A stretch of DNA of 64,000 nt from a bacterium (GTDB lineage: Bacteria; UBA4055). The stretch is taken from the NCBI GenBank assembly GCA_029559475.1, contig JAKQBN010000055.1, positions 7,089-71,088 of the forward strand, given 5' to 3'. Positions within the stretch are counted from its first letter, which is position 1; each line of letters opens with the position of its first letter. The notes beneath the pieces are model-generated. The model did not search any database, had not been told where the DNA came from, and saw nothing but the letters and a program-made list of their open reading frames with translations. The position numbers and the translations under genes are program-made. Shown piece by piece: positions 1 through 64,000 of the stretch.

Positions 1-279
1 GAGGTCAATGCTTAGCCGGAAGGCTTAATACTTATTACCGGGCGTAGTTTCTTCTTCCTTTCCGATAAATTAACGAATAACAGACAGGAGCAATCATGCC
101 GCAGGTAGTAGAACACATAGACAGGATCGCAAGACAAAGAAAACAGGCTGTACTTTTTGCAGAACAAACACCATGATGATCCCGAATACGGGGAGGATTT
201 CTAAGATAAAATTTATTAAGAATTGTTTTGATTTAACGTTTAATATAGGATAAATTTACAGAACTTAGGAGATAAAAAA

Positions 280-1068
280 ATGTCGATCCAATTATTAAAA
301 GAGCTTAACGGGAACAATACAGGAATATTCAGTCAATTTATCAATACGCAGAAAACATGCCCGAGGATCGCTTGGTACCCATCTGCAGGGTCAGATTTCC
401 GAGCACTTCTTTTTTTAAGCCCGTTATACGCAAAAGCGAATCCTGCAAATTCACCAGAGCCTTCAAGCCCAGATTTATTCCTTTTTACGGATTATTTTCC
501 TTGGGAAAATTCAAAATTTCTTGACACAGCAATTATACATGACGATGGCAGATCAAAAGTAACAGTCGAGGAAATAGAAGAACTCCCAAAGATTGATCTA
601 CCTTTACACAAAGAGATCGTAGATTTTTCGAAAATCAAGATAACAACAAACAGAGTTGTTTTTATGAATGTCCGGATTGAAAGTAAAAGCCTCGGTACTT
701 TCAAATTTCCGATTGTTTATATATTTTCTGAAAATGAAGCTTTCTTCTGCGAAAAAATGCTCCCCGCTAAAGCAAAAATCAGCCATATAATACATATCAG
801 GTACGGCGGTGGCCTTGGAGGTGGAGGAAAAGCAAGGGGCGGCTGGATATCCCGAATTCTAAAACAAGTCGGTTGCGAAGTCCTTGTTTCAGATGGTCGT
901 CATAACGAAATGGGATCAGGCGATGAATTCATGCTGAATTACTGCAAAGAAGCAAATGCTGATGACAAATTCAGCCTGAACATTATCAGAACTGTAAAAA
1001 GCGAATCATGGTCTAACTATGGCAATGTGAACTGGAATGTAGTAGCCAAATCTCAACAAACAAGTTGA
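280..1068 (+). CDS. hypothetical protein with Gly-rich loop (GGGLGGGGKARGG); no recognisable domain
   Basis: 262-aa ORF in AT-rich DNA, 43 nt upstream of the type IIG enzyme gene on the same strand; I cannot name a motif. Confidence 0.4.
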   Translation: MSIQLLKELNGNNTGIFSQFINTQKTCPRIAWYPSAGSDFRALLFLSPLYAKANPANSPEPSSPDLFLFTDYFPWENSKFLDTAIIHDDGRSKVTVEEIEELPKIDLPLHKEIVDFSKIKITTNRVVFMNVRIESKSLGTFKFPIVYIFSENEAFFCEKMLPAKAKISHIIHIRYGGGLGGGGKARGGWISRILKQVGCEVLVSDGRHNEMGSGDEFMLNYCKEANADDKFSLNIIRTVKSESWSNYGNVNWNVVAKSQQTS

Positions 1069-1111
1069 TATTAATAATAGTGGATAATTGAAATTATTTT
1101 AATTTAGGAGA

Positions 1112-4100
1112 ATGGTAATGTTTAAGAATTATTTGAATGCAATAAAAGATCAGATAATTTCTGGGAATGTGCTTGAGAGAAATTTAAGAGCAGCAATTAA
1201 TAATTTATTAAATGAAATAATAAAAGAAAATAATCTGAAGCTATTATTAACTGAAGAGCCTGAAAAAAAAGAAATATTTGGCACTCCTGATTTTAAAATA
1301 ACATCGTCCCATAATATTATTGGCTATATAGAAACAAAAAAAATCGGTGAAGATTTAGATAAAATAATCAAATCCGATCAAATAAAAAAGTATCAAGAAC
1401 TGTCAGATAATATTTTATTGACTAACTATCTTGAGTGGGTATGGATAAAGGATAAAACTGTAAATAATAGGGCTGTGTTGTGTGATTTCTCAGACTTGGA
1501 GAAATCAAAATACAAACTAGAATCAAGTAAAATTGAAGCTGTAAGTAATATTATTAGTAATTTTTTTTCACAACCACCAATAGGGATTTCAGATTCAAAG
1601 AAACTTGCAAATGTACTTGCAATTAGAGCTAAATATCTTAAAGCATTTATTTTGGAGGAATTAGAAAATGAAGACAAAAAATCTGAGACGAGTAAATTAT
1701 CTGGACTTTATTCGACATTTCGTGACTTTGTTTTTGACCAGCTTAGTTTAAGCGAGTTCGCAGATGCTTTCTCCCAAACTCTAGTCTATGGTCTTTTTTT
1801 AGCTAAGCTAAATGCTGAAACAAACAAAATTGATCTATATAACGCAAAGAAATTTATTCCACAATCTTTTATTTTAATTAAAGAACTTGTGAATTTTCTC
1901 GATGAACTTGATAATGAGGAATATAAGCCTATTCGTTGGATTGTTGAAGAAGTTTTGACTGTTGTTAACAATTTGGATTTAGAATCAATTTATAGCGGTT
2001 TATCTTTCAAAACCAGAAAGAAGGACCAAGATGATTTTACAATTAAAGACCCATATGTTTATTTCTATGAAGATTTTCTGGGAGCTTACGATTCCAATTT
2101 AAGAAAATCAAAAGGTGTGTACTTTACCCCACCAGCGATAGTCAATTTTATTATCGATAGTATAGATGAAATAATAAGAAAAATGTTTGAAGTAAAGGAA
2201 GGTCTTGCGGACCATAAAAAAATTACTGTATTAGATTTCTCCACAGGAACAGGTACATTTTTAGTGGAAATAATTCAGAAAATTTTTGAAACTTTACCTA
2301 AAGGTTCAGGTAAGCGCAAACTTTTAATTAAAGAACATATTTTAAAAAATCTTTATGGGTTCGAATATATGATTGCGCCTTACACTATCAGTCATCTTAA
2401 ATTGTCACAGTATTTAAAAGATGAAGGTTACGACTTACAAGCCGATGAACGCTTTCAAATATACCTAACTAATACACTTGTACCAATGGATGGGCAATTA
2501 AAAATTCCTCTATTGCCCGCCTTATCAAAGGAAATTGAATCTGCACAAAAAGTGAAGGATTTCCCAGTTTTAGTAATAACTGGTAATCCACCGTATAGTA
2601 TAAAGTCAAAAAATACTGGTGACTGGATAACGCAACTTTTAAAAGGTATTGATATCTCTTCAGATGGGAAAAAAGACCATCAATTAAGCTATTATATGGT
2701 AGATGGGAAGCCCTTAAATGAGAGGCAAAATTGGTTAAGAGATGATTATGTGAAATTTATTAGTTTTGCGCAATGGAAGATGCAGAAAGTAGAGAATGGT
2801 ATTATTGGCATAATTACAAATCATACATTTTTGGATGGTATTACTTTTGGAGGGATGAGACAAAGTTTATTAAATAGTTTCGATCAAATGTTTTTTTTAG
2901 ACCTTCACGGAAGTGCTAAGAAAGAAGAAAATGTTCCTGACGGCATAAGGAATGATCCGGTATTCGATATAGGGCAGGGTGTTTCTATTTCTTTTTTTAT
3001 AAAAAAAAGAGGATTAGATAAAAAGGTGTATCATGCAGATATGTGGGGCAGTCGTGTTGAAAAATATAAGCAATGCTTTGAGAACTCAATATTTACATTA
3101 GACTGGAAAGAAATAAATCCTGTGTCTCCATATTATTTTTTTGTGCCTCGTACTGGTAATTTCAAAGAAAAATACGATACTTACTGGTCTGTTACTAAGA
3201 TATTTAAGGAATTCAGCCTACCAATAATGACTGGAAATGATCAAATAGCTATACAATTTAGGAAAGATGAAATTGAAGTCATTGTAAATGATGTAAAATC
3301 GATTACAGAAGATGAATTAAAAAATAAATATAAAATGAATGATAAAAAAATGTCTTGGATAGTCAATTCAAAAAAAGAAATTACAATGTCAAATTTTGAT
3401 GCATCTTTTTTTCAGATCGTTTCTTATCGCCCATTCGATAAAAGGATAACATATTTTACTGGCAAAAGCAATGGTTTTCATAGCCGTCCTGGTACAATTA
3501 CTAAGCATATGTTGTATGAAAACATAGGAATGCTTCTTCCAAGGCAGTTGGCAAGCAAATCTTTCCAGCATGTTTTCTGCACAGGAACTATTCCTGATTA
3601 TAACTGTATATCAACATCACAAAAAGAAGCAAATCAACTTTTTCCGTTGTACATTTATTACGAGGATATTATTGGAGATAAATGGCAAACAACTCGAAAA
3701 TCAAATTTTACTGACGAATTTAACAAATTCATCAGTACTAAATATAAAAGTGAATTTAAGCCTGAGCAAATATTTGGATATATCTATGCCGTGTTACATA
3801 GCGAAACATACAGAGAGAAATATTTTGAATTTTTAAAAGATGAATTCGCAAAAATACCATTTGTTTCTAAAATTGATGATTTTAGAATTATATCTGAAAA
3901 AGGAACAGAATTAGTAAATGCACATTTGTTAAAATCATTTACAAAGTCAGGATTTGGTATTTTTATGGGTGAAGGTTCTAATGTTGTTGATAAGATTGAG
4001 TACAATGAGATGTCAAAAACAATATCAATGAACAAAAGTCAATGTTTTGAAAATGTACCAGTTGAAGTTTATAATTTTAAAATCGGTGGATTTAAGCCCA

Positions 4101-4246
4101 TTTATCAATTTCTAAAAAGTAGAAAAGGTCGGTCATATCCTTTGACTTTAGATGAAATTGAGACTGTAGAGAACATAATAAATGTTATTGCTTTTACTAT
4201 TGAGAAAATGGAAGAGATAGAGGAATTAACAAAAGATTGGATATAA
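1112..4246 (+). CDS. Type IIG (MmeI-like) restriction-modification enzyme: N-terminal PD-ExK nuclease + gamma-class N6-adenine methyltransferase + C-terminal target-recognition region
   Basis: 1044 aa. N-terminus has GTPDFKI...GYIETKK (PD-x13-ExK). The centre has VYFTPPAIVNFI (motif X), VLDFSTGTGTFL (motif I, FxGxG) and VITGNPPYS (motif IV, NPPY), in gamma-class order. This layout matches MmeI, BREX PglX and Eco57I-like enzymes. Confidence 0.75.
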   Translation: MVMFKNYLNAIKDQIISGNVLERNLRAAINNLLNEIIKENNLKLLLTEEPEKKEIFGTPDFKITSSHNIIGYIETKKIGEDLDKIIKSDQIKKYQELSDNILLTNYLEWVWIKDKTVNNRAVLCDFSDLEKSKYKLESSKIEAVSNIISNFFSQPPIGISDSKKLANVLAIRAKYLKAFILEELENEDKKSETSKLSGLYSTFRDFVFDQLSLSEFADAFSQTLVYGLFLAKLNAETNKIDLYNAKKFIPQSFILIKELVNFLDELDNEEYKPIRWIVEEVLTVVNNLDLESIYSGLSFKTRKKDQDDFTIKDPYVYFYEDFLGAYDSNLRKSKGVYFTPPAIVNFIIDSIDEIIRKMFEVKEGLADHKKITVLDFSTGTGTFLVEIIQKIFETLPKGSGKRKLLIKEHILKNLYGFEYMIAPYTISHLKLSQYLKDEGYDLQADERFQIYLTNTLVPMDGQLKIPLLPALSKEIESAQKVKDFPVLVITGNPPYSIKSKNTGDWITQLLKGIDISSDGKKDHQLSYYMVDGKPLNERQNWLRDDYVKFISFAQWKMQKVENGIIGIITNHTFLDGITFGGMRQSLLNSFDQMFFLDLHGSAKKEENVPDGIRNDPVFDIGQGVSISFFIKKRGLDKKVYHADMWGSRVEKYKQCFENSIFTLDWKEINPVSPYYFFVPRTGNFKEKYDTYWSVTKIFKEFSLPIMTGNDQIAIQFRKDEIEVIVNDVKSITEDELKNKYKMNDKKMSWIVNSKKEITMSNFDASFFQIVSYRPFDKRITYFTGKSNGFHSRPGTITKHMLYENIGMLLPRQLASKSFQHVFCTGTIPDYNCISTSQKEANQLFPLYIYYEDIIGDKWQTTRKSNFTDEFNKFISTKYKSEFKPEQIFGYIYAVLHSETYREKYFEFLKDEFAKIPFVSKIDDFRIISEKGTELVNAHLLKSFTKSGFGIFMGEGSNVVDKIEYNEMSKTISMNKSQCFENVPVEVYNFKIGGFKPIYQFLKSRKGRSYPLTLDEIETVENIINVIAFTIEKMEEIEELTKDWI

Positions 4247-4267
4247 TGAACTGGAATCTATAAAATC

Positions 4268-4714
4268 ATGATAGAAAAAATTGGTAATATAAAATGTACC
4301 GGAATCGATAATATTGAGCGTGATTTTATTTTGTCCAAAGAAAATGATAATTATAAAAACATAATTACATTCTATGTTTCATTACTGCCCATTATTGATA
4401 TTCAACCTAATTTTTACATGGTTGTAGAAAAAGTATTCAAGCCTAACAACGCTTATAAAGTTACGATGATAAATTGTAACAATGATGAAAAATTTTGTAA
4501 AAAAGGAATTCCGGATTCTTTGTTGCCAAGAGTAGCTGATTATTTGCAAACGGAAATTATTTCAAGCTCAGGTATAAAAGAGTTTAAAAGTACTGTCGGT
4601 GAGACAAGATATCCCGAAGCGACTACGATGTGGGAAAGATTAAGACAAAAAGGAATTGCTACATATTCGAAAAGAGAGGATATTTATACCATTGATTATA
4701 AGCTACTAAATTAA
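4268..4714 (+). CDS. hypothetical protein
   Basis: 148-aa ORF between the type IIG gene and the DUF4062-like gene, same strand; no recognisable motif. Confidence 0.4.
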   Translation: MIEKIGNIKCTGIDNIERDFILSKENDNYKNIITFYVSLLPIIDIQPNFYMVVEKVFKPNNAYKVTMINCNNDEKFCKKGIPDSLLPRVADYLQTEIISSSGIKEFKSTVGETRYPEATTMWERLRQKGIATYSKREDIYTIDYKLLN

Positions 4715-4744
4715 AAAAATCGAGGCACAAAAGAGTCAGGATAA

Positions 4745-5326
4745 ATGAAGAAAAAAGATAAGTTGAAAATTATGGTATCATCCACTGTTTACGGCAGGGA
4801 GTATGAACTTGAACAAATTTACGCTATACTTACAGGCTATGGTTACGAAGTTATCATGTCTAAGGAAGGTTCGGTTTATCTGCCTGCCGGGGCTTCTATT
4901 CCTGAGTCTTGTCTAAAGGCTGTAGAGGACTGTGATTTGTTTTTGGGTATAATATTCCCTCGTTATGGTTCAGGAATTACTCATCAGGAATTTAAAAAAG
5001 CGATTGAATTGGGTAAACCAAGATGGTTTATTGCTCATCAATATGTGAATTTTGCCAAAAATATATTGGACCAGTATATGTTTAAAAAAGACGGCACTTT
5101 GAACATATCGTTTAAATTTAAAGAAACTTCTATGTTGGATAGTGCCGATATTGTGCACATGTACAATGATGCAGTATTGAATCATTTGAAGCCTGAAGAG
5201 AGAAGATCTAACTGGGTGCATCATTTCTTTAAAACGGATGAGATATTCACTTTTTTGAAGACGCAATTTGAACCTATCGAATCGAGGTGTGCTGAGATAG
5301 AAAAAATAAAGGGAACAAGAAAATGA
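4745..5326 (+). CDS. DUF4062-like domain protein (defence-island associated)
   Basis: The N-terminal ~95 aa read IMVSSTVYGREYELEQIYAILTGYGYEVIMSKEG...CDLFLGIIFPRYGSGITHQEFKKAIELGKPRWFIAH, matching the DUF4062 pattern (vFiSSt...eR.....l.....cDifigiig.rYG...S.T..E...A...gkP...F). The stop overlaps the next gene's start (ATGA). Confidence 0.55.
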   Translation: MKKKDKLKIMVSSTVYGREYELEQIYAILTGYGYEVIMSKEGSVYLPAGASIPESCLKAVEDCDLFLGIIFPRYGSGITHQEFKKAIELGKPRWFIAHQYVNFAKNILDQYMFKKDGTLNISFKFKETSMLDSADIVHMYNDAVLNHLKPEERRSNWVHHFFKTDEIFTFLKTQFEPIESRCAEIEKIKGTRK

Positions 5327-6774
5327 AAGAAAATCAAATAATCCAAAACTTGATTGCCGATGGAGAAAATGAACAGCTTGGATTCAAATCGGATGTTCTC
5401 AAAGATTCAATTGCTAAAATTATTTGCAGTTTTTTGAATTCAAAGGGCGGTACGGTTCTTATCGGTATTGATGATAAAAAAAATATTGTCGGTGTGAAAA
5501 ATGCCGATAAACTTAAAGCTGACCTCGAAAATTATCTTGTTGCTGCCATTGTACCTGAAGCCCCAGTAACAGTTTCTATAGAAAAAATTAACGGTAAAAA
5601 ATTATTGCTATTAAAAGTTTGGGGCGGTTCTAAGCAGCCGTACATTTTTAACGGTAGCATTTATTATCGAAGAGGAAATATTACTCAGAAAGCTACCTCA
5701 AAAGAGATTTCAGACCTGATCCACAACAGATCAATTTCTGAAAAGAACTGGGAAAGGCAGGTATTTACAGAAGTAAGCTTGGAAGATCTTGACAGTAAAT
5801 TAATTATAGAAACGATTAAAGAATCGCATAAGAACAATAAGACTAATTTCACCGGTGATGACATTTTAAAATTCCTTATTCACTACGGGCTGTATGAAAA
5901 CGGTGCTTTTACAAAGGCTTGTGTAGTTCTATTCGCAAAAAATCCTGTAAGGTTTTTACCGCAGATCAGAGTAAGGCTGACCGAATACCCCGAATCTAAA
6001 ACAGATAAAGCATTAATTAGAGACAAGTATTTTGAAGGTAATCTTTTTAGAATAAGAGAAGATATTGAGAAATATATAAATGGCTTAGGAACAAGAAGCG
6101 TTTTTGACAAGAATCAATGGAAACGCATTGATTTTTCTTTCCCGAAAAAAGCTTTGCAGGAAGGCGTGATAAATGCTTTAATACATCGTGATTATTCCAG
6201 CTCGACAAGCGGAGTGGCAATAAGCGTATATCCCGATACTTTTGTTATTTCAAACAGCGGTAAGTTTCCTGATGATATTCAGATAAAAGATTTAAAAAGA
6301 AACCACAGGTCGCATCCTGTTAATCCTGATATTGCCCACATAGTTTATTTGCGGGGATTCATTGATAAACTTGGCAGAGGTACGGTAAAGTTAGTTGAAG
6401 AATGCCGTAGTGCCGGATTGAAGGAACCGGTTTGGAAAGAAACTTCAGAAGGTGTGACTTTGACTTTTCATGGCCCAAAAGCACTTTCAGAGAGAAAGCA
6501 GCAAAATGAGGCTGTAAATGAGGCTGTAAATGAGGCTGTAAAAATAAGATTATGTAAGGAACTTGTTACTATTTATGTTGAAAAAGGAATAGGATTAAAG
6601 GAACTTATGATTAAATTCAATATGTCAAGAGCTACATTGCAGAGAGATATTGCAGTTTTAAAAGAATATAATTTAATAATATTTGCCGGTTCAGCTAAGA
6701 CAGGTGTTTATAAATTAACCGAAGAACTGAAAGGGAAACTTGACAGTGTTCCAGCAGCGGGAAATAAAAGTTAG
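5323..6774 (+). CDS. AlbA_2 (Schlafen-like divergent AAA) + HATPase_c_4 putative DNA-binding ATPase with C-terminal wHTH-like region
   Basis: FKSDVLKDSIAKIICSFLNSKGGTVLIGIDDKKNIVGV matches AlbA_2; RDYSSSTSGVAISVYPDTFVISNSGKFPD matches HATPase_c_4. Contains a (NEAV)x3 in-frame 12-nt tandem repeat at 6505-6540. Confidence 0.6.
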   Translation: MKENQIIQNLIADGENEQLGFKSDVLKDSIAKIICSFLNSKGGTVLIGIDDKKNIVGVKNADKLKADLENYLVAAIVPEAPVTVSIEKINGKKLLLLKVWGGSKQPYIFNGSIYYRRGNITQKATSKEISDLIHNRSISEKNWERQVFTEVSLEDLDSKLIIETIKESHKNNKTNFTGDDILKFLIHYGLYENGAFTKACVVLFAKNPVRFLPQIRVRLTEYPESKTDKALIRDKYFEGNLFRIREDIEKYINGLGTRSVFDKNQWKRIDFSFPKKALQEGVINALIHRDYSSSTSGVAISVYPDTFVISNSGKFPDDIQIKDLKRNHRSHPVNPDIAHIVYLRGFIDKLGRGTVKLVEECRSAGLKEPVWKETSEGVTLTFHGPKALSERKQQNEAVNEAVNEAVKIRLCKELVTIYVEKGIGLKELMIKFNMSRATLQRDIAVLKEYNLIIFAGSAKTGVYKLTEELKGKLDSVPAAGNKS

Positions 6775-6783
6775 ACAGGAAGA

Positions 6784-7215
6784 TTAGACGGGTTGAAGTC
6801 CAGTTGTACAGACAGTAAGGTCGTAAAAAGTGGTCTGTTCTTCGCCGGATTCTGTCTTTACCGTTACGCTGTAGCCCGCGTTGATTTTGTCGGCGGACAT
6901 TTTCTTCGAGAATTCCGATAAGATGCGTTTAATGCTCTCGGTTATCTCATTGGTCTGTATAGTAAAAGAAAAGTCTTTTTTCCTTCTCACGCGCACCCAT
7001 CCCTTAGCGAACAGGCTCTTCATGATTTCTTCTCTGGCTTTTCCTTCCCAGCCGTATTTCTCATGATACTTATCGAAAGCGTCTCTGACCTCATCAGCAC
7101 CAAAACCGAAATATTCCGGATCTGCGAGTATGGCAGATATGTGCTTGTTTTCGACCGGAGTGACTTTTCCGTCAGGGCTGATCCAGTATGCTTCTTTTGC
7201 AGTTTCGAATTCCAT
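6784..7215 (-). CDS. hypothetical protein
   Basis: 143-aa ORF, convergent with the preceding operon; no motif recognised. Confidence 0.4.
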   Translation of the reverse strand: MEFETAKEAYWISPDGKVTPVENKHISAILADPEYFGFGADEVRDAFDKYHEKYGWEGKAREEIMKSLFAKGWVRVRRKKDFSFTIQTNEITESIKRILSEFSKKMSADKINAGYSVTVKTESGEEQTTFYDLTVCTTGLQPV

Positions 7216-7263
7216 GCATTAAATTTAACCGAAAAAAGAAATAAAGTCAAAAAGTTTTGAGAC

Positions 7264-7280
7264 CGCCATTATTTGGCGTT
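7264..7280. promoter_or_regulatory. palindromic element cgccattatttggcg(tt), copy 1, ~60 nt upstream of the ORF at 7340
   Basis: Imperfect palindrome (cgcca/tggcg arms). An almost identical 17-mer plus a similar downstream stretch (tgt(t)atatt...ccgg(a)tat) recurs at 11346-11362. Confidence 0.35.
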
Positions 7281-7339
7281 ATCACTGTATTATATTACAT
7301 CCGGTATCAAAAGTTGTCTAAACTTAACCGGAGGAAAAA

Positions 7340-7612
7340 ATGGAAGATCAGGTAAAAAAAATTGACAGAAGCGTGACTTCACACGCATACATTGAGATCA
7401 GAGACCTGAGGCGGTTCGCGCTTAAAGGGAACAAAATATCGGTATTTGACAACGAAGTGCTTAAGGCTGAATACGAGTTCCAGCTGGAATTCGAGGCCGG
7501 CGGGGCATATCAGAAGATAAATTATGTAATGGCGTGCGGAGGCAAAAGCCTGATAATCAAGCTGACTACAGAAATACCAGACCTCGAGATCGAGGAGTTT
7601 CATATAACATAG
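7340..7612 (+). CDS. hypothetical small protein
   Basis: 90-aa ORF, first gene after the palindromic element, co-directional with the MoxR/VWA genes. Confidence 0.35.
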   Translation: MEDQVKKIDRSVTSHAYIEIRDLRRFALKGNKISVFDNEVLKAEYEFQLEFEAGGAYQKINYVMACGGKSLIIKLTTEIPDLEIEEFHIT

Positions 7613-7633
7613 AAAGCGAGGGAATAACAGAAT

Positions 7634-7927
7634 ATGAAAGTATTACAAAACATTATAGATTATCTTCTGCAGGAGAACAAAATCAAGCAGGATGATTATA
7701 ATTACCTTCAGCAGAAGGGTTTTTATGTCTTAGATTATGATGATCTGGATTTTTATGATGACGGATACTGGCGCATAGTTGAACAGGAAAATGAAGATTA
7801 TTGGAAGTATTATGAGGAAGATTATAATGATATTGAATTTGAGCCTTCTTTAGCAGATAAAAGAAGAAGAAAACAGGGTAGAAGAGCCCGTTTTGAAGGA
7901 CCGAAAAGAATCCGGCGGGCAGCATAA
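7634..7927 (+). CDS. hypothetical acidic Tyr/Asp-rich protein with basic C-terminal tail
   Basis: 97 aa; YDDLDFYDDGYWRIVEQENEDYWKYYEEDYNDIEF followed by KRRRKQGRRARFEGPKRIRRAA; 20 nt upstream of the MoxR gene. Confidence 0.35.
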   Translation: MKVLQNIIDYLLQENKIKQDDYNYLQQKGFYVLDYDDLDFYDDGYWRIVEQENEDYWKYYEEDYNDIEFEPSLADKRRRKQGRRARFEGPKRIRRAA

Positions 7928-7947
7928 ATAAGACTGGAGATAAATTT

Positions 7948-8961
7948 ATGATGGAAACGATCACTTTGAACCAGGCTAAGTCGCTGATCAAGGCTCTGGC
8001 AGCTAAAGAAAGTATATTATTGCTGTCAGCTCCCGGAGTAGGAAAATCAGATATCGTGAGGCAGGCAGCAACTGAAGCGGGTCTTGAATGCCGTTCGCTG
8101 CTCGGAACTCAGATCGCTCCGGAAGATGTGAGCGGAATACCCCGTATAGTAAATGAACGCTCCGTATTTTGTCCTCCTCGGATCTTGTTGCCGGAAGATC
8201 CCAAGCCATTCTGTCTGTTCCTTGATGAATTTCCCGCTGCCGCACCGGATGTCCAGAAAGCACTGTACGCTTTACTTCTTGAACGCCGTCTCGGTGAACA
8301 TTTACTGCCTGAAGGTACATGGGTAGTCGCCGCGGGTAACAGGCAGGAGGACAGAGCGCTTGTACGGCAGATGAGCAGCGCGCTTGTGAACAGGACTTTT
8401 GTCATGCAGGTAAGGGTGGATGTGAAGGAATGGATGATATGGGCGCAAAAGAACAAGGTCAGGCAGGAGATTTTATCGTTTATAGCATTTTTGCCCGAAG
8501 CATTGATGCGTCAGGTACCGGCAGAATCAGTTCCGTTCTCTACACCGAGAGCTTGGGCGTCTTTGTCAAATGCTCTTGATCTTGCGGAAAAAGCCGGAAT
8601 TCTCGACGATGAATTGTTTCGAGCCCTTTGTTTCGGGAGAGTATCGCCTGCCGATGCCGCTATTTTTTGTTCAATCAAAGAAATGAAAATAGATCAGTTC
8701 CTTCCGGCTGAAAAATATGTACTCGATCCTGATATGTTGCCAAAAGAGCATACTTCGCTCTGGTTCCTGCTGAACCTTATACGCAGCAGACTGTTGAAAA
8801 AAACAATTGAATTTGAGCCTGTAGTGATAAATAAGTTTCTTATGAGCCTGCCTCAGGAACAAAGATTTGCGATGTTTGCGGACTCTGTAAAAGAATGGGG
8901 AGAGCTTGGAGCTCAGGAAGCTTTACTTGAATCGCTAAAAGAAATAACGGTGTTATCATAA
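7948..8961 (+). CDS. MoxR-like AAA+ ATPase
   Basis: Walker A LLLSAPGVGKSD, Walker B LFLDEF, 337 aa; immediately followed by a VWA-domain partner gene (the classical MoxR-VWA pair). Confidence 0.8.
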   Translation: MMETITLNQAKSLIKALAAKESILLLSAPGVGKSDIVRQAATEAGLECRSLLGTQIAPEDVSGIPRIVNERSVFCPPRILLPEDPKPFCLFLDEFPAAAPDVQKALYALLLERRLGEHLLPEGTWVVAAGNRQEDRALVRQMSSALVNRTFVMQVRVDVKEWMIWAQKNKVRQEILSFIAFLPEALMRQVPAESVPFSTPRAWASLSNALDLAEKAGILDDELFRALCFGRVSPADAAIFCSIKEMKIDQFLPAEKYVLDPDMLPKEHTSLWFLLNLIRSRLLKKTIEFEPVVINKFLMSLPQEQRFAMFADSVKEWGELGAQEALLESLKEITVLS

Positions 8962-8967
8962 ATATTA

Positions 8968-10163
8968 ATGAAAACATACTTCAAGAAGCAAAACAGGCAC
9001 TGCATATTGTCCGCATAACCGTTCCGTATCTTGCCGAACTTGCCGATGCTGTAGAACTTATACCGGATGACAGGATCGAAACCGCAGGTATATTTGCTTC
9101 GGGAAGGCTGATATTTAATCCTGAGTGGTTTGCAAAACTTTCATTAAGAGACAGATCGTTTGTCATTGCGCATGAAATTATGCATCTCGCGCTTAGAACT
9201 CATCACCGGACACTCATTCAGGACAGAGAACTGTTTAATATCACACATGATTTTATAATTAATGAATATCTAAAAGAGTCGTTTGGTCTGACTGAAACTC
9301 CGGCGGACGGCCTTGACTGGCAGACTGAATTCGGACGATATTACGATATAAAAGACAAACCGGCAGAAGAACTTATGAAGTTTATAAAAGACTCTTTCGG
9401 TAAGGAGCTTGATCGAAAAAGGATATACAGGCTGGTTTGCGATGTGTTTTCTGATGAGCTGGAATTAAAATTATTTCCCGGTCTGTCAATTCAAGATCTA
9501 ACTGCAAGAAAAGCAGACATAAATAGCAGATCGTTCAAGGCTATCAGCACCAAACTCATAATTGATAAAGCTGATTTAATCTTCGGAAAGGGTACAACTA
9601 CCGGCGATAATTCAAGTACTTATGATATGATTAGATCATTATATAAACCGCCGTGGGAGGCGGCTTTACAGAGCTGGATTGATTTCGCCATTCGGACAGG
9701 CCATACCTATTCACGCCCGAGCCGAAGAGGACAGAGCGCAGATTATGTTTTGCCCGGATATAAAAGGGAAGGCCATACACTGCATATTCTTGTTGACACA
9801 AGCGGTTCAATGTCAGGCGCACTAGGAATAGTACTGGGCGTAATAGCATCTTTCTGTGATGATCTGCAGGTTGAAAACATTCACATAATTCAATGTGATG
9901 CAGGTGTAAGCGACGACAACTGGTTTACGCCAGATCAATTAAACAGATTTAAGGTAAAAGGGCTCGGAGGAAGCGATATGTCTCCCGGAATGTATCGCCT
10001 GCAAAATGACCCTGAAGTCCAATATGCCCTGATAATTACCGACGGTTATATTGATTATCCGACGATCTCTATGCCATATCAGGTTCTCTGGGTATTGACG
10101 GAACAAAATTGCAGCTTTAAACCGGATTACGGTCAAATCATCAGTTTGCCTGCGTTGAAATAA
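8968..10163 (+). CDS. VWA-domain protein with N-terminal HExxH putative metallopeptidase domain (DUF2201-type MoxR partner); N-terminus readable only after a 1-nt frameshift in an A4 run
   Basis: Frame-0 translation of 8931-9179 gives ...ILQEAKQALHIVRITVPYLAELADAVELIPDDRIETAGIFASGRLIFNPEWFAKLSLRDRSFVIAHEIMHLALRTHHR (HExxH), with no in-frame ATG/GTG/TTG. An ATG at 8968 sits in the MoxR frame, two codons after its stop. Adding one A to the aaaa run (8971-8974) yields MKNILQEAKQALH.... The C-terminal half has VWA/MIDAS-like LHILVDTSGSMSG. Confidence 0.65.
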
Positions 10164-10439
10164 TTGATGTTGGTGATGACGGCACTGTTCTTCTGCACAG
10201 GCGTTTATGCGTGGAGTTATATCAAGGATTATTCGTCGGGCAAGCGGTTGTATGAGTTCGACGGCGAGTATATCAAAGACTATTCGTCATAATTCCCAGA
10301 GTTATCGTCGCGCTGATCGTGCTGCAGGGATTGTAAGCTACTCATTAAATTTCAGATAAAAAATATCATATTTAGATAAGAGTGTCATTAGATGAACGTC
10401 ATCGTTTCGTATATTGCGGGTAAGTAAGCGGAGATTTTT

Positions 10440-11333
10440 ATGAATACGCATGAATTAGAAAAGTTTGATGAAGATATCATCAGGGACAAGATCTATTCGA
10501 TCCGGGGATTTCAGGTAATGCTGGATTCTGATCTGGCAGAATTGTATGGTGTTGGGACTAAGATACTTAATAAAGCAGTGAAAAGAAATAGCGCTAGATT
10601 CCCTGCGGAATTTATGATGAAATTAACTCAGGATGAATACGAATGTATTTCAAACTTGAGGTTCCAAAATGGAACCTCAAGTTGGGGTGGTACAAGATAT
10701 CTTCCTTTTGTTTTCACTGAGCAGGGAGTTGCAATGCTCGCAGGAATTTTAACTAGTGAGACAGCTATAATAATCAGTATTAAGATTATCAAAGCTTTTG
10801 TCGAGATGCGTAAATTCATTCAATCAAATGCGCAGGTGTTTCAAAGACTTGATAGAGTAGAAATCAAGCTGATAGAAAATGATGTTAAATTCGATAAATT
10901 GTTTACCGCTCTTGAGAATAAAAAATTCCAGCCTAAGCAGGGAATATTTTATGACGGGCAGGTTTTCGATGCGTATAAGTTCGTGTCAGACCTGTTCAGG
11001 AGCACGAAAAGTTCCATTCTTATAATAGATAATTATATTGACGATTCGGTTCTGATTCATCTGACAGTGGTTTCAAAAAGCGTAAAGGTTAAGATACTCA
11101 CGAAATCTATATCGGATAAGCTTGTTTTGGATATAAAAAAGTTCAGCGAACAGTATTATCCTATTGAGGCTAAAGTATTCACTCTCGCGCATGATAGGTT
11201 CATTATTATTGACGATAAAGATGTTTATCACTTTGGAGCATCATTGAAAGACTTGGGAAAAAAATGGTTCGTGTTCTCGAAGATAGAGAAGTCTGATATG
11301 GAATTATTAAGCAGGCTGGAGAAAGTGAAATAA
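10440..11333 (+). CDS. KilA-N/ORF6N domain protein (phage antirepressor-like N-terminus) with uncharacterised C-terminal domain
   Basis: N-terminus IRGFQVMLDSDLAELYGVGTKILNKAVKRNSARFPAEFMMKLT...TRYLPFVFTEQGVAMLAGIL matches the ORF6N domain. Confidence 0.6.
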   Translation: MNTHELEKFDEDIIRDKIYSIRGFQVMLDSDLAELYGVGTKILNKAVKRNSARFPAEFMMKLTQDEYECISNLRFQNGTSSWGGTRYLPFVFTEQGVAMLAGILTSETAIIISIKIIKAFVEMRKFIQSNAQVFQRLDRVEIKLIENDVKFDKLFTALENKKFQPKQGIFYDGQVFDAYKFVSDLFRSTKSSILIIDNYIDDSVLIHLTVVSKSVKVKILTKSISDKLVLDIKKFSEQYYPIEAKVFTLAHDRFIIIDDKDVYHFGASLKDLGKKWFVFSKIEKSDMELLSRLEKVK

Positions 11334-11345
11334 TTTTTATCCAAG

Positions 11346-11362
11346 CGCCATTATTTGGCGTT
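11346..11362. promoter_or_regulatory. palindromic element cgccattatttggcg(tt), copy 2, upstream of the AAA ATPase gene
   Basis: Same 17-mer as at 7264-7280, followed by a similar gttatatt...ccggatat stretch; lies between the ORF6N gene stop (11333) and the ATPase start. Confidence 0.35.
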
Positions 11363-13064
11363 GTTCCAATGTTATATTCCGGATATGAATGTTAAACTCA
11401 GAAAAAGGAGAAAAAATATGAAGGGACCGGTACACATAAAACTGATAGAAATAGCATCTGATGAGATGAACCTGACGAGACAGGTAAATACGGACGAGAT
11501 AAAAATGCTTATGAACGATTACGGTCTTACGAACAGCGAGGCCGTAATTTTCGCTTTTCTTTTAAAATATTCCATGGAAAGAACTCACCTCGAACTTGAA
11601 AAATTCGACAATCAGATCGTACGCAAAGGCGATGAAAATTATATAAGAATATACAGAGACCTTAAAAGCATGCAGAAGAAAGGTGTCATCGCGTTGAACG
11701 CGGAAGGCAGAAGGAGAAGGGGGGACGACCTTTTTAATCCCGCTATATCAATAGATGAAGCCGTTTTTTCAAGATTAGTCCTCGGAGAGGATATGTTCGC
11801 CGATACCGATTTTTCCTGCCCGTACTCTATACTCGAAACCGCGGATGAAGTAATAGACTCTAGGCTGGCTGAAAAGATATCCGGCGAGCAGTTCGAAAAA
11901 AGGATCGATATGCTAATGTCCAAAGCCGATCATAGCCTTGAATTAGTAAAAGTCCTGAAAAAATATGAAATAATAGAAAAAGCGCTGATCTTCAGAGCCT
12001 GCCTGAACGAAATAAAAGGCGACAGCGACGATACGATCAACGGATTCATATCAAATTTCGTATCATCCCTTTCGGAATCCGGAAGGATAATGAAGAAAAT
12101 ATATGAAAAGCGTATGAAATGCTTTAACGACAAGGTACTTGAGCTTAAAGACGGCCGCGGGATATTCGGGCTTATGGGTAATCCGGTTTTCATTATAACG
12201 GAAAAATATTTCGAGAAGATGTTCGATACGAAAACAAAGATCAAGATAAAAGAATTCACTCCGCGCTATACAGAACTTGTTAAGCACAAGGATATGAAAA
12301 AAGAACTTTTTTTCGAGCCGGGATTGAAAAAGGAAATAGATACGATCGCTTCCGCGCTCGAAGCAAAAAGATTTAAAGAAGTCTCGAAAAAGCTTAAAAG
12401 CAACGGGTTCCCTCAGGGTATAGTATCTATATTATACGGGTATCCCGGTACAGGGAAGACAGCGAGCGTTCACGAGATCGCAAGAGTTACGGGACGCAAC
12501 ATACTTCAGGTCGATATATCGAACATAAAGGATATGTACGTCGGCGAAAGCGAAAAGAGACTGAAGGATGTTTTTAAGGAATACAAAAAAGCGAAGAACA
12601 TTTTTAAAAAAGCTCCTATCCTTCTTTTCAACGAGGCTGACGCCATAATAGGTAAAAGGATCAATGTGTCCGACAGCGTGGACCAGATGTATAACAATAT
12701 GCAGAACATAATTTTGGAGGAGCTTGAAAAATTCGAGGGTATATTCTTCGCCACGACTAACATGATAAACAACATAGATGACGCTTTCGACAGAAGATTT
12801 TTATTCAAGGTGGAATTCGGAAAACCTTCACCCGAGATCAGAAAAAGGATATGGTCGTCCAAAATGAAAGATATTCCTGAGGAGTGGACAGATATCCTTT
12901 CGGTCTATGAGCTTACCGGAGGCCAAATAGACAACATAGTAAGAAAATACATGATCGACAGCGTGTTGAAAGATGTAAAAGGTATCGACGGGCTCAAAAA
13001 GTTTTGTTATGCGGAAACTGCTTTTAAAAAGGAAGGAACCCGCATTATCGGTTTCGGAAGATAA
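11355..13064 (+). CDS. AAA family ATPase (classical AAA core with SRH) with long uncharacterised N-terminal domain
   Basis: Walker A GYPGTGKTAS, Walker B LLFNEADA, second region of homology TTNMINNIDDAFDRRF; the true start is probably an internal Met (for example 11418). Confidence 0.7.
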   Translation: MALFQCYIPDMNVKLRKRRKNMKGPVHIKLIEIASDEMNLTRQVNTDEIKMLMNDYGLTNSEAVIFAFLLKYSMERTHLELEKFDNQIVRKGDENYIRIYRDLKSMQKKGVIALNAEGRRRRGDDLFNPAISIDEAVFSRLVLGEDMFADTDFSCPYSILETADEVIDSRLAEKISGEQFEKRIDMLMSKADHSLELVKVLKKYEIIEKALIFRACLNEIKGDSDDTINGFISNFVSSLSESGRIMKKIYEKRMKCFNDKVLELKDGRGIFGLMGNPVFIITEKYFEKMFDTKTKIKIKEFTPRYTELVKHKDMKKELFFEPGLKKEIDTIASALEAKRFKEVSKKLKSNGFPQGIVSILYGYPGTGKTASVHEIARVTGRNILQVDISNIKDMYVGESEKRLKDVFKEYKKAKNIFKKAPILLFNEADAIIGKRINVSDSVDQMYNNMQNIILEELEKFEGIFFATTNMINNIDDAFDRRFLFKVEFGKPSPEIRKRIWSSKMKDIPEEWTDILSVYELTGGQIDNIVRKYMIDSVLKDVKGIDGLKKFCYAETAFKKEGTRIIGFGR

Positions 13065-13065
13065 G

Positions 13066-13092
13066 AAAAAAGCGGGAATATCCCGCTTTCTT
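13066..13092. terminator. bidirectional Rho-independent terminator (aaaaaagcgggaatatcccgctttctt)
   Basis: Perfect 7-bp GC-rich stem agcggga/tcccgct with a 3-nt loop and a T-run; sits between convergent genes. Confidence 0.6.
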
Positions 13093-14414
13093 CATCTCTC
13101 TTTGCAGAGGCATGTGCCCTGAGGGACAGAGTTTATCACGAATCCCCTTTTAGCCGAAGCCAGAAATTCTTTATTGCCTATTATCGAAGCCAGCTTTCCG
13201 TCGTGAGAACACAAAAGCACTTTTCCGACATTCGCATTCTGAACATGGAATAAACATTTCGAGTTACCTTCTATTATATTGTTTCTCATCCAGTTCTCGA
13301 ACCTGCTTCTGTTGTTCGGGCCTACGGGAAGGATGATATCGCTTATCACTTTCCAGCCTTTCTGCGGAACTGAAGGCTCGTTATTATCGATAAAAAGATA
13401 CGAATAGTTAAGCTGTCTGTGATCGATCCCGGTTATCCTGTCTATGAAGGTGACGCCTTCAGGGACGTACCATGTGTTCTTGAACCAGCACCAGTCTGTC
13501 CTTTCGCTCTCTGAAGACAACGGGCATTCAAGAGTGTGAAGGCAGGGCGAAAGTACGCGGAACTTCCCGTGCATCTCTTTTAAAAGGGCGTTCCTTAAAG
13601 AACCGAGGGATCTCGAATGAACGTCCTGCCCGGGCTCGATGATAAGGAGGTTCCCTTTCATTACATTGATCAGGGATTCAAGCGTGACCAGCCTGTGTTT
13701 TTCAGGAATCTCGTTAAACACGTTAGCGCACAGTATGATGTCCGCATTTTCGGGAACTTTCAGCGCGGAGCTGTAATTATTATGTTCGATTTCAAGTGAC
13801 GGAAAAGCGGCTTTCAGAAGTTCAAACCCGGCATTGAGCATATTTGACGATCTTTCAACCGACATTATCTTTATCTTCTTTCCGGTCAGATCGATCCCCG
13901 CGAAATCCAGCGAGATCAGAAAGCCGGCGGTCGCGCTCAGCGGTCCCGCTCCAAAATCAAGTATCACAAGTTCGTCCTGACATTTGCAGATATTTTTTAA
14001 AAGATGCGCGTTCTGCCTGTTGGTCAGGATAGCGAAAGTCCTCTGAATGTTCGGCATGTAAAAAGATGATATGTAGGCGGCGACGAATTTCTTTTCATCT
14101 GAATACTTTTTCGTAAATTCGTCCCTGTTCTCATTGAATGACTTCCATAATGTCTTGATCCTGTCCCTGAGCCTGTCGCTCTCAGATCTTTTCTTATCTC
14201 CTTCGAGGGTGGAAAAGTCTTCCGTACCGATTATCATCTTCTGCCAGGATGAATAGAAAGCATTCCAGTCGAAGTGCCTGTATTTCAAATACGAGTTGAA
14301 TGAGCTCATTGTTTTCCTTTGTTTTAAAATCCGCCCAAATATAACAGAATCTTCAGATAAAAGACAGAAATATTTTTTATTAATTTGTTTTAAATTGCTT
14401 GACTTTATGCTCAA
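13092..14414 (-). CDS. class I SAM-dependent methyltransferase (possibly Rsm22-like)
   Basis: VILDFGAGPLSATAGFLI glycine-rich SAM motif I in a 440-aa protein; family assignment tentative. Confidence 0.5.
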   Translation of the reverse strand: MSIKSSNLKQINKKYFCLLSEDSVIFGRILKQRKTMSSFNSYLKYRHFDWNAFYSSWQKMIIGTEDFSTLEGDKKRSESDRLRDRIKTLWKSFNENRDEFTKKYSDEKKFVAAYISSFYMPNIQRTFAILTNRQNAHLLKNICKCQDELVILDFGAGPLSATAGFLISLDFAGIDLTGKKIKIMSVERSSNMLNAGFELLKAAFPSLEIEHNNYSSALKVPENADIILCANVFNEIPEKHRLVTLESLINVMKGNLLIIEPGQDVHSRSLGSLRNALLKEMHGKFRVLSPCLHTLECPLSSESERTDWCWFKNTWYVPEGVTFIDRITGIDHRQLNYSYLFIDNNEPSVPQKGWKVISDIILPVGPNNRSRFENWMRNNIIEGNSKCLFHVQNANVGKVLLCSHDGKLASIIGNKEFLASAKRGFVINSVPQGTCLCKER

Positions 14415-14481
14415 AAATTTTTATCATTCGTCAGAATCATAATTAATCACCAAAATACTACCGGAAGATCCAGGTAAAATC

Positions 14482-15456
14482 ATGAAAAAAATGTCAGAAA
14501 AGAAGATAATTCAATTAGCAAAAAACGTATTTGAGACCGAGATAAAAGAGCTTGTCAGGGTTTCAGAGAAGATAGACGGAAGTTTTTATAAAGCCGTTAA
14601 ACTTATTCTCGAATGTAAAGGAAAATTGATAGTATCCGGAATGGGAAAATCGGGTCTTATCGGCAGAAAGATAGCCGCGACTTTATGTTCGACAGGTACG
14701 CTGGCGATATATATGCATCCGGCTGAAGGGCTTCACGGCGATCTCGGTGTTGCTGAAGATAACGATGTAGTGATAATGATCGGCAAAAGCGGCGAATCGG
14801 ATGAGATAGTTTCTATGCTTCCAGTGCTCAAAAAGATCGGCTGTAAAATAATAGCTATTACCGGAAACATAAATTCCACGCTTGCAAAGAACTCGGATGT
14901 CATACTCAATTCATACGTGGAAAAAGAGGCATGCAGCCTTAATCTCGCACCGACTTCAAGCACGACGGCCGCGCTCGTTATAGGAGATGCCATAGCCGCC
15001 GTACTTTCGCAGCTCAAGAATTTCAAAGAGGAGGATTTCGCTCTTTTCCATCCGGGCGGAACCTTAGGCAAAAGGCTTCTTTTAAAAGTCTCGGATTTCG
15101 TTCATCCTCTGTCTGAAACTGCAGTTTGCACAGAAGATACAAAATTCAGGGATGTTCTTATCAGAATGAGCGAAAGAAATCTCGGAGCCGCTTTAATAAT
15201 CGAAGACGGGAAACTTAAGGGAATAATCAGTGATGGCGATATAAAAAGGATACTTACAAAATTCACAAACGCGGATAACCTTACCGCCAAAGAGATGATG
15301 ACTCCTAATCCCAAGACGATCGAGTATGATATGATGGCGTATGATGCGTTGAAGATCATGAGATCGAGCGGAAGTTTCAGCGTAATGCCCGTTCTTCAGA
15401 ATGACGGACCCGCAGGCCTGATCAAACTTCACGACCTGCTGAAATCAGGTTTATAA
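14482..15456 (+). CDS. kpsF: arabinose-5-phosphate isomerase (KpsF/GutQ family; SIS domain + tandem CBS)
   Basis: SIS motif GMGKSGLIGRKIAATLCSTGT and a C-terminal CBS pair; 324 aa. Confidence 0.8.
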   Translation: MKKMSEKKIIQLAKNVFETEIKELVRVSEKIDGSFYKAVKLILECKGKLIVSGMGKSGLIGRKIAATLCSTGTLAIYMHPAEGLHGDLGVAEDNDVVIMIGKSGESDEIVSMLPVLKKIGCKIIAITGNINSTLAKNSDVILNSYVEKEACSLNLAPTSSTTAALVIGDAIAAVLSQLKNFKEEDFALFHPGGTLGKRLLLKVSDFVHPLSETAVCTEDTKFRDVLIRMSERNLGAALIIEDGKLKGIISDGDIKRILTKFTNADNLTAKEMMTPNPKTIEYDMMAYDALKIMRSSGSFSVMPVLQNDGPAGLIKLHDLLKSGL

Positions 15457-15469
15457 TCATAAAACGATA

Positions 15470-18076
15470 ATGAAAAAAGACAACTCAGACAGCCTTACCC
15501 CGATGATGAAACAATACCAGGAAATAAAAAGCAGAAATCCTGAACATATTTTATTTTACAGGCTGGGTGACTTCTATGAGATGTTTTTTGATGATGCAAA
15601 GACCGCAAGTAAAGTTCTGAACCTTACGCTTACCACCCGGGGTAAACATCTCGGCATAGAAATACCTCTGGCAGGTTTTCCTCACCATCAGATAAACAAT
15701 TACCTTTCTAAAATGATCAGGGCGGGCTATAAGGTCGCGGTCTGCGATCAGGCCGAGAACCCGAAATACGCAAAAGGGATCGTAAAAAGGGAGATAACAG
15801 ACATCGTTACCGCAGGAACCGCGCTTTCGGATGAAATGATCCGGGGCGATTCCAATAATTATATCGTATGCGTATTCACCGATGAAAAACACGGAACCGG
15901 ATTCGCGGCGGCGGATATTTCTACCGGAGAATTCACCGCATACAGCCCCGAAACAGCGGCAGAACTTAAAGAGACGGTATCTCTTTTCGATCCTTCGGAA
16001 ATACTTATTCCTTCAACCTGGTCGGAGATCGTTTTCGACGACAAAAGGACGCTGACAAAGATTGAAGACTATAAATTCTGCGGAACTGCGGCATCGGAAA
16101 AGCTCAAAGAATATTTTAAAATATCATCGGTCTCTTCACTCGGATTTACAGATGATGAGCCGGCAGTTATATGCGCCGGAGTACTTCTGGAATATCTGTC
16201 TGAAAATCTCAAATCGGGATTTTCCCATCTTGAAAAACCGAAAAAATACAGCGATAAGAATATCTGCGCGATAGATTACAGGACGAGAAAGAACCTTGAG
16301 ATCCTGGAGCCTGTAAATTCAGACGGCGACAAAAACGCCACTCTTTACGGCGTAATGAACAGGACGAAAACTCCTATGGGCGCAAGGCTTTTACGAAAAT
16401 GGCTGACAATGCCGTTAAGAGACAAAGAAGAGATAAACAAAAGACTGGAGATAACGGAAAAGCTGCTTTTAGAGACCGCCAGGAGAAGAAAGATAACTTC
16501 TATCTTATCGGATATGGCGGATATAGAAAGGCTTTCCGGAAAGATCAGCGCGAAAAAGATCAGGCCGGATGAGCTTTTAAGGCTTAAAAACTCGTTGAAT
16601 CTGCTGCCTGAAATAGCAGAACAGCTGAAAGGAACGGGATCTGAATTTATTGACGGGCTTATTTCAGATTTAGCGCCTGATGAAGGAATTATCAGCCTGA
16701 TCGACAATTCGATAAACGAGCCTGAAGGAATAGGCATAAAAGAGAAAAGGTTCATAAAAAAAGGCAGATCGAAAGAGCTTGATGAGCTTTACGATATAAT
16801 GGATAACGGAAAAGATAAGATCCTCGCCCTGTCCGATACTATCAAAAGCGAACTGAACATACCGACCTTAAGAACCGGCTACAACAAGGTATTCGGTTAT
16901 TATTTCGAGGTAACGAAAAAGTATTCGGAAATGATACCTGCGGGATTTATCAGAAAGCAGACTCTTGTAAATACGGAAAGGTTCATAAATCAGGAACTGA
17001 AGGAGTTCGAGGAGAAGATATTAAACGCGGACGAAAAGATAGAAGAGCTCGAAAAGGAAGTTTACGCCGGAGTTCTTAAAGAGGCTGAAAAGCACATTGA
17101 AAGCATAAAGCGAAATTCAGCCGTCATAGCCCGTCTCGACTGTTTAAATTCGTTCGCCGCATCGGCGGAGGCCGAAGGCTACATAAGGCCTGTCTTTACG
17201 GACAAGAACGAGATCATTATAAAGAACGGCAGGCATCCGGTAGTGGAGAAGATGCTGAAGCACGGGCAGGATTTTATACCTAACGACCTTACGGTAACTG
17301 AAGACAGGAACCTGCTTATAATAACCGGACCGAACATGTCCGGAAAATCGACATTTTTGAGGCAGACCGCGCTTATAGTCATAATGGCGCAGGCGGGAAG
17401 CTTCGTTCCAGCAGATAATGCCGTTATAGGCATGACGGACAGGATATTCACGCGGGTCGGAGCTTCAGACAACCTGAGCGGAGGAGAAAGCACGTTCCTC
17501 GTAGAAATGAACGAAACGGCCAATATCCTGAACAACGCTACAAAGGACAGCCTGATAATCTTCGACGAGGTCGGCAGAGGGACAGCCACTTTCGACGGAC
17601 TGAGCCTGGCCTGGGCGATACTAGAGTACATTCACGATGAACCGCGTCTGATGTCAAGAACACTTTTCGCGACCCATTATCACGAGCTGACCGACATCGA
17701 AAGGATCTGCCCGAGAGCTAAAAATTTCCATGCCAGCGTAAGAGAGCATAAAGACGAAGTGATATTTATGCGCAAGATCATCGAGGGCGGCGCGGACAAC
17801 AGCTACGGAATTTATGTGGCCAAGCTGGCGGGAATACCGGAAAAAGTCCTTTCGAGGGCGAAAGTCATACTCGGGAATCTCGAGGAGAACGAACTTACTC
17901 CCGATTCGAAACCGGTTATCGCGAAAGACAGGGATAAAAAGATCGTTGCTGACCAGCTGAGCCTGTTCATCTTCGATAATGATGGATTAAGGGAAAGACT
18001 GAGAGAGACCGATCTCAACAACATCACGCCGCTGCAGGCTTTCGACAAGCTGAAAGAACTGAAAGAAATGATTTAA
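15470..18076 (+). CDS. mutS: DNA mismatch repair protein MutS
   Basis: N-terminus TPMMKQYQEIKSRNPEHILFYRLGDFYEMFFDDA, Walker A GPNMSGKSTFLRQ, DEVGRGT, 868 aa. Confidence 0.95.
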   Translation: MKKDNSDSLTPMMKQYQEIKSRNPEHILFYRLGDFYEMFFDDAKTASKVLNLTLTTRGKHLGIEIPLAGFPHHQINNYLSKMIRAGYKVAVCDQAENPKYAKGIVKREITDIVTAGTALSDEMIRGDSNNYIVCVFTDEKHGTGFAAADISTGEFTAYSPETAAELKETVSLFDPSEILIPSTWSEIVFDDKRTLTKIEDYKFCGTAASEKLKEYFKISSVSSLGFTDDEPAVICAGVLLEYLSENLKSGFSHLEKPKKYSDKNICAIDYRTRKNLEILEPVNSDGDKNATLYGVMNRTKTPMGARLLRKWLTMPLRDKEEINKRLEITEKLLLETARRRKITSILSDMADIERLSGKISAKKIRPDELLRLKNSLNLLPEIAEQLKGTGSEFIDGLISDLAPDEGIISLIDNSINEPEGIGIKEKRFIKKGRSKELDELYDIMDNGKDKILALSDTIKSELNIPTLRTGYNKVFGYYFEVTKKYSEMIPAGFIRKQTLVNTERFINQELKEFEEKILNADEKIEELEKEVYAGVLKEAEKHIESIKRNSAVIARLDCLNSFAASAEAEGYIRPVFTDKNEIIIKNGRHPVVEKMLKHGQDFIPNDLTVTEDRNLLIITGPNMSGKSTFLRQTALIVIMAQAGSFVPADNAVIGMTDRIFTRVGASDNLSGGESTFLVEMNETANILNNATKDSLIIFDEVGRGTATFDGLSLAWAILEYIHDEPRLMSRTLFATHYHELTDIERICPRAKNFHASVREHKDEVIFMRKIIEGGADNSYGIYVAKLAGIPEKVLSRAKVILGNLEENELTPDSKPVIAKDRDKKIVADQLSLFIFDNDGLRERLRETDLNNITPLQAFDKLKELKEMI

Positions 18077-18085
18077 ATAAATTAA

Positions 18086-19714
<1,629 letters not shown>

Positions 19715-19716
19715 GC

Positions 19717-20985
19717 ATGATGGTAAAAGAAGAGATCCAATATCTGTTCGACCGCGGGATGTTCGGAATGAAGCTCGGTCTGAAAAACATAACTGATCTT
19801 TTAGAATTCGGTTCTGTCGATCTTAAAAAGCTGCCGGCTGTTCATATTGCAGGAACTAACGGCAAAGGCTCTACATCTAATATCATAGCTCAGGTAATGA
19901 CAGCTAACGGATACAGGACAGGTCTCTTCACATCACCTCATCTGCAGAGGTTCAACGAAAGAATAAAGATAGACAACTTAGAAATATCGGATGATGAATT
20001 GTCTGAATACATTAAATTTTTCAGGCCTGCGATAGAAAAATTCAACTGCACGTTCTTCGAGGCCAATACAGCGATAGCGTTTAAATATTTTACTGATAAA
20101 AAGGTCGATCTGGCCGTGATAGAGACAGGGCTGGGCGGAAGCCTCGATTCCACTAATGTGATCACTCCGCTTTTATCGGTTATCACGGGAATAGATTTCG
20201 ACCACCAGAAACAGCTGGGATCATCGGTTGTTCAGATCGCCCGCGAAAAGGCGGGGATCTTCAAAAAAAGTGCGCCTGCCGTAGTTAATTTCAGAAGAGA
20301 AGCAGCAGGGAAGGTTCTTAGGTCATACGCAAAAAAGACAGGATCGAAGTTCCATATAGTCGATAAGCACAAAATCATGTTCAGAAATACTGACGGGAAA
20401 AAGACCCTTGAGTTCTATCTTAACGGAAAACGCGTTACCGCGACGGTAAATCTGAAAGGAAAATATCAGGAAGACAATCTTAGAACCGCTCTTACAGCTC
20501 TCAGGTTCATATCGAAAAAGTTTAGTCTCGATCCTGAAAAGACAGCCGAAGCTCTGTCAGATATCAGGATAAAAGGAAGGATGGAGACTTTATCACAAGA
20601 TCCGTTTTTTATGATCGACGCGGCGCATAATACAGAGGGGCTTACTTTTTTAAAGAACGAACTTGAAAAAGGAGCGTATAAAACGGTGCATCTGATAATC
20701 GGTATGGTAAAGGATAAGGATTTCGAGAAAGCACTAAAGCTTATCTCGGAAATCAAAGCTGAAAAATACTTCACACAGGCTGACAATAAAAGAATGCTCG
20801 ACATAGAAACGATAAAAAACTGCAAATATTTAAAAAGAAGCGGCGCTGCGGGATTTTTCGAAAAGCCTTCTGAAGCTTTCGATGAAGCCGCAAAGAGGTA
20901 TAAAAAAGGCGACATAATAGTCGCATCGGGTTCGCATTATATGCTCGGCGACCTTTTAAACGGAATAGAAAACAAATTAAAATAA
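19717..20985 (+). CDS. folC: folylpolyglutamate synthase/dihydrofolate synthase
   Basis: [12 protein letters not shown]-loop, Mur-ligase-like; 422 aa. Confidence 0.85.
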
Positions 20986-20999
20986 AAAAGGAAAAGATC

Positions 21000-22298
21000 A
21001 TGGACGAACTGCAGAAGTACGATCTCAAAACATTAAAAAGCATGACGGTCAGGGAACTGACTGAGATAGCCATTAAGCTTGGCATCGAAGATTACGCGAC
21101 TCTTTTAAAGCAGGAGCTTATTTTCAAGATCCTGGAAGGCAACACGCAAGAAGAAGAGGGACTTGAGGGTGACGGTCTTTTAGAGATAATCGCGCTCGAT
21201 AAGGATAATAAATATGGATTTTTGAGATCCCCGAACACGAACTATCAGCAGGGCAAGAACGACATTTACGTTTCTCCCGCTCAGATAAAGAAATTCGGAT
21301 TAAGGACAGGCCACTATGTATCAGGCCAGATCAGAGCGCCCAAGGAAGGGGAGAAGTATTTCGCTCTTTTAAAGGTGGACAGCGTGAACGACATGGATCC
21401 CGATTACATCAAGAAGATCATTATGTTCGAGAACCTGACGCCGTTACACCCTAACGACAGATTCAAGCTCGAAAATAAAAAATTCGGCGTCGAGAATGAA
21501 ACTTTAAGGATACTCGATCTGTTCTCGCCTTTGGGAAAAGGGCAGAGAGCGCTGATCGTATCTCCGCCGAAAGCCGGAAAAACGACTATCATGAGACAGA
21601 TAGCCAACGCGATAGCGGAAAATCATCCTCAGGCCAAGATAATGATGCTTCTTGTAGACGAAAGGCCAGAAGAGGTCACAGAGATGCAGAGAAGCATTAA
21701 AGGCGAGGTCATCAGCTCCACATTCGACGAAAAACCCGAAAAGCATATTTCAGTAGCCAGAATGGTTCTCGATAAGGCTAAAAGAGAAGTCGAGTACGGA
21801 AAGGACGTTGTTATACTTCTCGACAGCATCACAAGGCTGGCAAGAGCCTATAACGCGGCGGCTCCCCACAGCGGAAGGATCCTTTCGGGAGGTGTGGACG
21901 CGAACGCTCTCTATGAACCGAAAAGATTTTACGGAGCTGCAAGGAACCTGGAGGAAGGCGGAAGCCTGACGATAATAGCCACCGCTCTGATCGATACGGG
22001 AAGCCGTATGGACGAAGTAATCTTCGAGGAGTTCAAGGGAACAGGCAACCTCGAGCTTGTTCTGGACAGAAGGCTCGCCGAAATGAGGATCTATCCGGCT
22101 ATAGATATAAATAAATCAGGCACGAGGAAAGAAGAGCTGCTGCTCGAGACCTCAACCCTGAATAAAATATGGATATTGAGAAAAATGCTCGCACCGATGT
22201 CGAATATCGAATCAATGAAATTCATGAAAGAGAAGATCGTACAGACAGAGAACAATACAGAGCTCTTCAAGATGATGACTAGCGGTTCGTCCTTTTAA
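21000..22298 (+). CDS. rho: transcription termination factor Rho
   Basis: N-terminal domain, OB-fold, RecA-like core PPKAGKTT, and [25 protein letters not shown]. Confidence 0.95.
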
Positions 22299-22317
22299 AA
22301 ATATTTAAGGAATCAAT

Positions 22318-24696
22318 TTGGATAAATTCAAACGATATACTCCCTATCTGATATTTCTTACGGTAACAGTTATTCTTTTCGGAGAATTTTTGTTTACGAA
22401 CGGAGTTCTTTTCAGCTCTGATCAGCTTGAGAGCGGTATTTTCTTTAGAAAATTCTATACAGATTTCGTAAAGGAATTCGGTGAAATGCCGATGTGGGAC
22501 AGATATATTTCTTGCGGCCTGCCTTTCGTAGACGCTACGCACGGCGATACTTTCTATCCGGCGGCTCTTTTACAGTTCTTCATTCCGCTGCATAAGGCAC
22601 TCGGATTAAAGCTCGTTCTGCATGTATTTCTCGCCGGCGTTTTTATGTTCGTTTTTCTCAAGAATTACGGTCTGAGAAAAATATCCTCTTTTGCAGGAGC
22701 TTTAGCTTATATGACGGCTCCGATGCTTGTTACCCTCGTTTATCCCGGCCACGATGCGAAAATGTATGTCGCGGCGCTTTTTCCTCTCGGCATGAACTTT
22801 TTGTATAAAGGCATCGAAGGCAAAGGGAATAAAAATTATGCATTCTTCGGCGCAACATTAGGATTTATGATCCTTTCATCTCATCTTCAGACTACCTATT
22901 TCGCTATGTGGTTCTATTTCTTCTACGCTCTCTACAGAGCCGTCAAAGATTATACAGTTTCAAAAAAGCTGATAAAGCCCGTATCGGGATTCGGCCTTTT
23001 CTGGGCAGGGATCATACTCGCCGTCTTCATAGGCGCGGTCCAGCTCGTGCCTCCTTATATGTACACGAAGGAATTCTCGATAAGGGGGACCGAAGCTAAA
23101 ACATCTTACGAGCACGCCATTTCCTGGGGAATTCATCCCGAAGAGGCGATGTCGCTTGTCGTGCCTGAATTCTGCGGCGAGAACAGGACTTCCCACGTTC
23201 AGAGCTACGAGGAACAGCAGGAAGTAATAAAAGACGGCGGAAATTCTTACTGGGGAAGGAACTCGTTCAAACTGAACAGCGAATATTCCGGCGTGATCCT
23301 GATACTTTTGACGATACTAGCACTTTTCATTTACAGAGGCAAACATTTCGGCGATGTCGTTTTCTTTTTCTGCTTCGGCGTGTTCACTCTTTTATATTCG
23401 CTGGGTGACCATACACCTCTTTTCAGGCTGGTTTACCATATCGTTCCCGGAGTGAAAATGTTCAGAGGCCAGGGAATGATACTCTTCTTGTTAACTTTCG
23501 TCCTTGCAGCCTGCGCGTCTGTGATCCTCGATCACATCATAAGCCTGAAAGAAGACGGAAAAGCTGAAAAGTATGTTAAGCCTTTAATGATCGCTGCAGG
23601 CGTAATATTGGCTGCGGGATTAATAAAGGCGGCCGCTGCGGGCAGTATGATGGAAATTTATCAGACGTTCTTTACGCCCGAAAGAATGCCGTCTGAAGAA
23701 TACTTAGGGACCATAAGTAAAGGGATAATATTATCAAGCCTGCTGATGTCGGGCACACTTATATTAATCTGGCTATATCTGAAAAACAAGATGAGCGCGA
23801 TAGTATTTATCAGCCTGATCTCCGTACTTATATTTGCCGACACATACAGAGTCGACCGGAAATTTATCCGTACGGTTTCAAAGGATGGTCTCGGTATAAA
23901 ATTCACCGATATCGATATCACAAAGCAGCTAAGGCAGCTTGAATCTGATGAAGGATATTTCAGAGTTTTGGATCTGAATATGTTCGGAGCTAACCAGCTT
24001 CCTATACACAAAGTCACAACCGTAACGGGATTCCATGACAACGAGCTTAAATGGTTCAGAAAATTCAGAGGCGTAAATATAGACGGTGTGAATACGGATG
24101 AAAATTTTACGTATAATTTAAATGAGTATTACAATAATAATTTTTTAAAACTTTCCGGCGCCAGATTCATTTTGTACAGGCCTGAAGGCTCGCAGGGAGA
24201 GATAATCCCCAACCAGAACTATCTTCCGAGAGCTTACACAGTAAGCAGTTGCGTAGTTATACCTGAAGAAGATAAGATCGCTGGAAGGCTGAAAACGGAT
24301 TTCGATCCTGCAGCGGTCGTGATATTAGAAAAGGAACCGTCCATAAAACCTGTAAACGATTCTATCCCGCCGGGAAATGTTACAGGCTACAAATATCTTG
24401 GCAACGAGATAGAACTCACGGCTGTGATGAACAGGGACGGTTTTGTTGTAATGACTGACAATTATTTCCCGTACTGGCACGCATTCGATGAAAGCGGCAA
24501 AGAGATCGAAATATACAAGGCTGATCTCACTTTCAGATCTATCGAACTGAAAAAAGGTGAACACAGGATCACCTTCAAATATGTTTCAAAGCCGTATGCA
24601 GTCGGAAAATCTGCAACAATATTAGGGTTGATTTTTTTATCCGTTATTATTATTTTTGAAAGTTTTATACGGAATAAGCGTAGAAAATTAAAATAA
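22318..24696 (+). CDS. YfhO-family integral membrane protein
   Basis: 792 aa, multiple transmembrane segments, N-terminal region typical of YfhO-like glycosyltransferase-fold membrane proteins. Confidence 0.6.
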   Translation: MDKFKRYTPYLIFLTVTVILFGEFLFTNGVLFSSDQLESGIFFRKFYTDFVKEFGEMPMWDRYISCGLPFVDATHGDTFYPAALLQFFIPLHKALGLKLVLHVFLAGVFMFVFLKNYGLRKISSFAGALAYMTAPMLVTLVYPGHDAKMYVAALFPLGMNFLYKGIEGKGNKNYAFFGATLGFMILSSHLQTTYFAMWFYFFYALYRAVKDYTVSKKLIKPVSGFGLFWAGIILAVFIGAVQLVPPYMYTKEFSIRGTEAKTSYEHAISWGIHPEEAMSLVVPEFCGENRTSHVQSYEEQQEVIKDGGNSYWGRNSFKLNSEYSGVILILLTILALFIYRGKHFGDVVFFFCFGVFTLLYSLGDHTPLFRLVYHIVPGVKMFRGQGMILFLLTFVLAACASVILDHIISLKEDGKAEKYVKPLMIAAGVILAAGLIKAAAAGSMMEIYQTFFTPERMPSEEYLGTISKGIILSSLLMSGTLILIWLYLKNKMSAIVFISLISVLIFADTYRVDRKFIRTVSKDGLGIKFTDIDITKQLRQLESDEGYFRVLDLNMFGANQLPIHKVTTVTGFHDNELKWFRKFRGVNIDGVNTDENFTYNLNEYYNNNFLKLSGARFILYRPEGSQGEIIPNQNYLPRAYTVSSCVVIPEEDKIAGRLKTDFDPAAVVILEKEPSIKPVNDSIPPGNVTGYKYLGNEIELTAVMNRDGFVVMTDNYFPYWHAFDESGKEIEIYKADLTFRSIELKKGEHRITFKYVSKPYAVGKSATILGLIFLSVIIIFESFIRNKRRKLK

Positions 24697-24703
24697 AGAG
24701 GGA

Positions 24704-26917
24704 GTGTTTATGATCAACAATCTGTTCTGGCTGGCGCCGATAGGCTCTGTAATAGCGCTTATCTTCGCTTTCTACTTTTACAAAAAACTTCTGAAAGAAG
24801 ACGAAGGCACGGACAAAATGAAAAAGATAGCCGCGCATGTAAGAGTGGGAGCGATGGCATACTTAAAACAGCAGTACAAAGTAGTGACGATAGTGTTTGT
24901 CATTATAGCTGTGCTTTTCGCGATTATGGCTTATGTTCTTAAGATCCAGAACGAATGGGTATGGTTCGCGTTTTTAACAGGCGGATTCTTTTCGGGGTTG
25001 TCGGGATTCTTCGGAATGAAAACGGCGACTTACGCTTCAGCAAGGACTGCTTTCGCCGCTCAGAAATCATTAAACGACGGTCTAAGGGTAGCTTTCCGTT
25101 CCGGAGCAGTTATGGGTCTTGTAGTAGTCGGACTGGGGCTATTGGACATTTCGTTATGGTTCCTTATCATGAATTACTTCTATCCTTTCGGCGAAGCGAA
25201 TAATGCGATAATCATTACGACTACTATGCTTACATTCGGCATGGGAGCTTCGACTCAGGCTCTGTTCGCAAGAGTCGGCGGAGGTATATTTACTAAAGCC
25301 GCTGACGTGGGAGCTGATCTTGTCGGAAAAGTCGAAGCGGGAATTCCCGAGGACGATCCCAGGAATCCGGCCGTTATAGCTGATAACGTAGGAGATAACG
25401 TTGGCGATGTTGCAGGTATGGGCGCTGACCTTTATGAATCTTACTGCGGATCGATACTGGCTACCGCATCATTGGGAGCCGCTATATTCGTAGGAAAAGC
25501 TGATACGTTGATGCAGTTCAATTTCGTTATTGCACCGATGCTAATCGCGGCTGTTGGTATAGTTCTTTCGCTTATCGGTATTTTTATGGTAAAAACAAAA
25601 GAAGGCGCTTCGCAGAAAGATCTTCTCGCATCTCTGGCTACCGGAGTTAATATCAGCTCTGTGCTGATAGCTGTTGCTTCTTTTATGATCATGAAATACC
25701 TTGATATGGATAATTATCTCGGAATTTGGGGATCTGTCGTTACCGGACTTTTGACAGGCATAATAATAGGTAAAACTACAGAATACTATACATCACATTC
25801 GTTCAAACCTACTCAGTCAGTCGCTGATAATGCTAAGACGGGACATGCGACCGTGATTATCGCCGGTCTCGGACTCGGAATGCTTTCAACGGCTATACCG
25901 GTGATAACAGTTGTTGTAGGTACAATACTCTCTTTTCTTTTCGCATCGGGAGGAGATTTGTCTCATGTATCAATGGGATTATACGGGATCGGGATCGCTG
26001 CCGTAGGGATGCTTTCGACACTCGGAATAACATTAGCTACCGATGCATACGGACCGATAGCTGATAACGCGGGCGGTAACGCAGAAATGAGCGGGCTGGA
26101 CAAGGAAGTCAGAAAAAGAACTGATGCTCTGGATGCTCTGGGAAACACCACGGCTGCAACAGGAAAAGGGTTCGCAATAGGTTCAGCAGCTTTAACAGCG
26201 CTTGCTCTTTTAGCTTCTTATGTTGACGAGATCAAGATAGCGCTCGAAAGAGCAGGACAGACTACTCTTGAAGTTGCCGGAGGGGCTATAGTAGCTGTTA
26301 ATGAAGCATCGCTCAATGATTTCATGTCGGCATTCAATATCACGCTCATGAATCCGTTCGTTCTGGTCGGAATATTTCTGGGATCTATGATGGCGTTCAT
26401 GTTCTCCGGATTGTCGATGCTGGCAGTCGGAAAGGCAGCAGGAAAGATGGTGGAAGAGGTAAGAAGACAGTTCAGAGAGATCAAAGGCATTATGGAAGGT
26501 AAAGCCGAACCTGATTACGCAAGATGCGTAGAGATATCCACGAAAGGCGCTCAGAGAGCGATGATGCTTCCTTCGCTTCTTGCTATAATAGTTCCGATAG
26601 TAACAGGAATAATATTCGGAGTTCCCGGAGTCATGGGACTTCTGATCGGCGGAACATCTACGGGATTCGTACTCGCGATATTTATGGCGAATGCCGGCGG
26701 AGCATGGGATAACGCGAAGAAATACATCGAGGAAGGACATCACGGCGGAAAGGGCTCGGACGCGCACAAAGCGGCAGTTACGGGTGATACAGTCGGCGAT
26801 CCTTTCAAGGATACCGCAGGACCCAGCCTCAATATTCTGATCAAGTTAATGAGCATGGTATCGATCGTTATGGCCGGTCTGACCGTAAGCTTCAATATGC
26901 TTAATCTTTTCAAATAG
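24704..26917 (+). CDS. hppA: membrane-bound proton/sodium-translocating pyrophosphatase
   Basis: [17 protein letters not shown] and [17 protein letters not shown] signature motifs; 737 aa. Confidence 0.9.
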
Positions 26918-26933
26918 ATAATTATATCGTAAT

Positions 26934-26962
26934 AAAAAACCCCGGCTTAGTTCCGGGGTTTT
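26934..26962. terminator. bidirectional Rho-independent terminator (aaaaaaccccggcttagttccggggtttttt)
   Basis: ccccgg/ccgggg stem flanked by an A-run and a T-run, between the convergent hppA and MscS genes. Confidence 0.75.
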
Positions 26963-26978
26963 TTAATTTCAATATATT

Positions 26979-28031
26979 TTATTTCTTGTATATCGTCTGC
27001 GTCGGGTAAGCGAACTCCAGCCCGTTCTCATTGAATCTTTTTAATACCTCAAGATTGATCTTTGATTGTGCTTTTAGAATGTCGGCCTCTTTTCTTATGT
27101 AATAAATAAAGAGAATACCCAGCGAGAATTCACCCCAGCTGTTGAAAGACACGAGGCAGTCTTCGCTAACGATCTCATTATTGTTCTTTATAATATCTTT
27201 TAAAATATTCATGGCTGCGTCCATCTTCTCCGGAGAAGTGTCGTAAACAAGGCCGAGATTAACAACAACTTTCCTTGTCGGCTCGGCAGAATTGTTAGTT
27301 ACGCTGGATTCCGCGAATTTAGAATTCGGCACAGTTACGAGCCTGCCTTCGAGAGTTCTGATTCTTGTGCTTCTTATGCCGACTTCTTCAACAATTCCGT
27401 TGTCGCCGCCTATTACTACCCAGTCTCCAAGCTGGAAAGGCTTGTCGATGAAGATCATTACCCCACCGAAAATATTCTTCACAGTATCCTGGGCTGCAAG
27501 GGCAAGAGCGAGACCTCCGATACCGAGACCTGCGATTAGAGCCATAATATCGAATCCCGCATTATCGAGCGCAACGATCAGGCCGATGATCCAGAGCAGG
27601 ACTTTTACTCCTGTTCTTAGGATAGGTACTATCTGGTCGTCAAAAGTATTCTCTGATTTCTCTGCTAAAGGTATAAGTATCTCGCCTATAAGAGCGTCGA
27701 TAGCCCTTACTATGAGCCATGTGATGTTAAAAATCAGCACGAACATCAGCGCTCTGTGCATAAAATTCTCGAATCCTTCAGGAAAGGTCAGCCTGTTGAA
27801 TCCCATCCACATACCTGTCAGAACTATGCCGTAAACGACTGGTTTTTCGATCGCGCCGATAAGAGCGTCGTCAATGTTCGTTTTTGTTTTCGCGGTAAGT
27901 TTTTTTACTACTTCCTTGATCACCCAGTAGATGGCCTTGGAAAACAATATACCTCCGAGAACGAACAGAAGAGAATAGAACCACTGTTCAACGGTATTTC
28001 CGTAAAATGTCTTTGAGAAAAATTCATCCAT
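26979..28031 (-). CDS. mechanosensitive ion channel (MscS family)
   Basis: QLGDWVVIGGDNGIVEEVGIRSTRIRTLEGRLVTVPNSKF MscS beta-domain signature; three transmembrane segments. Confidence 0.85.
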   Translation of the reverse strand: MDEFFSKTFYGNTVEQWFYSLLFVLGGILFSKAIYWVIKEVVKKLTAKTKTNIDDALIGAIEKPVVYGIVLTGMWMGFNRLTFPEGFENFMHRALMFVLIFNITWLIVRAIDALIGEILIPLAEKSENTFDDQIVPILRTGVKVLLWIIGLIVALDNAGFDIMALIAGLGIGGLALALAAQDTVKNIFGGVMIFIDKPFQLGDWVVIGGDNGIVEEVGIRSTRIRTLEGRLVTVPNSKFAESSVTNNSAEPTRKVVVNLGLVYDTSPEKMDAAMNILKDIIKNNNEIVSEDCLVSFNSWGEFSLGILFIYYIRKEADILKAQSKINLEVLKRFNENGLEFAYPTQTIYKK

Positions 28032-28118
28032 ATTTCAACCTCATGTTAATTTTTTCGCAAATATAACAATAGCTGTAAGGATTAGTCAATATATAAATAG
28101 AATATTCGGACGCGTTTA

Positions 28119-28865
28119 TTATACTTTTCCCACAGGCGCGAGATATACGACGAACTCATCTTTTCCGTCAGCCTTAACGAATGAATCACACTTTTTCTGG
28201 TCATATGCGCCTATTCCGCATGTTCCGCAGCTGACAGCCTCGCAGGCCAGATAAAGATTCTGGCACAGATGTCCGGCGTCAAGAGCAACAAGTTTAGCTG
28301 ATGCGGAGCTGTAGCGCCATTCGGTCCTGTAGGGTATAGCTGTCCAGATAAAGTAAACGGCGGGATCCCAGAACTGCTCAAGCGTGGCTTCGTGAAGATC
28401 TTTTACCATATCTCTTTTATATTCGCGTTCGGGATAAAGCATATGAGCTATCGGGAGGTATCTGTAAATTCCTTTTTCCAGTCCTGTCACGTTCCAAACG
28501 AACAGGTAGGTTTCGAAAGGGTGTCTTGCTCCGCCTGAAGGTACTGTTCTGAAAGTATACTTTTCAGTAAATTTTCTTACTCCCTGGGTCGCATAAAGCA
28601 GGAATGAAAGTTCTTCTATTGTCAGAGGTTCTTTTGAGTATTTTCTTCTGCTCTGCCTGTTCAGAATTGCCTGTTCAAGTGTAACCGGTTTGATCTTCCA
28701 TTCATCTTTTTTAACGAGCGGTATCAGCTGTCGTGTCCTGTCTATGGGCTTTTCCATAGCCGGAAGAGGTTTTTTCAAAGCCTGATCAGAAACTTCAAGA
28801 TCCAATACGTCCCAGTTCGATCTTAAATACTCTCTGTTTTTTAAGAGTTTCTCGTTACTCTGCAT
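28119..28865 (-). CDS. SagB-type dehydrogenase / nitroreductase-family protein
   Basis: Nitroreductase-fold motifs (GGARHPFETY...), 248 aa. Confidence 0.65.
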   Translation of the reverse strand: MQSNEKLLKNREYLRSNWDVLDLEVSDQALKKPLPAMEKPIDRTRQLIPLVKKDEWKIKPVTLEQAILNRQSRRKYSKEPLTIEELSFLLYATQGVRKFTEKYTFRTVPSGGARHPFETYLFVWNVTGLEKGIYRYLPIAHMLYPEREYKRDMVKDLHEATLEQFWDPAVYFIWTAIPYRTEWRYSSASAKLVALDAGHLCQNLYLACEAVSCGTCGIGAYDQKKCDSFVKADGKDEFVVYLAPVGKV

Positions 28866-28874
28866 ATTTCCTCC

Positions 28875-29249
28875 CTAAAAAATCTTTGGTATAAAAATTA
28901 TCAGTCCTGTAACTACCGATACTATAGCGGCAACCAGAACCATTGCTGAACAAAGGTCTTTCGTTATGCCGACGATCATATTGTGCTCGGGAGATACGAA
29001 ATCGGCGATCCTTTCCACGGCTGCGTTAAAAATTTCGGACACAAGCACTAATCCTATGACAACTGAAATCATGATCCATTCTATGGCTGAGATATTAAAA
29101 ATGATCCCGAAGGCGACAGTTACCGATGCCGCGATAATGTGTATCCTGAAATTGGGTTCTTCATAAAACATAATAGCAACGCCCTTGAATGCGTATCTGA
29201 AACTGTGTATCCTGTTCCTGACTGAAAAACCAAGGCTGTTTTTGCTCAT
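28875..29249 (-). CDS. dgkA: diacylglycerol kinase (prokaryotic DgkA family)
   Basis: 124 aa, three transmembrane segments; RNRIHSFRYAFKG and EIFNAAVERIADFVSPEHN motifs. Confidence 0.8.
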   Translation of the reverse strand: MSKNSLGFSVRNRIHSFRYAFKGVAIMFYEEPNFRIHIIAASVTVAFGIIFNISAIEWIMISVVIGLVLVSEIFNAAVERIADFVSPEHNMIVGITKDLCSAMVLVAAIVSVVTGLIIFIPKIF

Positions 29250-29262
29250 CGACCTGTCTCCT

Positions 29263-30015
29263 TTAAAAAACTGCCGTTATCTTTATTCCGTAAGTTCCGA
29301 CATCGAAGTCGGGAATTATACCTATTAATTTATCATTTAGATCTGTATTGCCACTTCTTTTGAACGGTTCGAAACGGTAAACAAGATCCGCGCAAAGCAT
29401 TCCGATACCTGCTCCAGCGAGAACATCTCCTGTCCAGTGCTTATTGTTAAGTATTCTAAGAGCACCCGTTGCAGTTGCGAAAGCGAATCCGCTATAAGCG
29501 ATAAAGCTGTTCGAATTTTTATATTCGTGAAAAAGAATCGATGCGTTGGTAAAAGCGATATTCGTGTGATTGGAGGGGAAAGATTCACGATCATCTCCGT
29601 CCGGTCTCAGCTTGTCAGTTGTATATTTCAGGATCTGAACGATTATCTGCGATGAAAGATTAGCCAGAAATACGTTTTTCGATCTTTCATAAAATCTGTT
29701 TTCTGCCTTTATTCCCATAAGATCAAAAATATATATTTCAGCCATGGGAACGTGGACTATGTAATCGTCGGCTTTAAGACTGAAGTCTTCTCCTGCCGCT
29801 TGTCTTATATCCGCCTGCAAATCTTTTTCAAACCCGCTTCCGCTTATAGCGCAACCGGCCGTTATAATCGTGATGGGCAGAATATATGGCAGAAAGGGGT
29901 TCTGATTACTTGTATTAAAACTGTCCTGCGCCTGAAGTGCCAATAAGATCGTCAGAATCAATAAAATGACCGTATGCCTGAAATTCGCTGCCAACAGATA
30001 CCCCGTGTAAGACAA
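29263..30015 (-). CDS. PAP2-family phosphatase (membrane)
   Basis: KLRPDGDDRESFPSNHT ... RILNNKHWTGDVLAG matches the PAP2 tripartite motif. Confidence 0.65.
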   Translation of the reverse strand: MSYTGYLLAANFRHTVILLILTILLALQAQDSFNTSNQNPFLPYILPITIITAGCAISGSGFEKDLQADIRQAAGEDFSLKADDYIVHVPMAEIYIFDLMGIKAENRFYERSKNVFLANLSSQIIVQILKYTTDKLRPDGDDRESFPSNHTNIAFTNASILFHEYKNSNSFIAYSGFAFATATGALRILNNKHWTGDVLAGAGIGMLCADLVYRFEPFKRSGNTDLNDKLIGIIPDFDVGTYGIKITAVF

Positions 30016-30053
30016 TGAAAATTAGTTCATATATTGCGTGAAATCAAGGTAAA

Positions 30054-31424
30054 TCAAACAGAATTGTATTTAGGTTTACGTCTGTATTCAACGGTTTTGG
30101 GCTCTTTGATTTCTGCCGGTTTATGCTTGAATCTGTCGGGAGACCGGTGCGCAGGCCTTTTATTCTGAACTGATTCTGAAAGTTTACGTTCAGCGACCTT
30201 TCTGGGCAGTTCCTTTGCGGAAACCGGGACCGGAGTGACGCCGGTGAACGGATAGGGGTGATCTTCGACTACCGGGATCTTTTTCGAGATAAGTTTCTCG
30301 ATATCACGCAGGTAAGGTCTTTCTTCAATGTCGCAGAATGAATAGGATGTGCCTCTTGCTCCGGCTCTTCCTGTCCTGCCGATCCGGTGAACGTACATCT
30401 CCGCGATATTGGAAATTTCGTAATTAATTACATATTCAAGATCGTTCACGTCTATTCCTCTTGCGGCTATATCGGTAGCTACAAGAACTCGGGTCGACTG
30501 ATCTTTGAAATTATTAAGAGCTCTCTGTCTGGCATTCTGAGCTTTGTTACCGTGTATCGCCTCTGCCGTAATATTGTTTTTCTGAAGAATCTTAACAACT
30601 TTATCCGCGCCGTGTTTTGTGCGTGTGAAAACCAGAGCTGTTTTAATTTCTTTGTTCTTGAGAATATCAATAAGAAGCGCCGACTTGTTCGCTTTATCCA
30701 CGAAGTAAACGTACTGATCGATCGTATCTACAGTAGAAGATATTGGAGTCACTGAAACATGAGAAGGATCATTAAGGATCGTTCCCGCCAGTTTTATGAT
30801 CTCATCCGGCATTGTTGCGGAAAAGAAAAGCGACTGTCTTTTTTTCGGAAGAACGGCAAGAACTTTTCTGATATCGTGAATGAATCCCATATCGAGCATT
30901 CTGTCAGCTTCGTCAAGAACGAATATCTCAATATCCTGGAGGCTTATAAATTTCTGGTTCATCAGATCTAAAAGCCTTCCGGGAGTGGCGATAAGTATAT
31001 CTATCCCGTCCTTTAATATCTGTGTCTGCGGATACTGATTAACTCCGCCGAAGATCACGGCGGTCTTTAGTTTTGTGTATCTTCCGTAGGCTTTGAAGCT
31101 GTCGCCGATCTGAATCGCAAGTTCTCTTGTCGGAGTAAGTATCAGGCTTCTTATCTTTCTTTTTCCTTCGTGTTTTCTTTCGCTGAGCAGTTGAAGGATA
31201 GGCACTGCGAAAGCGGCAGTCTTACCTGTGCCTGTCTGTGCGCACCCGAGAAGGTCGCGGCCTTTCAGGCAGACCGGTATGGATCGTACCTGTATCGGCG
31301 TCGGAGTCTTGTAGCCTTCGACAGCAATAGCTCTCAAGATCGGTTCGATTATATTTAATTGTTTGAACGGTGAATTTTCGTTCAAAGGTGAAACTTCAGA
31401 TTTTATCGTATTCGTCAAAATCAT
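30054..31424 (-). CDS. DEAD-box ATP-dependent RNA helicase
   Basis: Q-motif, [12 protein letters not shown] (VLDEADRM), SAT and HRIGRTGR motifs, plus a basic C-terminal tail. Confidence 0.9.
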
Positions 31425-31592
31425 TCCTTAATTTTCTATTATTTGCGGATTATTCCGGTAATTGATTCAATACTCTATCGTTTGTTTGTTCTATGTTACA
31501 TACCTGATCAAACTTGATATCGTATCTTATTTGAAACGGTGACCGAATATAATCAATATTTTATATTAAATCAAGGCAATTAAAAGTTCTGC

Positions 31593-32408
31593 CTATTTAC
31601 CCACTCCGTACATCGGCGTAATACCCTGTCCGAGGATGATCGAAACATTCTGCTTTTCTCTGACCAGCTCGATCTTTTCTTTCTCGATCTCGAGTGCACG
31701 GAGCTGCAGATATTCCTGGATTGACATAGACATCTGATTCTGATAGGCTTTATCAGCAATAGCTTTATTAACCTCGGCTTCCTTTCTGGAAACCTCAGCC
31801 TTAGATCTTGCTTCCTGTGTAAGTATGCTCTGATTCTGAGCTGCGGTCCTTTTTGTTTCCTCGAGAACTTCCTGCGGTGGAGTAACGGCACCGACCACTA
31901 CCTGCAGAATTTCAACAGGAATATCTATCTTTTTGCAGTAATCAGTAATAAGCGTGAAAGTTTCGCTCTGGATCTCCGCAAGTACCTGTCGGTTCCCCGC
32001 AAGATCGAACATTTTGTAAGAAGAGGCTTTATCCCTTATCATAGTTCTGAAAGTTTCCTGAATCGACATCGCATACCAGTTCTGACCGAATTTTTCATAA
32101 AGTTTAGGCGTTTGGCCTTTTATGATCTGAAGTTTCAGATATGCGTTGAAGTCCACCGGAATGTTGTCGTCGGTTATCATATCATCGAACGGTTCTGTGA
32201 TCGTCAGAGGCGTAACTTTAAAAAAAATCGCGCTTGTTGTCGGTGCCACCCAGACTAGACCCGGCTTTACAGCATCCTGATCAACTCCTCCATGTCCGAA
32301 AACCCAGGGCTGCATAAGAAGTACAGCTTCTTCATCCCCGTTCGGAGATACGGAGCAACCGGCAAGAAAAATTAACGAGGTTAATAGGAGATATTTTACA
32401 TACTTCAT
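31593..32408 (-). CDS. SPFH/band-7 (prohibitin-like) domain lipoprotein
   Basis: Lipobox LAGCS, followed by an SPFH-like region and a coiled-coil Ala/Glu-rich segment. Confidence 0.5.
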   Translation of the reverse strand: MKYVKYLLLTSLIFLAGCSVSPNGDEEAVLLMQPWVFGHGGVDQDAVKPGLVWVAPTTSAIFFKVTPLTITEPFDDMITDDNIPVDFNAYLKLQIIKGQTPKLYEKFGQNWYAMSIQETFRTMIRDKASSYKMFDLAGNRQVLAEIQSETFTLITDYCKKIDIPVEILQVVVGAVTPPQEVLEETKRTAAQNQSILTQEARSKAEVSRKEAEVNKAIADKAYQNQMSMSIQEYLQLRALEIEKEKIELVREKQNVSIILGQGITPMYGVGK

Positions 32409-32421
32409 TTGATCCTCCTGT

Positions 32422-33354
32422 TTAGTTTTGTCTTATATTATGTTCGGCGAGTCCGTAACATTCGTTCTTTTCGTGATTCTCGTGATGCCCCATCGGTTCT
32501 ATATGAACCACGATGTCGTAAACGTTCGGGATCTCTGATCTAATTTTATCTTCAAGCGCCATTACGAGATCGTGGGCATCAGATACTTTAATATTCCCGT
32601 CAACTTCCACGTCCATGTCGATAGTGTAAAGCACTCCGAGCTTAGTTATTCTAACGCGGTGCGGATTACCCACTCCGTCAGATTTTCTTACGACCTCGAA
32701 AATCTTATTGTATAGTTCCTGATCAACTTCTCCTTCCATCAGTTCCGTTAGGGTTCCCATGAATATCCTGACTGCGGAGAACATTATCCATACGCTTATT
32801 ATTATTGCAATTATCCTGTCTATTACAGGCATGTGAAAGTAAAAAGCGCAACATAGACCCATAAGTACACCGGTTGAAGTGACAACATCGTTGAGCATAT
32901 TTCTGCAGTTAGCTTTAAGCATTTCGCTGCGGGATTTTTTACCGAGAGCGTACTGGCTGTACGATAAAAGTATTTTTCCGAATATCGAGAAAACGGTCAC
33001 GTAGACGGCCCATATTCCCGGCATTTCTATAACAGGATGATTCGCGAGCTTATCTATCGTCGTCATAGCGAGCTGGCCGCCTATGAAGAACATTATAAAT
33101 GAAAGAACCGCAGTAGCTATTGTTTCAGCTCTGAAATGGCCGTACGGGTGTTTAGCGTCCGGAGGAGTATCAATTATCTTAGCCACGAACAGAGTGATTA
33201 TAGATATAAAAATATCGGTCATGCTGTCGATACCGTCGCTGACTACGGACATACTTCCTGACATCAGACCTATTATGATCTTGGATGCCGAAAGCACTGC
33301 ATTACCCGCGATGCTTATGATTGAAGCTGTTCTTATTATTCTGTTCCTGTCCAT
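32422..33354 (-). CDS. cation diffusion facilitator family transporter
   Basis: Six transmembrane segments plus a C-terminal cytoplasmic domain; HxxxD motifs typical of CDF transporters. Confidence 0.85.
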   Translation of the reverse strand: MDRNRIIRTASIISIAGNAVLSASKIIIGLMSGSMSVVSDGIDSMTDIFISIITLFVAKIIDTPPDAKHPYGHFRAETIATAVLSFIMFFIGGQLAMTTIDKLANHPVIEMPGIWAVYVTVFSIFGKILLSYSQYALGKKSRSEMLKANCRNMLNDVVTSTGVLMGLCCAFYFHMPVIDRIIAIIISVWIMFSAVRIFMGTLTELMEGEVDQELYNKIFEVVRKSDGVGNPHRVRITKLGVLYTIDMDVEVDGNIKVSDAHDLVMALEDKIRSEIPNVYDIVVHIEPMGHHENHEKNECYGLAEHNIRQN

Positions 33355-33478
33355 AAGAATAGAATATTATGAAATAAAAAAATCTAAATCAAGGTAAATA
33401 AAAAGTCTGATCGTTTATTACTTGAAATATGATTATATTTTGTTTAATATATCATCAGTATAATCTTAGGGAGGGTCT

Positions 33479-35005
33479 ATGACTTTATCAAAATCAAAAA
33501 TGCTGTTTAATTCGATATTACTGATCTGTACCGTTGTTTCATCACAGACAATAGTTCAGTGGTACACATCAATGGGGAATTTTAAAGGCCAGATGAGAGA
33601 GGATCTCGTTCCTATCACAGCTAATAATTTTATCGATCTTACAAACGCGGGTTTTTATGACGGTCTGATATTTCACAGAGTGATACAGGGTTTTGTCATA
33701 CAGGACGGCGACCCGCTGGGTACAGGCACCGGAGGACCGGGATATACGATACCTGATGAATTTCATCCTGATCTCAACCACAATTCCGCGGGAGTGCTCT
33801 CTATGGCAAATGCGGGGCCTAATACAGGGGGCTCACAGTATTTCATAACGCTGGATTCTTATCCTCATCTTAACGATAGCTATTCGGTCTTCGGTAAGAT
33901 AGTCGAGGGGATGGATGTTGTTTTCAATATCAGTTATGTTCCGGTAGATGATTCAGACAAACCGGTAACTCCTGTAAGAATAGACAGTATCAGAGTCGTA
34001 TATTCACCTCCTGCAGATGGAGTTTATCTAAGCGGTTATATCGAAGGCAGGACGCTTGTTTATGACGAAATATCCCTTGTCAATGTTAATGACCTGTTCT
34101 CGGATCGCGGCGGTGCGGACATTATGCTGAGTATTGAAGGCAATAGCAACCCTGAGATTCTTTCGTGTGCTCTGAACGATTCAGTCCTGACTCTAACGGC
34201 AGGAAATACTTCCGAAGGCTCATCTATAGTTACACTTAAAGGTACCGCGGGTGATTCATCAGAGACTTTTGATATTAAAGTATCTGTAATTGACTATAGC
34301 ATGACAGTGGAAGATTTTGAATCTGGAAGTATAGTCAGATTCCCGTGGCAGACAGGAATATACGGCTGGTCAGCTCAGAATACCGATCCGCAGGAAGGGG
34401 TCTACAGCCTGCAGTCCGACGCGATCGGGCATAGCCAGACCACGGAAATATTCATTGATACATATTATGAAAACGACGGTGAAATAAGCTTCTGGTACAA
34501 AGTTTCGTCCCAGGAAGATTATGATTATCTGGAGTTTTGGATCAACAGGATTAAAAAGATGTCCGTAAGCGGAGAGACACCCTGGAGAAAGATCGCTTTT
34601 CCAGTATCGTCCGGCAACCGCACTTTTAAATGGTATTATAAAAAAAGTGCTTCGGGGGTCTCCGGCGAGGACTGCGCAAGGATCGACAGGATAGAATTCA
34701 GAGGCGGTTCACCGGTATCGATAGAGCCTCAGATCACGCCTGTTCAGGTAGAGCTTTATAAGAATTATCCGAATCCGTTCAATCCAAGCACAGAAATAAC
34801 TTTTTCAATAGACAGAGCTCAACCTGTCAGGCTGTCGGTTTATAATCTTTCAGGCCAATTGGTCTCAGATCTCGTCAACAGGAAGCTGGAAAAAGGTTTT
34901 CATCAAATCAATTTTGATGCTTCAAACCTAAACAGCGGGATTTACTTTTATAAATTGGAATGCGAAGGTTTTACCGGGACGAATAAAATGCTGCTTATCA
35001 AATAG
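33479..35005 (+). CDS. secreted cyclophilin-type peptidyl-prolyl isomerase with T9SS C-terminal sorting domain
   Basis: Cyclophilin motifs FHRVIQGFVIQDGD and SMANAGPNTGGSQYFIT; C-terminal NYPNPFNPSTEITFSI...GIYFYKLECEGFTGTNKMLLIK matches the T9SS C-terminal domain. Confidence 0.85.
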   Translation: MTLSKSKMLFNSILLICTVVSSQTIVQWYTSMGNFKGQMREDLVPITANNFIDLTNAGFYDGLIFHRVIQGFVIQDGDPLGTGTGGPGYTIPDEFHPDLNHNSAGVLSMANAGPNTGGSQYFITLDSYPHLNDSYSVFGKIVEGMDVVFNISYVPVDDSDKPVTPVRIDSIRVVYSPPADGVYLSGYIEGRTLVYDEISLVNVNDLFSDRGGADIMLSIEGNSNPEILSCALNDSVLTLTAGNTSEGSSIVTLKGTAGDSSETFDIKVSVIDYSMTVEDFESGSIVRFPWQTGIYGWSAQNTDPQEGVYSLQSDAIGHSQTTEIFIDTYYENDGEISFWYKVSSQEDYDYLEFWINRIKKMSVSGETPWRKIAFPVSSGNRTFKWYYKKSASGVSGEDCARIDRIEFRGGSPVSIEPQITPVQVELYKNYPNPFNPSTEITFSIDRAQPVRLSVYNLSGQLVSDLVNRKLEKGFHQINFDASNLNSGIYFYKLECEGFTGTNKMLLIK

Positions 35006-35020
35006 CGGCAGTTTCGGAAT

Positions 35021-35539
35021 TTATTCAACTTCGATATCGAAAGATTTTAATAGTGATATTGCTTCCGGGATCGAAAATTTTGCTTTCTTGTGAATATTCT
35101 GGTTCAGATTTATTTCATAATTGACCGCATTGACGAATGAGGCAGAACTGAGGTCGCAATTCTTAAACCTGCTGTTTTGTAGGTCTGAATTGTCAAAAAC
35201 AGCTTTAGTCAGGTTAGTTCTATAAAAATCGCAATCGTGAATTTTGCAGCTGTCAAATATAATATTCTTCAGATCCATTTCAGAAAACACGCACAAGGTT
35301 ATCTGACAGTCTTTGCAGTTAAAGCTGAATGTGAAAGTATCGCAGTTTGAAAAATTCAGCCCCAGCATTTTGCAGTTATTGAACGAAACATTTATAAGCC
35401 TGGTTTTAGTCAGATCTACATTCGACAGATTGCAGTTTTCAAAGCGGCAGTCTGTGAAGGCTGTTCTCTTAAAAGATAGGCCGGTGAAATTTATATTTTC
35501 AAAGGTTTCAGATTCAAATTCATTATTTTCGTATTCCAT
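35021..35539 (-). CDS. pentapeptide-repeat protein
   Basis: Tandem A(D/N)LxX pentapeptide repeats across 172 aa. Confidence 0.8.
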   Translation of the reverse strand: MEYENNEFESETFENINFTGLSFKRTAFTDCRFENCNLSNVDLTKTRLINVSFNNCKMLGLNFSNCDTFTFSFNCKDCQITLCVFSEMDLKNIIFDSCKIHDCDFYRTNLTKAVFDNSDLQNSRFKNCDLSSASFVNAVNYEINLNQNIHKKAKFSIPEAISLLKSFDIEVE

Positions 35540-35565
35540 AGCTATATCTTTTCCAGATAAGGTTA

Positions 35566-35590
35566 GACTTTTTTGCGACGAATAAATTTA
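35566..35590. repeat. boundary motif M copy C (gacttttttgcgacgaataaattta)
   Basis: ~25-nt motif repeated at 37321-37345 and 43210-43234, each directly after a stop codon; resembles the core of the permease 3'-end repeat. Confidence 0.5.
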
Positions 35591-36637
35591 TTTTAATTTC
35601 TTTACATCTATTTTTTTGATATCTGTTTCAAGCTCTTTCAGGCTATTTTCTCTTTCTGCAAGCCTCTGGTTCTCAATGAATTTCTCATATTCGGCTTCTG
35701 ACTTCTCAAGAGCTGCCTGATGACTTATTTTTCCTGCGTGTGTGAGTAATTCTCTCTTGTTCATTTTTAAAATATCGTCAAGCTTTTCTATCCAGTCTTT
35801 CATATACATCGGAATATGCTGATTCGCCATTGTCTCAGCGAACGCGAGATACTGCTCCACAAGAAGCCCGAGAAGGCTCATTTCGTTCTCATTCAGATAA
35901 TTTTTTGCTGTCGAAACTTCGCTTTTTGTAATTCGTGTGCCGGAATCTTTATCGTAAGACTGCATGCCCATCAAAGGCATTTTTGCATCAGCTCTTCGAT
36001 AAATCAGCTCAGCTGCGGTCTGCTTACTTATAGCCCATAATAGTTTATTCTGAACGATCTTGAAGAATTCGATAGTTTTTTCATCTTTGGGATTATAATC
36101 TATGCTTGTTGTATAAATATCTTTGATCTTCTGATAAAAGAACCGTTCTGAGATCCTTATCTCGCGAAGTCGTGCCTGAAGTTCGTTAAAATAATTCATC
36201 GAATTACCCTTTTTGAACCTCTCATCGTTCAGAGTGAAGCCTTTAACGATATATTCCTTAAGCCTCTGAGTAGCCCATTTTCTGAATTGGGTACCCTGGA
36301 GTGATTTTACACGATATCCGACAGAAATTATAGCATCGAGATTATAATAATTAACTTCCGTTTCTTGAGTTTTACCTTCAATTGCACCGTGCTGAGTGGT
36401 TTGTCGGAATTTCCGACATACCATATGTTCATCCAATTCGCACTCTTTAAAAATATTTCTAATATGTTCAGTTATTGTCGTTCTGCCTTTCCCGAAAAGC
36501 TGAGCTATCTGATTTTGATTCAGCCATACGGTTTCACTTTCCAGGATCACATCGATCTTTACTTTGCCGTCATCAGCTTCGTAAACAAGGAATTGGCTGC
36601 TCTTCGAATCATGTATTGTGATATCATTTTTTGCCAT
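35588..36637 (-). CDS. RhuM-family virulence/defence-island protein
   Basis: Conserved RhuM N-terminal region (WLNQNQIAQLFGKGRTTITEHIRNIF...EVNYYNLDAIISVGYRVKS). Confidence 0.8.
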   Translation of the reverse strand: MAKNDITIHDSKSSQFLVYEADDGKVKIDVILESETVWLNQNQIAQLFGKGRTTITEHIRNIFKECELDEHMVCRKFRQTTQHGAIEGKTQETEVNYYNLDAIISVGYRVKSLQGTQFRKWATQRLKEYIVKGFTLNDERFKKGNSMNYFNELQARLREIRISERFFYQKIKDIYTTSIDYNPKDEKTIEFFKIVQNKLLWAISKQTAAELIYRRADAKMPLMGMQSYDKDSGTRITKSEVSTAKNYLNENEMSLLGLLVEQYLAFAETMANQHIPMYMKDWIEKLDDILKMNKRELLTHAGKISHQAALEKSEAEYEKFIENQRLAERENSLKELETDIKKIDVKKLK

Positions 36638-36694
36638 ATATTCTCCTCAGTAACTTCATAGGCAATTTAAGAAAAAATTCAAAGATATTCTATA

Positions 36695-36711
36695 TTTACC
36701 TGAATTATTTA
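36695..36711. repeat. boundary motif X copy 1 (tttacctgaattattta)
   Basis: Identical 16-17-mer at 38021-38037; shares tacctgaat with the permease 3'-end repeat. Confidence 0.4.
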
Positions 36712-36784
36712 CATGAACCTTATTATTGACGATTTGATTTAATCGGAAAAATTCGTATATTACGGATAAGAAAACGGAGTAAGA

Positions 36785-37033
36785 ATGCCTGTAATATCAA
36801 GATTCTATGGCATAATAATTAAGATGTACTTCAATGAGCACGGAATTCCTCATTTTCATGCTATTTATAATGAGTATAACGGAGTTTTCAGCATATCTGA
36901 TCTGATAATGATAGAAGGGGATTTGCCTTCAAAAGCACAGACACTTGTAAAGGAGTGGGCATTTAAATATAAAGATGAACTTGAAAAGATGTGGGCAACG
37001 AAAGACATAATTACTCTTCCGGGGTTGGAATAA
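36785..37033 (+). CDS. DUF4160-family protein
   Basis: MPVISRFYGIIIKMYFNEHGIPHFHA is the characteristic DUF4160 N-terminus; overlaps the start of its DUF2442 partner. Confidence 0.65.
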   Translation: MPVISRFYGIIIKMYFNEHGIPHFHAIYNEYNGVFSISDLIMIEGDLPSKAQTLVKEWAFKYKDELEKMWATKDIITLPGLE

Positions 37034-37320
37034 TGAATTTCCATAGAATTAAAAATATAGAGGTTTTGAATAATTATCAGCTCAAAGTTGAATTTATAAC
37101 CGGCGAAATAAAAATATACGATTGCAAACCACTGCTTGAGAAAGATGTTTTCAAAGCTCTGGAAAATGAGAATTTATTCAGGAAAGTAAAGGTTGATATT
37201 GGAGGCTACGGTATTATCTGGAACGATGAAATTGATATTTCTGAATCTGAATTATGGATAAACGGCAAAAATATTAACTCCCAAGTCGCTGAAGACAAAG
37301 CAGATTACAATTCAAAATAA
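36991..37320 (+). CDS. DUF2442-family protein (true start probably the ATG at ~37032 overlapping the DUF4160 stop)
   Basis: MNFHRIKNIEVLNNYQLKVEFITGEIKIYDCKPLL matches the DUF2442 pattern; DUF4160 and DUF2442 form a conserved gene pair. Confidence 0.6.
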   Translation: MGNERHNYSSGVGIMNFHRIKNIEVLNNYQLKVEFITGEIKIYDCKPLLEKDVFKALENENLFRKVKVDIGGYGIIWNDEIDISESELWINGKNINSQVAEDKADYNSK

Positions 37321-37345
37321 GACTTTTTTATAACGAATAAATTTA
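37321..37345. repeat. boundary motif M copy A (gacttttttataacgaataaattta)
   Basis: Immediately follows the DUF2442 stop codon; 22/25 identical to copy C. Confidence 0.5.
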
Positions 37346-37350
37346 CTCGA

Positions 37351-37899
37351 TTACGGCAGGCGGCCGAGCAGAAGGTTTAAACTCAGGCCCGCAAAGCTTT
37401 TCTCCGCATTGATATTCCCGAAAGCCGAAAGACTTAATCCGAAAGGACGCGCTCTGTTCAGATCAAGCTGAATTTCCAAAGGAAACCCGAATGTCTGAAA
37501 ATTGTTCATTTCGTATCTTGGTGAAGGATCGTTCTCAATAAAATATTTTTTACCTTCATATTCACCGGTTGTAACACTAATACCGCAAAGATATGATAAA
37601 TGAATATTCCCGAAAGATCGTCCGTATCCGTAAAGCAAACCATAATCCCAGGCTGAACCGCCATTATAAGGCTCACACGAAATAGTGCTACCTCCCGCAA
37701 TTCTCAACTTGATAACGTGCGTGTATTTTGAAAAATTGATTGAAACATTACCGCCTGTTAAGCCTGTATCCTCTGTAACAACTGCGCCTAATCCTGCGCT
37801 GAACCAGAGATGGTAGGGGAAAGGTCCGGTGCGTTCCTTGAAATTTATCGCGTTCAGGCATGAGGCGGTGAAGATCAGGAACAATAAAAAATACTTCAT
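37351..37899 (-). CDS. hypothetical secreted/outer-membrane beta-rich protein
   Basis: N-terminal signal peptide MKYFLLFLIFTASCLNA; Gly/aromatic-rich pattern, C-terminal aromatic. Confidence 0.4.
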   Translation of the reverse strand: MKYFLLFLIFTASCLNAINFKERTGPFPYHLWFSAGLGAVVTEDTGLTGGNVSINFSKYTHVIKLRIAGGSTISCEPYNGGSAWDYGLLYGYGRSFGNIHLSYLCGISVTTGEYEGKKYFIENDPSPRYEMNNFQTFGFPLEIQLDLNRARPFGLSLSAFGNINAEKSFAGLSLNLLLGRLP

Positions 37900-38020
37900 T
37901 TTGACCTCAGTTTTGCAGTCGAATTACACTTTCTGATAATTTAGGAACACTTGAGACTTTTTGCAAGGTAATATTATCGTTTTGCTGTCCTCAGCAAAAT
38001 GATCGGAACTCACATTTCCG

Positions 38021-38037
38021 CTTACCTGAATTATTTA
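38021..38037. repeat. boundary motif X copy 2 (cttacctgaattattta)
   Basis: Identical core to 36695-36711; abuts the stop of the AAA-DUF4143 gene. Confidence 0.4.
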
Positions 38038-38048
38038 TAAAAGCCTTA

Positions 38049-39254
38049 TTATTGAAGAGTTGGTTTAGACAGAAAATCAAACAGATTTATATGTTTTACG
38101 CCTGACTTTCTTTTAAAAACGACCGGATCCATTGAAATAACATACTTCGGATGGTTGTCCCTGACAGCCTCAAGGGCTGAAAACTCTCTTTCTGCTGTTT
38201 CCTGATTCTGCATCAGATATGATACCTGAATATAGATTTTTTCTTCTTCCTTTTCCGCTATAAAATCAATTTCCTTGTCTCCTATTCTGCCGAATGATAC
38301 TTTATAATCCCTTCTGTAAAGCTCAAGGCAGACTATGTTCTCCAGTATTCCGCCGATATCTTCATCTCTGAATCCCAGTACCGCGTGTCTTAAACCCAGG
38401 TCGCCGGCGTAATATTTTGCGTTCGTGTCAAGATATTCTTTTCCTTTTAAGTCGTATTGCCTGATCTTATGTGTGATCATTACATCGTTCAGGTTGTGTA
38501 TAAGGCTCAGAATAGTCGGAACACTGGTTTTTATGTGCTGGTTCTTCATATATTTTACGACGCTGCTTGCGTTGAACTGATTACCTATGTTATCGAAAAC
38601 AAAGCTCACTACGTCCTCCAGCAGGCTCACATTCCTTACATTGAATTTCTTAACTATATCTTTGAGAAGTATCGTCTGGTAGATAGCATCAAGGAACTGA
38701 AATGTTGCGGAAGCTTGAAAATCCAGATGAAAAAGTCCCGGCAGCCCTCCGAATCTGATATATTTTCTGAATACTTCCTCCTTCGGCTTACTTTCAAAAC
38801 CTCCGAGCTCGGTAAATTCATTGAAGCTGAAAGTATATATTTTGAACTCGACATATCTGCCTGAGATCAAAGTGGCAAGATCAGATGAGAGAAGATGCGA
38901 GTTCGATCCTGTGATATAAACATCCATGCCTTCAGCCAGAAAAGAGTTCACCGACCGTTCCCATTCCTTTATTTCCTGTACTTCATCAATAAGGATAACC
39001 GAACCGGACTTTCCTCCCGATTCGTCTATATAGCTATTCAATACTTTATAGTCAGTTATAAAATCGAACTGACGAAGCTCTTTATTTATTGAAATGACTT
39101 TCTTTTTCGGTTCGTTATGTTTTATCTCAGCTTCGATCTGCTTCAGCAGTTCACTTTTTCCCACCCTTCTCATACCGCTCAGGATCTTTATGACCGGTTT
39201 ACCCATAAAAGGCCTGATCTTTTTTAAATATGTTTCCCTTATTATAGTTTTCAT
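38049..39254 (-). CDS. AAA ATPase (AAA_14 + DUF4143 family)
   Basis: Walker A SGMRRVGKSELL, Walker B ILIDEVQ, C-terminal DUF4143-like region; 401 aa. Confidence 0.75.
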   Translation of the reverse strand: MKTIIRETYLKKIRPFMGKPVIKILSGMRRVGKSELLKQIEAEIKHNEPKKKVISINKELRQFDFITDYKVLNSYIDESGGKSGSVILIDEVQEIKEWERSVNSFLAEGMDVYITGSNSHLLSSDLATLISGRYVEFKIYTFSFNEFTELGGFESKPKEEVFRKYIRFGGLPGLFHLDFQASATFQFLDAIYQTILLKDIVKKFNVRNVSLLEDVVSFVFDNIGNQFNASSVVKYMKNQHIKTSVPTILSLIHNLNDVMITHKIRQYDLKGKEYLDTNAKYYAGDLGLRHAVLGFRDEDIGGILENIVCLELYRRDYKVSFGRIGDKEIDFIAEKEEEKIYIQVSYLMQNQETAEREFSALEAVRDNHPKYVISMDPVVFKRKSGVKHINLFDFLSKPTLQ

Positions 39255-39590
39255 GTTTTAATTCCTATTTTAAATTCCTGACAAAATAAAGGAAATTTAA
39301 TATATACTTTAGATAAATGCAAGTTTTTAATTAATTTAAAATGTAAAATTATTTAAATATTAAAGCTGCGGCTTCATACTGCGTAGAAGTATCATTTATT
39401 TCTGACCACTTTTGGCTGTTTTACAAGGATAATAAATAACATTAATGGACAAAAGGAAAGGTTATTTTAACAATATTTTGGCTATTTTACAAGGATACTT
39501 TATTTTGAACGATTAATTAACAGGCATATAGGGTAAGTTTCAAATCAACGATACAAGATAAAATTCCCAAATATTCTATAACTACCTTCA

Positions 39591-40094
39591 CTACCCCAGC
39601 CCCAGCACCAATTCCGGAATAAACTTATTCCTTGCGTCAGGATAGATCTTCTTTCTAAAGTTCTCTACCGCAATTTTCTCATATAAGTATAAAGACCCTC
39701 CGTCTCCGGCTATTGAATATTTAGGCATAATAATATCACCCAGCTTAATATCCGCTTTCAAAGCACCTGCCGCGCCTATGAATATCACTTTTTTGCATTT
39801 CGATCCGCCCAGAGTCAAACATGAATCGATCGTATTGGCCGCACCCGCCGCTACCTGAATATAGCCGAAACTTTTACCTTCAAATTCTACGGTATAACCG
39901 CAATAATACGGACCTTTTTTTTCTACTCTGACCACAGGATTGTATGCCGAAAAAATAATTTCAGGATTCCACGAAGGAGCCACGATTACCGCATCGTATT
40001 CAAAATCGGGATCTAACCCGTAGATATCTTTCAGCAGATTATCACAGGCGTTATACTTATGCAGGGATGATTTAAATTTTTCGTAGAGGGTCAT
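39591..40094 (-). pseudogene. truncated PNP/UDP-1 family nucleosidase (MTA/SAH-nucleosidase-like N-terminal half only)
   Basis: GYIQVAAGAANTIDSCLTLGGSKCKKVIFIGAAGALKADIKLGDIIMPKYSIAGDG aligns with the N-terminal half of Pfs/MtnN ([45 protein letters not shown]). The ORF stops after ~130 residues of the fold, the catalytic C-terminal half is absent, and 336 nt of repeat-containing non-coding DNA follow. Confidence 0.5.
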
Positions 40095-40179
40095 CTATTC
40101 GAACTCCTTTGAGCATTTGAGCCTGAAGCATTCAGATACTTATAACTTTTTTTTGTCGTCAATCTAAGAGGGAATAGTA

Positions 40180-40731
40180 TCATTTTTCAAGAAATTGAAT
40201 AGCTTTATATATATTTGAGTATGATCCTCCTTTAAGTTCTAATTCTGAAGCGTATTGAACGGCTTTATACTGTCCTGAAATTAATTTTTCAACCCACTCT
40301 CTATTTTTTAGAAATTTCTCAGTTTTATCATAGCTCTCAATATATTTCAGTAACTCTTTTTTCAATTCGCCATAACTAGAGTATCGCTTATTGCGCTGAA
40401 CAAAATGGATAAGGAACCAGAATTCTATTGAAGGCAGGCTGTCGCAAATCAGCACGTTTTTATTGTCTTTGTATCTTTTTCTAAACTTTTCCAGTTTATC
40501 CTTCTCAACGTCATTTCTTTGTGATACATCAGCATCGAATACGCATATCGCTACAGCATCGGCTTCTAAAATTTCCTTTACTTTTTTCTCTATCTTCGAG
40601 ATGCAGGTATTACTGTCGCAAAATCTTGGACTCACACTATATTTATAATCTTTAAGAATTTTCAGGTGTTTAAAGTAATATTTTTCTGTTACACCTTCTC
40701 CGATTATATGTATTGCTTGCTTTAATTTCAT
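40180..40731 (-). CDS. RloB-like (Toprim-like) protein, AbiLii-like
   Basis: N-terminal IHIIGEGVTEKYYFKHL matches the RloB pattern (ilCEGekTEpnYF); 8-nt gap to the upstream ATPase gene. Confidence 0.7.
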   Translation of the reverse strand: MKLKQAIHIIGEGVTEKYYFKHLKILKDYKYSVSPRFCDSNTCISKIEKKVKEILEADAVAICVFDADVSQRNDVEKDKLEKFRKRYKDNKNVLICDSLPSIEFWFLIHFVQRNKRYSSYGELKKELLKYIESYDKTEKFLKNREWVEKLISGQYKAVQYASELELKGGSYSNIYKAIQFLEK

Positions 40732-40738
40732 TATAATC

Positions 40739-42034
40739 TTAATCTATATTAGGCACTGCTCCGAATTTTCCGTATTTATATGCTTTCTGCAGAGATGAGA
40801 TTCTGTTAAGACCGTTGAAACCTGTAAGGGGATAAAGCTTTGTCGAGCCGTCTTCTCTTTTTTCCGTGAACCAGAAATTATCCTTTCTAAGAAGATCTGT
40901 TTCGTCGAATAAATTGTCATAGTGAGTCGCAACAAGCACCTGAGCTTGGTCTGAATTACGTAGAAAATGCTCAAGAACATATTCAATAAGCCTTGGATGC
41001 AGCTTTGATTCTATCTCATCTATCGTAATGAATGCGTTATCCTCAATCGATTTAATAATTGCTCCGAACAAACCGAATATTCTTTTTGTACCCTCTGATT
41101 GCCATTCTATAGGCAGTCCGTAAATTTCTTTTCTACCATCGCTGACGACAGTATGCTTGAATTCAGTTACAGGATATTTAAAACTCTTATCTTTTTTTAA
41201 ATCTTCAATAACAGATGCGCGAATACTTAAAAAATTACCTATTGTCTGAGCCTGTTTTATAAAATCATCATCAACACTCTGAACGAATTCTTTGACATTT
41301 ATATCAGAAATATTAAAATCAGCCTCTTTCAGGCACTCAAGCATTTTTAATTTATGGCTAGGGTTTGTTTTAATTAATTCCTCTGAAAAATGCTGTAAAG
41401 GATCGTTAGGCACGATTGAATTGAAAACATGATCAAATAGCCATTTTGTAACATCGCTCAAGCCGTTCAGATAAGCATTTATCTTTCTCAATGCCGCCAG
41501 GACAGACATATTTTTCAAACATTTTACATTTAGTTCATCTTGAGTGATCTTGCTGATATTGTTTTTTCCTTTAAAAACTATTTTGGAAACGTCCGACTTC
41601 TCGTCATAATTTCTTTCAAAAAGAGTAGCAGGCTGAGTACCCGGATACATATCAAGCTTTTCATAAAGGACAGCTTTCTGATCGACCTCTAAATAATAAA
41701 CATATTTGATCCCATCTTTATAAAAAACAAGCTTAAACACGCTCGGGTGGTTTCTGCTTGTTTTATCGAGAAGAAAAGGTATTGCATTGGTGCCGGAATA
41801 CTTATTGTCGGTTCCTATAAACCAGAAATTTATAAGGAACTGAAAAGCAGCTATAAGATTAGACTTTCCGGACGCATTGGAACCATATAAAATGCCCAAC
41901 TTTAACAGGCGGACCCCTTTTGCGGCCTCTACAACATGATGATCTTCAAAAGTCCTGTCTTTCGAAGCTTCGAAAGAATATGTAACTTCATCTCTGAACG
42001 AGAGAAAATTCTTGATTGTAAGTGAATGTATCAT
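40739..42034 (-). CDS. AAA_21-type ATPase (RloA/AbiLi-like)
   Basis: Walker A GSNASGKSNLIAAF; C-terminal VLVATHYDNLFDE ABC-like signature; 431 aa; paired with the RloB-like gene as in AbiL systems. Confidence 0.7.
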   Translation of the reverse strand: MIHSLTIKNFLSFRDEVTYSFEASKDRTFEDHHVVEAAKGVRLLKLGILYGSNASGKSNLIAAFQFLINFWFIGTDNKYSGTNAIPFLLDKTSRNHPSVFKLVFYKDGIKYVYYLEVDQKAVLYEKLDMYPGTQPATLFERNYDEKSDVSKIVFKGKNNISKITQDELNVKCLKNMSVLAALRKINAYLNGLSDVTKWLFDHVFNSIVPNDPLQHFSEELIKTNPSHKLKMLECLKEADFNISDINVKEFVQSVDDDFIKQAQTIGNFLSIRASVIEDLKKDKSFKYPVTEFKHTVVSDGRKEIYGLPIEWQSEGTKRIFGLFGAIIKSIEDNAFITIDEIESKLHPRLIEYVLEHFLRNSDQAQVLVATHYDNLFDETDLLRKDNFWFTEKREDGSTKLYPLTGFNGLNRISSLQKAYKYGKFGAVPNID

Positions 42035-42474
42035 TTTTCCGGTTCCGGCAGATTAAACATTGTCAGAAATGTAAAACAAAACACTTAATTTGTCAAGTGA
42101 GTTTATGAAAATAGCAGAAAAATTGCAAAAACATAAAATAAGGTTGTTGTATAAATATAATTATCCTATTTGTTGTGTTAACTTTAAAAAATTACTAACT
42201 TATCTATACGCCAATAATATTTTTTCTAATTTCATAATATAATTTTAATTTAAAAATTACTTTGGATTATTATTATTAATGGGATAGATTTAGTTTATAT
42301 TTGTATCGTAAAGTGAAAAGTCAGGGAACTACGGGAGAGTCCAAATGAGTGAGCCTGTAAACGAAAGAAACATTGTCGTATCGACAAAACGACAATTAAC
42401 AATAATGCAAGGTTAGATGCATGGAAAAAGATTCCATGCGAGTAAATCTGTAATTAGAGAAAAGTAAAACGCAA

Positions 42475-43209
42475 ATGGCAACGACTAAGATAGAATGGAC
42501 AGAATCAACATGGAATCCGATCACCGGATGCACAAAATTATCCGCAGGCTGCAAATTCTGTTATGCCGAAGTAATGGCGAGAAGGCTCAAAGCTATGGGA
42601 CAGCCGAAATACAAAGACGGTTTCAAGCTTACGCTCCATCCCGACACGCTGACAGAACCTTACACTTGGAAGAAGCCTAAAATGATCTTCGTGAACTCAA
42701 TGAGCGATCTCTTCCATAAAGATGTCCCCGTTGATTACATACAAAAAATATTCAAAGTCATCAAAGACAATCCTCAGCATGTATTTCAGATACTAACAAA
42801 AAGAGCCGACATATTAAGATACTACGACAGTGAAGGCTGGCTTGACTGGCCGCATAACCTTTGGATGGGCGTGACAGTGGAAGATTCAACCGTAACATCA
42901 AGAATTGACTGCCTGAGAAAAACAAAAGCAAGAGTAAAATTCCTCTCCTGCGAACCGCTCCTAAGCTCATTACCCGAACTCAACCTACAAGCAATAGACT
43001 GGGTCATCGTAGGCGGAGAAAGCGGAAGAACACCGCGCCCGATCAAAGAAGAATGGATAATCGAAATAAAAGAACAATGTGAAAAAGCCGGAACAGCATT
43101 CTACTTTAAACAGTGGGGCGGCACCAACAAAAAAGAAGCAGGCAGGCTGTTACAAGGCAAAAGGTACGATCAAATGCCTGAAATGGTCGAGCAAGAAACT
43201 CTAATATAA
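42475..43209 (+). CDS. phage Gp37/Gp68-family protein (DUF5131)
   Basis: TKIEWTESTWNPITGCTKLSAGCKFCYA N-terminal Cys motif and the rest of the 244-aa protein match the Gp37/Gp68 family. Confidence 0.75.
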   Translation: MATTKIEWTESTWNPITGCTKLSAGCKFCYAEVMARRLKAMGQPKYKDGFKLTLHPDTLTEPYTWKKPKMIFVNSMSDLFHKDVPVDYIQKIFKVIKDNPQHVFQILTKRADILRYYDSEGWLDWPHNLWMGVTVEDSTVTSRIDCLRKTKARVKFLSCEPLLSSLPELNLQAIDWVIVGGESGRTPRPIKEEWIIEIKEQCEKAGTAFYFKQWGGTNKKEAGRLLQGKRYDQMPEMVEQETLI

Positions 43210-43234
43210 AACTTTTTGTTACGAATAAATCTTA
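43210..43234. repeat. boundary motif M copy B (aactttttgttacgaataaatctta)
   Basis: Immediately follows the Gp37/68 stop codon; ~20/25 identical to copies A and C. Confidence 0.45.
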
Positions 43235-43279
43235 TGCTGTCCGGTCAGTAGACTATCTTTTCTTTACTTCAAATGCGTT

Positions 43280-44647
43280 CTAATTCTTAAATATTTTATC
43301 GTATTTTGTGTAATCGAAATTTGGTCCTAGAATTTTACTTGATTTATCTTTTAATTGTTTTGTTATACGATATATTTCATTGTTGTTATAGAATTCCCCA
43401 TTCTCATTGATTAACTTAAATAATAACTCAAAATCACTATTGTCAAAATCGTTTAAAATTTTGCTAATGATATTATCATACGTGCTTAAAGCAGAATAAT
43501 AAGTAAACGATTTTCCACAATAATTTATCAAGAATGTCTTAACTTGAATTTGAGATAAAACAATTTTTGATCTATTATAAAGCTGCATCAGAGCATCTTC
43601 CTGTATACAGTCGTATAGATTTACATTTACATAGCCATTAGGCTCAATAAGTATTTTATCATGTATTTCTTCGATTTTAGATATATGCGCCTCAATGCTA
43701 TTACTTAGAAAATATGCTACTGTAAATAAAGAAATATTTTTGTTAGCTTCGATTTGTATATAATTTTTTACTGTCGAATCTAGGACATTATATATTTCTG
43801 GATATTTGCTAATATATGATGTAAGAGCAGTAATTCGAGAACTACCTTGATTTATAGCCTTATCGTTTATGCTACAAGAAAAATTACTGGGTTTAATATT
43901 GTTGAATTTTTGTGAATTTTGCTTGATTAAATTTATAAAATCTTCAAGATGTTTTTCTGTAAGTGTCTTAATACAAAATACATTCAGATAACGGTTTTTT
44001 TCGCATTCAGAATTATCAAGAATAAATGTAAGTTTCCATAAAGATTCGAATAGTTTTTCTCTCACTGGTTTGTTAATTCTCGAGTAGTATCGTACATTTA
44101 GGAAATCTTCTAATCCCTCAGTACGGACTCTTTCAAAATAATCTGTAGTATTTTTTAAAAATTCATCAATTATCTTTTTACATAATAACGCTTCTTTCTC
44201 AAAGACAATTTCAAACATATTTCTCATGTGGTTTCTAACATTTTCCGGTGTCGGATTTATTAATCTATTTCCATTGTCAATTAATGGATGAGCAGCTATG
44301 TTTCGTTCTTTAACAAGTTCATTTATTCTATGAAATTCTACATCATTAATTAATTCAGTACTATCTTTTATTTCTTGTAACAATGTTTTTTCCCAGTCTG
44401 AAGATGTAGGTTTTAGCTTTTGTTCGTTCTTGATTTTATCAATTATTCTTTTTGCGTTATTATCAGAATATATTTCATCGAGCAAAATCAATTTGTTCAT
44501 TAAATCATAGACTACTACTGAATACAAAACGACTATTGCAGAACGATAATTACCGTTATGATAACTTGATAAGACTTCTTTTAAGTATTCTTTAGTTTGT
44601 ATGTTTGGAATTTTCTTTATCTCATCTTCAATAATAAATTCATCCAT
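43280..44647 (-). CDS. HEPN-like (Abi-type) domain protein
   Basis: 455 aa. ERNIAAHP (R-x4-H) sits in an alpha-helical N-terminal region typical of HEPN/Abi_2 nucleases. Last gene of the co-directional six-gene cluster (32-nt gap). Confidence 0.45.
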   Translation of the reverse strand: MDEFIIEDEIKKIPNIQTKEYLKEVLSSYHNGNYRSAIVVLYSVVVYDLMNKLILLDEIYSDNNAKRIIDKIKNEQKLKPTSSDWEKTLLQEIKDSTELINDVEFHRINELVKERNIAAHPLIDNGNRLINPTPENVRNHMRNMFEIVFEKEALLCKKIIDEFLKNTTDYFERVRTEGLEDFLNVRYYSRINKPVREKLFESLWKLTFILDNSECEKNRYLNVFCIKTLTEKHLEDFINLIKQNSQKFNNIKPSNFSCSINDKAINQGSSRITALTSYISKYPEIYNVLDSTVKNYIQIEANKNISLFTVAYFLSNSIEAHISKIEEIHDKILIEPNGYVNVNLYDCIQEDALMQLYNRSKIVLSQIQVKTFLINYCGKSFTYYSALSTYDNIISKILNDFDNSDFELLFKLINENGEFYNNNEIYRITKQLKDKSSKILGPNFDYTKYDKIFKN

Positions 44648-44679
44648 TCTTCACCTTCTTTTTTTTATTACAATATTAT

Positions 44680-45639
44680 TTAAGAAAATTTATTTAAAAG
44701 AGTTAAAATCTTTTTAATTTCATATTTTATTTCAGGGCTATCATTGATAGAATCAGCGAATTCAGAATCAGTAATGAGCTCTCGAAATGCTCTCATCTTT
44801 TTATAGATACTATCTATTTTTCCAGTATCTTTAACCTGTTCGAAACCATTATAAATATCTTTTTGCCCCGATGCTATCTCAGCGAGAACTTTTTTCGCTT
44901 TTTTATCAGGACACTTAGCTATTTCACCTACCTTTCTGATGTCAGAAGCCTGTTGTATTTCTTTGTTTTTTATTTGCAAAACGAGAGTATTAACTAATTC
45001 AGGATGAGATTTGGTTGCATTATTTATAGATTTGTTCTTGAGCAACTCGTCATAATAACTCCAATTTGTCGGTTCCAAGTCTTTAGTCTCAATCATAAAA
45101 GAGAAGACTTTTAAATATCTTTGAGCATCTCCTTTTTTTATACCTAACTCTTTAGCCATTATGTCAACAGATAGCTTTGATTCTTTACTTCGTCTGTACA
45201 AATATCCAGCCTGCTCGTATGGACTCCAGTCTTTTCTTCCTATAATGTGATATTGCCCAAGAAGAGTAAAAATAGATGATTCATCAATGTCTGAAGGTAA
45301 AATTAAACATTTAACTTTACCCCATGAAATAGGATCTTTTTGACATAAAATTCGATATGCCGCTAATCGGCTATTTCCTTCAAGTACAACTAAATCACCA
45401 TCACGCACAATTAAAGGATCAATTAGACCGCCATTACTTTCAATGGAAAGCCTAAGTTGCTTCACATGCTCCATCGAAATCATCAATTTTTCAATGTTAC
45501 TTTGATCGGGCTTGATGTCATCAGAAACTCTTAGGGCACTATAGACTCGAGGATTATCGACATAGAACTTAAGAGAAGCTTGGAGGATTTCCTCTTCTTT
45601 TACTTGAAACTCTTTTTTGCCAATTGTCAATGTATTCAT
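44680..45639 (-). CDS. ParB/Srx-fold nuclease-like domain protein (paralogue 1)
   Basis: GLIDPLIVRDGDLVVLEGNSRLAAYRIL matches ParB N-terminal box II (GxxRxxA). Shares HxxGxxDWxPYxxAxYL with the paralogue at 47535-48545. Its start overlaps the SNF2 gene stop by 4 nt. Confidence 0.6.
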   Translation of the reverse strand: MNTLTIGKKEFQVKEEEILQASLKFYVDNPRVYSALRVSDDIKPDQSNIEKLMISMEHVKQLRLSIESNGGLIDPLIVRDGDLVVLEGNSRLAAYRILCQKDPISWGKVKCLILPSDIDESSIFTLLGQYHIIGRKDWSPYEQAGYLYRRSKESKLSVDIMAKELGIKKGDAQRYLKVFSFMIETKDLEPTNWSYYDELLKNKSINNATKSHPELVNTLVLQIKNKEIQQASDIRKVGEIAKCPDKKAKKVLAEIASGQKDIYNGFEQVKDTGKIDSIYKKMRAFRELITDSEFADSINDSPEIKYEIKKILTLLNKFS

Positions 45640-47120
45640 GTTTCACTCTCACTATTTTCATTTAAAATATCTTTAACAAGCTCACCAAAACTATAATCCG
45701 CAACATTTTGGTATTTCTTCAAAACATAATCTCCTTGAGCTAAAAAAGCTGCATTCTGTTTGGCTTTGAGTAAAAGGTCAATCCAAATGTCAATACTATC
45801 TTTAACCATCAAATTATAGATGTTGCAAGTTTTTGTTTGTGAAATACGATGAATTCTATCTTGTGCCTGCAAATAATCATCAAGATTAAAACCGCGATCG
45901 TAAAAAATGACATTGTTCGCAACTGTCAGTGTAAGTCCTTCTTTCGCGGATTGAGGCGTAGCAAATAATACTTTAGCATCTCCATTTTTAAACTCACGTA
46001 CAGAATGTATTCTTTCTTCAATTTTCATTTTTCCGGTAATTTTTACTGCATTAAGGTACTTATACTTTTTACAGAAATGATCAACATTGTCAATAAAAAT
46101 TGACCAAACTATAATCTTTTCATCTCTATTGATTATTTCTTTGATTAATTCATCTAGTTTAGCTTCCTTACCTGAAAAACAGCAGTATAAGTCATCTAAT
46201 AATCTAGGATTTGATGTAATCTGTACCAGTCTTAACAATCTTTTTATTGAATCAGAAGATTCATCAAGTATAGCCACATCATCCCGTTGCAATAATAGTT
46301 GCATCTCTGTTCTAACTTTATCATACATCATGTATTGGGTCTTTTCAAAATCGACAAACACATCATAATACACTTTGTTTGGAAGTGTTATAATTCCGCT
46401 GCTCTTAGTCTCACGTACAGTAAAATCTTTAATTCTCGTAAAAATATTAGATACAGATGATTCAAACACATCTCTTTTTACTTTGTTATTGGACAAATCA
46501 TTAGTAAGATTTGTTGTCGATTTGAACTCAGAGAAATTAGTTCCCAGGCTCTTCCCGTTATCGAGGAAATAAATCTGAGCCCAAATATCATATGGTCTAT
46601 TAGCCACAGGTGTGCCTGTCATTATAACCCGAATCTTAAATAAACTAGAAATCTCGAAAAAATCTTGTGTTAGTCTAGAATCGGGATTTTTTAGTTTCGT
46701 AGATTCATCGATAATAATGGCAACATTCCTAGTCTTTAGAAAAAGCTTGAATCTCACTAACTCACCAGATATAGTTTCAAAATTCGTAATTATTACTCTA
46801 GTAGCGCTATTAAATACATAGTAATTTTCTGTCCGTTTACTTGTTAGGATTCTAGGTGTAATATTAGTATGTATTTCAAACTCGCCACGCCAATTTTCAA
46901 CTAATTGCTTTTTTGTGACAATAAGTACGGTATCAATTTCCAAAAATTCTAACCAATATAAAAGAAGATCAATTGCTATTTTCGTTTTACCTAGTCCTTG
47001 CTCATGAAAGATTGCTGCATATGGCAAATTTTTCATTGCTTCAAAAGCTTCGTATTGATATGGGAATGCATTTAGCTTCGCTGTTAGATTTTGTCCGGGT
47101 AAATTGATTATTTTTCTCAT
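45636..47120 (-). CDS. SNF2-family helicase (compact, 494 aa)
   Basis: Motif I HEQGLGKT, motif II IIDESTKLKN (DExx), motif III MTGTPVAN, motif VI QAQDRIHRISQTK. Confidence 0.8.
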   Translation of the reverse strand: MRKIINLPGQNLTAKLNAFPYQYEAFEAMKNLPYAAIFHEQGLGKTKIAIDLLLYWLEFLEIDTVLIVTKKQLVENWRGEFEIHTNITPRILTSKRTENYYVFNSATRVIITNFETISGELVRFKLFLKTRNVAIIIDESTKLKNPDSRLTQDFFEISSLFKIRVIMTGTPVANRPYDIWAQIYFLDNGKSLGTNFSEFKSTTNLTNDLSNNKVKRDVFESSVSNIFTRIKDFTVRETKSSGIITLPNKVYYDVFVDFEKTQYMMYDKVRTEMQLLLQRDDVAILDESSDSIKRLLRLVQITSNPRLLDDLYCCFSGKEAKLDELIKEIINRDEKIIVWSIFIDNVDHFCKKYKYLNAVKITGKMKIEERIHSVREFKNGDAKVLFATPQSAKEGLTLTVANNVIFYDRGFNLDDYLQAQDRIHRISQTKTCNIYNLMVKDSIDIWIDLLLKAKQNAAFLAQGDYVLKKYQNVADYSFGELVKDILNENSESET

Positions 47121-47530
47121 ACGATACTTACGCTCCCGATGTCGTTTAAAATATGAAGCTTGACCGATGAATTTTGTTCCGCTTTGATTCTTTTAGCCAT
47201 GTTTTTTATTCTTGCGTATGAATAAATTGATGTACAAATAATAATATGGCTTTCTTCATCAAATAATGAGGCTTCTCTAATATATGATCTATACTGTTCA
47301 ATACTGTGTTTACGGTCAATATCATTCTCAGTTTTAGCTTCTCCAATTATCAAACGACGAGTATCTTTGTAATATAGGTCAGGTATAAAATTACCAATCG
47401 TTCTTTCTGGTCTTCTGTTACTATCGGGTAAATCTACTAGCACAAGTGCCCTTGCGTCGAAAGGTAATAATAAAAATACATAATTAGCAATTTGGCGAAC
47501 ATAATTTATATGTTCAATAGATTCAGCCAT
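47117..47530 (-). CDS. small PD-(D/E)xK-like putative nuclease
   Basis: IPDLYYKDTRRLIIGEAKT (D-x13-EAK) in a 137-aa protein; both ends coupled (4-nt overlaps or gaps) to neighbouring genes. Confidence 0.4.
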   Translation of the reverse strand: MAESIEHINYVRQIANYVFLLLPFDARALVLVDLPDSNRRPERTIGNFIPDLYYKDTRRLIIGEAKTENDIDRKHSIEQYRSYIREASLFDEESHIIICTSIYSYARIKNMAKRIKAEQNSSVKLHILNDIGSVSIV

Positions 47531-47534
47531 AAAA

Positions 47535-48545
47535 TTAATCTTCAGGTTGTATGTCTTTCAATATTTCTTGGAGACCTTCAAAAATATCAAGGAGCATTGT
47601 TTTCTTTTTTTCGTATTCGGGATCACTACCTAAATTTTTTACTTCTTTGTATTCTAGCCTGTTAAGCGCTTCTAAGAATTTTGTACCAAGAACATCATAT
47701 GTAAACTTATCTAGCTCATTATGTGTATTCTCAGTTATAGCTATCTTTTTTACAGCTTCTGAGATATTTCTTCTTAAAAAAACTTTTAACGCTTCTGGTT
47801 CCTTCAGTACTGCGGGTAATTGACGCACATTTTGCGCTGTATCGATGTTATCATCGACAACCCATTTTGCAAAATCATTTTTTGTAAAACCTTTATTGGT
47901 TAGTGCATAAGTTATTGTTGACCGTTGAAGCTCAACAAATTTTGAAAATTCTCTTATATCAAAATCATCACCTTTTTCTTTTACTGCTTTGGCATAATAT
48001 ACTTGCATGTCGCGGTATGCACTTATAAGCTTATTTATTTCTGAAGTATTACCACCGCACATGGATATGATATTTGCCATTGGCAAGCGTTCAATTTCAC
48101 TCAGTTGATGTAGATATTTAGCTTTTGAATACGGATCCCAATCACGAGGACCAACTAAATGTGACTGTAATCTAATGGAATGTTTTTCTGAGTCAGTTAA
48201 GCATTCGTAAATAATGGAACTGATTTTACTCCAAGGGCCTGTTGGATTTAACGCTAGAAATTCTTTATAAATTTGAAGTCTCGTATTCCCTTCGATTACG
48301 ATTAAACGTCCATCCGGTTCTTTACTGACTATAATTGGATGAATAATTCCTCCACTGACCTTAATAGACTCCTTTAGAGTATTATAAGATGTAGATGAAT
48401 CACCGTTACCTGGGTTTGTTAATGCAAGTGCAATAGCTTCACTTGTTATTTCACCCGGATAAATCTCAAGATATTGCTTGATTCTTGGATTGTCGAGGTC
48501 AAGATGAATTTCGCTAATGTCCAATTCAATGTATTTAGGTTCCAT
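47535..48545 (-). CDS. ParB/Srx-fold nuclease-like domain protein (paralogue 2)
   Basis: GIIHPIIVSKEPDGRLIVIEGNTRLQIYKEF...GPRDWDPYSKAKYLHQL; paralogous to 44680-45639. Confidence 0.6.
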   Translation of the reverse strand: MEPKYIELDISEIHLDLDNPRIKQYLEIYPGEITSEAIALALTNPGNGDSSTSYNTLKESIKVSGGIIHPIIVSKEPDGRLIVIEGNTRLQIYKEFLALNPTGPWSKISSIIYECLTDSEKHSIRLQSHLVGPRDWDPYSKAKYLHQLSEIERLPMANIISMCGGNTSEINKLISAYRDMQVYYAKAVKEKGDDFDIREFSKFVELQRSTITYALTNKGFTKNDFAKWVVDDNIDTAQNVRQLPAVLKEPEALKVFLRRNISEAVKKIAITENTHNELDKFTYDVLGTKFLEALNRLEYKEVKNLGSDPEYEKKKTMLLDIFEGLQEILKDIQPED

Positions 48546-48556
48546 ATTTTACCCTC

Positions 48557-49819
48557 TTATTTAGATTTATACTGATTAATTTCTTCGAATCTTAAATCAT
48601 AATACTTCTTTGCGATTTCAGGAAACTCCATTTCAAAATCAATCATTGCTTTATAACAAGAGCAATATCCTTTTATGATGTTTGTATGGGTCAGGTGGTA
48701 TTCCTCATTTGCTTTACAGTACTGTCTAAAGCTTTTCTTTTTTAAAAAGTTTGGTTGATTACACCATCTTGCCAACTGTATATACATTGATTTATATTTA
48801 GATTCTTTATAATCCTCATATCTCATTATATAAGGCAAACATCCATGTTCCATTATTATTTTAATACGTTCAAAAGTATTCTCAATATCTCGTTCATCCT
48901 GGCTATCGTATCCGGTAAGGACATATAATTTTGTGGATTTTTTGTAATATTTTTTCCAAATCTTCAAGCTGTTGGAAATTTTTTCAGCATCTTCAATATG
49001 GTCAAATGCAAATATAAAATCACCTTTGTATTTAACTTTTGCAAGCCGTTCAGCTTTATCAGCTGTCATTAGTCGTATATCTAGACCCTGTCTAAATTGG
49101 AAAGGCTTCCCAGTAGCTATTAATGCATCAAGAATGGTGTAGAAGTCAGGTGAAGCCATAAAATTGTCATCCCATAAATATATGCCTCGTCTTTTTGGGT
49201 CTAAAAATTCCGAGATTGGAGAGTGTTTAATAACACGGTCATATTTCCTGTTAACACAATAACTACATTTTCTAAAACAACCTCTTGTCGTGAATCCGAT
49301 TGAGTAATTCAAGTAATCTTCATATCTAATAACATTCTTAGTAAAATTATCTGTTTGACTAGAAATAAAGTCTGTATAGAGTTCATAATCAGGCATGTGA
49401 TGTTCTATCTTATCCGGTAGATCTGGACTGTCCATCCCATAGAAACCTGTACCTCCGATAATTATCTCTTTATTATCAATTCTCTTTTGAATAACAGCTG
49501 GAATTTTAGTAAAATTAAAAACTTTAGACATTATTAAAAAATCATAAATATCTTCTTTCAATTTATCTGCAATTTCAGAGTAGTCACATATTAATTTAAC
49601 GCTATGTCTGAACTCTTTGCAATATCCCGATATTTTAAGTAAAGCAAGATTTGGATGCTTTGTGCCTTGGTCAAGAAGGTCGGCATCAATTATTCCAATT
49701 TTAAATTGTTTGTCGTTAGCCTCAATTAATTCACAAAAAATGAATCCTAATTTATTTTCGAGGAGTTTGTAGTAATTATTTTTTTGAAGGTTTTCTTTTT
49801 TACTTAACATAATTTCCAA
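48557..49819 (-). CDS. radical SAM protein with N-terminal B12-binding-like domain (class B-like)
   Basis: CFRKCSYC (CxxxCxxC) at ~aa 180. The N-terminal FKIGIIDADLLDQGTKHPNLALLKISGYCKEFRHSVKLI resembles the Rossmann-like B12-binding domain of class B radical SAM enzymes. First gene of the cluster. Confidence 0.7.
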   Translation of the reverse strand: MEIMLSKKENLQKNNYYKLLENKLGFIFCELIEANDKQFKIGIIDADLLDQGTKHPNLALLKISGYCKEFRHSVKLICDYSEIADKLKEDIYDFLIMSKVFNFTKIPAVIQKRIDNKEIIIGGTGFYGMDSPDLPDKIEHHMPDYELYTDFISSQTDNFTKNVIRYEDYLNYSIGFTTRGCFRKCSYCVNRKYDRVIKHSPISEFLDPKRRGIYLWDDNFMASPDFYTILDALIATGKPFQFRQGLDIRLMTADKAERLAKVKYKGDFIFAFDHIEDAEKISNSLKIWKKYYKKSTKLYVLTGYDSQDERDIENTFERIKIIMEHGCLPYIMRYEDYKESKYKSMYIQLARWCNQPNFLKKKSFRQYCKANEEYHLTHTNIIKGYCSCYKAMIDFEMEFPEIAKKYYDLRFEEINQYKSK

Positions 49820-50030
49820 GTTTTAAAGTTACAGAATGCTTAACTGAGAGGAAAGTGAGGACTATTTTTGATAGCAATAGACCACTTTTTGTTTAATAGA
49901 ATGAGATATTTTAATGAACTGCTTCGTTTTATAGCTGCGTTATCGTTTCATTTATGACATTAGGAAAATAAAACCTTATGAATGAATAATCAAGTAAATT
50001 GCTTTAGTATTTTGTCTGATATAATTCGAA

Positions 50031-50087
50031 TTAATTAACTTTCTTATACCTGAATACTGCGTAGTTGGTTACGACTGTGCTGTAATG
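50031..50087. repeat. attachment-like direct repeat R1: orphan copy of the ABC-2 permease 3' end
   Basis: ttaattaactttcttatacctgaatactgcgtagttggttacgactgtgctgtaatg. Its reverse complement encodes STVVTNYAVFRYKKVN* against the genuine permease C-terminus STVVTAYAVFRYKKVN*; about 52/56 nt identical to R2. Confidence 0.7.
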
Positions 50088-50109
50088 TAAAATATATTAT
50101 ACAAATGTA

Positions 50110-50138
50110 TTGACAAAAATAATTGACATGTGTATATT
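50110..50138 (+). promoter_or_regulatory. sigma70-like promoter for the XRE/Panacea gene (TTGACA-N17-TATATT)
   Basis: ttgacaaaaataattgacatgtgtatatt followed by AGGAGG and ATGATG (50165). The TTG start at 50123 in the ORF track lies inside this promoter, so the true start is more likely 50165. Confidence 0.4.
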
Positions 50139-51022
50139 GCAGCTACATATTATACAGGAGGTTTATGATGGCGATGAATGAATACATTAGAAAAATGAGA
50201 GAAATGAAAAATATTTCTCAAGAGATCGCCGCAAAAGAACTGGGATATACAAGACAGACATATATACAGATCGAGAGCGGCAGCAGAGATATTACTTTAA
50301 GCGAGTTGAAGAAACTTTCGGCTATGTTTGATATTCCTTTTAATAAATTTGTGACCGAAACAGAACCTGACACATTTAACATAGATTTTGAGGAAAAGGA
50401 AGCGGATATTGAGTCAAAGGAGATAAGGATAAGTGTTCCGCAGAACAGAGTCGGTAAATTCAAGGAGGTTCTGCTTTATATTCTGTCTAAGGCGGGAGCA
50501 AAGCCGAACATTGGTGAGACAGCTATTTATAAACTTTTGTATTTTATTGATTTTGATTATTACGAGAAGTATGAAGAACAGTTGATAGGGGCGAATTATA
50601 TCAAAAATCATTATGGACCGACTCCAGTGATATTTAAAAAACTGACTGAAGAAATGATCGCTGATAATGAGCTTGAAGTGATCGAAAAAACTTATTATGA
50701 ATTCAATCAAAAGAAATATTTACCGAGAAGATGTGCCGATTTAAGTAAAATATCCGCCCGTGAGATTAAGCATATTGACGAGGAACTGGAAAGGCTAAGT
50801 GATAAAAATGCAGCTGAGTTGAGCGAGCTGTCGCATAAAGATGTCCCGTGGATCACAGCGAAGGAAGGTGAAACGATTGAATATGAAGGCGTTTTTTACC
50901 GCACAGGAGATACTTCGGTGAGATATAAAAAATTGAAAGATCGTATGTCCATGGCTGCGGAAGCTTTGTATAACGATTATTGTTCTGATAAAGAGCTCAC
51001 TGCATTTACCGATCTTATTTGA
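50123..51022 (+). CDS. HTH-XRE + Panacea (DUF4065/SocA-like) domain protein; probable start at ATG 50165
   Basis: N-terminal XRE helix-turn-helix ISQEIAAKELGYTRQTYIQIESGSRDITLSELKKLSAMF. The central region, KFKEVLLYILSKAGAKPNIGETAIYKLLYFIDFDYYEKY...NHYGPTP, matches DUF4065/Panacea. Confidence 0.65.
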   Translation: MTCVYCSYILYRRFMMAMNEYIRKMREMKNISQEIAAKELGYTRQTYIQIESGSRDITLSELKKLSAMFDIPFNKFVTETEPDTFNIDFEEKEADIESKEIRISVPQNRVGKFKEVLLYILSKAGAKPNIGETAIYKLLYFIDFDYYEKYEEQLIGANYIKNHYGPTPVIFKKLTEEMIADNELEVIEKTYYEFNQKKYLPRRCADLSKISAREIKHIDEELERLSDKNAAELSELSHKDVPWITAKEGETIEYEGVFYRTGDTSVRYKKLKDRMSMAAEALYNDYCSDKELTAFTDLI

Positions 51023-51080
51023 ATAAGTAGGTTTTGAGAACTCAACTATGCGGAGTGTAGTTAGCTTGAGGGATGGTATT

Positions 51081-51533
51081 TTAATTTTTAAAAGGATTTA
51101 TGATTTTAAGAGTGTTTTCAATCAGTTGATTATGCTGCATATCTTCGCTGTATAAAATTGAACATCCCGACTCCAATGCGGAAGCAATTACTAAGCTGTC
51201 CCAATATGAGAATCCATACCGGTCTTTGATTTCCATAGCCTTAATTACATCAAAAGTGCTTATATCGACTACATTAAAATTAGCTATAGTCTCGATAATG
51301 ATATCATTTACTTTGCCTTTTGTATTGATAGCTTTTTTTACTAGTGCTGAATAAAGCTCATTTAAAATTTGCGTACTTATGATAATATTTTCAAAATTTT
51401 CAGTAATTAACTTATCGGCTATATTTTTTTTTGAGATATCTTCGCTGTAATAAAGGTAAACCCATACATTGGTATCAATAAAAACCTTATCTGTCATATA
51501 ATTCTTCCCGGTTGAACTTATAGCCCTTTTCAA
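51081..51533 (-). CDS. PIN-domain toxin (VapC-like); probable start at the internal MTDKVFIDTNVWV
   Basis: PIN acidic residues in DTNVWV...E...D context; overlaps the upstream antitoxin stop. Confidence 0.75.
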   Translation of the reverse strand: MKRAISSTGKNYMTDKVFIDTNVWVYLYYSEDISKKNIADKLITENFENIIISTQILNELYSALVKKAINTKGKVNDIIIETIANFNVVDISTFDVIKAMEIKDRYGFSYWDSLVIASALESGCSILYSEDMQHNQLIENTLKIINPFKN

Positions 51534-51693
51534 ATTTCATCTGATATCTTTTAACAAAATCAAGAAAACTTTTCTTTTTGTCGTGTTTTTCATCAATAAT
51601 AATGACTTTAATTTTCTGCCCGTCAACCAACCCGAATTCTTCATCTAAAGTCAGGTTATTGTTATTGTATGTGGCGGTAACTACTTTAAACAT
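51487..51693 (-). CDS. small antitoxin partner of the PIN toxin (AF2212/DUF104-like)
   Basis: 68 aa, MFKVVTATYNNNNLTLDEEFGLVDGQKIKVIII pattern; translationally coupled to the PIN gene. Confidence 0.55.
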   Translation of the reverse strand: MFKVVTATYNNNNLTLDEEFGLVDGQKIKVIIIDEKHDKKKSFLDFVKRYQMKFEKGYKFNREELYDR

Positions 51694-51834
51694 AATAATT
51701 TTCTCCTTTTGCTATTCTGGTTCAATTTAGCAAAAAAAAGGATTAATTCCAAATGAAATATCAAAAAAGGCGGTCAGGGATGTTCTGACGCAGATTTTCA
51801 GAAAAACTGTTAATGAACATTGTGATACTCTTCA

Positions 51835-52962
51835 TTAATTCACTTTCTTATACCTGAATACTGCGTATGCGGTTACGACTGTGCTGTAAATGGTCATTAT
51901 TAAAAAGTGTTTTGAGATGTCTGAGAAGCCTGATCCTTTTAGGAGTACCATGCGCATTGCGTCTATGAAGTATGCTATCGGGTTGAACCATGTTATGCGC
52001 TGCGCCCACATCGGCATGCTTTGTATGGGTGTGAAGAGGCCTGACATGAGCAGGAAGATCACTAGTATGAACCATGAGATGAACATAGCCTGCTGCTGGG
52101 TGTCCGCGAAGGTTGAGATCACGAGTCCGACGGATAGGACTGCCACGAGGTAAACGGCTGCGAAAAAGAATATGAGGGTGAGGCTTCCGTTGAAGGGGAT
52201 GTCGAAAATAAGCTTGGCTATGAATAATCCGAATGTGAGTTCGAAGAGCGCGATGATGAAGAAGGGGGTGAGTTTGCCGATTATGAATTCATATTTTTTT
52301 ATCGGGGTGACATTGATCTGCTCGATCGTGCCTATTTCCTTTTCTTTTACCACGCTCATGGAGGAGAGGAACATTCCGATGAAGGTGACGAGGAGTACGA
52401 GTATGCCCGGTACCATGAAAGTGATGTAATCAAGTTCGGGATTATACCAGTGGAGATATGATACCTGCACCGTTGAAGATTGTACAGGCGTGATGACATT
52501 TATTAGGTTCATGCCTTCATCAATATTAAAATCCCTTACGATGCTCTGGGAATATGCCGCTATTATGCCTGCTGCGCCTCCGTCTATGGCGTTGATCAGG
52601 AATTGGACTTCAGCCTTATTTTCTTTGATGAGATCTCTTTCAAAATTCTTCGGGATGACTATTGTGAGTTTTGAACGGTCTTTTAAGATGCCTTCTTCCG
52701 CATCTTTCTGGCTCTGCGGATAGTCGGTTCTGGTAAAATGGGGAGAGGCTTCAAACTTTGAGGCAAGCCTTGTTGAAAGCGGGCTTCTGTCGAGATCGAG
52801 CACTCCGAAATTTACATTTTTTATTTCAAATGTGGTGGCGTTGGCTAAGATCAGAAGCTGGATGATGGGCATAACGAAGATCATCGGGAGCATTGATCTG
52901 TTCCTGAAAACCTGCCTGAATTCTTTCCTCACTATAAAAAAGATCGTTCTCATTCCGGTCAC
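51835..52962 (-). CDS. ABC-2 family transporter permease; its 3' end carries attachment-like repeat R2 (~51836-51893)
   Basis: Six-transmembrane ABC-2 permease, 375 aa. The last 16 codons plus stop are duplicated at 50031-50087. My manual coordinates in this area may be off by 1. Confidence 0.85.
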   Translation of the reverse strand: MTGMRTIFFIVRKEFRQVFRNRSMLPMIFVMPIIQLLILANATTFEIKNVNFGVLDLDRSPLSTRLASKFEASPHFTRTDYPQSQKDAEEGILKDRSKLTIVIPKNFERDLIKENKAEVQFLINAIDGGAAGIIAAYSQSIVRDFNIDEGMNLINVITPVQSSTVQVSYLHWYNPELDYITFMVPGILVLLVTFIGMFLSSMSVVKEKEIGTIEQINVTPIKKYEFIIGKLTPFFIIALFELTFGLFIAKLIFDIPFNGSLTLIFFFAAVYLVAVLSVGLVISTFADTQQQAMFISWFILVIFLLMSGLFTPIQSMPMWAQRITWFNPIAYFIDAMRMVLLKGSGFSDISKHFLIMTIYSTVVTAYAVFRYKKVN

Positions 52963-54110
52963 AGCCTCGTTTTAAATTTTTTTATACTCAGTCCGAGAAG
53001 AAAGACGGTCATGGATATCAGCACGAGAGTTTCTTTGTAAACATACGAAAAACCCGTACCTTTGAGCATTATGTTCTTTATGATTATCACGAACCATTTA
53101 GCCGGAAGTATGTGCGAGATCCACTGAAGCGGCCACGGCATATTTTCGATCGGGAAAATAAATCCCGAAAGAAGCACGGTGGGCATCATAAGACCGACGA
53201 GGGAGATCATCATGGCTACCTGCATTGAACCTGCGACCGTAGAGATAAGAATTCCCAAGGAAAGCGCGGTCGTTATGAACAGGGCGCATTCGGCAATAAG
53301 AAGGATCATACTGCCTCTGACAGGCATACCGAAAACTGTCATTGAGATCCATAATATCAACGTCAGATTGACAAGGGACAGGAGCAGGTACGGAGCGACT
53401 TTGCCGAGTATTATCTGATACGGCTTAAGGGGAGAGGCCAAGAGGACTTCCATCGTGCCGAATTCTTTCTCCCGTGTGATCGTTATGCTCGTCATCATGG
53501 CCGAGATCAGCATGAGAATCGTCGCCATTATACCGGGGACGAACATGAAAACGCTCTTAAGCTCCTCATTATAAAGCATCTTAATCTCTGGCGTAATGAC
53601 AAATGACCTTTCTTTTCCGGCTGAAAGCGATTGAGAAAAATCCAGAATTATTCCGGTCGTATAAGAAAGCGCGAGATTGGCCATATTAGGCTCCGATGCG
53701 TCTGTGATTATCTGAACTTCGGCTCTGCCTTCTTTCTGAAGTTTTTCCGCGAAACCGCTCTCAAAAACTATAACTTCCTTGACAAGCCCTTTTTTGAATG
53801 CCGCGTCTATCTGACTTTCATCCGTCAGATATTCTTTTAAAATAAAATAATCGGACGACAGGATCTTAGAAGTAAGTTTCTGCGTCATTTCATCCTTCGA
53901 TCTATCAAGAATGCCTATGTTGACCGAATTGAGCTCGTTCCTGATGGCGAATCCGAAAAGTATGACCTGAATTACGGGCATTCCGATAAGAATTATCATC
54001 GTTCTGTAATCTCTTATCAGGTGCAGAAATTCCTTATATACAAATCCTTTGAATTTATTCATTTTTACCTCTCGCAAGATGCAGGAACACCTCATACATC
54101 GAACCGACAT
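52959..54110 (-). CDS. ABC-2 family transporter permease (start probably MNKFKGF at ~54062)
   Basis: Paralogous ABC-2 permease; 4-nt overlap with the downstream permease gene. Confidence 0.85.
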   Translation of the reverse strand: MSVRCMRCSCILREVKMNKFKGFVYKEFLHLIRDYRTMIILIGMPVIQVILFGFAIRNELNSVNIGILDRSKDEMTQKLTSKILSSDYFILKEYLTDESQIDAAFKKGLVKEVIVFESGFAEKLQKEGRAEVQIITDASEPNMANLALSYTTGIILDFSQSLSAGKERSFVITPEIKMLYNEELKSVFMFVPGIMATILMLISAMMTSITITREKEFGTMEVLLASPLKPYQIILGKVAPYLLLSLVNLTLILWISMTVFGMPVRGSMILLIAECALFITTALSLGILISTVAGSMQVAMMISLVGLMMPTVLLSGFIFPIENMPWPLQWISHILPAKWFVIIIKNIMLKGTGFSYVYKETLVLISMTVFLLGLSIKKFKTRL

Positions 54111-54789
54111 TATAGCTGCTCTTCAGCTCAGCCGGAGTTCCCATCGCGGCTATTTTCCCGTCGACCATCATGCTTATCCTGCCGCAGTATTCAGCCTCAT
54201 CCATATAATGAGTGGTCACCAGTACGCTGATACCGTCATCCGCCGCTTTATAGATAAGATCCCAGAACTGCCTTCTCGTCACAGGATCGACTCCGCCCGT
54301 AGGTTCATCCAAGAAAACTATCTTGGGGCTGTGAATTACGGCTACCGAAAAAGCCAGTTTCTGCCTCCAGCCGAGGGGAAGCGATCTTATCAGAGAATCC
54401 GCCGATCTTTCAAGCCCGAGCTCGCTGATCAGCAGCTTCGATCTCTCTTTAATTTCTTTCGTGCTCAGCCTGTAAATTCCCGCGTAGAATTCAATATTCT
54501 CCTTAACGGTCAAGTCCTCATAAAGCGAAAATTTCTGGCTCATATAGCCTATATTCAGCTTGATCTTTTCGGTGTCCTTATAAATATCATAACCGCCGAT
54601 AGAAGCTTTACCTGATGTCGGAAGAAGCAGTCCGCAGAGCATCCTGATAGCCGTGGTCTTTCCGGCTCCGTTCGCGCCCAAAAATCCGAATATCTCGCCC
54701 TTTTTCACGCTGAATGAAATCTTGTCGCAGGCTGTGAAGCTTCCGAATTTTTTTGTAAGATCTTCAGTTATTATGATATTTTCGTTCAT
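54055..54789 (-). CDS. ABC transporter ATP-binding protein
   Basis: Walker A GANGAGKTT, ABC signature motif, Walker B VLFLDEPT, H-loop. Confidence 0.9.
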   Translation of the reverse strand: MNENIIITEDLTKKFGSFTACDKISFSVKKGEIFGFLGANGAGKTTAIRMLCGLLLPTSGKASIGGYDIYKDTEKIKLNIGYMSQKFSLYEDLTVKENIEFYAGIYRLSTKEIKERSKLLISELGLERSADSLIRSLPLGWRQKLAFSVAVIHSPKIVFLDEPTGGVDPVTRRQFWDLIYKAADDGISVLVTTHYMDEAEYCGRISMMVDGKIAAMGTPAELKSSYNVGSMYEVFLHLARGKNE

Positions 54790-55703
54790 TTGTTCTCTTC
54801 TTTATTCATCAATTCCATAAAGCAGTCCTCGATAGACGGATGCACAGGGAAAATTTTAATGTCTTTATGATCTCTTGCTTCAAGATAGCTTAAGAGTTTA
54901 TTTCCGTCGGGACAGTTCTTAACATCGGCGTGGATGAATTCACCGAAAATATATGCCGAAGTTATGCCCTCGAACTCTTTCAGATCAAAATTCAATCTGG
55001 ACATATCATTTGATCTTACTGCATAAAGATGTCCTGTGAAAGCCGAAACGATATTCTCAAGAGTGTCAATACGCATTATCCTGCCCCGCTGGATCAGAGC
55101 TATCCTGTCGCAAAGCGCAGCTTCATCCATATACGGCGTTGAAACGAGGATCGTAATTCCTTTCGTTTTCAGTTTCTTCAGCATCTCCCAGAATTCGTGC
55201 CTTGAAACAGGGTCAACTCCTGTCGTAGGCTCGTCCAAAAATAGAACTTTCGGCTGATGGATTAGTGCGCAGCATAAAGCAAGTTTCTGCTTCATACCGC
55301 CTGAAAGTTGACCTGCTCTTCTTTTCCTGAACGGTTCGATCTGAACATAGATATCTCTGATCAGCTCGTAATTATCTTCGACGGTCGTATCGAACACGGT
55401 CGCGAAGAATTTTAAATTCTCTTCGACCGACAGATCCTGATATAATGAAAACCGTCCGGGCATGTAGCCGATAATTTTCCTGATAGCTTTATAATCCTTT
55501 TCGACATCAAAGCCTTCGACAGTCGCGCTTCCGCTGTCTTTTAATAAAAGCGTAGTCAGTATCCTAAAAAGCGTGGTTTTGCCTGCGCCGTCAGGACCGA
55601 TAAGCCCGAAGATCTCGCCTTTATTCACATTAAGGCTGATGTCTTTCAATGCCTGAACTTTCTGATATGATTTATCTATATTTTTAACTTCGATAGAATA
55701 CAT
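54786..55703 (-). CDS. ABC transporter ATP-binding protein
   Basis: Walker A GPDGAGKTT, LSGGMKQKLAL, VLFLDEPTTGVD. Confidence 0.9.
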   Translation of the reverse strand: MYSIEVKNIDKSYQKVQALKDISLNVNKGEIFGLIGPDGAGKTTLFRILTTLLLKDSGSATVEGFDVEKDYKAIRKIIGYMPGRFSLYQDLSVEENLKFFATVFDTTVEDNYELIRDIYVQIEPFRKRRAGQLSGGMKQKLALCCALIHQPKVLFLDEPTTGVDPVSRHEFWEMLKKLKTKGITILVSTPYMDEAALCDRIALIQRGRIMRIDTLENIVSAFTGHLYAVRSNDMSRLNFDLKEFEGITSAYIFGEFIHADVKNCPDGNKLLSYLEARDHKDIKIFPVHPSIEDCFMELMNKEENK

Positions 55704-55705
55704 CT

Positions 55706-56623
55706 TTAATCCTCAAAAGGATGGATCTTGTTAAAGTCCGGCCGGTAATTATTGTGACTGTCAAACTCCTGAACCCAGCCGTTATCAAGTCCGAGCCTGT
55801 TCATTTCTTCGGTAACGCGCAGATAATCAGCTTCTTTGATCTTATGATTGAGCGCTTCACGGTCGAATTTCTTAGGAGCCCAGTACTGGGACATAAGCGA
55901 AATATTTATCTTAGGCGATATTTCTTCCGCGATCGTTTTTAGAACCGCGAGGCTGTTTTCAACCTCTCCGGGCAGGATCAGGTGCCTGATGATTAGACCG
56001 CTCTCAGCGTATCCTGAATCGTTAGTGATCAGCAATGAGCCTTTCTGACGATACATTTCCTTTATAGCTTTATAAGCAATTTCAGGATAGTCAGGCGCAT
56101 CTGAAAGTTCTTTTGAAAGAACGGGATCGCTGTACTTGAAGTCAGGCAGATAGACATCAACGATGCTTTCGAGCTCCTTCAAAGTCTCAACTCTATCGTA
56201 CCCGTTTGAATTATATACTATGGTCGGCTTGTAAGATCTTTTATGAAGCTCTTCAATGATAGAGAGCATCTGCGGGATCTGATGCGACGGAGAAACAAAA
56301 CCCAGCACCTGAATGCCTTTATCGAGGATATCTATGATTTTATTTACGGCTGCTTCAAGCGTCATTTCATACCTGTCAGCTGCGAATTTATTATCGCTGA
56401 TCTGATAATTCTGGCAGTAAACGCACTGAAGATTACAGTGCGCAAAGAACACATTGCAGATCCCGTGCGGGCCGCTTACCGGAGGCTCTTCACCCTTATG
56501 AATGCAAATCGAGGAGATATATATCTTATCATCGAGCCCGCACCAGCCCTTTTCTCCCTTTGTGCGGTCAATTCCGCAATTCCTCGGACACAATGTGCAG
56601 TGTTTTAATCTATCTGACAACAT
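55706..56623 (-). CDS. radical SAM protein, PflA-like activase family (possibly AmmeMemoRadiSam-type radical SAM enzyme)
   Basis: Radical SAM cluster motif CNLQCVYC, plus N-terminal CTLCPRNCGIDRTKGEKGWCG Cys motif; 305 aa; embedded in the efflux operon with 3-nt and overlapping junctions. Confidence 0.7.
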   Translation of the reverse strand: MLSDRLKHCTLCPRNCGIDRTKGEKGWCGLDDKIYISSICIHKGEEPPVSGPHGICNVFFAHCNLQCVYCQNYQISDNKFAADRYEMTLEAAVNKIIDILDKGIQVLGFVSPSHQIPQMLSIIEELHKRSYKPTIVYNSNGYDRVETLKELESIVDVYLPDFKYSDPVLSKELSDAPDYPEIAYKAIKEMYRQKGSLLITNDSGYAESGLIIRHLILPGEVENSLAVLKTIAEEISPKINISLMSQYWAPKKFDREALNHKIKEADYLRVTEEMNRLGLDNGWVQEFDSHNNYRPDFNKIHPFED

Positions 56624-57509
56624 TAAAATTCGCCTCGCCGGGCATACCGATTTTCAGGCTGCCGTCGTTTTTAACTTTTATCTTCACGGCGTAAACCAGA
56701 TTCACTCTTTCAGCCTTGGTCTGAATGATCTTCGGCGTGAATTCAGCCTTATCGGATATCCAGGTGACCGTACCTTCATGCTTCTTCATTTCGCCTGACT
56801 GAGTATCCGTCAGAACTTCCGCTTTACCGTTCAGCTTTAAGGAAGATATCTGATCGCCGGAAACATATACTTTCAGATAGATATCCGACAATCCGGCGAT
56901 TTTATACAGCGGCTTGCCAAAAGCGGTGATCTCGCCGGCATTCGCGTACTTCGTCAGAACGGTTCCGCCGATCGGATTGACCACATAGCATTTCCGGATC
57001 TGATCATTGATCTGATCGATCTGAATATCTATTGATTTCAGCTCGTCGCCGATGGAAGTTCCCTGCGTGGAAATGCTCTGCATCTGCCTGTCGAACACCT
57101 TGATCTGGGCTGAAATATCATCAAGCTGTTTCTGCGTGGCGGCGTCATCCTTTAAAAGCTTTTCAAATCTGTCGAGTTCGCGCACTGCATTAGCTTTCTG
57201 CTCTTTCACGACTTCGATCTGCGCATAAATATTTTTATTTCGAGCTCTGACTATATCCTTTTGCGTCACAAGCTGCGCTTTTTTCAGGCTCAGCTGAATT
57301 GTATCAATTACAGCCGTGATCTCATTTGCAGCCGCTTCATCGCCTTCGCTGATATTAAAAAATCCTATCATTCCGTTAGCCTGCGATGAAACTATGATCT
57401 CATCAGCCTCAAAATTACCGTAGGCGTCGCTTTTCTGCTCATTCGCCGTGCATGAAGCGAGGATAAAAGTAATTGATATTATCAGAGCGTATAAAATTCT
57501 GTTCTTCAT
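56610..57509 (-). CDS. HlyD-family periplasmic adaptor (membrane fusion protein) lipoprotein
   Basis: Lipobox LASCT, coiled-coil region, beta-barrel and lipoyl-like C-terminus. Confidence 0.85.
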   Translation of the reverse strand: MKNRILYALIISITFILASCTANEQKSDAYGNFEADEIIVSSQANGMIGFFNISEGDEAAANEITAVIDTIQLSLKKAQLVTQKDIVRARNKNIYAQIEVVKEQKANAVRELDRFEKLLKDDAATQKQLDDISAQIKVFDRQMQSISTQGTSIGDELKSIDIQIDQINDQIRKCYVVNPIGGTVLTKYANAGEITAFGKPLYKIAGLSDIYLKVYVSGDQISSLKLNGKAEVLTDTQSGEMKKHEGTVTWISDKAEFTPKIIQTKAERVNLVYAVKIKVKNDGSLKIGMPGEANFNVVR

Positions 57510-57512
57510 GAT

Positions 57513-58787
57513 CTATTCCTGATTGTTTAATAAATTGTTGTAATTGACCTTAGCCTGAACAAGCATAATTTCGTGCGATCTCAAAGACTGCCTCGATAGG
57601 TTCAGTGCGCTTGAATATCCGATATAATCGTTCACGGTTATCGTACCGTGCGCAAGCTGTTTATCCGCAGTCTCAAGAATACTTTCTCTGATGGTGATTA
57701 TCTCTTTATCTTTTTCCAGCAGGCTTTTATAATTCTCAATATCTGCTAATGTCTTATTAAGCTGGATGTCGAGCGTTTTATTGAAAGCTTCCTTCTGCTT
57801 TTCGATGATATGTTTCGTATTTGTAAGAATGTCTTTCTCGCGTGAATTCGTATAAAGACCCGAAATGTCATATTCAGCCCTGACACCCACTATACCGTAG
57901 GTATCGAATTCATTGCTGAACATATTCAGCCCGGGTTTTGAATAACCCGTCTGCGCGAATCCGTAAAGCTTTGGCATCAGCTTTGATTCAACCGTCCTTA
58001 TCGTGTTATCGAGCTTCAGTCTTTCATTCTTGAAAGATTCAAGCTCGAGCCGTTTTGAATTCTTAGAAACTTCAGCCGCTTCCGGAATGACAAATTCCGT
58101 ATCAGAGCTTATTTCTCTGCTCATCAGATCAGAGAGCATATCAATGTTCGCTTTCTTAAGAACATCTGTCTCTGATACCTGCTGTTCAAGGTTAAGGATC
58201 TCCGCTTTCAGGATCAGTGAGCTTGTCTGAAGCATCACGCCGTTCTTCACTCCGGATTCAACCGTTCTCATCTTGGAACTAAGATCATTCAGGCTGATCT
58301 CAAGCGCTGCTTTTTTCTCCTGAAGGAGAAGGACGGCGAAATATAGACTGTTTACTGTCTCATTTAATTTATAAAGTTCAGACTCAACTTTAAGGCTGTC
58401 GCCGAGATAGATCGTTTTTTCAGTATTTATCTGACTTTTCACTAACCCGCCGTCCCAGATAAGCTGTTTTACATCAAGCTGGAACTGATATCTGTCTTTA
58501 TCCGGAGATTCAGGCGATTCGATCGTGAAAAGGGGAGAGGAAGGGAATTTGATCGGGAATTCAGTCACATCGCTCTGATAAGTTGCCTGAGCTGACAGCG
58601 TCAACTTAGGATAATAGTTCGTGAAGAGGTTTTTACTCTTCATCCTGAACGAACTCTTCAGATATTCCTTATTCTGATATGTCGGAAAGTTCTTTCTGAC
58701 CTCTGATCTGCATTCCTCAAGCGTAAGCTTCGTCTGCGCGAACAAAGCAGAAACAGCGAGAAGGAAAATTAATAATTTCATCTTCAT
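57513..58787 (-). CDS. TolC-family outer-membrane efflux protein
   Basis: Signal peptide, two tandem repeats of the coiled-coil/beta-strand OEP architecture; 424 aa. Confidence 0.8.
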   Translation of the reverse strand: MKMKLLIFLLAVSALFAQTKLTLEECRSEVRKNFPTYQNKEYLKSSFRMKSKNLFTNYYPKLTLSAQATYQSDVTEFPIKFPSSPLFTIESPESPDKDRYQFQLDVKQLIWDGGLVKSQINTEKTIYLGDSLKVESELYKLNETVNSLYFAVLLLQEKKAALEISLNDLSSKMRTVESGVKNGVMLQTSSLILKAEILNLEQQVSETDVLKKANIDMLSDLMSREISSDTEFVIPEAAEVSKNSKRLELESFKNERLKLDNTIRTVESKLMPKLYGFAQTGYSKPGLNMFSNEFDTYGIVGVRAEYDISGLYTNSREKDILTNTKHIIEKQKEAFNKTLDIQLNKTLADIENYKSLLEKDKEIITIRESILETADKQLAHGTITVNDYIGYSSALNLSRQSLRSHEIMLVQAKVNYNNLLNNQE

Positions 58788-59488
58788 TTTATCACTATCG
58801 AGTTAATTATTGTTTCGGTCACTATCTTTTTTCTGTCCTGAATGAATTTATTGAATTCGGCTTCATCCATCCTGAATAAGCCCTTAACCAGAGGTTTGGC
58901 GGCAAAAGGAAAAACATTCATTGAAATGAGGTTTATCATTACCTGCCTCAGGTCAACATCCTTCAGCCTGCCTGCTTTTTTCTCTTTTTCGATCTGGGCA
59001 AGGATCTTTTTAAGCCTGTCATCCTTTTCATATAACTTAGAAAAAATATTCACGAACATCTCGGGACGCCTGTTCACTTCATTTACGATAAAAAGGGGCA
59101 GATGCCTGTTCTTGCTCAAAAAATCCGCGTGCTTATCAACGAATACGGTGATTTTGTCCTCAAGGCTCATGTCCGCATTAAATAGGAAATCCATTTCTTT
59201 CGCAAGCCTGTTGAAAGCCATCGCGAAAATCATCTCGAACAGCTTATCCTTCGAGCGGAAATAATAATGTAAAAGAGCCTTGTTGATCCCTGCTTTATCG
59301 GCGATCTCCTGCATCTTGGCGCCGTCATAACCTTTCTTCTCGAAGATCTCATTTGCGGCAGTGATTATTTTCTCTTCGGTATTCTCATTTTTATCTTCAG
59401 CCATTTTAAAATCCATTTTGTTAACTTTATGATTTAACTGTTTGGTTATACCGAATGGTAAGATAACACAATGAAAAGGTTTTGTCAA
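58784..59488 (-). CDS. TetR/AcrR-family transcriptional regulator (start probably MAEDKN at ~59408)
   Basis: TetR HTH EKIITAANEIFEKKGYDGAKMQEIADKAGINKALLHYYFRSKDKLF. Confidence 0.8.
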   Translation of the reverse strand: MTKPFHCVILPFGITKQLNHKVNKMDFKMAEDKNENTEEKIITAANEIFEKKGYDGAKMQEIADKAGINKALLHYYFRSKDKLFEMIFAMAFNRLAKEMDFLFNADMSLEDKITVFVDKHADFLSKNRHLPLFIVNEVNRRPEMFVNIFSKLYEKDDRLKKILAQIEKEKKAGRLKDVDLRQVMINLISMNVFPFAAKPLVKGLFRMDEAEFNKFIQDRKKIVTETIINSIVIK

Positions 59489-59887
59489 GAAGCAGACAAA
59501 GAAATATCATTTGTGTTTCAAGAATACTGGCGTTAAATTACTAACTAAAATTTTTATTGAAACAAAAGTATGTAACCGCAAGAGGCAATGTTGAAATAGC
59601 ACAGGCTGATATGTAACTACAATTCAGCAATAAATTTTCGCAGAAAATGAGACGAGTTGAAAATAAAAATTTGAAAAATTGGAGAAGTTATATATGGAAT
59701 GGTTAAATAAACTTTTCGGCAGGAAAGAAAATTCGGTAACTTCCGCGCCTAGCCAAAATCAAATATGCAGCGTCTGTGAACAAGAATATAAGATCGAAGT
59801 AGATTCTGTTGCCGTTTGACTTGAGTTTACATACACAAAAAGCTTGATATTCTGCTAAAAACAATCTAAATTACTTGAAAAGGAGTT

Positions 59888-60589
59888 GTGATGTCAACAA
59901 CACTAAAGAATTCCACAAAGGAAACTAGTACCAATGCTGATAGTCCTGTAGAAGGACTTGTGTCATTGTCAGCCATAGAAAATCCGGAAAATTATATTGG
60001 ACAAACAGCATTTGATCCAGGTAATGGACATTATCTCGGAAAATTAGTCAGTATAGAAAAAGAGAATGGGAAATGCTTGGTCAAAACCGACTTTGGTAAA
60101 GAAATAAGCCGGGATGTAAATCAAGTGATCGTGACAAATGCTTCGGAGAATACTCAATCCTCTGAAATGAGTTTTAAGGAGGTTAAGAAACTGTATTATA
60201 TATCACGGAGATTTTTGCTTGTTCCCTTTATACTGGGGCTGGGCATTCTTTATTTTGCCTATGGATTGGCTGGAATTTTTGAAAACTATAGTATTTGGAT
60301 AGAAGAGAAGGTTAAGTTTGCTATTGTTGTGGTTATTCTTACTTCAATAATTATATTCCTGTTCATCACCTATGTTGGTAGCATTAAAAGGACAAGTTGG
60401 GGTAGAGTTATGATGATGATTGTGTTTTATGTGTTTATTATTATCAAAATACCGTTCTTCATTTCCCCTATTTTCGCAATTATTGGATTCTTCGAATTTC
60501 GTAAGTCTAAAGCGTTGTTTGGTGAAAATCGGATTACTCATACCGCTATTAAAAAGGAATTTAAATCCCGTAAGGTATTAGGAAAATGA
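59888..60589 (+). CDS. hypothetical membrane protein (soluble N-terminal ~100 aa plus ~4 transmembrane segments)
   Basis: ORF with hydrophobic segments; 4-nt overlap with the following lipoprotein gene. Confidence 0.4.
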   Translation: MMSTTLKNSTKETSTNADSPVEGLVSLSAIENPENYIGQTAFDPGNGHYLGKLVSIEKENGKCLVKTDFGKEISRDVNQVIVTNASENTQSSEMSFKEVKKLYYISRRFLLVPFILGLGILYFAYGLAGIFENYSIWIEEKVKFAIVVVILTSIIIFLFITYVGSIKRTSWGRVMMMIVFYVFIIIKIPFFISPIFAIIGFFEFRKSKALFGENRITHTAIKKEFKSRKVLGK

Positions 60590-60999
60590 GGAATTGGTTA
60601 AACAACATGAAAGGAGATCTTGAAATGAATTACCAATCAGGAATCTGCATGGACTTACGGTGTCACCGCAGACAGCAAGCGTTTATTTATTATGCGTTGA
60701 TCGCTTTTGTTGTCGGCATCGTCCTTGGAGGATGTTCCCATAGTGAGACTAAGTGGAAAGAAACTCAAGAACAGTATACGATTGAAGCCTACATATCTTA
60801 CATGAAAGAGTTACCGGATAGCCCTCATGTAAACGAGGCGAAAGCTCGAATCGAAGAGCTTGAGTGGGAAGCAGCTTTTAAGGCCAAAGACGAGCAGCTA
60901 ATACGTGTCCTTTTAAAGAAGTACCCATCCGACAAGAACCGGATCCGAGCTGAAGAAGTTTTGTGGTCAATCAAGTGGCCAACCGTTAGGCAATCATAA
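60586..60999 (+). CDS. lipoprotein with one copy of a ~37-aa repeat module shared with the following protein
   Basis: Lipobox LGGCS; TIEAYISYMKELPDSPHVNEAKARIEEL resembles the repeats IQAYENFLQVHKNSPYIAEARSRLDSL in the next gene. Confidence 0.45.
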   Translation: MRNWLNNMKGDLEMNYQSGICMDLRCHRRQQAFIYYALIAFVVGIVLGGCSHSETKWKETQEQYTIEAYISYMKELPDSPHVNEAKARIEELEWEAAFKAKDEQLIRVLLKKYPSDKNRIRAEEVLWSIKWPTVRQS

Positions 61000-61018
61000 T
61001 AAGGAACAGTATATACTT

Positions 61019-63076
61019 ATGAAACTTTTAGGAAATATTATCGCTTTGCTGATTGTTGTAGTAATACTTGCAGGATGCGTAAGCACTGCGTATAAGACCG
61101 CAACTATTGCGAATACGATTGCATCTTACGATCAATTCCTTAGAAATCATCCTGGCAGTCAATTTGAATCTGATGCCCGGAGTCGGCTCGACTCGCTGTA
61201 CTTTCAGAGTACCGAGTGGGAAGGTTCGATCCAGGCGTATGAGAACTTCCTTCAAGTGCACAAGAACTCTCCCTATATAGCAGAAGCCCGGAGTCGGCTC
61301 GACTCGCTGTACTTTCAGAGTACCGAGCGGGAAGGTTCGATCTATGCGTATGAGAACTTCCTTCAAGTGCACAAGAACTCTCCCTATATAGCAGAAACCC
61401 GGAGCCGGCTCGACTCGCTGTACTTTCAGAATACCGAGAAGTACTGGGCAGCTGCGCAAGAGACCGACAATATCGAAGGATATGTGGCATTCCTTGATGA
61501 ACATCCCGGGTCGTCTCGTACAAAGGAGGCAACAGCACGAAAAGAATTGCTCGAAAAACACTTGGACGAATGGAAAGATGTCATGCGTAATCCTACCAGG
61601 CAGAGTCTCATGCTTTACTGCGACCGGAATTCGGATAGCCCTTACCTCACAAAAGCAAGGGTTGTAATTCAGGACATGGAAGGACGCGACATCGTCGATC
61701 TCCTGAATGAAAAAAAAGTCGAGATTGAGACCAATGGCAGTGGAATTCAGGAGATAAGAGCCCGTATCCGGAAGCTTGTAGATTATCCTATAAGGGTTCT
61801 TTTTCCTATTGGTAGCTACTTTGTCTCCTCCAGGCTGTCGGCGCAGAACATGGTATCGACAGCAGAGACGAGCATGCATCTTACAGGCAGCGAATGGAAA
61901 TCGGTTTCGATATCGGCAGCATGCGCTAATAGACTAAAGCATATTCCTGGTTCAGAAGACACGTTCACTGTTCAGCGATTATATTTGGAGGAACTGGCTA
62001 GAATTATGCCTGTTCTTGATAAGGCAGGTGTGAGTTACGAAACACGCCAAGCAGCAGTATGGATTGTGACGGACAATGCCGATTACAATGATCTTGGAAT
62101 CCTTGTCCAAGACGACAGAAGTCGAGAAATAAACGAACTTGAAGCGGCGCGTGCCATGAAGATTTGCGTCGAAGCTGGTATTGATATCCGGCTGAAGAGA
62201 ATCTGGAGCGACTGGCAGGAGATTATTACTGGATTGCATGACGCTGAATTGAAGACATGGTTCGCTATTTACGGAGCACATTTTCTTGATTCAGATAAAA
62301 AAAGTGCTAAAGATCGAAATAACAAAAAGGTACAGAAAAATATTGAAGCAATCCCTGAAATGGTATTTGTGGAGGGTGGTACGTTTCAGATGGGAAGTAC
62401 TAGCGGAGATCAAGATGAAAAGCCTGTTCATAATGTAACACTTTCTGATTTTTACATCGGCAAGACTGAGGTGACACAGGCGCAGTACCAGGCTGTCATT
62501 GGCGAAAATCCGTGTTGTTTTAAAGACGATAATTTACCGATAGTAAATGTGTCTTGGTACGATGCAGTTAATTTCTGCAATAGGCTTAGTGAAATGGAGG
62601 GACTGGATATTTGTTACAGTGAAAACGATTTTAAAATTACCTGTAATTTCAAAGCCAAAGGGTACAGGCTCCCGACTGAGGCTGAATGGGAGTATGCAGC
62701 AAGAGGGGGGAATAATAGCAAAGGATACAAGTATTCCGGAAGCAACAATGCAGATGATGTTGCCTCAGAGTATGGTTCGAATCCATATTCTGTAGCAGCA
62801 AAACAGCCTAATGAAATTGGTATATATGATATGAGTGGAAATGTCTGGGAGTGGTGCTTTGATTGGTACCGCAGTTACATGAACAGTCCAAGTAATAATC
62901 CAACAGGGCCAAGTTCGGGCTATAATATAATCTGCAGTGGCATCTGGGACCACTTTGTCGGGTTCTGCCGCGTCCTACGGGGCGGCGACTGGAAATACCG
63001 GTGTGTTGATCGATACTACTATCCCCCATGGCGCAGAATCAACCGCGTCGGCTTTCGTGTCGCAAGGACGCCTTGA
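61019..63076 (+). CDS. lipoprotein with tandem ~37-aa repeats and C-terminal formylglycine-generating-enzyme (FGE/SUMF1) domain
   Basis: Lipobox LAGCVS. 111-nt near-identical tandem repeats (61175-61441). The C-terminus carries FGE-sulfatase motifs (MVFVEGGTFQMGS, YRLPTEAEWEYAARGG, GNVWEWCFDWY, RVLRGGDW...RVGFRV). Confidence 0.75.
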   Translation: MKLLGNIIALLIVVVILAGCVSTAYKTATIANTIASYDQFLRNHPGSQFESDARSRLDSLYFQSTEWEGSIQAYENFLQVHKNSPYIAEARSRLDSLYFQSTEREGSIYAYENFLQVHKNSPYIAETRSRLDSLYFQNTEKYWAAAQETDNIEGYVAFLDEHPGSSRTKEATARKELLEKHLDEWKDVMRNPTRQSLMLYCDRNSDSPYLTKARVVIQDMEGRDIVDLLNEKKVEIETNGSGIQEIRARIRKLVDYPIRVLFPIGSYFVSSRLSAQNMVSTAETSMHLTGSEWKSVSISAACANRLKHIPGSEDTFTVQRLYLEELARIMPVLDKAGVSYETRQAAVWIVTDNADYNDLGILVQDDRSREINELEAARAMKICVEAGIDIRLKRIWSDWQEIITGLHDAELKTWFAIYGAHFLDSDKKSAKDRNNKKVQKNIEAIPEMVFVEGGTFQMGSTSGDQDEKPVHNVTLSDFYIGKTEVTQAQYQAVIGENPCCFKDDNLPIVNVSWYDAVNFCNRLSEMEGLDICYSENDFKITCNFKAKGYRLPTEAEWEYAARGGNNSKGYKYSGSNNADDVASEYGSNPYSVAAKQPNEIGIYDMSGNVWEWCFDWYRSYMNSPSNNPTGPSSGYNIICSGIWDHFVGFCRVLRGGDWKYRCVDRYYYPPWRRINRVGFRVARTP
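61175..61441 (+). repeat. in-frame 111-nt tandem repeat, ~2.4 copies, ~96% identity between copies 1 and 2
   Basis: gcccggagtcggctcgactcgctgtactttcagagtaccgag... repeated; copies 1 and 2 differ at only 4 positions by my count. Confidence 0.8.
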
Positions 63077-63310
63077 TGCATATGGGGGTACTTGCATGCG
63101 GGGGTGGGAATGAGTTACCTTTTAGCCTTCTTACCTTTTTACCTTATTTTTGAATTTGATTTAAACGGGAATATTTTGTATGGTATTTTGGTAAGTCCAT
63201 ATTACAATCGTTGTAAAAGATTGTATTCAGTTGAGAAAGAAAACACTTGCAATAAAACTATTATAGTGTTATATTATAACTAAAATGTAACTACAGAAAG
63301 GAGTAGAGGC

Positions 63311-63496
63311 ATGAATATAACGATAAGAAATATACCGGATGATGTAATTGACAAAATAAAAACAATTTCTAAGATGGAAAAGAGAAGTCTGAATAATGAA
63401 ATTCTCCTTGTCTTAGAACGCGGAATTGAAGATGAATTAAGAAATTCATTCAATATTTACGACGGCAGAACTTTAGGCCGCGAGGTTGAGCTATGA
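63311..63496 (+). CDS. RHH-type antitoxin (VapB/FitA-like)
   Basis: MNITIRNIPDDVIDKIKTISKMEKRSLNNEILLVLE is typical of ribbon-helix-helix antitoxins paired with VapC; its stop overlaps the following ATG. Confidence 0.55.
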   Translation: MNITIRNIPDDVIDKIKTISKMEKRSLNNEILLVLERGIEDELRNSFNIYDGRTLGREVEL

Positions 63497-63696
63497 TCCT
63501 TCTCGATACAGGCATTTGTATTGAAATACTTCGGGGAAACAACTATGCGGTCGAAAGAAGGTAGTCCTACGATGAAAGAGTTACGATCAGTTTCATAGTT
63601 GCCACCGTTTTCACTAAATGTACAAAACTAGTCACCGGCAATACAAAACACTTTGACAGGTTCGAGAATCTTACGATTGAAAACTGGCTGAAATAG
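63493..63696 (+). pseudogene. disrupted vapC (PIN toxin) remnant
   Basis: MILLDTGICIEILRGNNYAVERR then an in-frame TAG; downstream same-frame residue ...LVTGNTKHFDRFENLTIENWLK resembles a VapC C-terminus; ~60 aa appear to be missing. Confidence 0.45.
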
Positions 63697-63789
63697 GGTT
63701 ACTGCTCAACTGCCACTTTGTTTATCAAGCAGTATATTATTTTAAAAGAGAATATTGACAATGTATGTCAAATGCCTTATATTGCTTTT

Positions 63790-64000
63790 ATGAAGATATT
63801 CAAGTGGAATGCAGAGAAAAACGAAACACTTTCAAAAGAAAGAGGCATTACTTTTGAGGAGATCATTCAAAGAATTGAAGCAGGTGCGGCAGTAATAGAA
63901 ACTGATCATCCGAATAAAGAAAAGTATCCCAATCAGAAAATTCTGATCGTTGATGTCGAAGGATACGCATATTTAGTTCCGTGCGTGATCACAGGAGATG
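63790..64000 (+). CDS. BrnT-like (DUF497) toxin, partial (runs off the window end)
   Basis: MKIFKWNAEKNETLSKERGITFEEI resembles BrnT MxFEWDxxKxxxNxxKHGVSFEE. Confidence 0.45.
   Translation, partial: MKIFKWNAEKNETLSKERGITFEEIIQRIEAGAAVIETDHPNKEKYPNQKILIVDVEGYAYLVPCVITGD

Follow-up and report, generated by a model that had tools for sequence, protein, structure and literature searches.

Structure of the island and its modules

The analysed window is a 64-kb stretch of a Candidatus Delongbacteria genome, and all positions given here refer to it. Between 35.5 and 51.8 kb it carries a mosaic defence island of 16.3 kb, which is low in GC and differs in its modules between strains. The following genes were identified in the island:

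35588..36637, minus strand: gene of the RhuM family on the left border of the low-GC island
36785..37320, plus strand: DUF4160 and DUF2442 gene pair, present as a tandem duplicate in L092
37351..37899, minus strand: 182-aa ORF with a signal-peptide-like N-terminus
38049..39254, minus strand: AAA_14-DUF4143 gene (PDC-S01, E 8e-143)
39591..40094, minus strand: truncated PNP_UDP_1 gene encoding 167 aa, where L092 and L111 have 261-262 aa
40112..42246, minus strand: AbiLii/AbiLi (RloB + AAA_21) module, a block that L089 and L092 lack
42475..43209, plus strand: DUF5131 gene (PDC-M41B/M30B-like), a backbone anchor with 96-97% identity across all strain variants
43280..49819, minus strand: six-gene replaceable module encoding radical-SAM-like (420 aa), ParB-like (336 aa), 137-aa, SNF2 (494 aa), ParB-like (319 aa) and PD-T7-3 (455 aa) proteins
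50165..51022, plus strand: XRE-HTH/Panacea antitoxin gene with an alternative TTG start at 50123
51081..51693, minus strand: AF2212-like antitoxin (51487..51693) and PIN toxin (51081..51533) genes

The original prediction, made from the sequence alone, had correctly recognised the RhuM, DUF4160, DUF2442, AAA_14-DUF4143, RloB/AbiL, DUF5131, SNF2, Panacea and PIN genes and the PNP fragment, while its radical SAM and ParB calls found backing in PHROGs only. No family match was obtained in the profile annotation for the 182-aa ORF, the putative outer-membrane-like protein of the original prediction.

Modules of 1-6.5 kb have been gained, swapped and lost between strains, the backbone being represented by the Panacea-R-flank, DUF5131 and PNP pieces. 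In sibling strains, the slot of the six-gene module contains a Type I R-M system or UvrD/DUF4062/Mrr/DUF5677 genes. The PNP_UDP_1 gene has 92.5% nucleotide identity to that of L111, compared with only 72% for the core. Strain homology ends at 37334, 43216/43264 and 49908/49959, in agreement with several of the cassette borders proposed originally. However, two of the six proposed cassettes are composite: AbiL, DUF5131 and PNP vary independently among strains and the histories of Panacea and the PIN/antitoxin pair differ. Several modules are bracketed by imperfect repeats unrelated to the one described below, namely the 55-nt repeat X, the 61-nt repeat D2 of L092, and a copy of the PNP 5' end around DUF5131.

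Duplicated end of the permease gene

The toxin–antitoxin (TA) insert is located at the permease edge of the island, where a self-BLAST search inside the island revealed a 56-nt direct repeat, R1 and R2, with an identity of 52/56, a spacing of 1804 nt, and an E of 1.3e-17:

49959..50029, minus strand: conserved flank of ~70 nt containing AAAGCAATNTACTTGATTATTCA, which heads the downstream cassette
50030..50085, minus strand: R1, orphan permease 3' end adjoining the Panacea promoter
51773..51789, minus strand: terminator-like hairpin and T-run just 3' of the permease stop, within the inserted DNA
51834..51889, minus strand: R2, the genuine last 17 codons and stop of the ABC-2 permease gene (51835..52953/52962)

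R2 forms the end of the permease ORF (51835..52962, minus strand), which matches ABC2_membrane_3 with an E of 1.8e-50, confirming the earlier identification of R2 as the real gene end and of R1 as its copy. The reverse complement of R1 translates as YSTVVTNYAVFRYKKVN, as compared to YSTVVTAYAVFRYKKVN at the real end of the permease; the frame is preserved and, as predicted, R1 still encodes the permease C-terminus followed by a stop codon. R1 is the only orphan in the window. The duplication was recovered in independent assemblies (an NCBI MAG, four JGI metagenomes, ENA and Logan) and therefore is not an assembly artefact.

R1 and R2 bracket the Panacea antitoxin gene, which has a sigma70-like promoter at 50110-50138, and the PIN/antitoxin pair. 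The usual PemK toxin partner of Panacea is missing from the window, and in the window species the AF2212-like antitoxin and PIN genes sit in its place.

Occupied, multiple and empty sites in related genomes

The second Delongbacteria lineage is represented by L106, which, like L107, is 99.5% identical to L001 (UBA12480) and therefore belongs to the same species. L106 matches the window in the order of its elements, which are an orphan of 55 nt, Panacea, PemK and the genuine end of the permease gene, and the junction between the orphan and the Panacea promoter is found at the same base in the two species. The orphan and Panacea are 93% identical between the window and the L106 species, compared with 78.6% for the ABC operon, and in L111, a third lineage, Panacea, the orphan and the flank are 87% identical to the window, while the core is 72% identical. 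Since in both cases the orphan and Panacea are more similar than the core, the unit has moved horizontally, with the same landing site each time. The L106 orphan has window-type bases (TACGCAGTATTC), unlike the real permease end of L106 itself (TTCGCCGTCTTC); therefore, the upstream arm of the orphan arrived with the cassette. Both in the window species and in L111, the flank comes after each orphan.

An empty site was found in a fourth lineage, L113, where the permease stop codon is followed directly by ~150 nt with 88.7% identity to the post-orphan DNA of L106. A related genome in which the intact permease gene runs straight into the downstream DNA, suggested originally as a check, thus does exist. 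As a point against the insertion proposed below, L113 belongs to a lineage different from those with occupied sites and is not a sibling strain.

Other strains revealed further variants of the site. In L082 and L089, a 149-nt orphan follows the antitoxin-PIN' sequence, and in L087 and L092 a second, more degenerate orphan with the flank is located between UvrD/DUF4062 and Mrr/DUF5677. L087 has three copies, the real end and two orphans, of which the distal one is the most degenerate (79%). The length of the orphan across strains is 149, 55-56, ~80 (with an internal gap) or 23 nt. The permease site is used recurrently, and the proposed repeated insertion, with older copies displaced outward and decaying, is seen in the sibling L087, although the window itself has one orphan. 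No orphan was present at 76 more distant permease loci.

Repeats elsewhere in the island

The original prediction considered seven sites (R1, R2, three M, two X, plus an 11-mer) as decayed copies of one attachment site delimiting six tandem cassettes. The M and X sites are as follows:

35565..35590, plus strand: M1, overlapping the RhuM stop codon
37320..37345, plus strand: M2, 23/26 identical to M1; homology with L092 stops inside it, at 37334
43208..43233, plus strand: M3, directly after the DUF5131 stop codon; homology with L087 and L092 stops inside it, at 43216
36696..36750, plus strand: X1, in the upstream region of DUF4160, 82% identical to X2
38022..38076, plus strand: X2, covering the final 9 codons of the PDC-S01 gene and 27 nt downstream

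M and X are genuine repeats at gene ends. All three M copies abut stop codons, and for those predicted at 35566 and 37321 the match to the 25-nt degenerate pattern is perfect, with no such match expected in shuffles (self-BLAST E for M1/M2 0.02 only), but the copy at 43208 is weak (73%). The X repeat, noticed as a 17-mer, is real and larger than claimed, extending over 55 nt (E 6e-9 in self-BLAST).

In favour of a common origin of these sites are the two strain-homology breakpoints within M2 and M3 and a 9-mer common to X and R. However, when R was locally aligned to 6374 40-nt tiles of the window, the likeness of M and X to R was at background: 43% of tiles scored at least as high as M1, 15-30% as M3, 3% as X, and 0.75% as M2. 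A profile built from the orphan and its flank (nhmmer, --max, E<=10) matched only R1 and R2 in the window, and not the M, X or 11-mer sites. The 11-mer at 39376, taken for a relic of R1, is a chance match: 11-mers of R1 recur at six places scattered over the window, this being one of them. M2 and M3 are absent at the equivalent junctions in L092 and L087, while X1 is part of the DUF4160 upstream region and is conserved in L092, a strain without the PDC-S01 gene. Moreover, the interleaved order M1<X1<M2<X2 is impossible to obtain by tandem or nested integration. M and X are separate repeat families rather than decayed copies of R, the 9-mer notwithstanding, and R1 and R2 are the sole copies of R in the window. 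Derivation of M, X and the 11-mer from R was rejected on the basis of the tile alignment and the profile search; therefore, the scheme of seven sites, six cassettes and one attachment site fails as stated, and we consider it almost certainly wrong.

Origin of the duplication

We propose, with a probability of about 0.7, that R1 and R2 are the junction copies of a single-crossover (Campbell-type) insertion that placed a small TA cassette within the terminal ~55 nt of the permease gene. The arriving DNA would have brought its own copy of the permease gene end, which would leave the permease intact (R2) and a second copy (R1) beyond the insert, by the Panacea promoter. The original cassette probably comprised the Panacea antitoxin and PemK toxin genes, as it still does in the lineage of L106, and PemK would have been replaced later by the AF2212-like antitoxin and PIN pair in the window species. 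Since this swap left no extra copy of R, Campbell insertion does not account for every step.

Alternatively, R1 could be what is left of a further permease gene that used to be complete, or of a permease that a donor genome contributed with a large island and that was then deleted. Indeed, two paralogous ABC-2 permease genes are located in tandem (51835..52962 and 52959..54110), and L082 retains the longer, 149-nt fragment. Nevertheless, such an origin seems very improbable: the orphan matches the adjacent permease and not the paralogue, its junction with Panacea is at an identical base in two species, the second copy never exceeds 149 nt in any relative, and the empty site of L113 is collinear with the orphan plus the distal DNA from precisely the stop codon onwards.

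As regards the mechanism of the proposed single crossover, we lean slightly towards the use of the short homology itself by host recombination, acting on circularised or otherwise transferred island fragments. The duplication, its occurrence in three lineages, the empty site and the variability among strains are observed, whereas the circular intermediate and the enzyme are inferred solely from the anatomy of the junctions, as neither a circular form nor an excision product or a recombinase was seen. Identity to L001 climbs from ~0.76 to 0.87-0.89 towards the permease 3' end, the length of the orphan is variable, and the 149-nt orphan of L082 has the native terminator region D just upstream of it, as a circularised contiguous donor segment would give. 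On the other hand, host recombination would be inefficient over a 55-nt stretch with 85-90% identity, and a 24-nt core conserved in all orphans fits the core site of a recombinase. Such an integrase, encoded elsewhere or on a helper element, might act in trans on the ~24-nt core at the permease stop (TTCAGGTATAAGAAAGTGAATTA), adding integrase-less cassettes serially, and these could by analogy be likened to satellite or cargo elements in tandem arrays.

Identity in the last 24 nt of the gene is 22-24/24 throughout the lineages but drops to 66-85% over the 129 nt before them; no orphan has lost this core, not even the shortest (orphan 2 of L087), and all differences between the real end and the orphan of L106 are upstream of it. 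In each of three lineages, DNA with a higher similarity than that of the core genome has entered the same site, and tandem arrays and attP-borne gene fragments are known for integrative elements (PMC7192596; tycheposons, 10.1101/2020.12.28.424599). However, the C-terminal peptide xYKKxx* is conserved family-wide, and part of the core conservation is therefore at the protein level, which weakens this argument. The core has a 5-bp inverted repeat only, as read from the sequence, and no hairpin; the upstream boundary of the orphan varies from 23 to 149 nt; copies of the core or R were not found in IMG/VR, phage or plasmid collections; and the more distant permease loci have no orphan. No integrase was found in the window, as noted originally, or in the adjoining ~23 kb (7 kb to the left and 16 kb to the right) of the 111-kb contig, where a search had been suggested, or in five variant islands. 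One integrase would also leave the unrelated repeats flanking other modules unexplained. Because no integrase was found and unrelated repeats bracket other modules, a short-homology single crossover is favoured over a dedicated integrase, whose involvement we consider possible but rather unlikely. For the earlier proposal of site-specific integration at the permease 3' end, the insertion footprint and the intact gene end hold, but since no recombinase was found, 'site-specific' is still an assumption.

Comparison with known systems

The window Panacea gene shares the XRE-HTH and Panacea antitoxin architecture with PanAT (Panacea, SocA/DUF4065) TA systems, in which the Panacea domain pairs with many toxins (PMC8832971). 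In its close relatives an overlapping PemK toxin gene comes next, while in the window there is no co-directional toxin but a convergent PIN gene paired with its own antitoxin.

Integron arrays likewise contain small promoter-less or self-contained cassettes, often with TA genes, with one entry point and border repeats. Here, however, IntI is absent, the repeats are copies of the end of the neighbouring gene, and there is no attC-type imperfect palindrome (folding of the R unit versus shuffles, z ~0).

In tandem arrays of integrative elements, including tycheposons at tRNA genes, newcomers displace older elements inward and partial target-gene copies are scattered and degenerate (10.1101/2020.12.28.424599; PMC7192596). 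The three copies of L087, the most distal being the most decayed, are similar, but those arrays carry integrase genes or fragments and target tRNA/tmRNA genes, whereas here the target is the ABC-2 permease CDS, no integrase or remnant was seen, and the window has one orphan.

The permease-end duplication is an ordinary kind of insertion scar. The elements e14 and phage 21 insert into the 3' end of E. coli icd and supply a replacement end (icd and the icdC pseudogene) (PMC13626634; PMC7192596). In both cases the protein stays functional and a C-terminal fragment is found on the far side of the element. However, e14 and phage 21 are prophages that encode an integrase of their own and have a defined att core, while here a 1.3-1.8-kb TA cassette without a recombinase is flanked by a duplicated segment that varies by strain (23-149 nt).

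The island also resembles defence hotspots flanked by core genes, being a low-GC, strain-variable block between conserved genes with RhuM, PDC-S01, AbiL, DUF5131, PD-T7-3 and TA modules (Type I R-M or Mrr in siblings), and whole modules are swapped among otherwise near-identical strains. Double crossover in the flanks of such hotspots leaves no target duplication, whereas here imperfect direct repeats flank several modules.

The duplicated permease terminus

The genuine 3' end of the ABC-2 permease gene, R2 (51834–51889), is the terminus of the minus-strand ORF 51835..52962 (ABC2_membrane_3, E = 1.8e-50), which is full-length in the window with an intact C-terminus. An orphan copy of this gene end, R1 (50030–50085), is located at a spacing of 1804 nt, and the two form a 56-nt direct repeat with 52 of 56 positions identical (E = 1.3e-17 in a BLAST comparison of the island with itself). 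The repeat boundaries are one base past the stop codon and 52 nt into the permease gene; the reverse complement of R1 translates as YSTVVTNYAVFRYKKVN, its R2 counterpart being YSTVVTAYAVFRYKKVN, each ending in a stop codon. Three genes lie between R1 and R2:

50165..51022, plus strand: XRE-HTH/Panacea antitoxin gene
51081..51533, minus strand: PIN toxin gene
51487..51693, minus strand: AF2212-like antitoxin gene of PIN

Direct repeats of the permease end were also found at insert borders in four related loci (L106, L082, L087 and L111). The duplication is not an assembly artefact, since NCBI, ENA, Logan and four JGI metagenomes all contain it in separately built assemblies. The original prediction, which had read R1/R2 as a duplicated permease 3' end marking an insertion, is borne out. 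Two independently assembled contigs end in this region: that of a 72% relative (L002) breaks exactly at the permease stop codon and hence gives no view of the 3' side, and another (L085) stops at window position 36859, inside the DUF4160 module. These breaks are compatible with strain heterogeneity or with repeats at those junctions.

The Panacea protein of the window (SocA_Panacea, E = 7.5e-18, plus HTH_3) has no co-transcribed toxin gene next to it, the convergent PIN gene being 58 nt past the Panacea stop codon, while in loci L106, L102 and L001 a PemK gene overlaps Panacea. The window gene is an orphan antitoxin whose PemK toxin has been lost. The exchange of PemK for the PIN/antitoxin pair left no additional R copy and was certainly a different kind of step. 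A strong sigma70-like promoter (50110–50138) is retained by the Panacea gene; the stretch from this gene to the PIN gene covers 50165–51081.

Composition of the defence island

The region 35540–51834 has a GC content of 0.34 (0.27–0.44 per module) versus 0.43 on both sides, and contains the following genes:

RhuM
DUF4160/DUF2442
182-aa ORF without a family match
PDC-S01 (AAA_14-DUF4143)
39591–40094: truncated PNP
AbiLii/AbiLi
DUF5131 (PDC-M41B/M30B-like)
43280–44647: PD-T7-3
44680–49819, minus strand: five-gene cluster (radical-SAM-like, ParB-like, 137-aa, SNF2, ParB-like)
toxin-antitoxin genes

PADLOC matches were obtained for PDC-S01, AbiLi/ii, PDC-M41B/M30B and PD-T7-3, together with a ZorD/DpdE-like SNF2 protein. 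With its clustered defence genes, strain-variable content and atypical composition, the region is a defence island. Homology between the window and its relatives breaks at 37334, at 40111/42247 (the AbiL slot), at 43216 or 43264, at 49908, 49959 or 49991, at 51016 and at 51473; the six-gene module, AbiL, the DUF4160/DUF2442 pair, Panacea and the PIN/antitoxin pair are therefore separate modules, while the Panacea-R-flank segment (the flank being about 70 nt next to the orphan), DUF5131 and PNP act as a backbone.

The five-gene cluster, which lies beside PD-T7-3, gave no whole-system PADLOC match, and four of its genes lack a Pfam match. The cluster encodes a radical-SAM-like protein of 420 aa (CxxxCxxC; phrog_9298, E = 5e-52), a ParB-like protein of 336 aa, a 137-aa protein without a match, an SNF2 protein of 494 aa and a ParB-like protein of 319 aa. 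Since in sibling strains the same slot holds Type I R-M or UvrD/DUF4062/Mrr/DUF5677 genes, the cluster is a candidate undescribed defence system. The PNP_UDP_1 gene, cut to 167 aa in the window, encodes 261–262 aa in L092 (4680–5465) and L111 (6070–6858); its nucleotide identity between the window and L111 is 92.5%, while that of the core ABC transporter operon is only 72%, and therefore PNP moves along with the island and is not a neighbour belonging to the core. The 336-nt gap upstream of PDC-S01 contains a 22-nt direct repeat (21/22 identical; 39410–39431 and 39476–39497, 66 nt apart), which may be an operator or promoter element.

Other short repeats in the island

Three further motifs, M, X and an 11-mer at 39376, had been proposed as degenerate R copies that divide the region into six cassettes at seven sites. 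As repeats, M and X are real. The M copies at 35566 and 37321 fit a 25-nt degenerate pattern exactly and are identical at 23 of 26 positions, none being expected in shuffled sequence; the third, at 43208, is only 73% identical. M reads TAAATTTATTCGTnnnAAAAAAGTC on the minus strand and lies downstream of three minus-strand genes. X turned out to be larger than the 17-mer first reported, with 55 nt at 82% identity (36696–36750 and 38022–38076; E = 6e-9).

Their derivation from R was not upheld. The window was cut into 6374 tiles of 40 nt, R was aligned locally to both strands of each, and each motif was scored by the fraction of tiles equalling or exceeding it: 43% for M1, 15–30% for M3, 3% for X and 0.75% for M2, none of which survives correction for five tests. 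A search of the window with an nhmmer profile of four orphan-plus-flank units (--max, E ≤ 10) recovered only R1 (E = 1e-39) and R2 (E = 2e-13). These results rule out M and X as decayed R, and the 11-mer is a chance match: R1 11-mers recur at six scattered places in the window, of which this is one. Copies of M and X alternate along the sequence (M1<X1<M2<X2), and are therefore not the product of tandem or nested insertion at one site. X1 is part of the DUF4160 upstream region and is kept in L092, which has no AAA_14-DUF4143 gene, while X2 overlaps the last nine codons of that gene; M2 and M3 are not present at the equivalent junctions of L092 and L087. With R1 and R2 as the only permease-end copies in the window, the array of seven sites and six cassettes is unsupported there.

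Repeated use of the site in sibling strains

Sibling strains carry an identical permease protein and different cargo. In L082/L089 the permease is followed by the antitoxin, a PIN gene cut after about 14 codons, a 90-nt terminator-bearing region (D), a 149-nt orphan, the flank, Type I R-M genes, DUF5131 and PNP; AbiL is absent from these loci. In L087/L090/L092 the order is permease, antitoxin-PIN, Panacea, orphan 1 with flank, UvrD, DUF4062, orphan 2 with flank, Mrr, DUF5677, DUF5131, full-length PNP and two DUF4160/DUF2442 pairs. The orphan 2 unit comprises the last ~23 nt of the gene and ~72 nt of flank, at 79% identity. Three permease-end copies are thus present in L087/L092, the farthest one being the most decayed, so that the predicted tandem array with decaying copies does exist in a sibling strain, while the window has two copies.

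Repeats unrelated to R were also detected in L092: a 61-nt imperfect direct repeat (D2, 84%; 1991–2051 and 3752–3812) flanks DUF4160/DUF2442 pairs, and a 43–70-nt copy of the PNP 5' end (5439–5481 and 6493–6535) flanks DUF5131. The D region (L113 4094–4183; L106 454–601; L082 11488–11577; ~90–150 nt) is located downstream of the permease stop in L113, after the orphan in L106 and before the 149-nt orphan in L082. It contains an 11-bp hairpin (AAGCCGTCAAA-GCAA-TTTGGCGGTTT), has no Rfam match, and is 89–91% identical across lineages with permease genes ~70% identical; a role as terminator or as small RNA is possible.

Comparison with other lineages

The nearest named relative is the Candidatus Delongbacteria MAG UBA12480 (L001), with a 90% identical permease; L106/L107 are 99.5% identical to L001 and therefore belong to the same species. 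In the order known from the window, they carry an orphan of 55 nt, Panacea with a PemK toxin gene overlapping it, and the genuine permease end. In the alignment, the junction between the orphan and the Panacea promoter falls at the same base in L106 and the window, while the outer flanks differ. The orphan and Panacea are 93% identical over 988 nt between the two species, compared with only 78.6% for the ABC operon. In a third lineage (L111, permease 72% identical at the amino acid level), Panacea, orphan and flank are 87% identical to the window and the core 72%. The unit has therefore been transferred horizontally and has reached the same site in different lineages. The L106 orphan has window-type bases (…CCTACGCAGTATTC…), unlike its own real permease end (…CTTTCGCCGTCTTC…), so that the orphan arm must have arrived together with the cassette.

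In a fourth lineage (L113), the permease stop codon is followed by ~150 nt with 88.7% identity to the DNA after the L106 orphan, the two loci being collinear from the stop codon onward. L113 thus represents an empty site, in a comparison across lineages rather than between sibling strains, and agrees with the insertion-free relative that had been anticipated. Taken comparatively, R1/R2 is most probably an insertion scar.

None of 76 loci from Bacteroidota and relatives (50–59% identity) had an orphan within 10 kb, so that a hotspot at this gene end shared by these groups at large was rejected. A Panacea relative (P0003, 69% identity) is paired with PemK in an unrelated island away from any permease, and therefore the Panacea-PemK pair itself is not bound to this site. 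A metagenome scan with the flank block returned the same population only, plus one chance match in a secretion ATPase gene (L095).

Other variable regions of the window

A second low-GC defence island (GC 0.29–0.40) occupies positions 1–13100 and encodes DUF7663, a Type ISP restriction-modification enzyme (1044 aa), DUF4062, Schlafen AlbA_2/HATPase_c_4, a MoxR-like AAA and VWA-like pair, an ORF6N-domain protein and an AAA ATPase. Gene content likewise varies between strains on the opposite side of the ABC operon (59500–64000 and beyond; L099 8676–14068). Between TetR and the glyoxalase gene the window strain has 232-aa and 124-aa ORFs, an FGE-sulfatase-domain protein, FitA-like, BrnT/CopG and FitA/PIN genes, while in L082 the glyoxalase/AbiEii block is directly beside TetR. 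Tandem repeats with a ~111-nt period (61172–61438; 156-nt overlapping self-matches, 95.5%) lie within the 685-aa FGE-sulfatase-domain gene (61019..63076). The TetR/OEP/HlyD/ABC-ATPase/ABC-2 permease operon includes a radical SAM gene (55706–56623, 305 aa), which every lineage examined retains. Such a gene is an unusual companion of an efflux-type transporter, and its presence suggests that a modified peptide is exported.

Possible mechanism of insertion

The junction anatomy fits a single-crossover (Campbell-type) insertion, in which incoming DNA would carry a copy of the target gene end. We give a probability of about 55% to homology-driven insertion of circularised island fragments. In L082 the native downstream region D is directly upstream of the 149-nt orphan, as would be expected if one uninterrupted piece of donor DNA (permease end…PIN…D) had circularised and recombined via its 149 nt of homology. 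A dedicated integrase acting in trans, which we consider less likely, would account for the gene's final 24 nt (TTCAGGTATAAGAAAGTGAATTAA) being identical at 22–24 of 24 positions in all lineages, while the 129 nt before them drop to 66%; no orphan lacks this core, and in L106 every difference between real end and orphan is upstream of it. However, the C-terminal xYKKxx* peptide is itself conserved throughout the family, with differing codons, so that conservation of the core is partly at the protein level. Orphan length is not fixed (149, 55–56, ~80 with an internal gap, and 23 nt), identity to L001 increases toward the permease 3' end, and imperfect repeats unrelated to R border other modules (X, 55 nt; D2 of L092, 61 nt; the PNP 5' copy), all of which speaks against an integrase and for recombination through homology. 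The small remainder of probability falls to other mechanisms.

Searches for the enzyme and its substrate also weigh against an integrase. Five island variants were covered, and none has an integrase gene close to the locus. As first noted, none is visible in the window: no ORF of the insert, the island or the whole 64 kb has a recombinase domain. The adjoining contig likewise has none in the 7 kb to the left and 16 kb to the right (~23 kb). Neither the R-to-R segment nor the core matched the viral, phage and plasmid collections IMG/VR, INPHARED and PLSDB, and an origin of either from a plasmid, phage or satellite was rejected on this basis. No hairpin forms in the R unit, and R-plus-flank units fold like shuffled sequences (z = 0.45, 0.07, 0.84 and −0.07), so that an attC-like or structured recombination site was rejected. 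Neither the junctions nor the D region contain a tRNA, tmRNA or known RNA.

Because no recombinase was found and several unrelated repeats flank modules, one could speculate, with a small chance of being right, that defence and toxin-antitoxin modules (1–6.5 kb) move as recombinase-less circles carrying 25–150 nt of a neighbouring gene terminus and enter there by single crossover, the island growing in the manner of an integron that lacks IntI and attC, its main entry being the permease stop. If true, this would account for the unrelated imperfect repeats around several modules in several strains (R, X, the 61-nt pair of L092, the PNP 5' copy). Cassettes that need no dedicated integrase would bear on the assembly of defence islands in genomes poor in classical mobile elements. 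The locus is a clean example, backed by comparison with relatives, in which the 3' end of a protein gene has repeatedly admitted defence and toxin-antitoxin cargo, in the barely studied and under-sampled phylum Ca. Delongbacteria; one small cassette has jumped from lineage to lineage and landed at an identical base each time.

Comparison with known systems

This type of footprint, an icd/e14-like duplication with tandem accretion, is already textbook. The same gene-end arrangement is known for e14/phage 21 at icd (PMC13626634) and the same insertion arrangement for integrative elements in general (PMC7192596), while tandem accretion with decaying target fragments is known for tycheposons (10.1101/2020.12.28.424599). 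The locus shares with the icd/e14 type the direct repeats of the target gene end at both insert borders, an intact target gene and an empty site in a relative (L113 versus L106, across lineages), whereas the element-encoded integrase of that type was found neither in the insert or island nor in the rest of the window or the ~23 kb of contig beside it. Unlike in integrons, there is neither IntI next to the entry site nor attC-type palindromes at cassette borders, where folding equals that of shuffles. A Panacea-domain antitoxin is present, as in PanAT systems, but their adjacent co-transcribed toxin is missing in the window. The three or more direct att copies of tandem att arrays are not seen in the window (R1 and R2 only) but occur in L087/L092. 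What is unusual here is the lack of a recombinase together with several unrelated module-flanking repeats; in its overall organisation, the locus is a defence island that differs between strains and in which a gene-end duplication of the icd/e14 kind encloses a toxin-antitoxin cassette.

Follow-up and report, generated by a model that had tools for sequence, protein, structure and literature searches.

A conserved radical SAM-led gene cassette in a bacterial defence island, with a possible role in DNA marking and restriction

A 64,000-nucleotide stretch of bacterial DNA (GCA_029559475.1 JAKQBN010000055.1:7089-71088; hereafter, the window) carries five genes whose arrangement and neighbourhood support their assignment to a conserved, unnamed system in a defence context, with a radical SAM enzyme as its lead enzyme. 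We consider it somewhat probable that positions 44680 to 49810 are a copy of a widespread restriction-modification-like defence cassette, in which the radical SAM enzyme would write a mark on DNA and a motor and a nuclease would attack unmarked DNA. We found no description of this five-gene/c4 cassette, c4 being the winged-helix gene that usually closes it, in the searchable literature. An earlier note on the same DNA had proposed a six-gene system; its view of a conserved, unnamed, radical SAM-led system in a defence context holds, whereas its six-gene boundary and the role that it gave to a HEPN protein do not.

RESULTS

Gene organization of the window

The earlier note had described six co-directional minus-strand ORFs with coupled junctions between 43280 and 49819, and the coordinates, gaps and overlaps all matched exactly. 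Computed from the coordinates, the junctions comprise an 11-nt gap, a 4-nt gap, two 4-nt ATGA overlaps and a 32-nt gap. In order of transcription, the genes are the following:

48557 to 49810, minus strand: radical SAM enzyme, the predicted "writer"; 417 aa from the ATG at 49810, with an N-terminal Rossmann (B12-binding-like) domain and a radical SAM core
47535 to 48545, minus strand: putative ParB/Srx-fold protein 1 (ParB 1); 336 aa, with NPR at residue 19 and EGNTR at residue 85
47117 to 47530, minus strand: 137-aa putative RecB/Cas4-type PD-(D/E)xK nuclease, by its motif set only
45636 to 47120, minus strand: compact SNF2-family ATPase; 494 aa, with GLGKT (42), DES (138) and QAQDR (418) intact
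44680 to 45639, minus strand: putative ParB/Srx-fold protein 2 (ParB 2), a paralogue of ParB 1; 319 aa, with NPR at residue 29 and EGNSR at residue 87
43280 to 44647, minus strand: PD-T7-3/DARNA homologue, outside the cassette; 455 aa, with a PADLOC profile match and R-x4-H

The radical SAM ORF had been listed with a TTG start at 49819. Translation from the ATG at 49810 yields a 417-aa database protein (P0001) with 100% identity, and this ATG is probably the true start of the gene. The region is, as had been claimed, richer in AT than its flanks: GC content is approximately 44% in the flanking DNA but drops to 32.3% in the block of five genes and to 26.6% in the last gene. However, low GC content cannot delimit the cassette, because the entire 35.0- to 51.7-kb stretch (35021 to 51693) is AT-rich throughout (34.0% GC). 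Genes for RhuM, AbiLi/AbiLii, a DUF5131 protein, HTH-Panacea and a PIN toxin-antitoxin pair, identified with Pfam and PADLOC, surround the cassette and bear out the proposed defence-island context. The neighbouring DUF5131 protein also gave a subthreshold PADLOC match to DpdJ (E 0.049).

The last gene is separate from the cassette

The R-x4-H HEPN motif that had been reported for the last gene is present as RNIAAH at residue 115 (R115-x4-H120). Its product matches the PADLOC PD-T7-3 profile over essentially its full length, with residues 1 to 452 aligned to profile positions 1 to 428 of 432 (E 5e-104). PD-T7-3/DARNA is a stand-alone abortive-infection HEPN tRNA anticodon nuclease, and the characterised protein carries the motif R117-x4-H122 (bioRxiv 10.64898/2026.02.22.705581). 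A DARNA homologue was found in none of 160 related cellular loci, and it lay beside the other five genes in none of approximately 240 related loci. DNA homology with the closest relatives is confined to window positions 49705 to 44707 and breaks off at the 3' terminus of the gene for ParB 2. Neither the claim that the six genes form one unit nor the claim that the HEPN gene belongs to the system survives these results. On sequence grounds, the last gene is assigned to PD-T7-3/DARNA, a known anti-phage RNase separate from the five-gene cassette.

The lead gene encodes a divergent radical SAM enzyme

The description of the lead gene as a CxxxCxxC radical SAM enzyme with an N-terminal B12-binding-like domain was upheld in both parts. 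The motif CFRKCSYC occupies residues 181 to 188, and its three cysteines (C181, C185 and C188) are invariant in alignments of 15 and 57 sequences. Four more family-invariant cysteines are situated in the C-terminal part of the protein (C327, C353, C368 and C386). The product of 48557 to 49810 has the partial TIM-barrel radical SAM core fold. It scored 15.5 bits against Pfam PF04055, below the gathering cutoff of 29.5, because the family has diverged too far for the generic model to recognize it, and no model for the family exists in Pfam, NCBIfam or PADLOC.

Structural comparison revealed an N-terminal Rossmann domain resembling those of B12-dependent radical SAM enzymes. AprD4, RimO and MiaB have the same N-domain fold without cobalamin; because of this, and because Pfam B12-binding found no match in the protein, the domain does not permit an inference about cobalamin. 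The nearest structural neighbours are MgmA, RimO, MiaB and TsrM, which are macromolecule modifiers. The substrates of the top structural neighbours are protein, tRNA or small molecules. A methylthiotransferase of the MiaB/RimO type was rejected, since the family has no invariant cysteine before residue 181, and hence no N-domain cysteine triad, and no TRAM match was obtained with Pfam.

ParB-like proteins, SNF2 ATPase and a putative nuclease

ParB 1 gave a weak, subthreshold match to Pfam ParB_N (15.7 bits) and ParB 2 gave no Pfam ParB match, yet PF02195 is found in many of their close homologues. Both proteins match PHROG ParB-like families. The PHROG and PADLOC (PD-Lambda-5_A/PDC-M38A) matches of ParB 1 cover its N-terminal part only, and the PADLOC PDC-M38A match of ParB 2 is likewise partial (E 3e-10). 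NPR and EGNxR motifs are conserved in both proteins, which are 25 to 30% identical in tblastn cross-hits, in agreement with the claim that they are paralogous ParB-like proteins. ParB 2 keeps the same cassette position in relatives.

The assignment of an SNF2 ATPase was also sound: Pfam SNF2-rel_dom (E 4e-24, 85.6 bits) and Helicase_C (E 2e-19, 70.4 bits) both exceeded their thresholds, and the Walker A, Walker B and VI motifs are intact. This is the best-conserved cassette member, with a mean pairwise identity of 64%. Its PADLOC matches are confined to the helicase parts of ZorD, DpdE, DrmD and BrxH.

The 137-aa protein carries E3, P50-D51, E64-A-K66 and Q79-x3-Y83, residues that are invariant or nearly so. 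The series E ... PD ... (D/E)xK ... QxxxY is the established RecB-family motif pattern. Searches with Pfam, PADLOC, NCBIfam, PHROG, PDB profiles and hhalign returned no support for a nuclease; judged by its motifs and the known family pattern, the protein is a putative RecB/Cas4-type PD-(D/E)xK nuclease.

The cassette is conserved and usually closed by a winged-helix protein

The canonical gene order is radical SAM enzyme, ParB-like 1, small RecB-motif protein, SNF2 ATPase, ParB-like 2 and winged-helix c4, and the cassette is conserved across bacterial phyla and archaea, usually closed by c4. Among loci seeded with the radical SAM enzyme, 19 of 80 hold all five genes, spanning several phyla and one archaeon, with the order permuted in three loci. 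When ParB 1 was used as the seed, the radical SAM gene was present in 57 of 58 loci with upstream room, and c4 was present in 53 of 56 with room. Pairwise identities of the six cassette proteins co-vary (r 0.50 to 0.74), and the five genes are inherited as a unit. Two of the checks suggested earlier bore the note out: the synteny of the radical SAM, SNF2 and two ParB-like genes recurs in many genomes, and PADLOC made no call for the radical SAM or 137-aa proteins and only domain-level matches for the ParB-like and SNF2 proteins.

The sixth component, c4, is a winged-helix DNA-binding protein. It evolves fast (mean identity, 35%), occurs in one to three copies per locus, and in most relatives is either part of the radical SAM protein or encoded beside it; its fusion partners comprise the radical SAM enzyme, a PLD nuclease, a LexA-type S24 peptidase, and sigma-70 regions 2 and 4. 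The most conserved c4 residues, KYGENH, sit in the predicted recognition helix, a placement more in keeping with an unvarying contact to DNA or protein than with a sequence reader that varies.

In the window, five of the six canonical genes are present and collinear, and DARNA occupies the c4 slot. A c4 profile found no match in any of the six frames of the whole 64-kb window (hmmsearch, E<=10). The closest relatives, with 75 to 85% protein identity, carry c4 directly after ParB 2. The earlier note's set of six genes omits c4, the sixth component in relatives, which the window lacks.

This absence, set against the retention of c4 in nearly all related loci including the closest, could mean that the window copy is a nonfunctional remnant, its targeting disabled when c4 was lost and its genes still in place only because little time has passed since. 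We regard this as unlikely. None of the five ORFs is truncated or has lost a family-invariant residue, the same gene set recurs on several independent metagenome contigs, and the related phage enzymes described below operate in a c4-less context. Another Bacteroidota locus (L009) also lacks c4 and has AbiH in its place, which suggests a viable variant, and a c4 gene could sit elsewhere in the genome. Without c4, the window copy may work with no targeting to particular sequences, as seems to be the case for the phage enzymes, or may be partly disabled; its activity is uncertain because a component kept by almost all cellular relatives is missing.

Radical SAM relatives associate with other restriction modules and with phage methylases

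The earlier reading had missed the coupling of the radical SAM family to DndFGH, PbeABCD, other restriction modules and phage methyltransferase clusters. Members, usually accompanied by c4, occur in 29 loci with PbeA and PbeC (PADLOC E 3e-194 and 4e-77) and a gene of PbeD size, and in four Clostridium genomes with DndF/G/H (DndH E = 0). Cultured bacteria that carry such genes include Clostridium paridis YIM B02565 (cassette type) and C. cavendishii DSM 21758 (DndFGH type). A GmrSD-like (GmrSD_N/GmrSD_C) protein replaces the four-gene module in two loci, a PDDEXK_11 nuclease is present in four, three of which also encode a PLD nuclease fused to c4, and AIPR/Mrr and SIR2-HATPase proteins appear in single loci. 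For the Pbe and DndFGH loci, 10 kb was inspected on either side; in the four loci of the alternative-partner type that were checked, no Dnd writer, Ssp or methyltransferase gene lay close by. Dnd or Ssp genes could be located elsewhere in the genomes of the Pbe- and DndFGH-linked loci. Earlier publications had remarked that phosphorothioate genes are missing from many PbeABCD and DndFGH systems, which might be partnered by modifications of another kind (PMC6459918; PMC10853773), and it has been argued that DndFGH can act alone (PMC10853773).

Viral relatives of the radical SAM enzyme were found on 153 IMG/VR contigs and in 17 INPHARED records. In 39 of 77 viral loci, the gene lies within five genes of a ParB_N domain fused to an N6/N4 DNA methylase; frequent phage neighbours are a C5 cytosine methylase and a protein with an S-adenosylmethionine synthetase N-terminal-domain match (PF00438, E 5e-9, 60 residues). 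The phage loci contain neither the SNF2, ParB and nuclease set nor c4. In one archaeal virus, a ParB-like gene adjoins the radical SAM gene.

These associations bear on whether the cassette has a restriction arm at all. All five or six proteins might instead constitute an epigenetic DNA-modification machine, with ParB and SNF2 loading or moving the radical SAM enzyme, the small protein nicking or flipping DNA, and any defence provided by unlinked nucleases. The viral ParB_N-methylase fusions and the adjoining archaeal virus gene agree with such a machine, as do the ParB-like ATPases DpdB, which serves the writing step of Dpd, and DndB, which accompanies it in Dnd (PMC12839542; PMC10853773). 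Nevertheless, we judge it improbable, since the phages keep the enzyme without the other proteins and since bona fide restriction modules (DndFGH, the PbeA HKD-helicase, GmrSD-like proteins and PLD-c4) fill the same slot elsewhere. Moreover, in one locus (L111), the ParB/nuclease/SNF2/ParB module lacks both the radical SAM enzyme and c4 and is flanked by two DNA methyltransferase genes and a DpnII endonuclease gene, the methyltransferases filling the slot of the radical SAM enzyme.

DISCUSSION

In the restriction-modification-like reading that we favour, the radical SAM enzyme, guided by the DNA-binding domain of c4, would set a covalent mark on host DNA, one that requires radical chemistry, such as methylation or alkylation of an unactivated carbon or another modification beyond the reach of ordinary methyltransferases. 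The four remaining proteins would form a reading and restriction machine. In it, binding or clamping of DNA would fall to the two ParB/Srx NTPase-type proteins and translocation to the SNF2 motor, and the PD-(D/E)xK protein would cleave DNA without the mark. By analogy with DpdB in Dpd, the ParB proteins could alternatively act in the writing step rather than in restriction. The window copy, with its genes intact, has lost c4, whose position holds an unrelated abortive-infection gene, DARNA/PD-T7-3. Gene content, conservation, synteny, domain folds, fusions and alternative partners are observed; the DNA substrate, the chemistry of the mark and the tasks assigned to the four other proteins are inferred.

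ParB/Srx folds bind NTPs, and the enzyme might accordingly make a small molecule (a modified nucleotide, a chain terminator or a signal) that the ParB-like proteins sense or use to trigger the SNF2 ATPase and the nuclease, in the manner of viperins or of signalling abortive infection. Radical SAM defence enzymes that act on nucleotides do exist, namely, prokaryotic viperins and Ophion (bioRxiv 10.1101/2025.09.30.679545), and the inferred nature of the DNA substrate and the lack of a DNA-binding c4 in the window copy are compatible with this scheme, but we give it a low probability, slightly below that of a modification-only machine.

ParB-like proteins and SNF2 ATPases are also found in partition and repair. 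A function outside defence, be it DNA repair in the manner of spore photoproduct lyase, a DNA-acting radical SAM enzyme (PMC8989533), or plasmid or chromosome partition or maintenance on a mobile element, is very improbable.

Returning to the marking of host DNA, a broader and more tentative proposal, which we put forward as plausible but somewhat doubtful, is that the family writes a chemically new covalent DNA mark (radical C-methylation or alkylation, or a backbone change) by which at least five different restriction modules recognize "self": the ParB/SNF2/nuclease set, "solitary" PbeABCD, DndFGH, GmrSD-like proteins and PLD-c4 nucleases. To counterfeit this label, phages would have taken up the enzyme, but not c4, into their clusters of methyltransferase genes. 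If true, this would be the first radical-SAM-based restriction-modification system and would explain the many Pbe and DndFGH loci that lack phosphorothioate genes.

The earlier note could not place the cluster among the Dnd, Ssp, Dpd, DISARM, BREX and Zorya systems, and PADLOC bore this out: their defining partners were not found among the cassette proteins. Dnd and Ssp were rejected because none of the nine window proteins scanned gave a PADLOC Dnd or Ssp match. Dpd was rejected because the scanned proteins gave no PADLOC match to the TGT-like DpdA, DpdB or DpdC and, besides the subthreshold DpdJ match, only a helicase-core match to DpdE. DISARM, Zorya and BREX were rejected because the DrmD, ZorD and BrxH helicase-domain matches are partial and DrmA/DrmB, ZorA/ZorB and PglX/PglZ/BrxC are absent from the cassette. 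The adjoining PD-T7-3/DARNA gene is a full-length homologue with the catalytic R-x4-H, unrelated to the five genes.

The phosphorothioate systems Dnd and Pbe share with the proposed system the logic of a writer module combined with an interchangeable restriction module, and in other genomes, members of the radical SAM family share a locus with authentic DndFGH or PbeA/PbeC genes. The ParB-superfamily protein DndB accompanies the Dnd writer as ParB-like proteins accompany the radical SAM enzyme here, and both kinds of system have spread horizontally over bacteria and archaea. However, DndA, DndC, DndD and DndE are absent from the cassette and from the vicinity of the linked loci checked, the Dnd writer is a PP-loop ATPase whereas the predicted writer here is a canonical CxxxCxxC radical SAM enzyme, and the restriction module in the window (two ParB-like proteins, SNF2 and a small putative nuclease) is neither DndFGH nor Pbe.

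SspABCD-SspE and GmrSD read the modification state of DNA with a ParB/Srx-type (DUF262) NTPase and a nuclease, as is proposed here, but their nuclease is HNH and joined to the NTPase, whereas the cassette has a PD-(D/E)xK motif, separate proteins and an added SNF2 motor, and it contains no Ssp writer genes. Dpd is similarly a multigene island for defence by DNA modification, in which DpdB is a ParB-like ATPase and DpdE an SNF2-type helicase; the PADLOC DpdE profiles match the SNF2 helicase core (E 1e-32), covering only the helicase region of much larger proteins, and the Dpd writer belongs to an enzyme class unrelated to radical SAM. Class B radical SAM methylases (MgmA, TsrM, CysS and TokK) and methylthiotransferases (MiaB and RimO) are only 10 to 14% identical to the window enzyme. 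A precedent comes from gp53 of phage M6, an isomerase of thymidine hypermodification that belongs to the radical SAM enzymes and works on DNA after replication to install a protective modification (PMC8989533).

The radical SAM cassette and the adjacent HEPN gene are separate systems

The earlier note had treated six genes of the window as one candidate undescribed defence or DNA-modification system. All six open reading frames (ORFs) that it described were recovered:

48557-49819, minus strand: ORF, radical SAM enzyme
47535-48545, minus strand: ORF, ParB-like protein (ParB 1), with NPR and EGNxR motifs
47117-47530, minus strand: ORF, 137-aa protein, with P50-D51, E64-A-K66 and Q79-x3-Y83
45636-47120, minus strand: ORF, SNF2 protein, with GLGKT, DES and QAQDR
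44680-45639, minus strand: ORF, ParB-like protein (ParB 2), with NPR and EGNxR motifs
43280-44647, minus strand: ORF, HEPN protein, with RNIAAH at residue 115

Recomputed from these coordinates, the junctions are gaps of 11 and 4 nt, two 4-nt overlaps, and a gap of 32 nt. The motifs that had been named for these proteins were all present, including CFRKCSYC at residues 181 to 188 of the radical SAM enzyme. Translation of the latter probably starts at the ATG at 49810, which yields a 417-aa protein 100% identical to P0001, a database entry annotated as a “hypothetical protein” in a metagenome-assembled genome (MAG). The low GC content that had been taken to set the genes apart was confirmed (32.3% in the five-gene block and 26.6% in the last gene, with flanks of ~44%), but it does not delimit an operon: low GC extends over the whole tract from ~35.0 to 51.7 kb (34.0% in 35021-51693), and composition thus marks the island. 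A scan for sigma-70 promoters and terminators, which is uninformative for a Bacteroidota host, gave matches not above shuffled expectation and no minus-strand terminator inside the block. The host looks like a member of the Bacteroidota; a cyclophilin gene at 33479-35005 (plus strand) encodes a type IX secretion C-terminal sorting domain (Por_Secre_tail), and the closest relatives of the cassette are found in Paludibacter, Chitinophagales and Bacteroidetes MAGs.

PADLOC identified the last of the six genes as PD-T7-3 over its full length (E 5e-104). PD-T7-3 is DARNA, a stand-alone HEPN tRNA anticodon nuclease with a catalytic R117-x4-H122 that is triggered by phage SSB-bound single-stranded DNA (bioRxiv 10.64898/2026.02.22.705581). 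No PD-T7-3 homologue occurred in the radical-SAM-seeded loci (80 listed of 272). At the DNA level, the window matches its closest relatives, loci L002 and L003, from 49705 to 44707, and the homology stops at the 3′ end of ParB 2, where the relatives continue with a gene for a winged-helix protein (c4) and the window continues with DARNA, indicating that these are two separate things. Synteny, the homology break at 44707 and the identity of the sixth gene together rule out a single six-gene unit. The window contains a five-gene, c4-less copy of a six-gene cassette and, in the place of c4, an unrelated single-gene system.

A profile search of all six frames of the 64 kb for c4 returned nothing at E<=10. 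In a Paludibacteraceae MAG (Bacteroidota; L009, 8578-10278), an AbiH-family abortive-infection gene follows ParB 2 instead of c4. This arrangement parallels DARNA in the window, and single-gene abortive-infection systems may replace c4 at a hot spot formed by the cassette's 3′ end. The cassette genes in the window are intact, no invariant residue has been lost in them, and independent contigs carry the same set of genes. The absence of c4 nevertheless adds uncertainty, and we regard impaired function of the window copy as a serious possibility, though less likely than not.

The cassette lies in a defence island, as had been proposed: its neighbours include RhuM, AAA_14/DUF4143, AbiLii (RloB), AbiLi, DUF5131 (PDC-M41B/M30B) and HTH-Panacea genes and a PIN toxin-antitoxin pair. 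The DUF5131 gene (phage Gp37/Gp68-type; 42475-43209, plus strand; PADLOC candidate components PDC-M41B and PDC-M30B, both at E 1e-124; phrog_2045) is convergent with DARNA, and since the 440-nt gap upstream of it holds no ‘A’ partner gene, it resembles an orphaned B component. A 167-aa ORF (39591-40094, minus strand), located between the AbiL pair and the AAA_14/DUF4143 gene, matches only positions 66-112 of 233 of the PNP_UDP_1 phosphorylase profile and looks like a gene fragment. On JGI contigs (L243) whose ParB 1 is 99% identical, the cassette directly follows an ABC-2 permease gene; the HTH-Panacea gene and the PIN/AF2212-like toxin-antitoxin pair (window 50123-51693) are missing there, so these three genes were recently inserted between permease gene and cassette. 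A further radical SAM gene, unrelated to that of the cassette (window ~55706-56623, minus strand; L249 3188-4105; PF04055 and Fer4_12, 305 aa) clusters with genes for a TetR regulator, an outer-membrane efflux protein, two ABC ATPases and two ABC-2 permeases, a cluster that may serve peptide maturation and export.

The cassette recurs across phyla and lacks a named family

Homologues of the radical SAM protein number more than 5,400 sequences, of which none is named and none has a Pfam domain. The family comprises 344 clusters at E<=1e-30 in a 50%-identity representative library and ranges over gut, rumen and sediment anaerobes and archaea; no library searched gave it a name. A scan seeded on the radical SAM protein, with one genome per species, gave 272 loci, of which the 80 listed come from Bacteroidota, Bacillota, Actinomycetota, Chloroflexota, other phyla and Thermoplasmata archaea. 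In 19 of these 80 loci, ParB 1, the 137-aa gene, SNF2 and ParB 2 come after the radical SAM gene; the latter lies at the opposite end in three loci and is divergent in an archaeon. In a reciprocal scan of metagenomes seeded on ParB 1, the radical SAM gene was present in 57 of the 58 loci with upstream room, and c4 (~226 aa, directly after ParB 2) in 53 of the 56 with downstream room. The expectation of synteny in other genomes was thus borne out for the radical SAM gene and the ParB/137-aa/SNF2/ParB set. Across 23 complete loci, the divergence of the six proteins co-varies (r 0.50-0.74), with mean identity highest for SNF2 (64%) and lowest for c4 and the 137-aa protein (35%). Relatives on plasmids were limited to distant matches (<=33% identity). 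Variants in L156 (13906-17473) and L023 (11826-14552) carry the radical SAM gene after ParB 2 together with additional ATPase genes of the GHKL type, either HATPase_c_3 by itself or a fusion of it with SIR2_2; at 26% identity and 679 aa, the radical SAM enzyme of L156 has diverged strongly.

The profile libraries gave little for the individual proteins. The radical SAM enzyme had nothing above threshold in Pfam, NCBIfam or PADLOC, and the 137-aa protein had no match in the same three. The ParB-like proteins fell below the Pfam thresholds, with partial PADLOC matches to PD-Lambda-5_A and PDC-M38A, and profiles of ParB 1 and the radical SAM enzyme found only weak ParB-motif matches, to SbnI and Noc, among PDB sequences. 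SNF2 exceeded the Pfam thresholds, with PADLOC matches confined to the helicase cores of ZorD, DpdE and DrmD. The absence of a PADLOC call, which had been predicted for the cluster, therefore holds for the five genes, with none or partial matches, and fails for the sixth. For the 137-aa protein, the invariant residues (E3, P50-D51, E64-x-K66, Q79-x3-Y83) suggest a putative small RecB-motif nuclease, an assignment that is the weakest link of our interpretation; a profile search against PDB sequences gave no support, and kinship with the PDDEXK_11 nucleases found at other loci was likewise not supported (hhalign probability 0.1).

The radical SAM enzyme is combined with interchangeable restriction partners

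Other modules follow the enzyme, which usually has c4 fused to it or next to it, in the other loci seeded on radical SAM.

Modules that follow the radical SAM gene in place of the ParB/137-aa/SNF2/ParB set
PbeA (PADLOC E 3e-194), PbeC (E 4e-77) and a PbeD-sized gene: 29 loci
DndF, DndG and DndH (DndH E = 0): four Clostridium genomes
GmrSD_N/GmrSD_C protein: two loci
PDDEXK_11 nuclease: four loci, three also with a PLD nuclease fused to a c4 domain
AIPR/Mrr or SIR2-HATPase proteins: single loci

In the four radical SAM loci of the DndFGH or Pbe type that were checked, no Dnd, Ssp or methyltransferase genes lay within 10 kb. Conversely, L111 (999-7443) has the ParB/137-aa/SNF2/ParB module with neither a radical SAM gene nor c4, embedded between two upstream DNA methyltransferase genes (D12 N6-methylase and N6_N4) and a downstream DpnII endonuclease gene; a TPR/PIN protein (PIN-TPR-GreABC) comes next after this region. 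The varied partners of the radical SAM enzyme and the methyltransferases beside the L111 module give the picture of writer and reader/cutter modules being swapped independently. Xiong et al. found 320 of 553 PbeAC pairs without nearby dnd genes and proposed other modifications as partners (PMC6459918), and Krishnan et al. showed that DndFGH frequently occurs uncoupled from DndABCDE and that cytosine methylases can be recruited by Pbe (CxC ABC ATPase) systems (PMC10853773). A radical SAM partner appears in neither paper, “radical SAM” in PMC10853773 referring to DndC only, and the searchable literature yielded no paper tying a radical SAM enzyme to Pbe or DndFGH.

The c4 domain is similarly mobile. 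In many genomes it forms the C-terminal part of the radical SAM protein, which is then 600-650 aa long, and its other fusion partners are a LexA-type S24 peptidase (L022 5864-7012), sigma-70 regions 2 and 4 (L015 15148-17547) and PLD nucleases (L037 10123-11283, L067 8789-9928). These four partners, and up to three c4 copies per locus, point to a DNA-recognition module common to writer and cutter. Because conservation in c4 peaks at KYGENH, in the predicted recognition helix, the contact that it makes could be constant rather than variable. The fusions with LexA-like and sigma-like proteins are a hint that the domain also serves regulation, possibly in response to damage.

Fold and phage context of the radical SAM enzyme

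The structural neighbours of the radical SAM enzyme were RimO (15.5), AprD4 (14.4), MiaB (14.3), CysS (13.2), TsrM (12.6), viperin (7.6) and spore photoproduct lyase (6.4). The fold supports the earlier description of the N-terminal domain as B12-binding-like and does not decide cobalamin binding itself, because cobalamin-free enzymes have the same fold. Methylthiotransferases have a Cys triad of their own in the N-domain, whereas the enzyme studied here lacks that triad; it has four more family-invariant Cys residues (327, 353, 368 and 386).

The enzyme belongs to phrog_9298 (E 5e-52), with viral relatives in 17 INPHARED records and 153 IMG/VR contigs, to which a BFVD fold search added nothing beyond unnamed radical SAM proteins of phages. 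With a length of 360-400 aa, the phage copies lack c4 and, with two exceptions, restriction partners as well. A ParB_N + N6/N4 DNA-methylase fusion lies <=5 genes from the radical SAM gene in 39 of 77 viral loci; a C5 cytosine methylase gene often adjoins it, near terminase genes, and a match to the S-adenosylmethionine synthetase N-terminal domain (PF00438, E 5e-9, 60 residues) is often found upstream. A recurrent gene string, seen in L208 (4424-11350), L161 (4776-8905) and ~40 other IMG/VR loci, runs from the terminase small subunit through the synthetase-domain match, the ParB_N + N6/N4 methylase fusion, the radical SAM enzyme, the C5 cytosine methylase and a ~235-285-aa protein to the terminase large subunit; unnamed families v3, v14, v39 and v60 were seen in it.

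Orphan modification enzymes in phage anti-restriction clusters are a classic signature of a DNA-protecting mark. The methyltransferase-cluster context of the phage copies is the strongest single argument for DNA as the substrate of the radical SAM enzyme. Phage M6 gp53, an SPL-like radical SAM isomerase in thymidine hypermodification, was presented by its authors as the first radical SAM enzyme to take part in installing a DNA modification (PMC8989533); radical SAM chemistry on DNA has a precedent in this enzyme, although it belongs to another subfamily than the cassette enzyme.

A proposed restriction-modification-like system

The observations made here comprise the content and synteny of the genes, the exchange of partner modules, the folds, the fusions and the phage context; that DNA is the substrate, what the mark is, and which proteins read and which cut are inferences. 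On balance, we lean towards a restriction-modification-like system in which the radical SAM enzyme marks host DNA. The enzyme would be guided by c4 in the canonical form, and the two ParB/Srx proteins, the SNF2 motor and the small RecB-motif protein would read DNA and cut it if unmarked. That the mark itself is chemically new is a tentative suggestion, to which we give somewhat less than even chances.

If this reading is true, a radical SAM writer would be new chemistry in bacterial epigenetic immunity. To our knowledge, all cellular DNA self-marking defence uses ordinary methyltransferases, the Dnd/Ssp sulfur machinery or the Dpd 7-deazaguanine pathway. The coupling to DndFGH and PbeABCD bears on self-recognition in “solitary” Pbe and DndFGH systems, a question raised previously (PMC6459918, PMC10853773), and from the phage copies in methyltransferase clusters a corresponding counter-defence is predicted. 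The prediction of a DNA mark is open to mass spectrometry, because several carriers are in culture: Clostridium paridis YIM B02565 (L050) for the cassette type, C. cavendishii DSM 21758 and C. hydrogeniformans DSM 21757 for the DndFGH type, and Enorma massiliensis phI, Mitsuokella jalaludinii DSM 13811, Acidaminobacter sp. JC074 and Lentisphaerae WC36 for the Pbe type. A DNA mark so far unrecognised in common Bacteroidota and Clostridia of the gut would also have consequences for base-calling by nanopore and SMRT sequencing and for the genetic tractability of these organisms.

Ophion, the sole radical SAM defence system retrieved, is a different system with other partners. A description of the gene set was not found in the searchable literature, which does not cover subscription journals, so that a prior description is possible; PADLOC 2.0, Pfam and NCBIfam contain neither the writer class nor the four-gene reader module. 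The partial PADLOC matches to Dpd, DISARM, Zorya and BREX are at domain level only, consistent with the earlier placement of the gene set outside named systems, and these four and PD-Lambda-5 were rejected as its class. A writer coupled to a restriction module is a logic that the cassette has in common with Dnd, Ssp, Dpd and classical restriction-modification. This overall logic is already known; what appears new here is the class of writer and the four-gene reader module.
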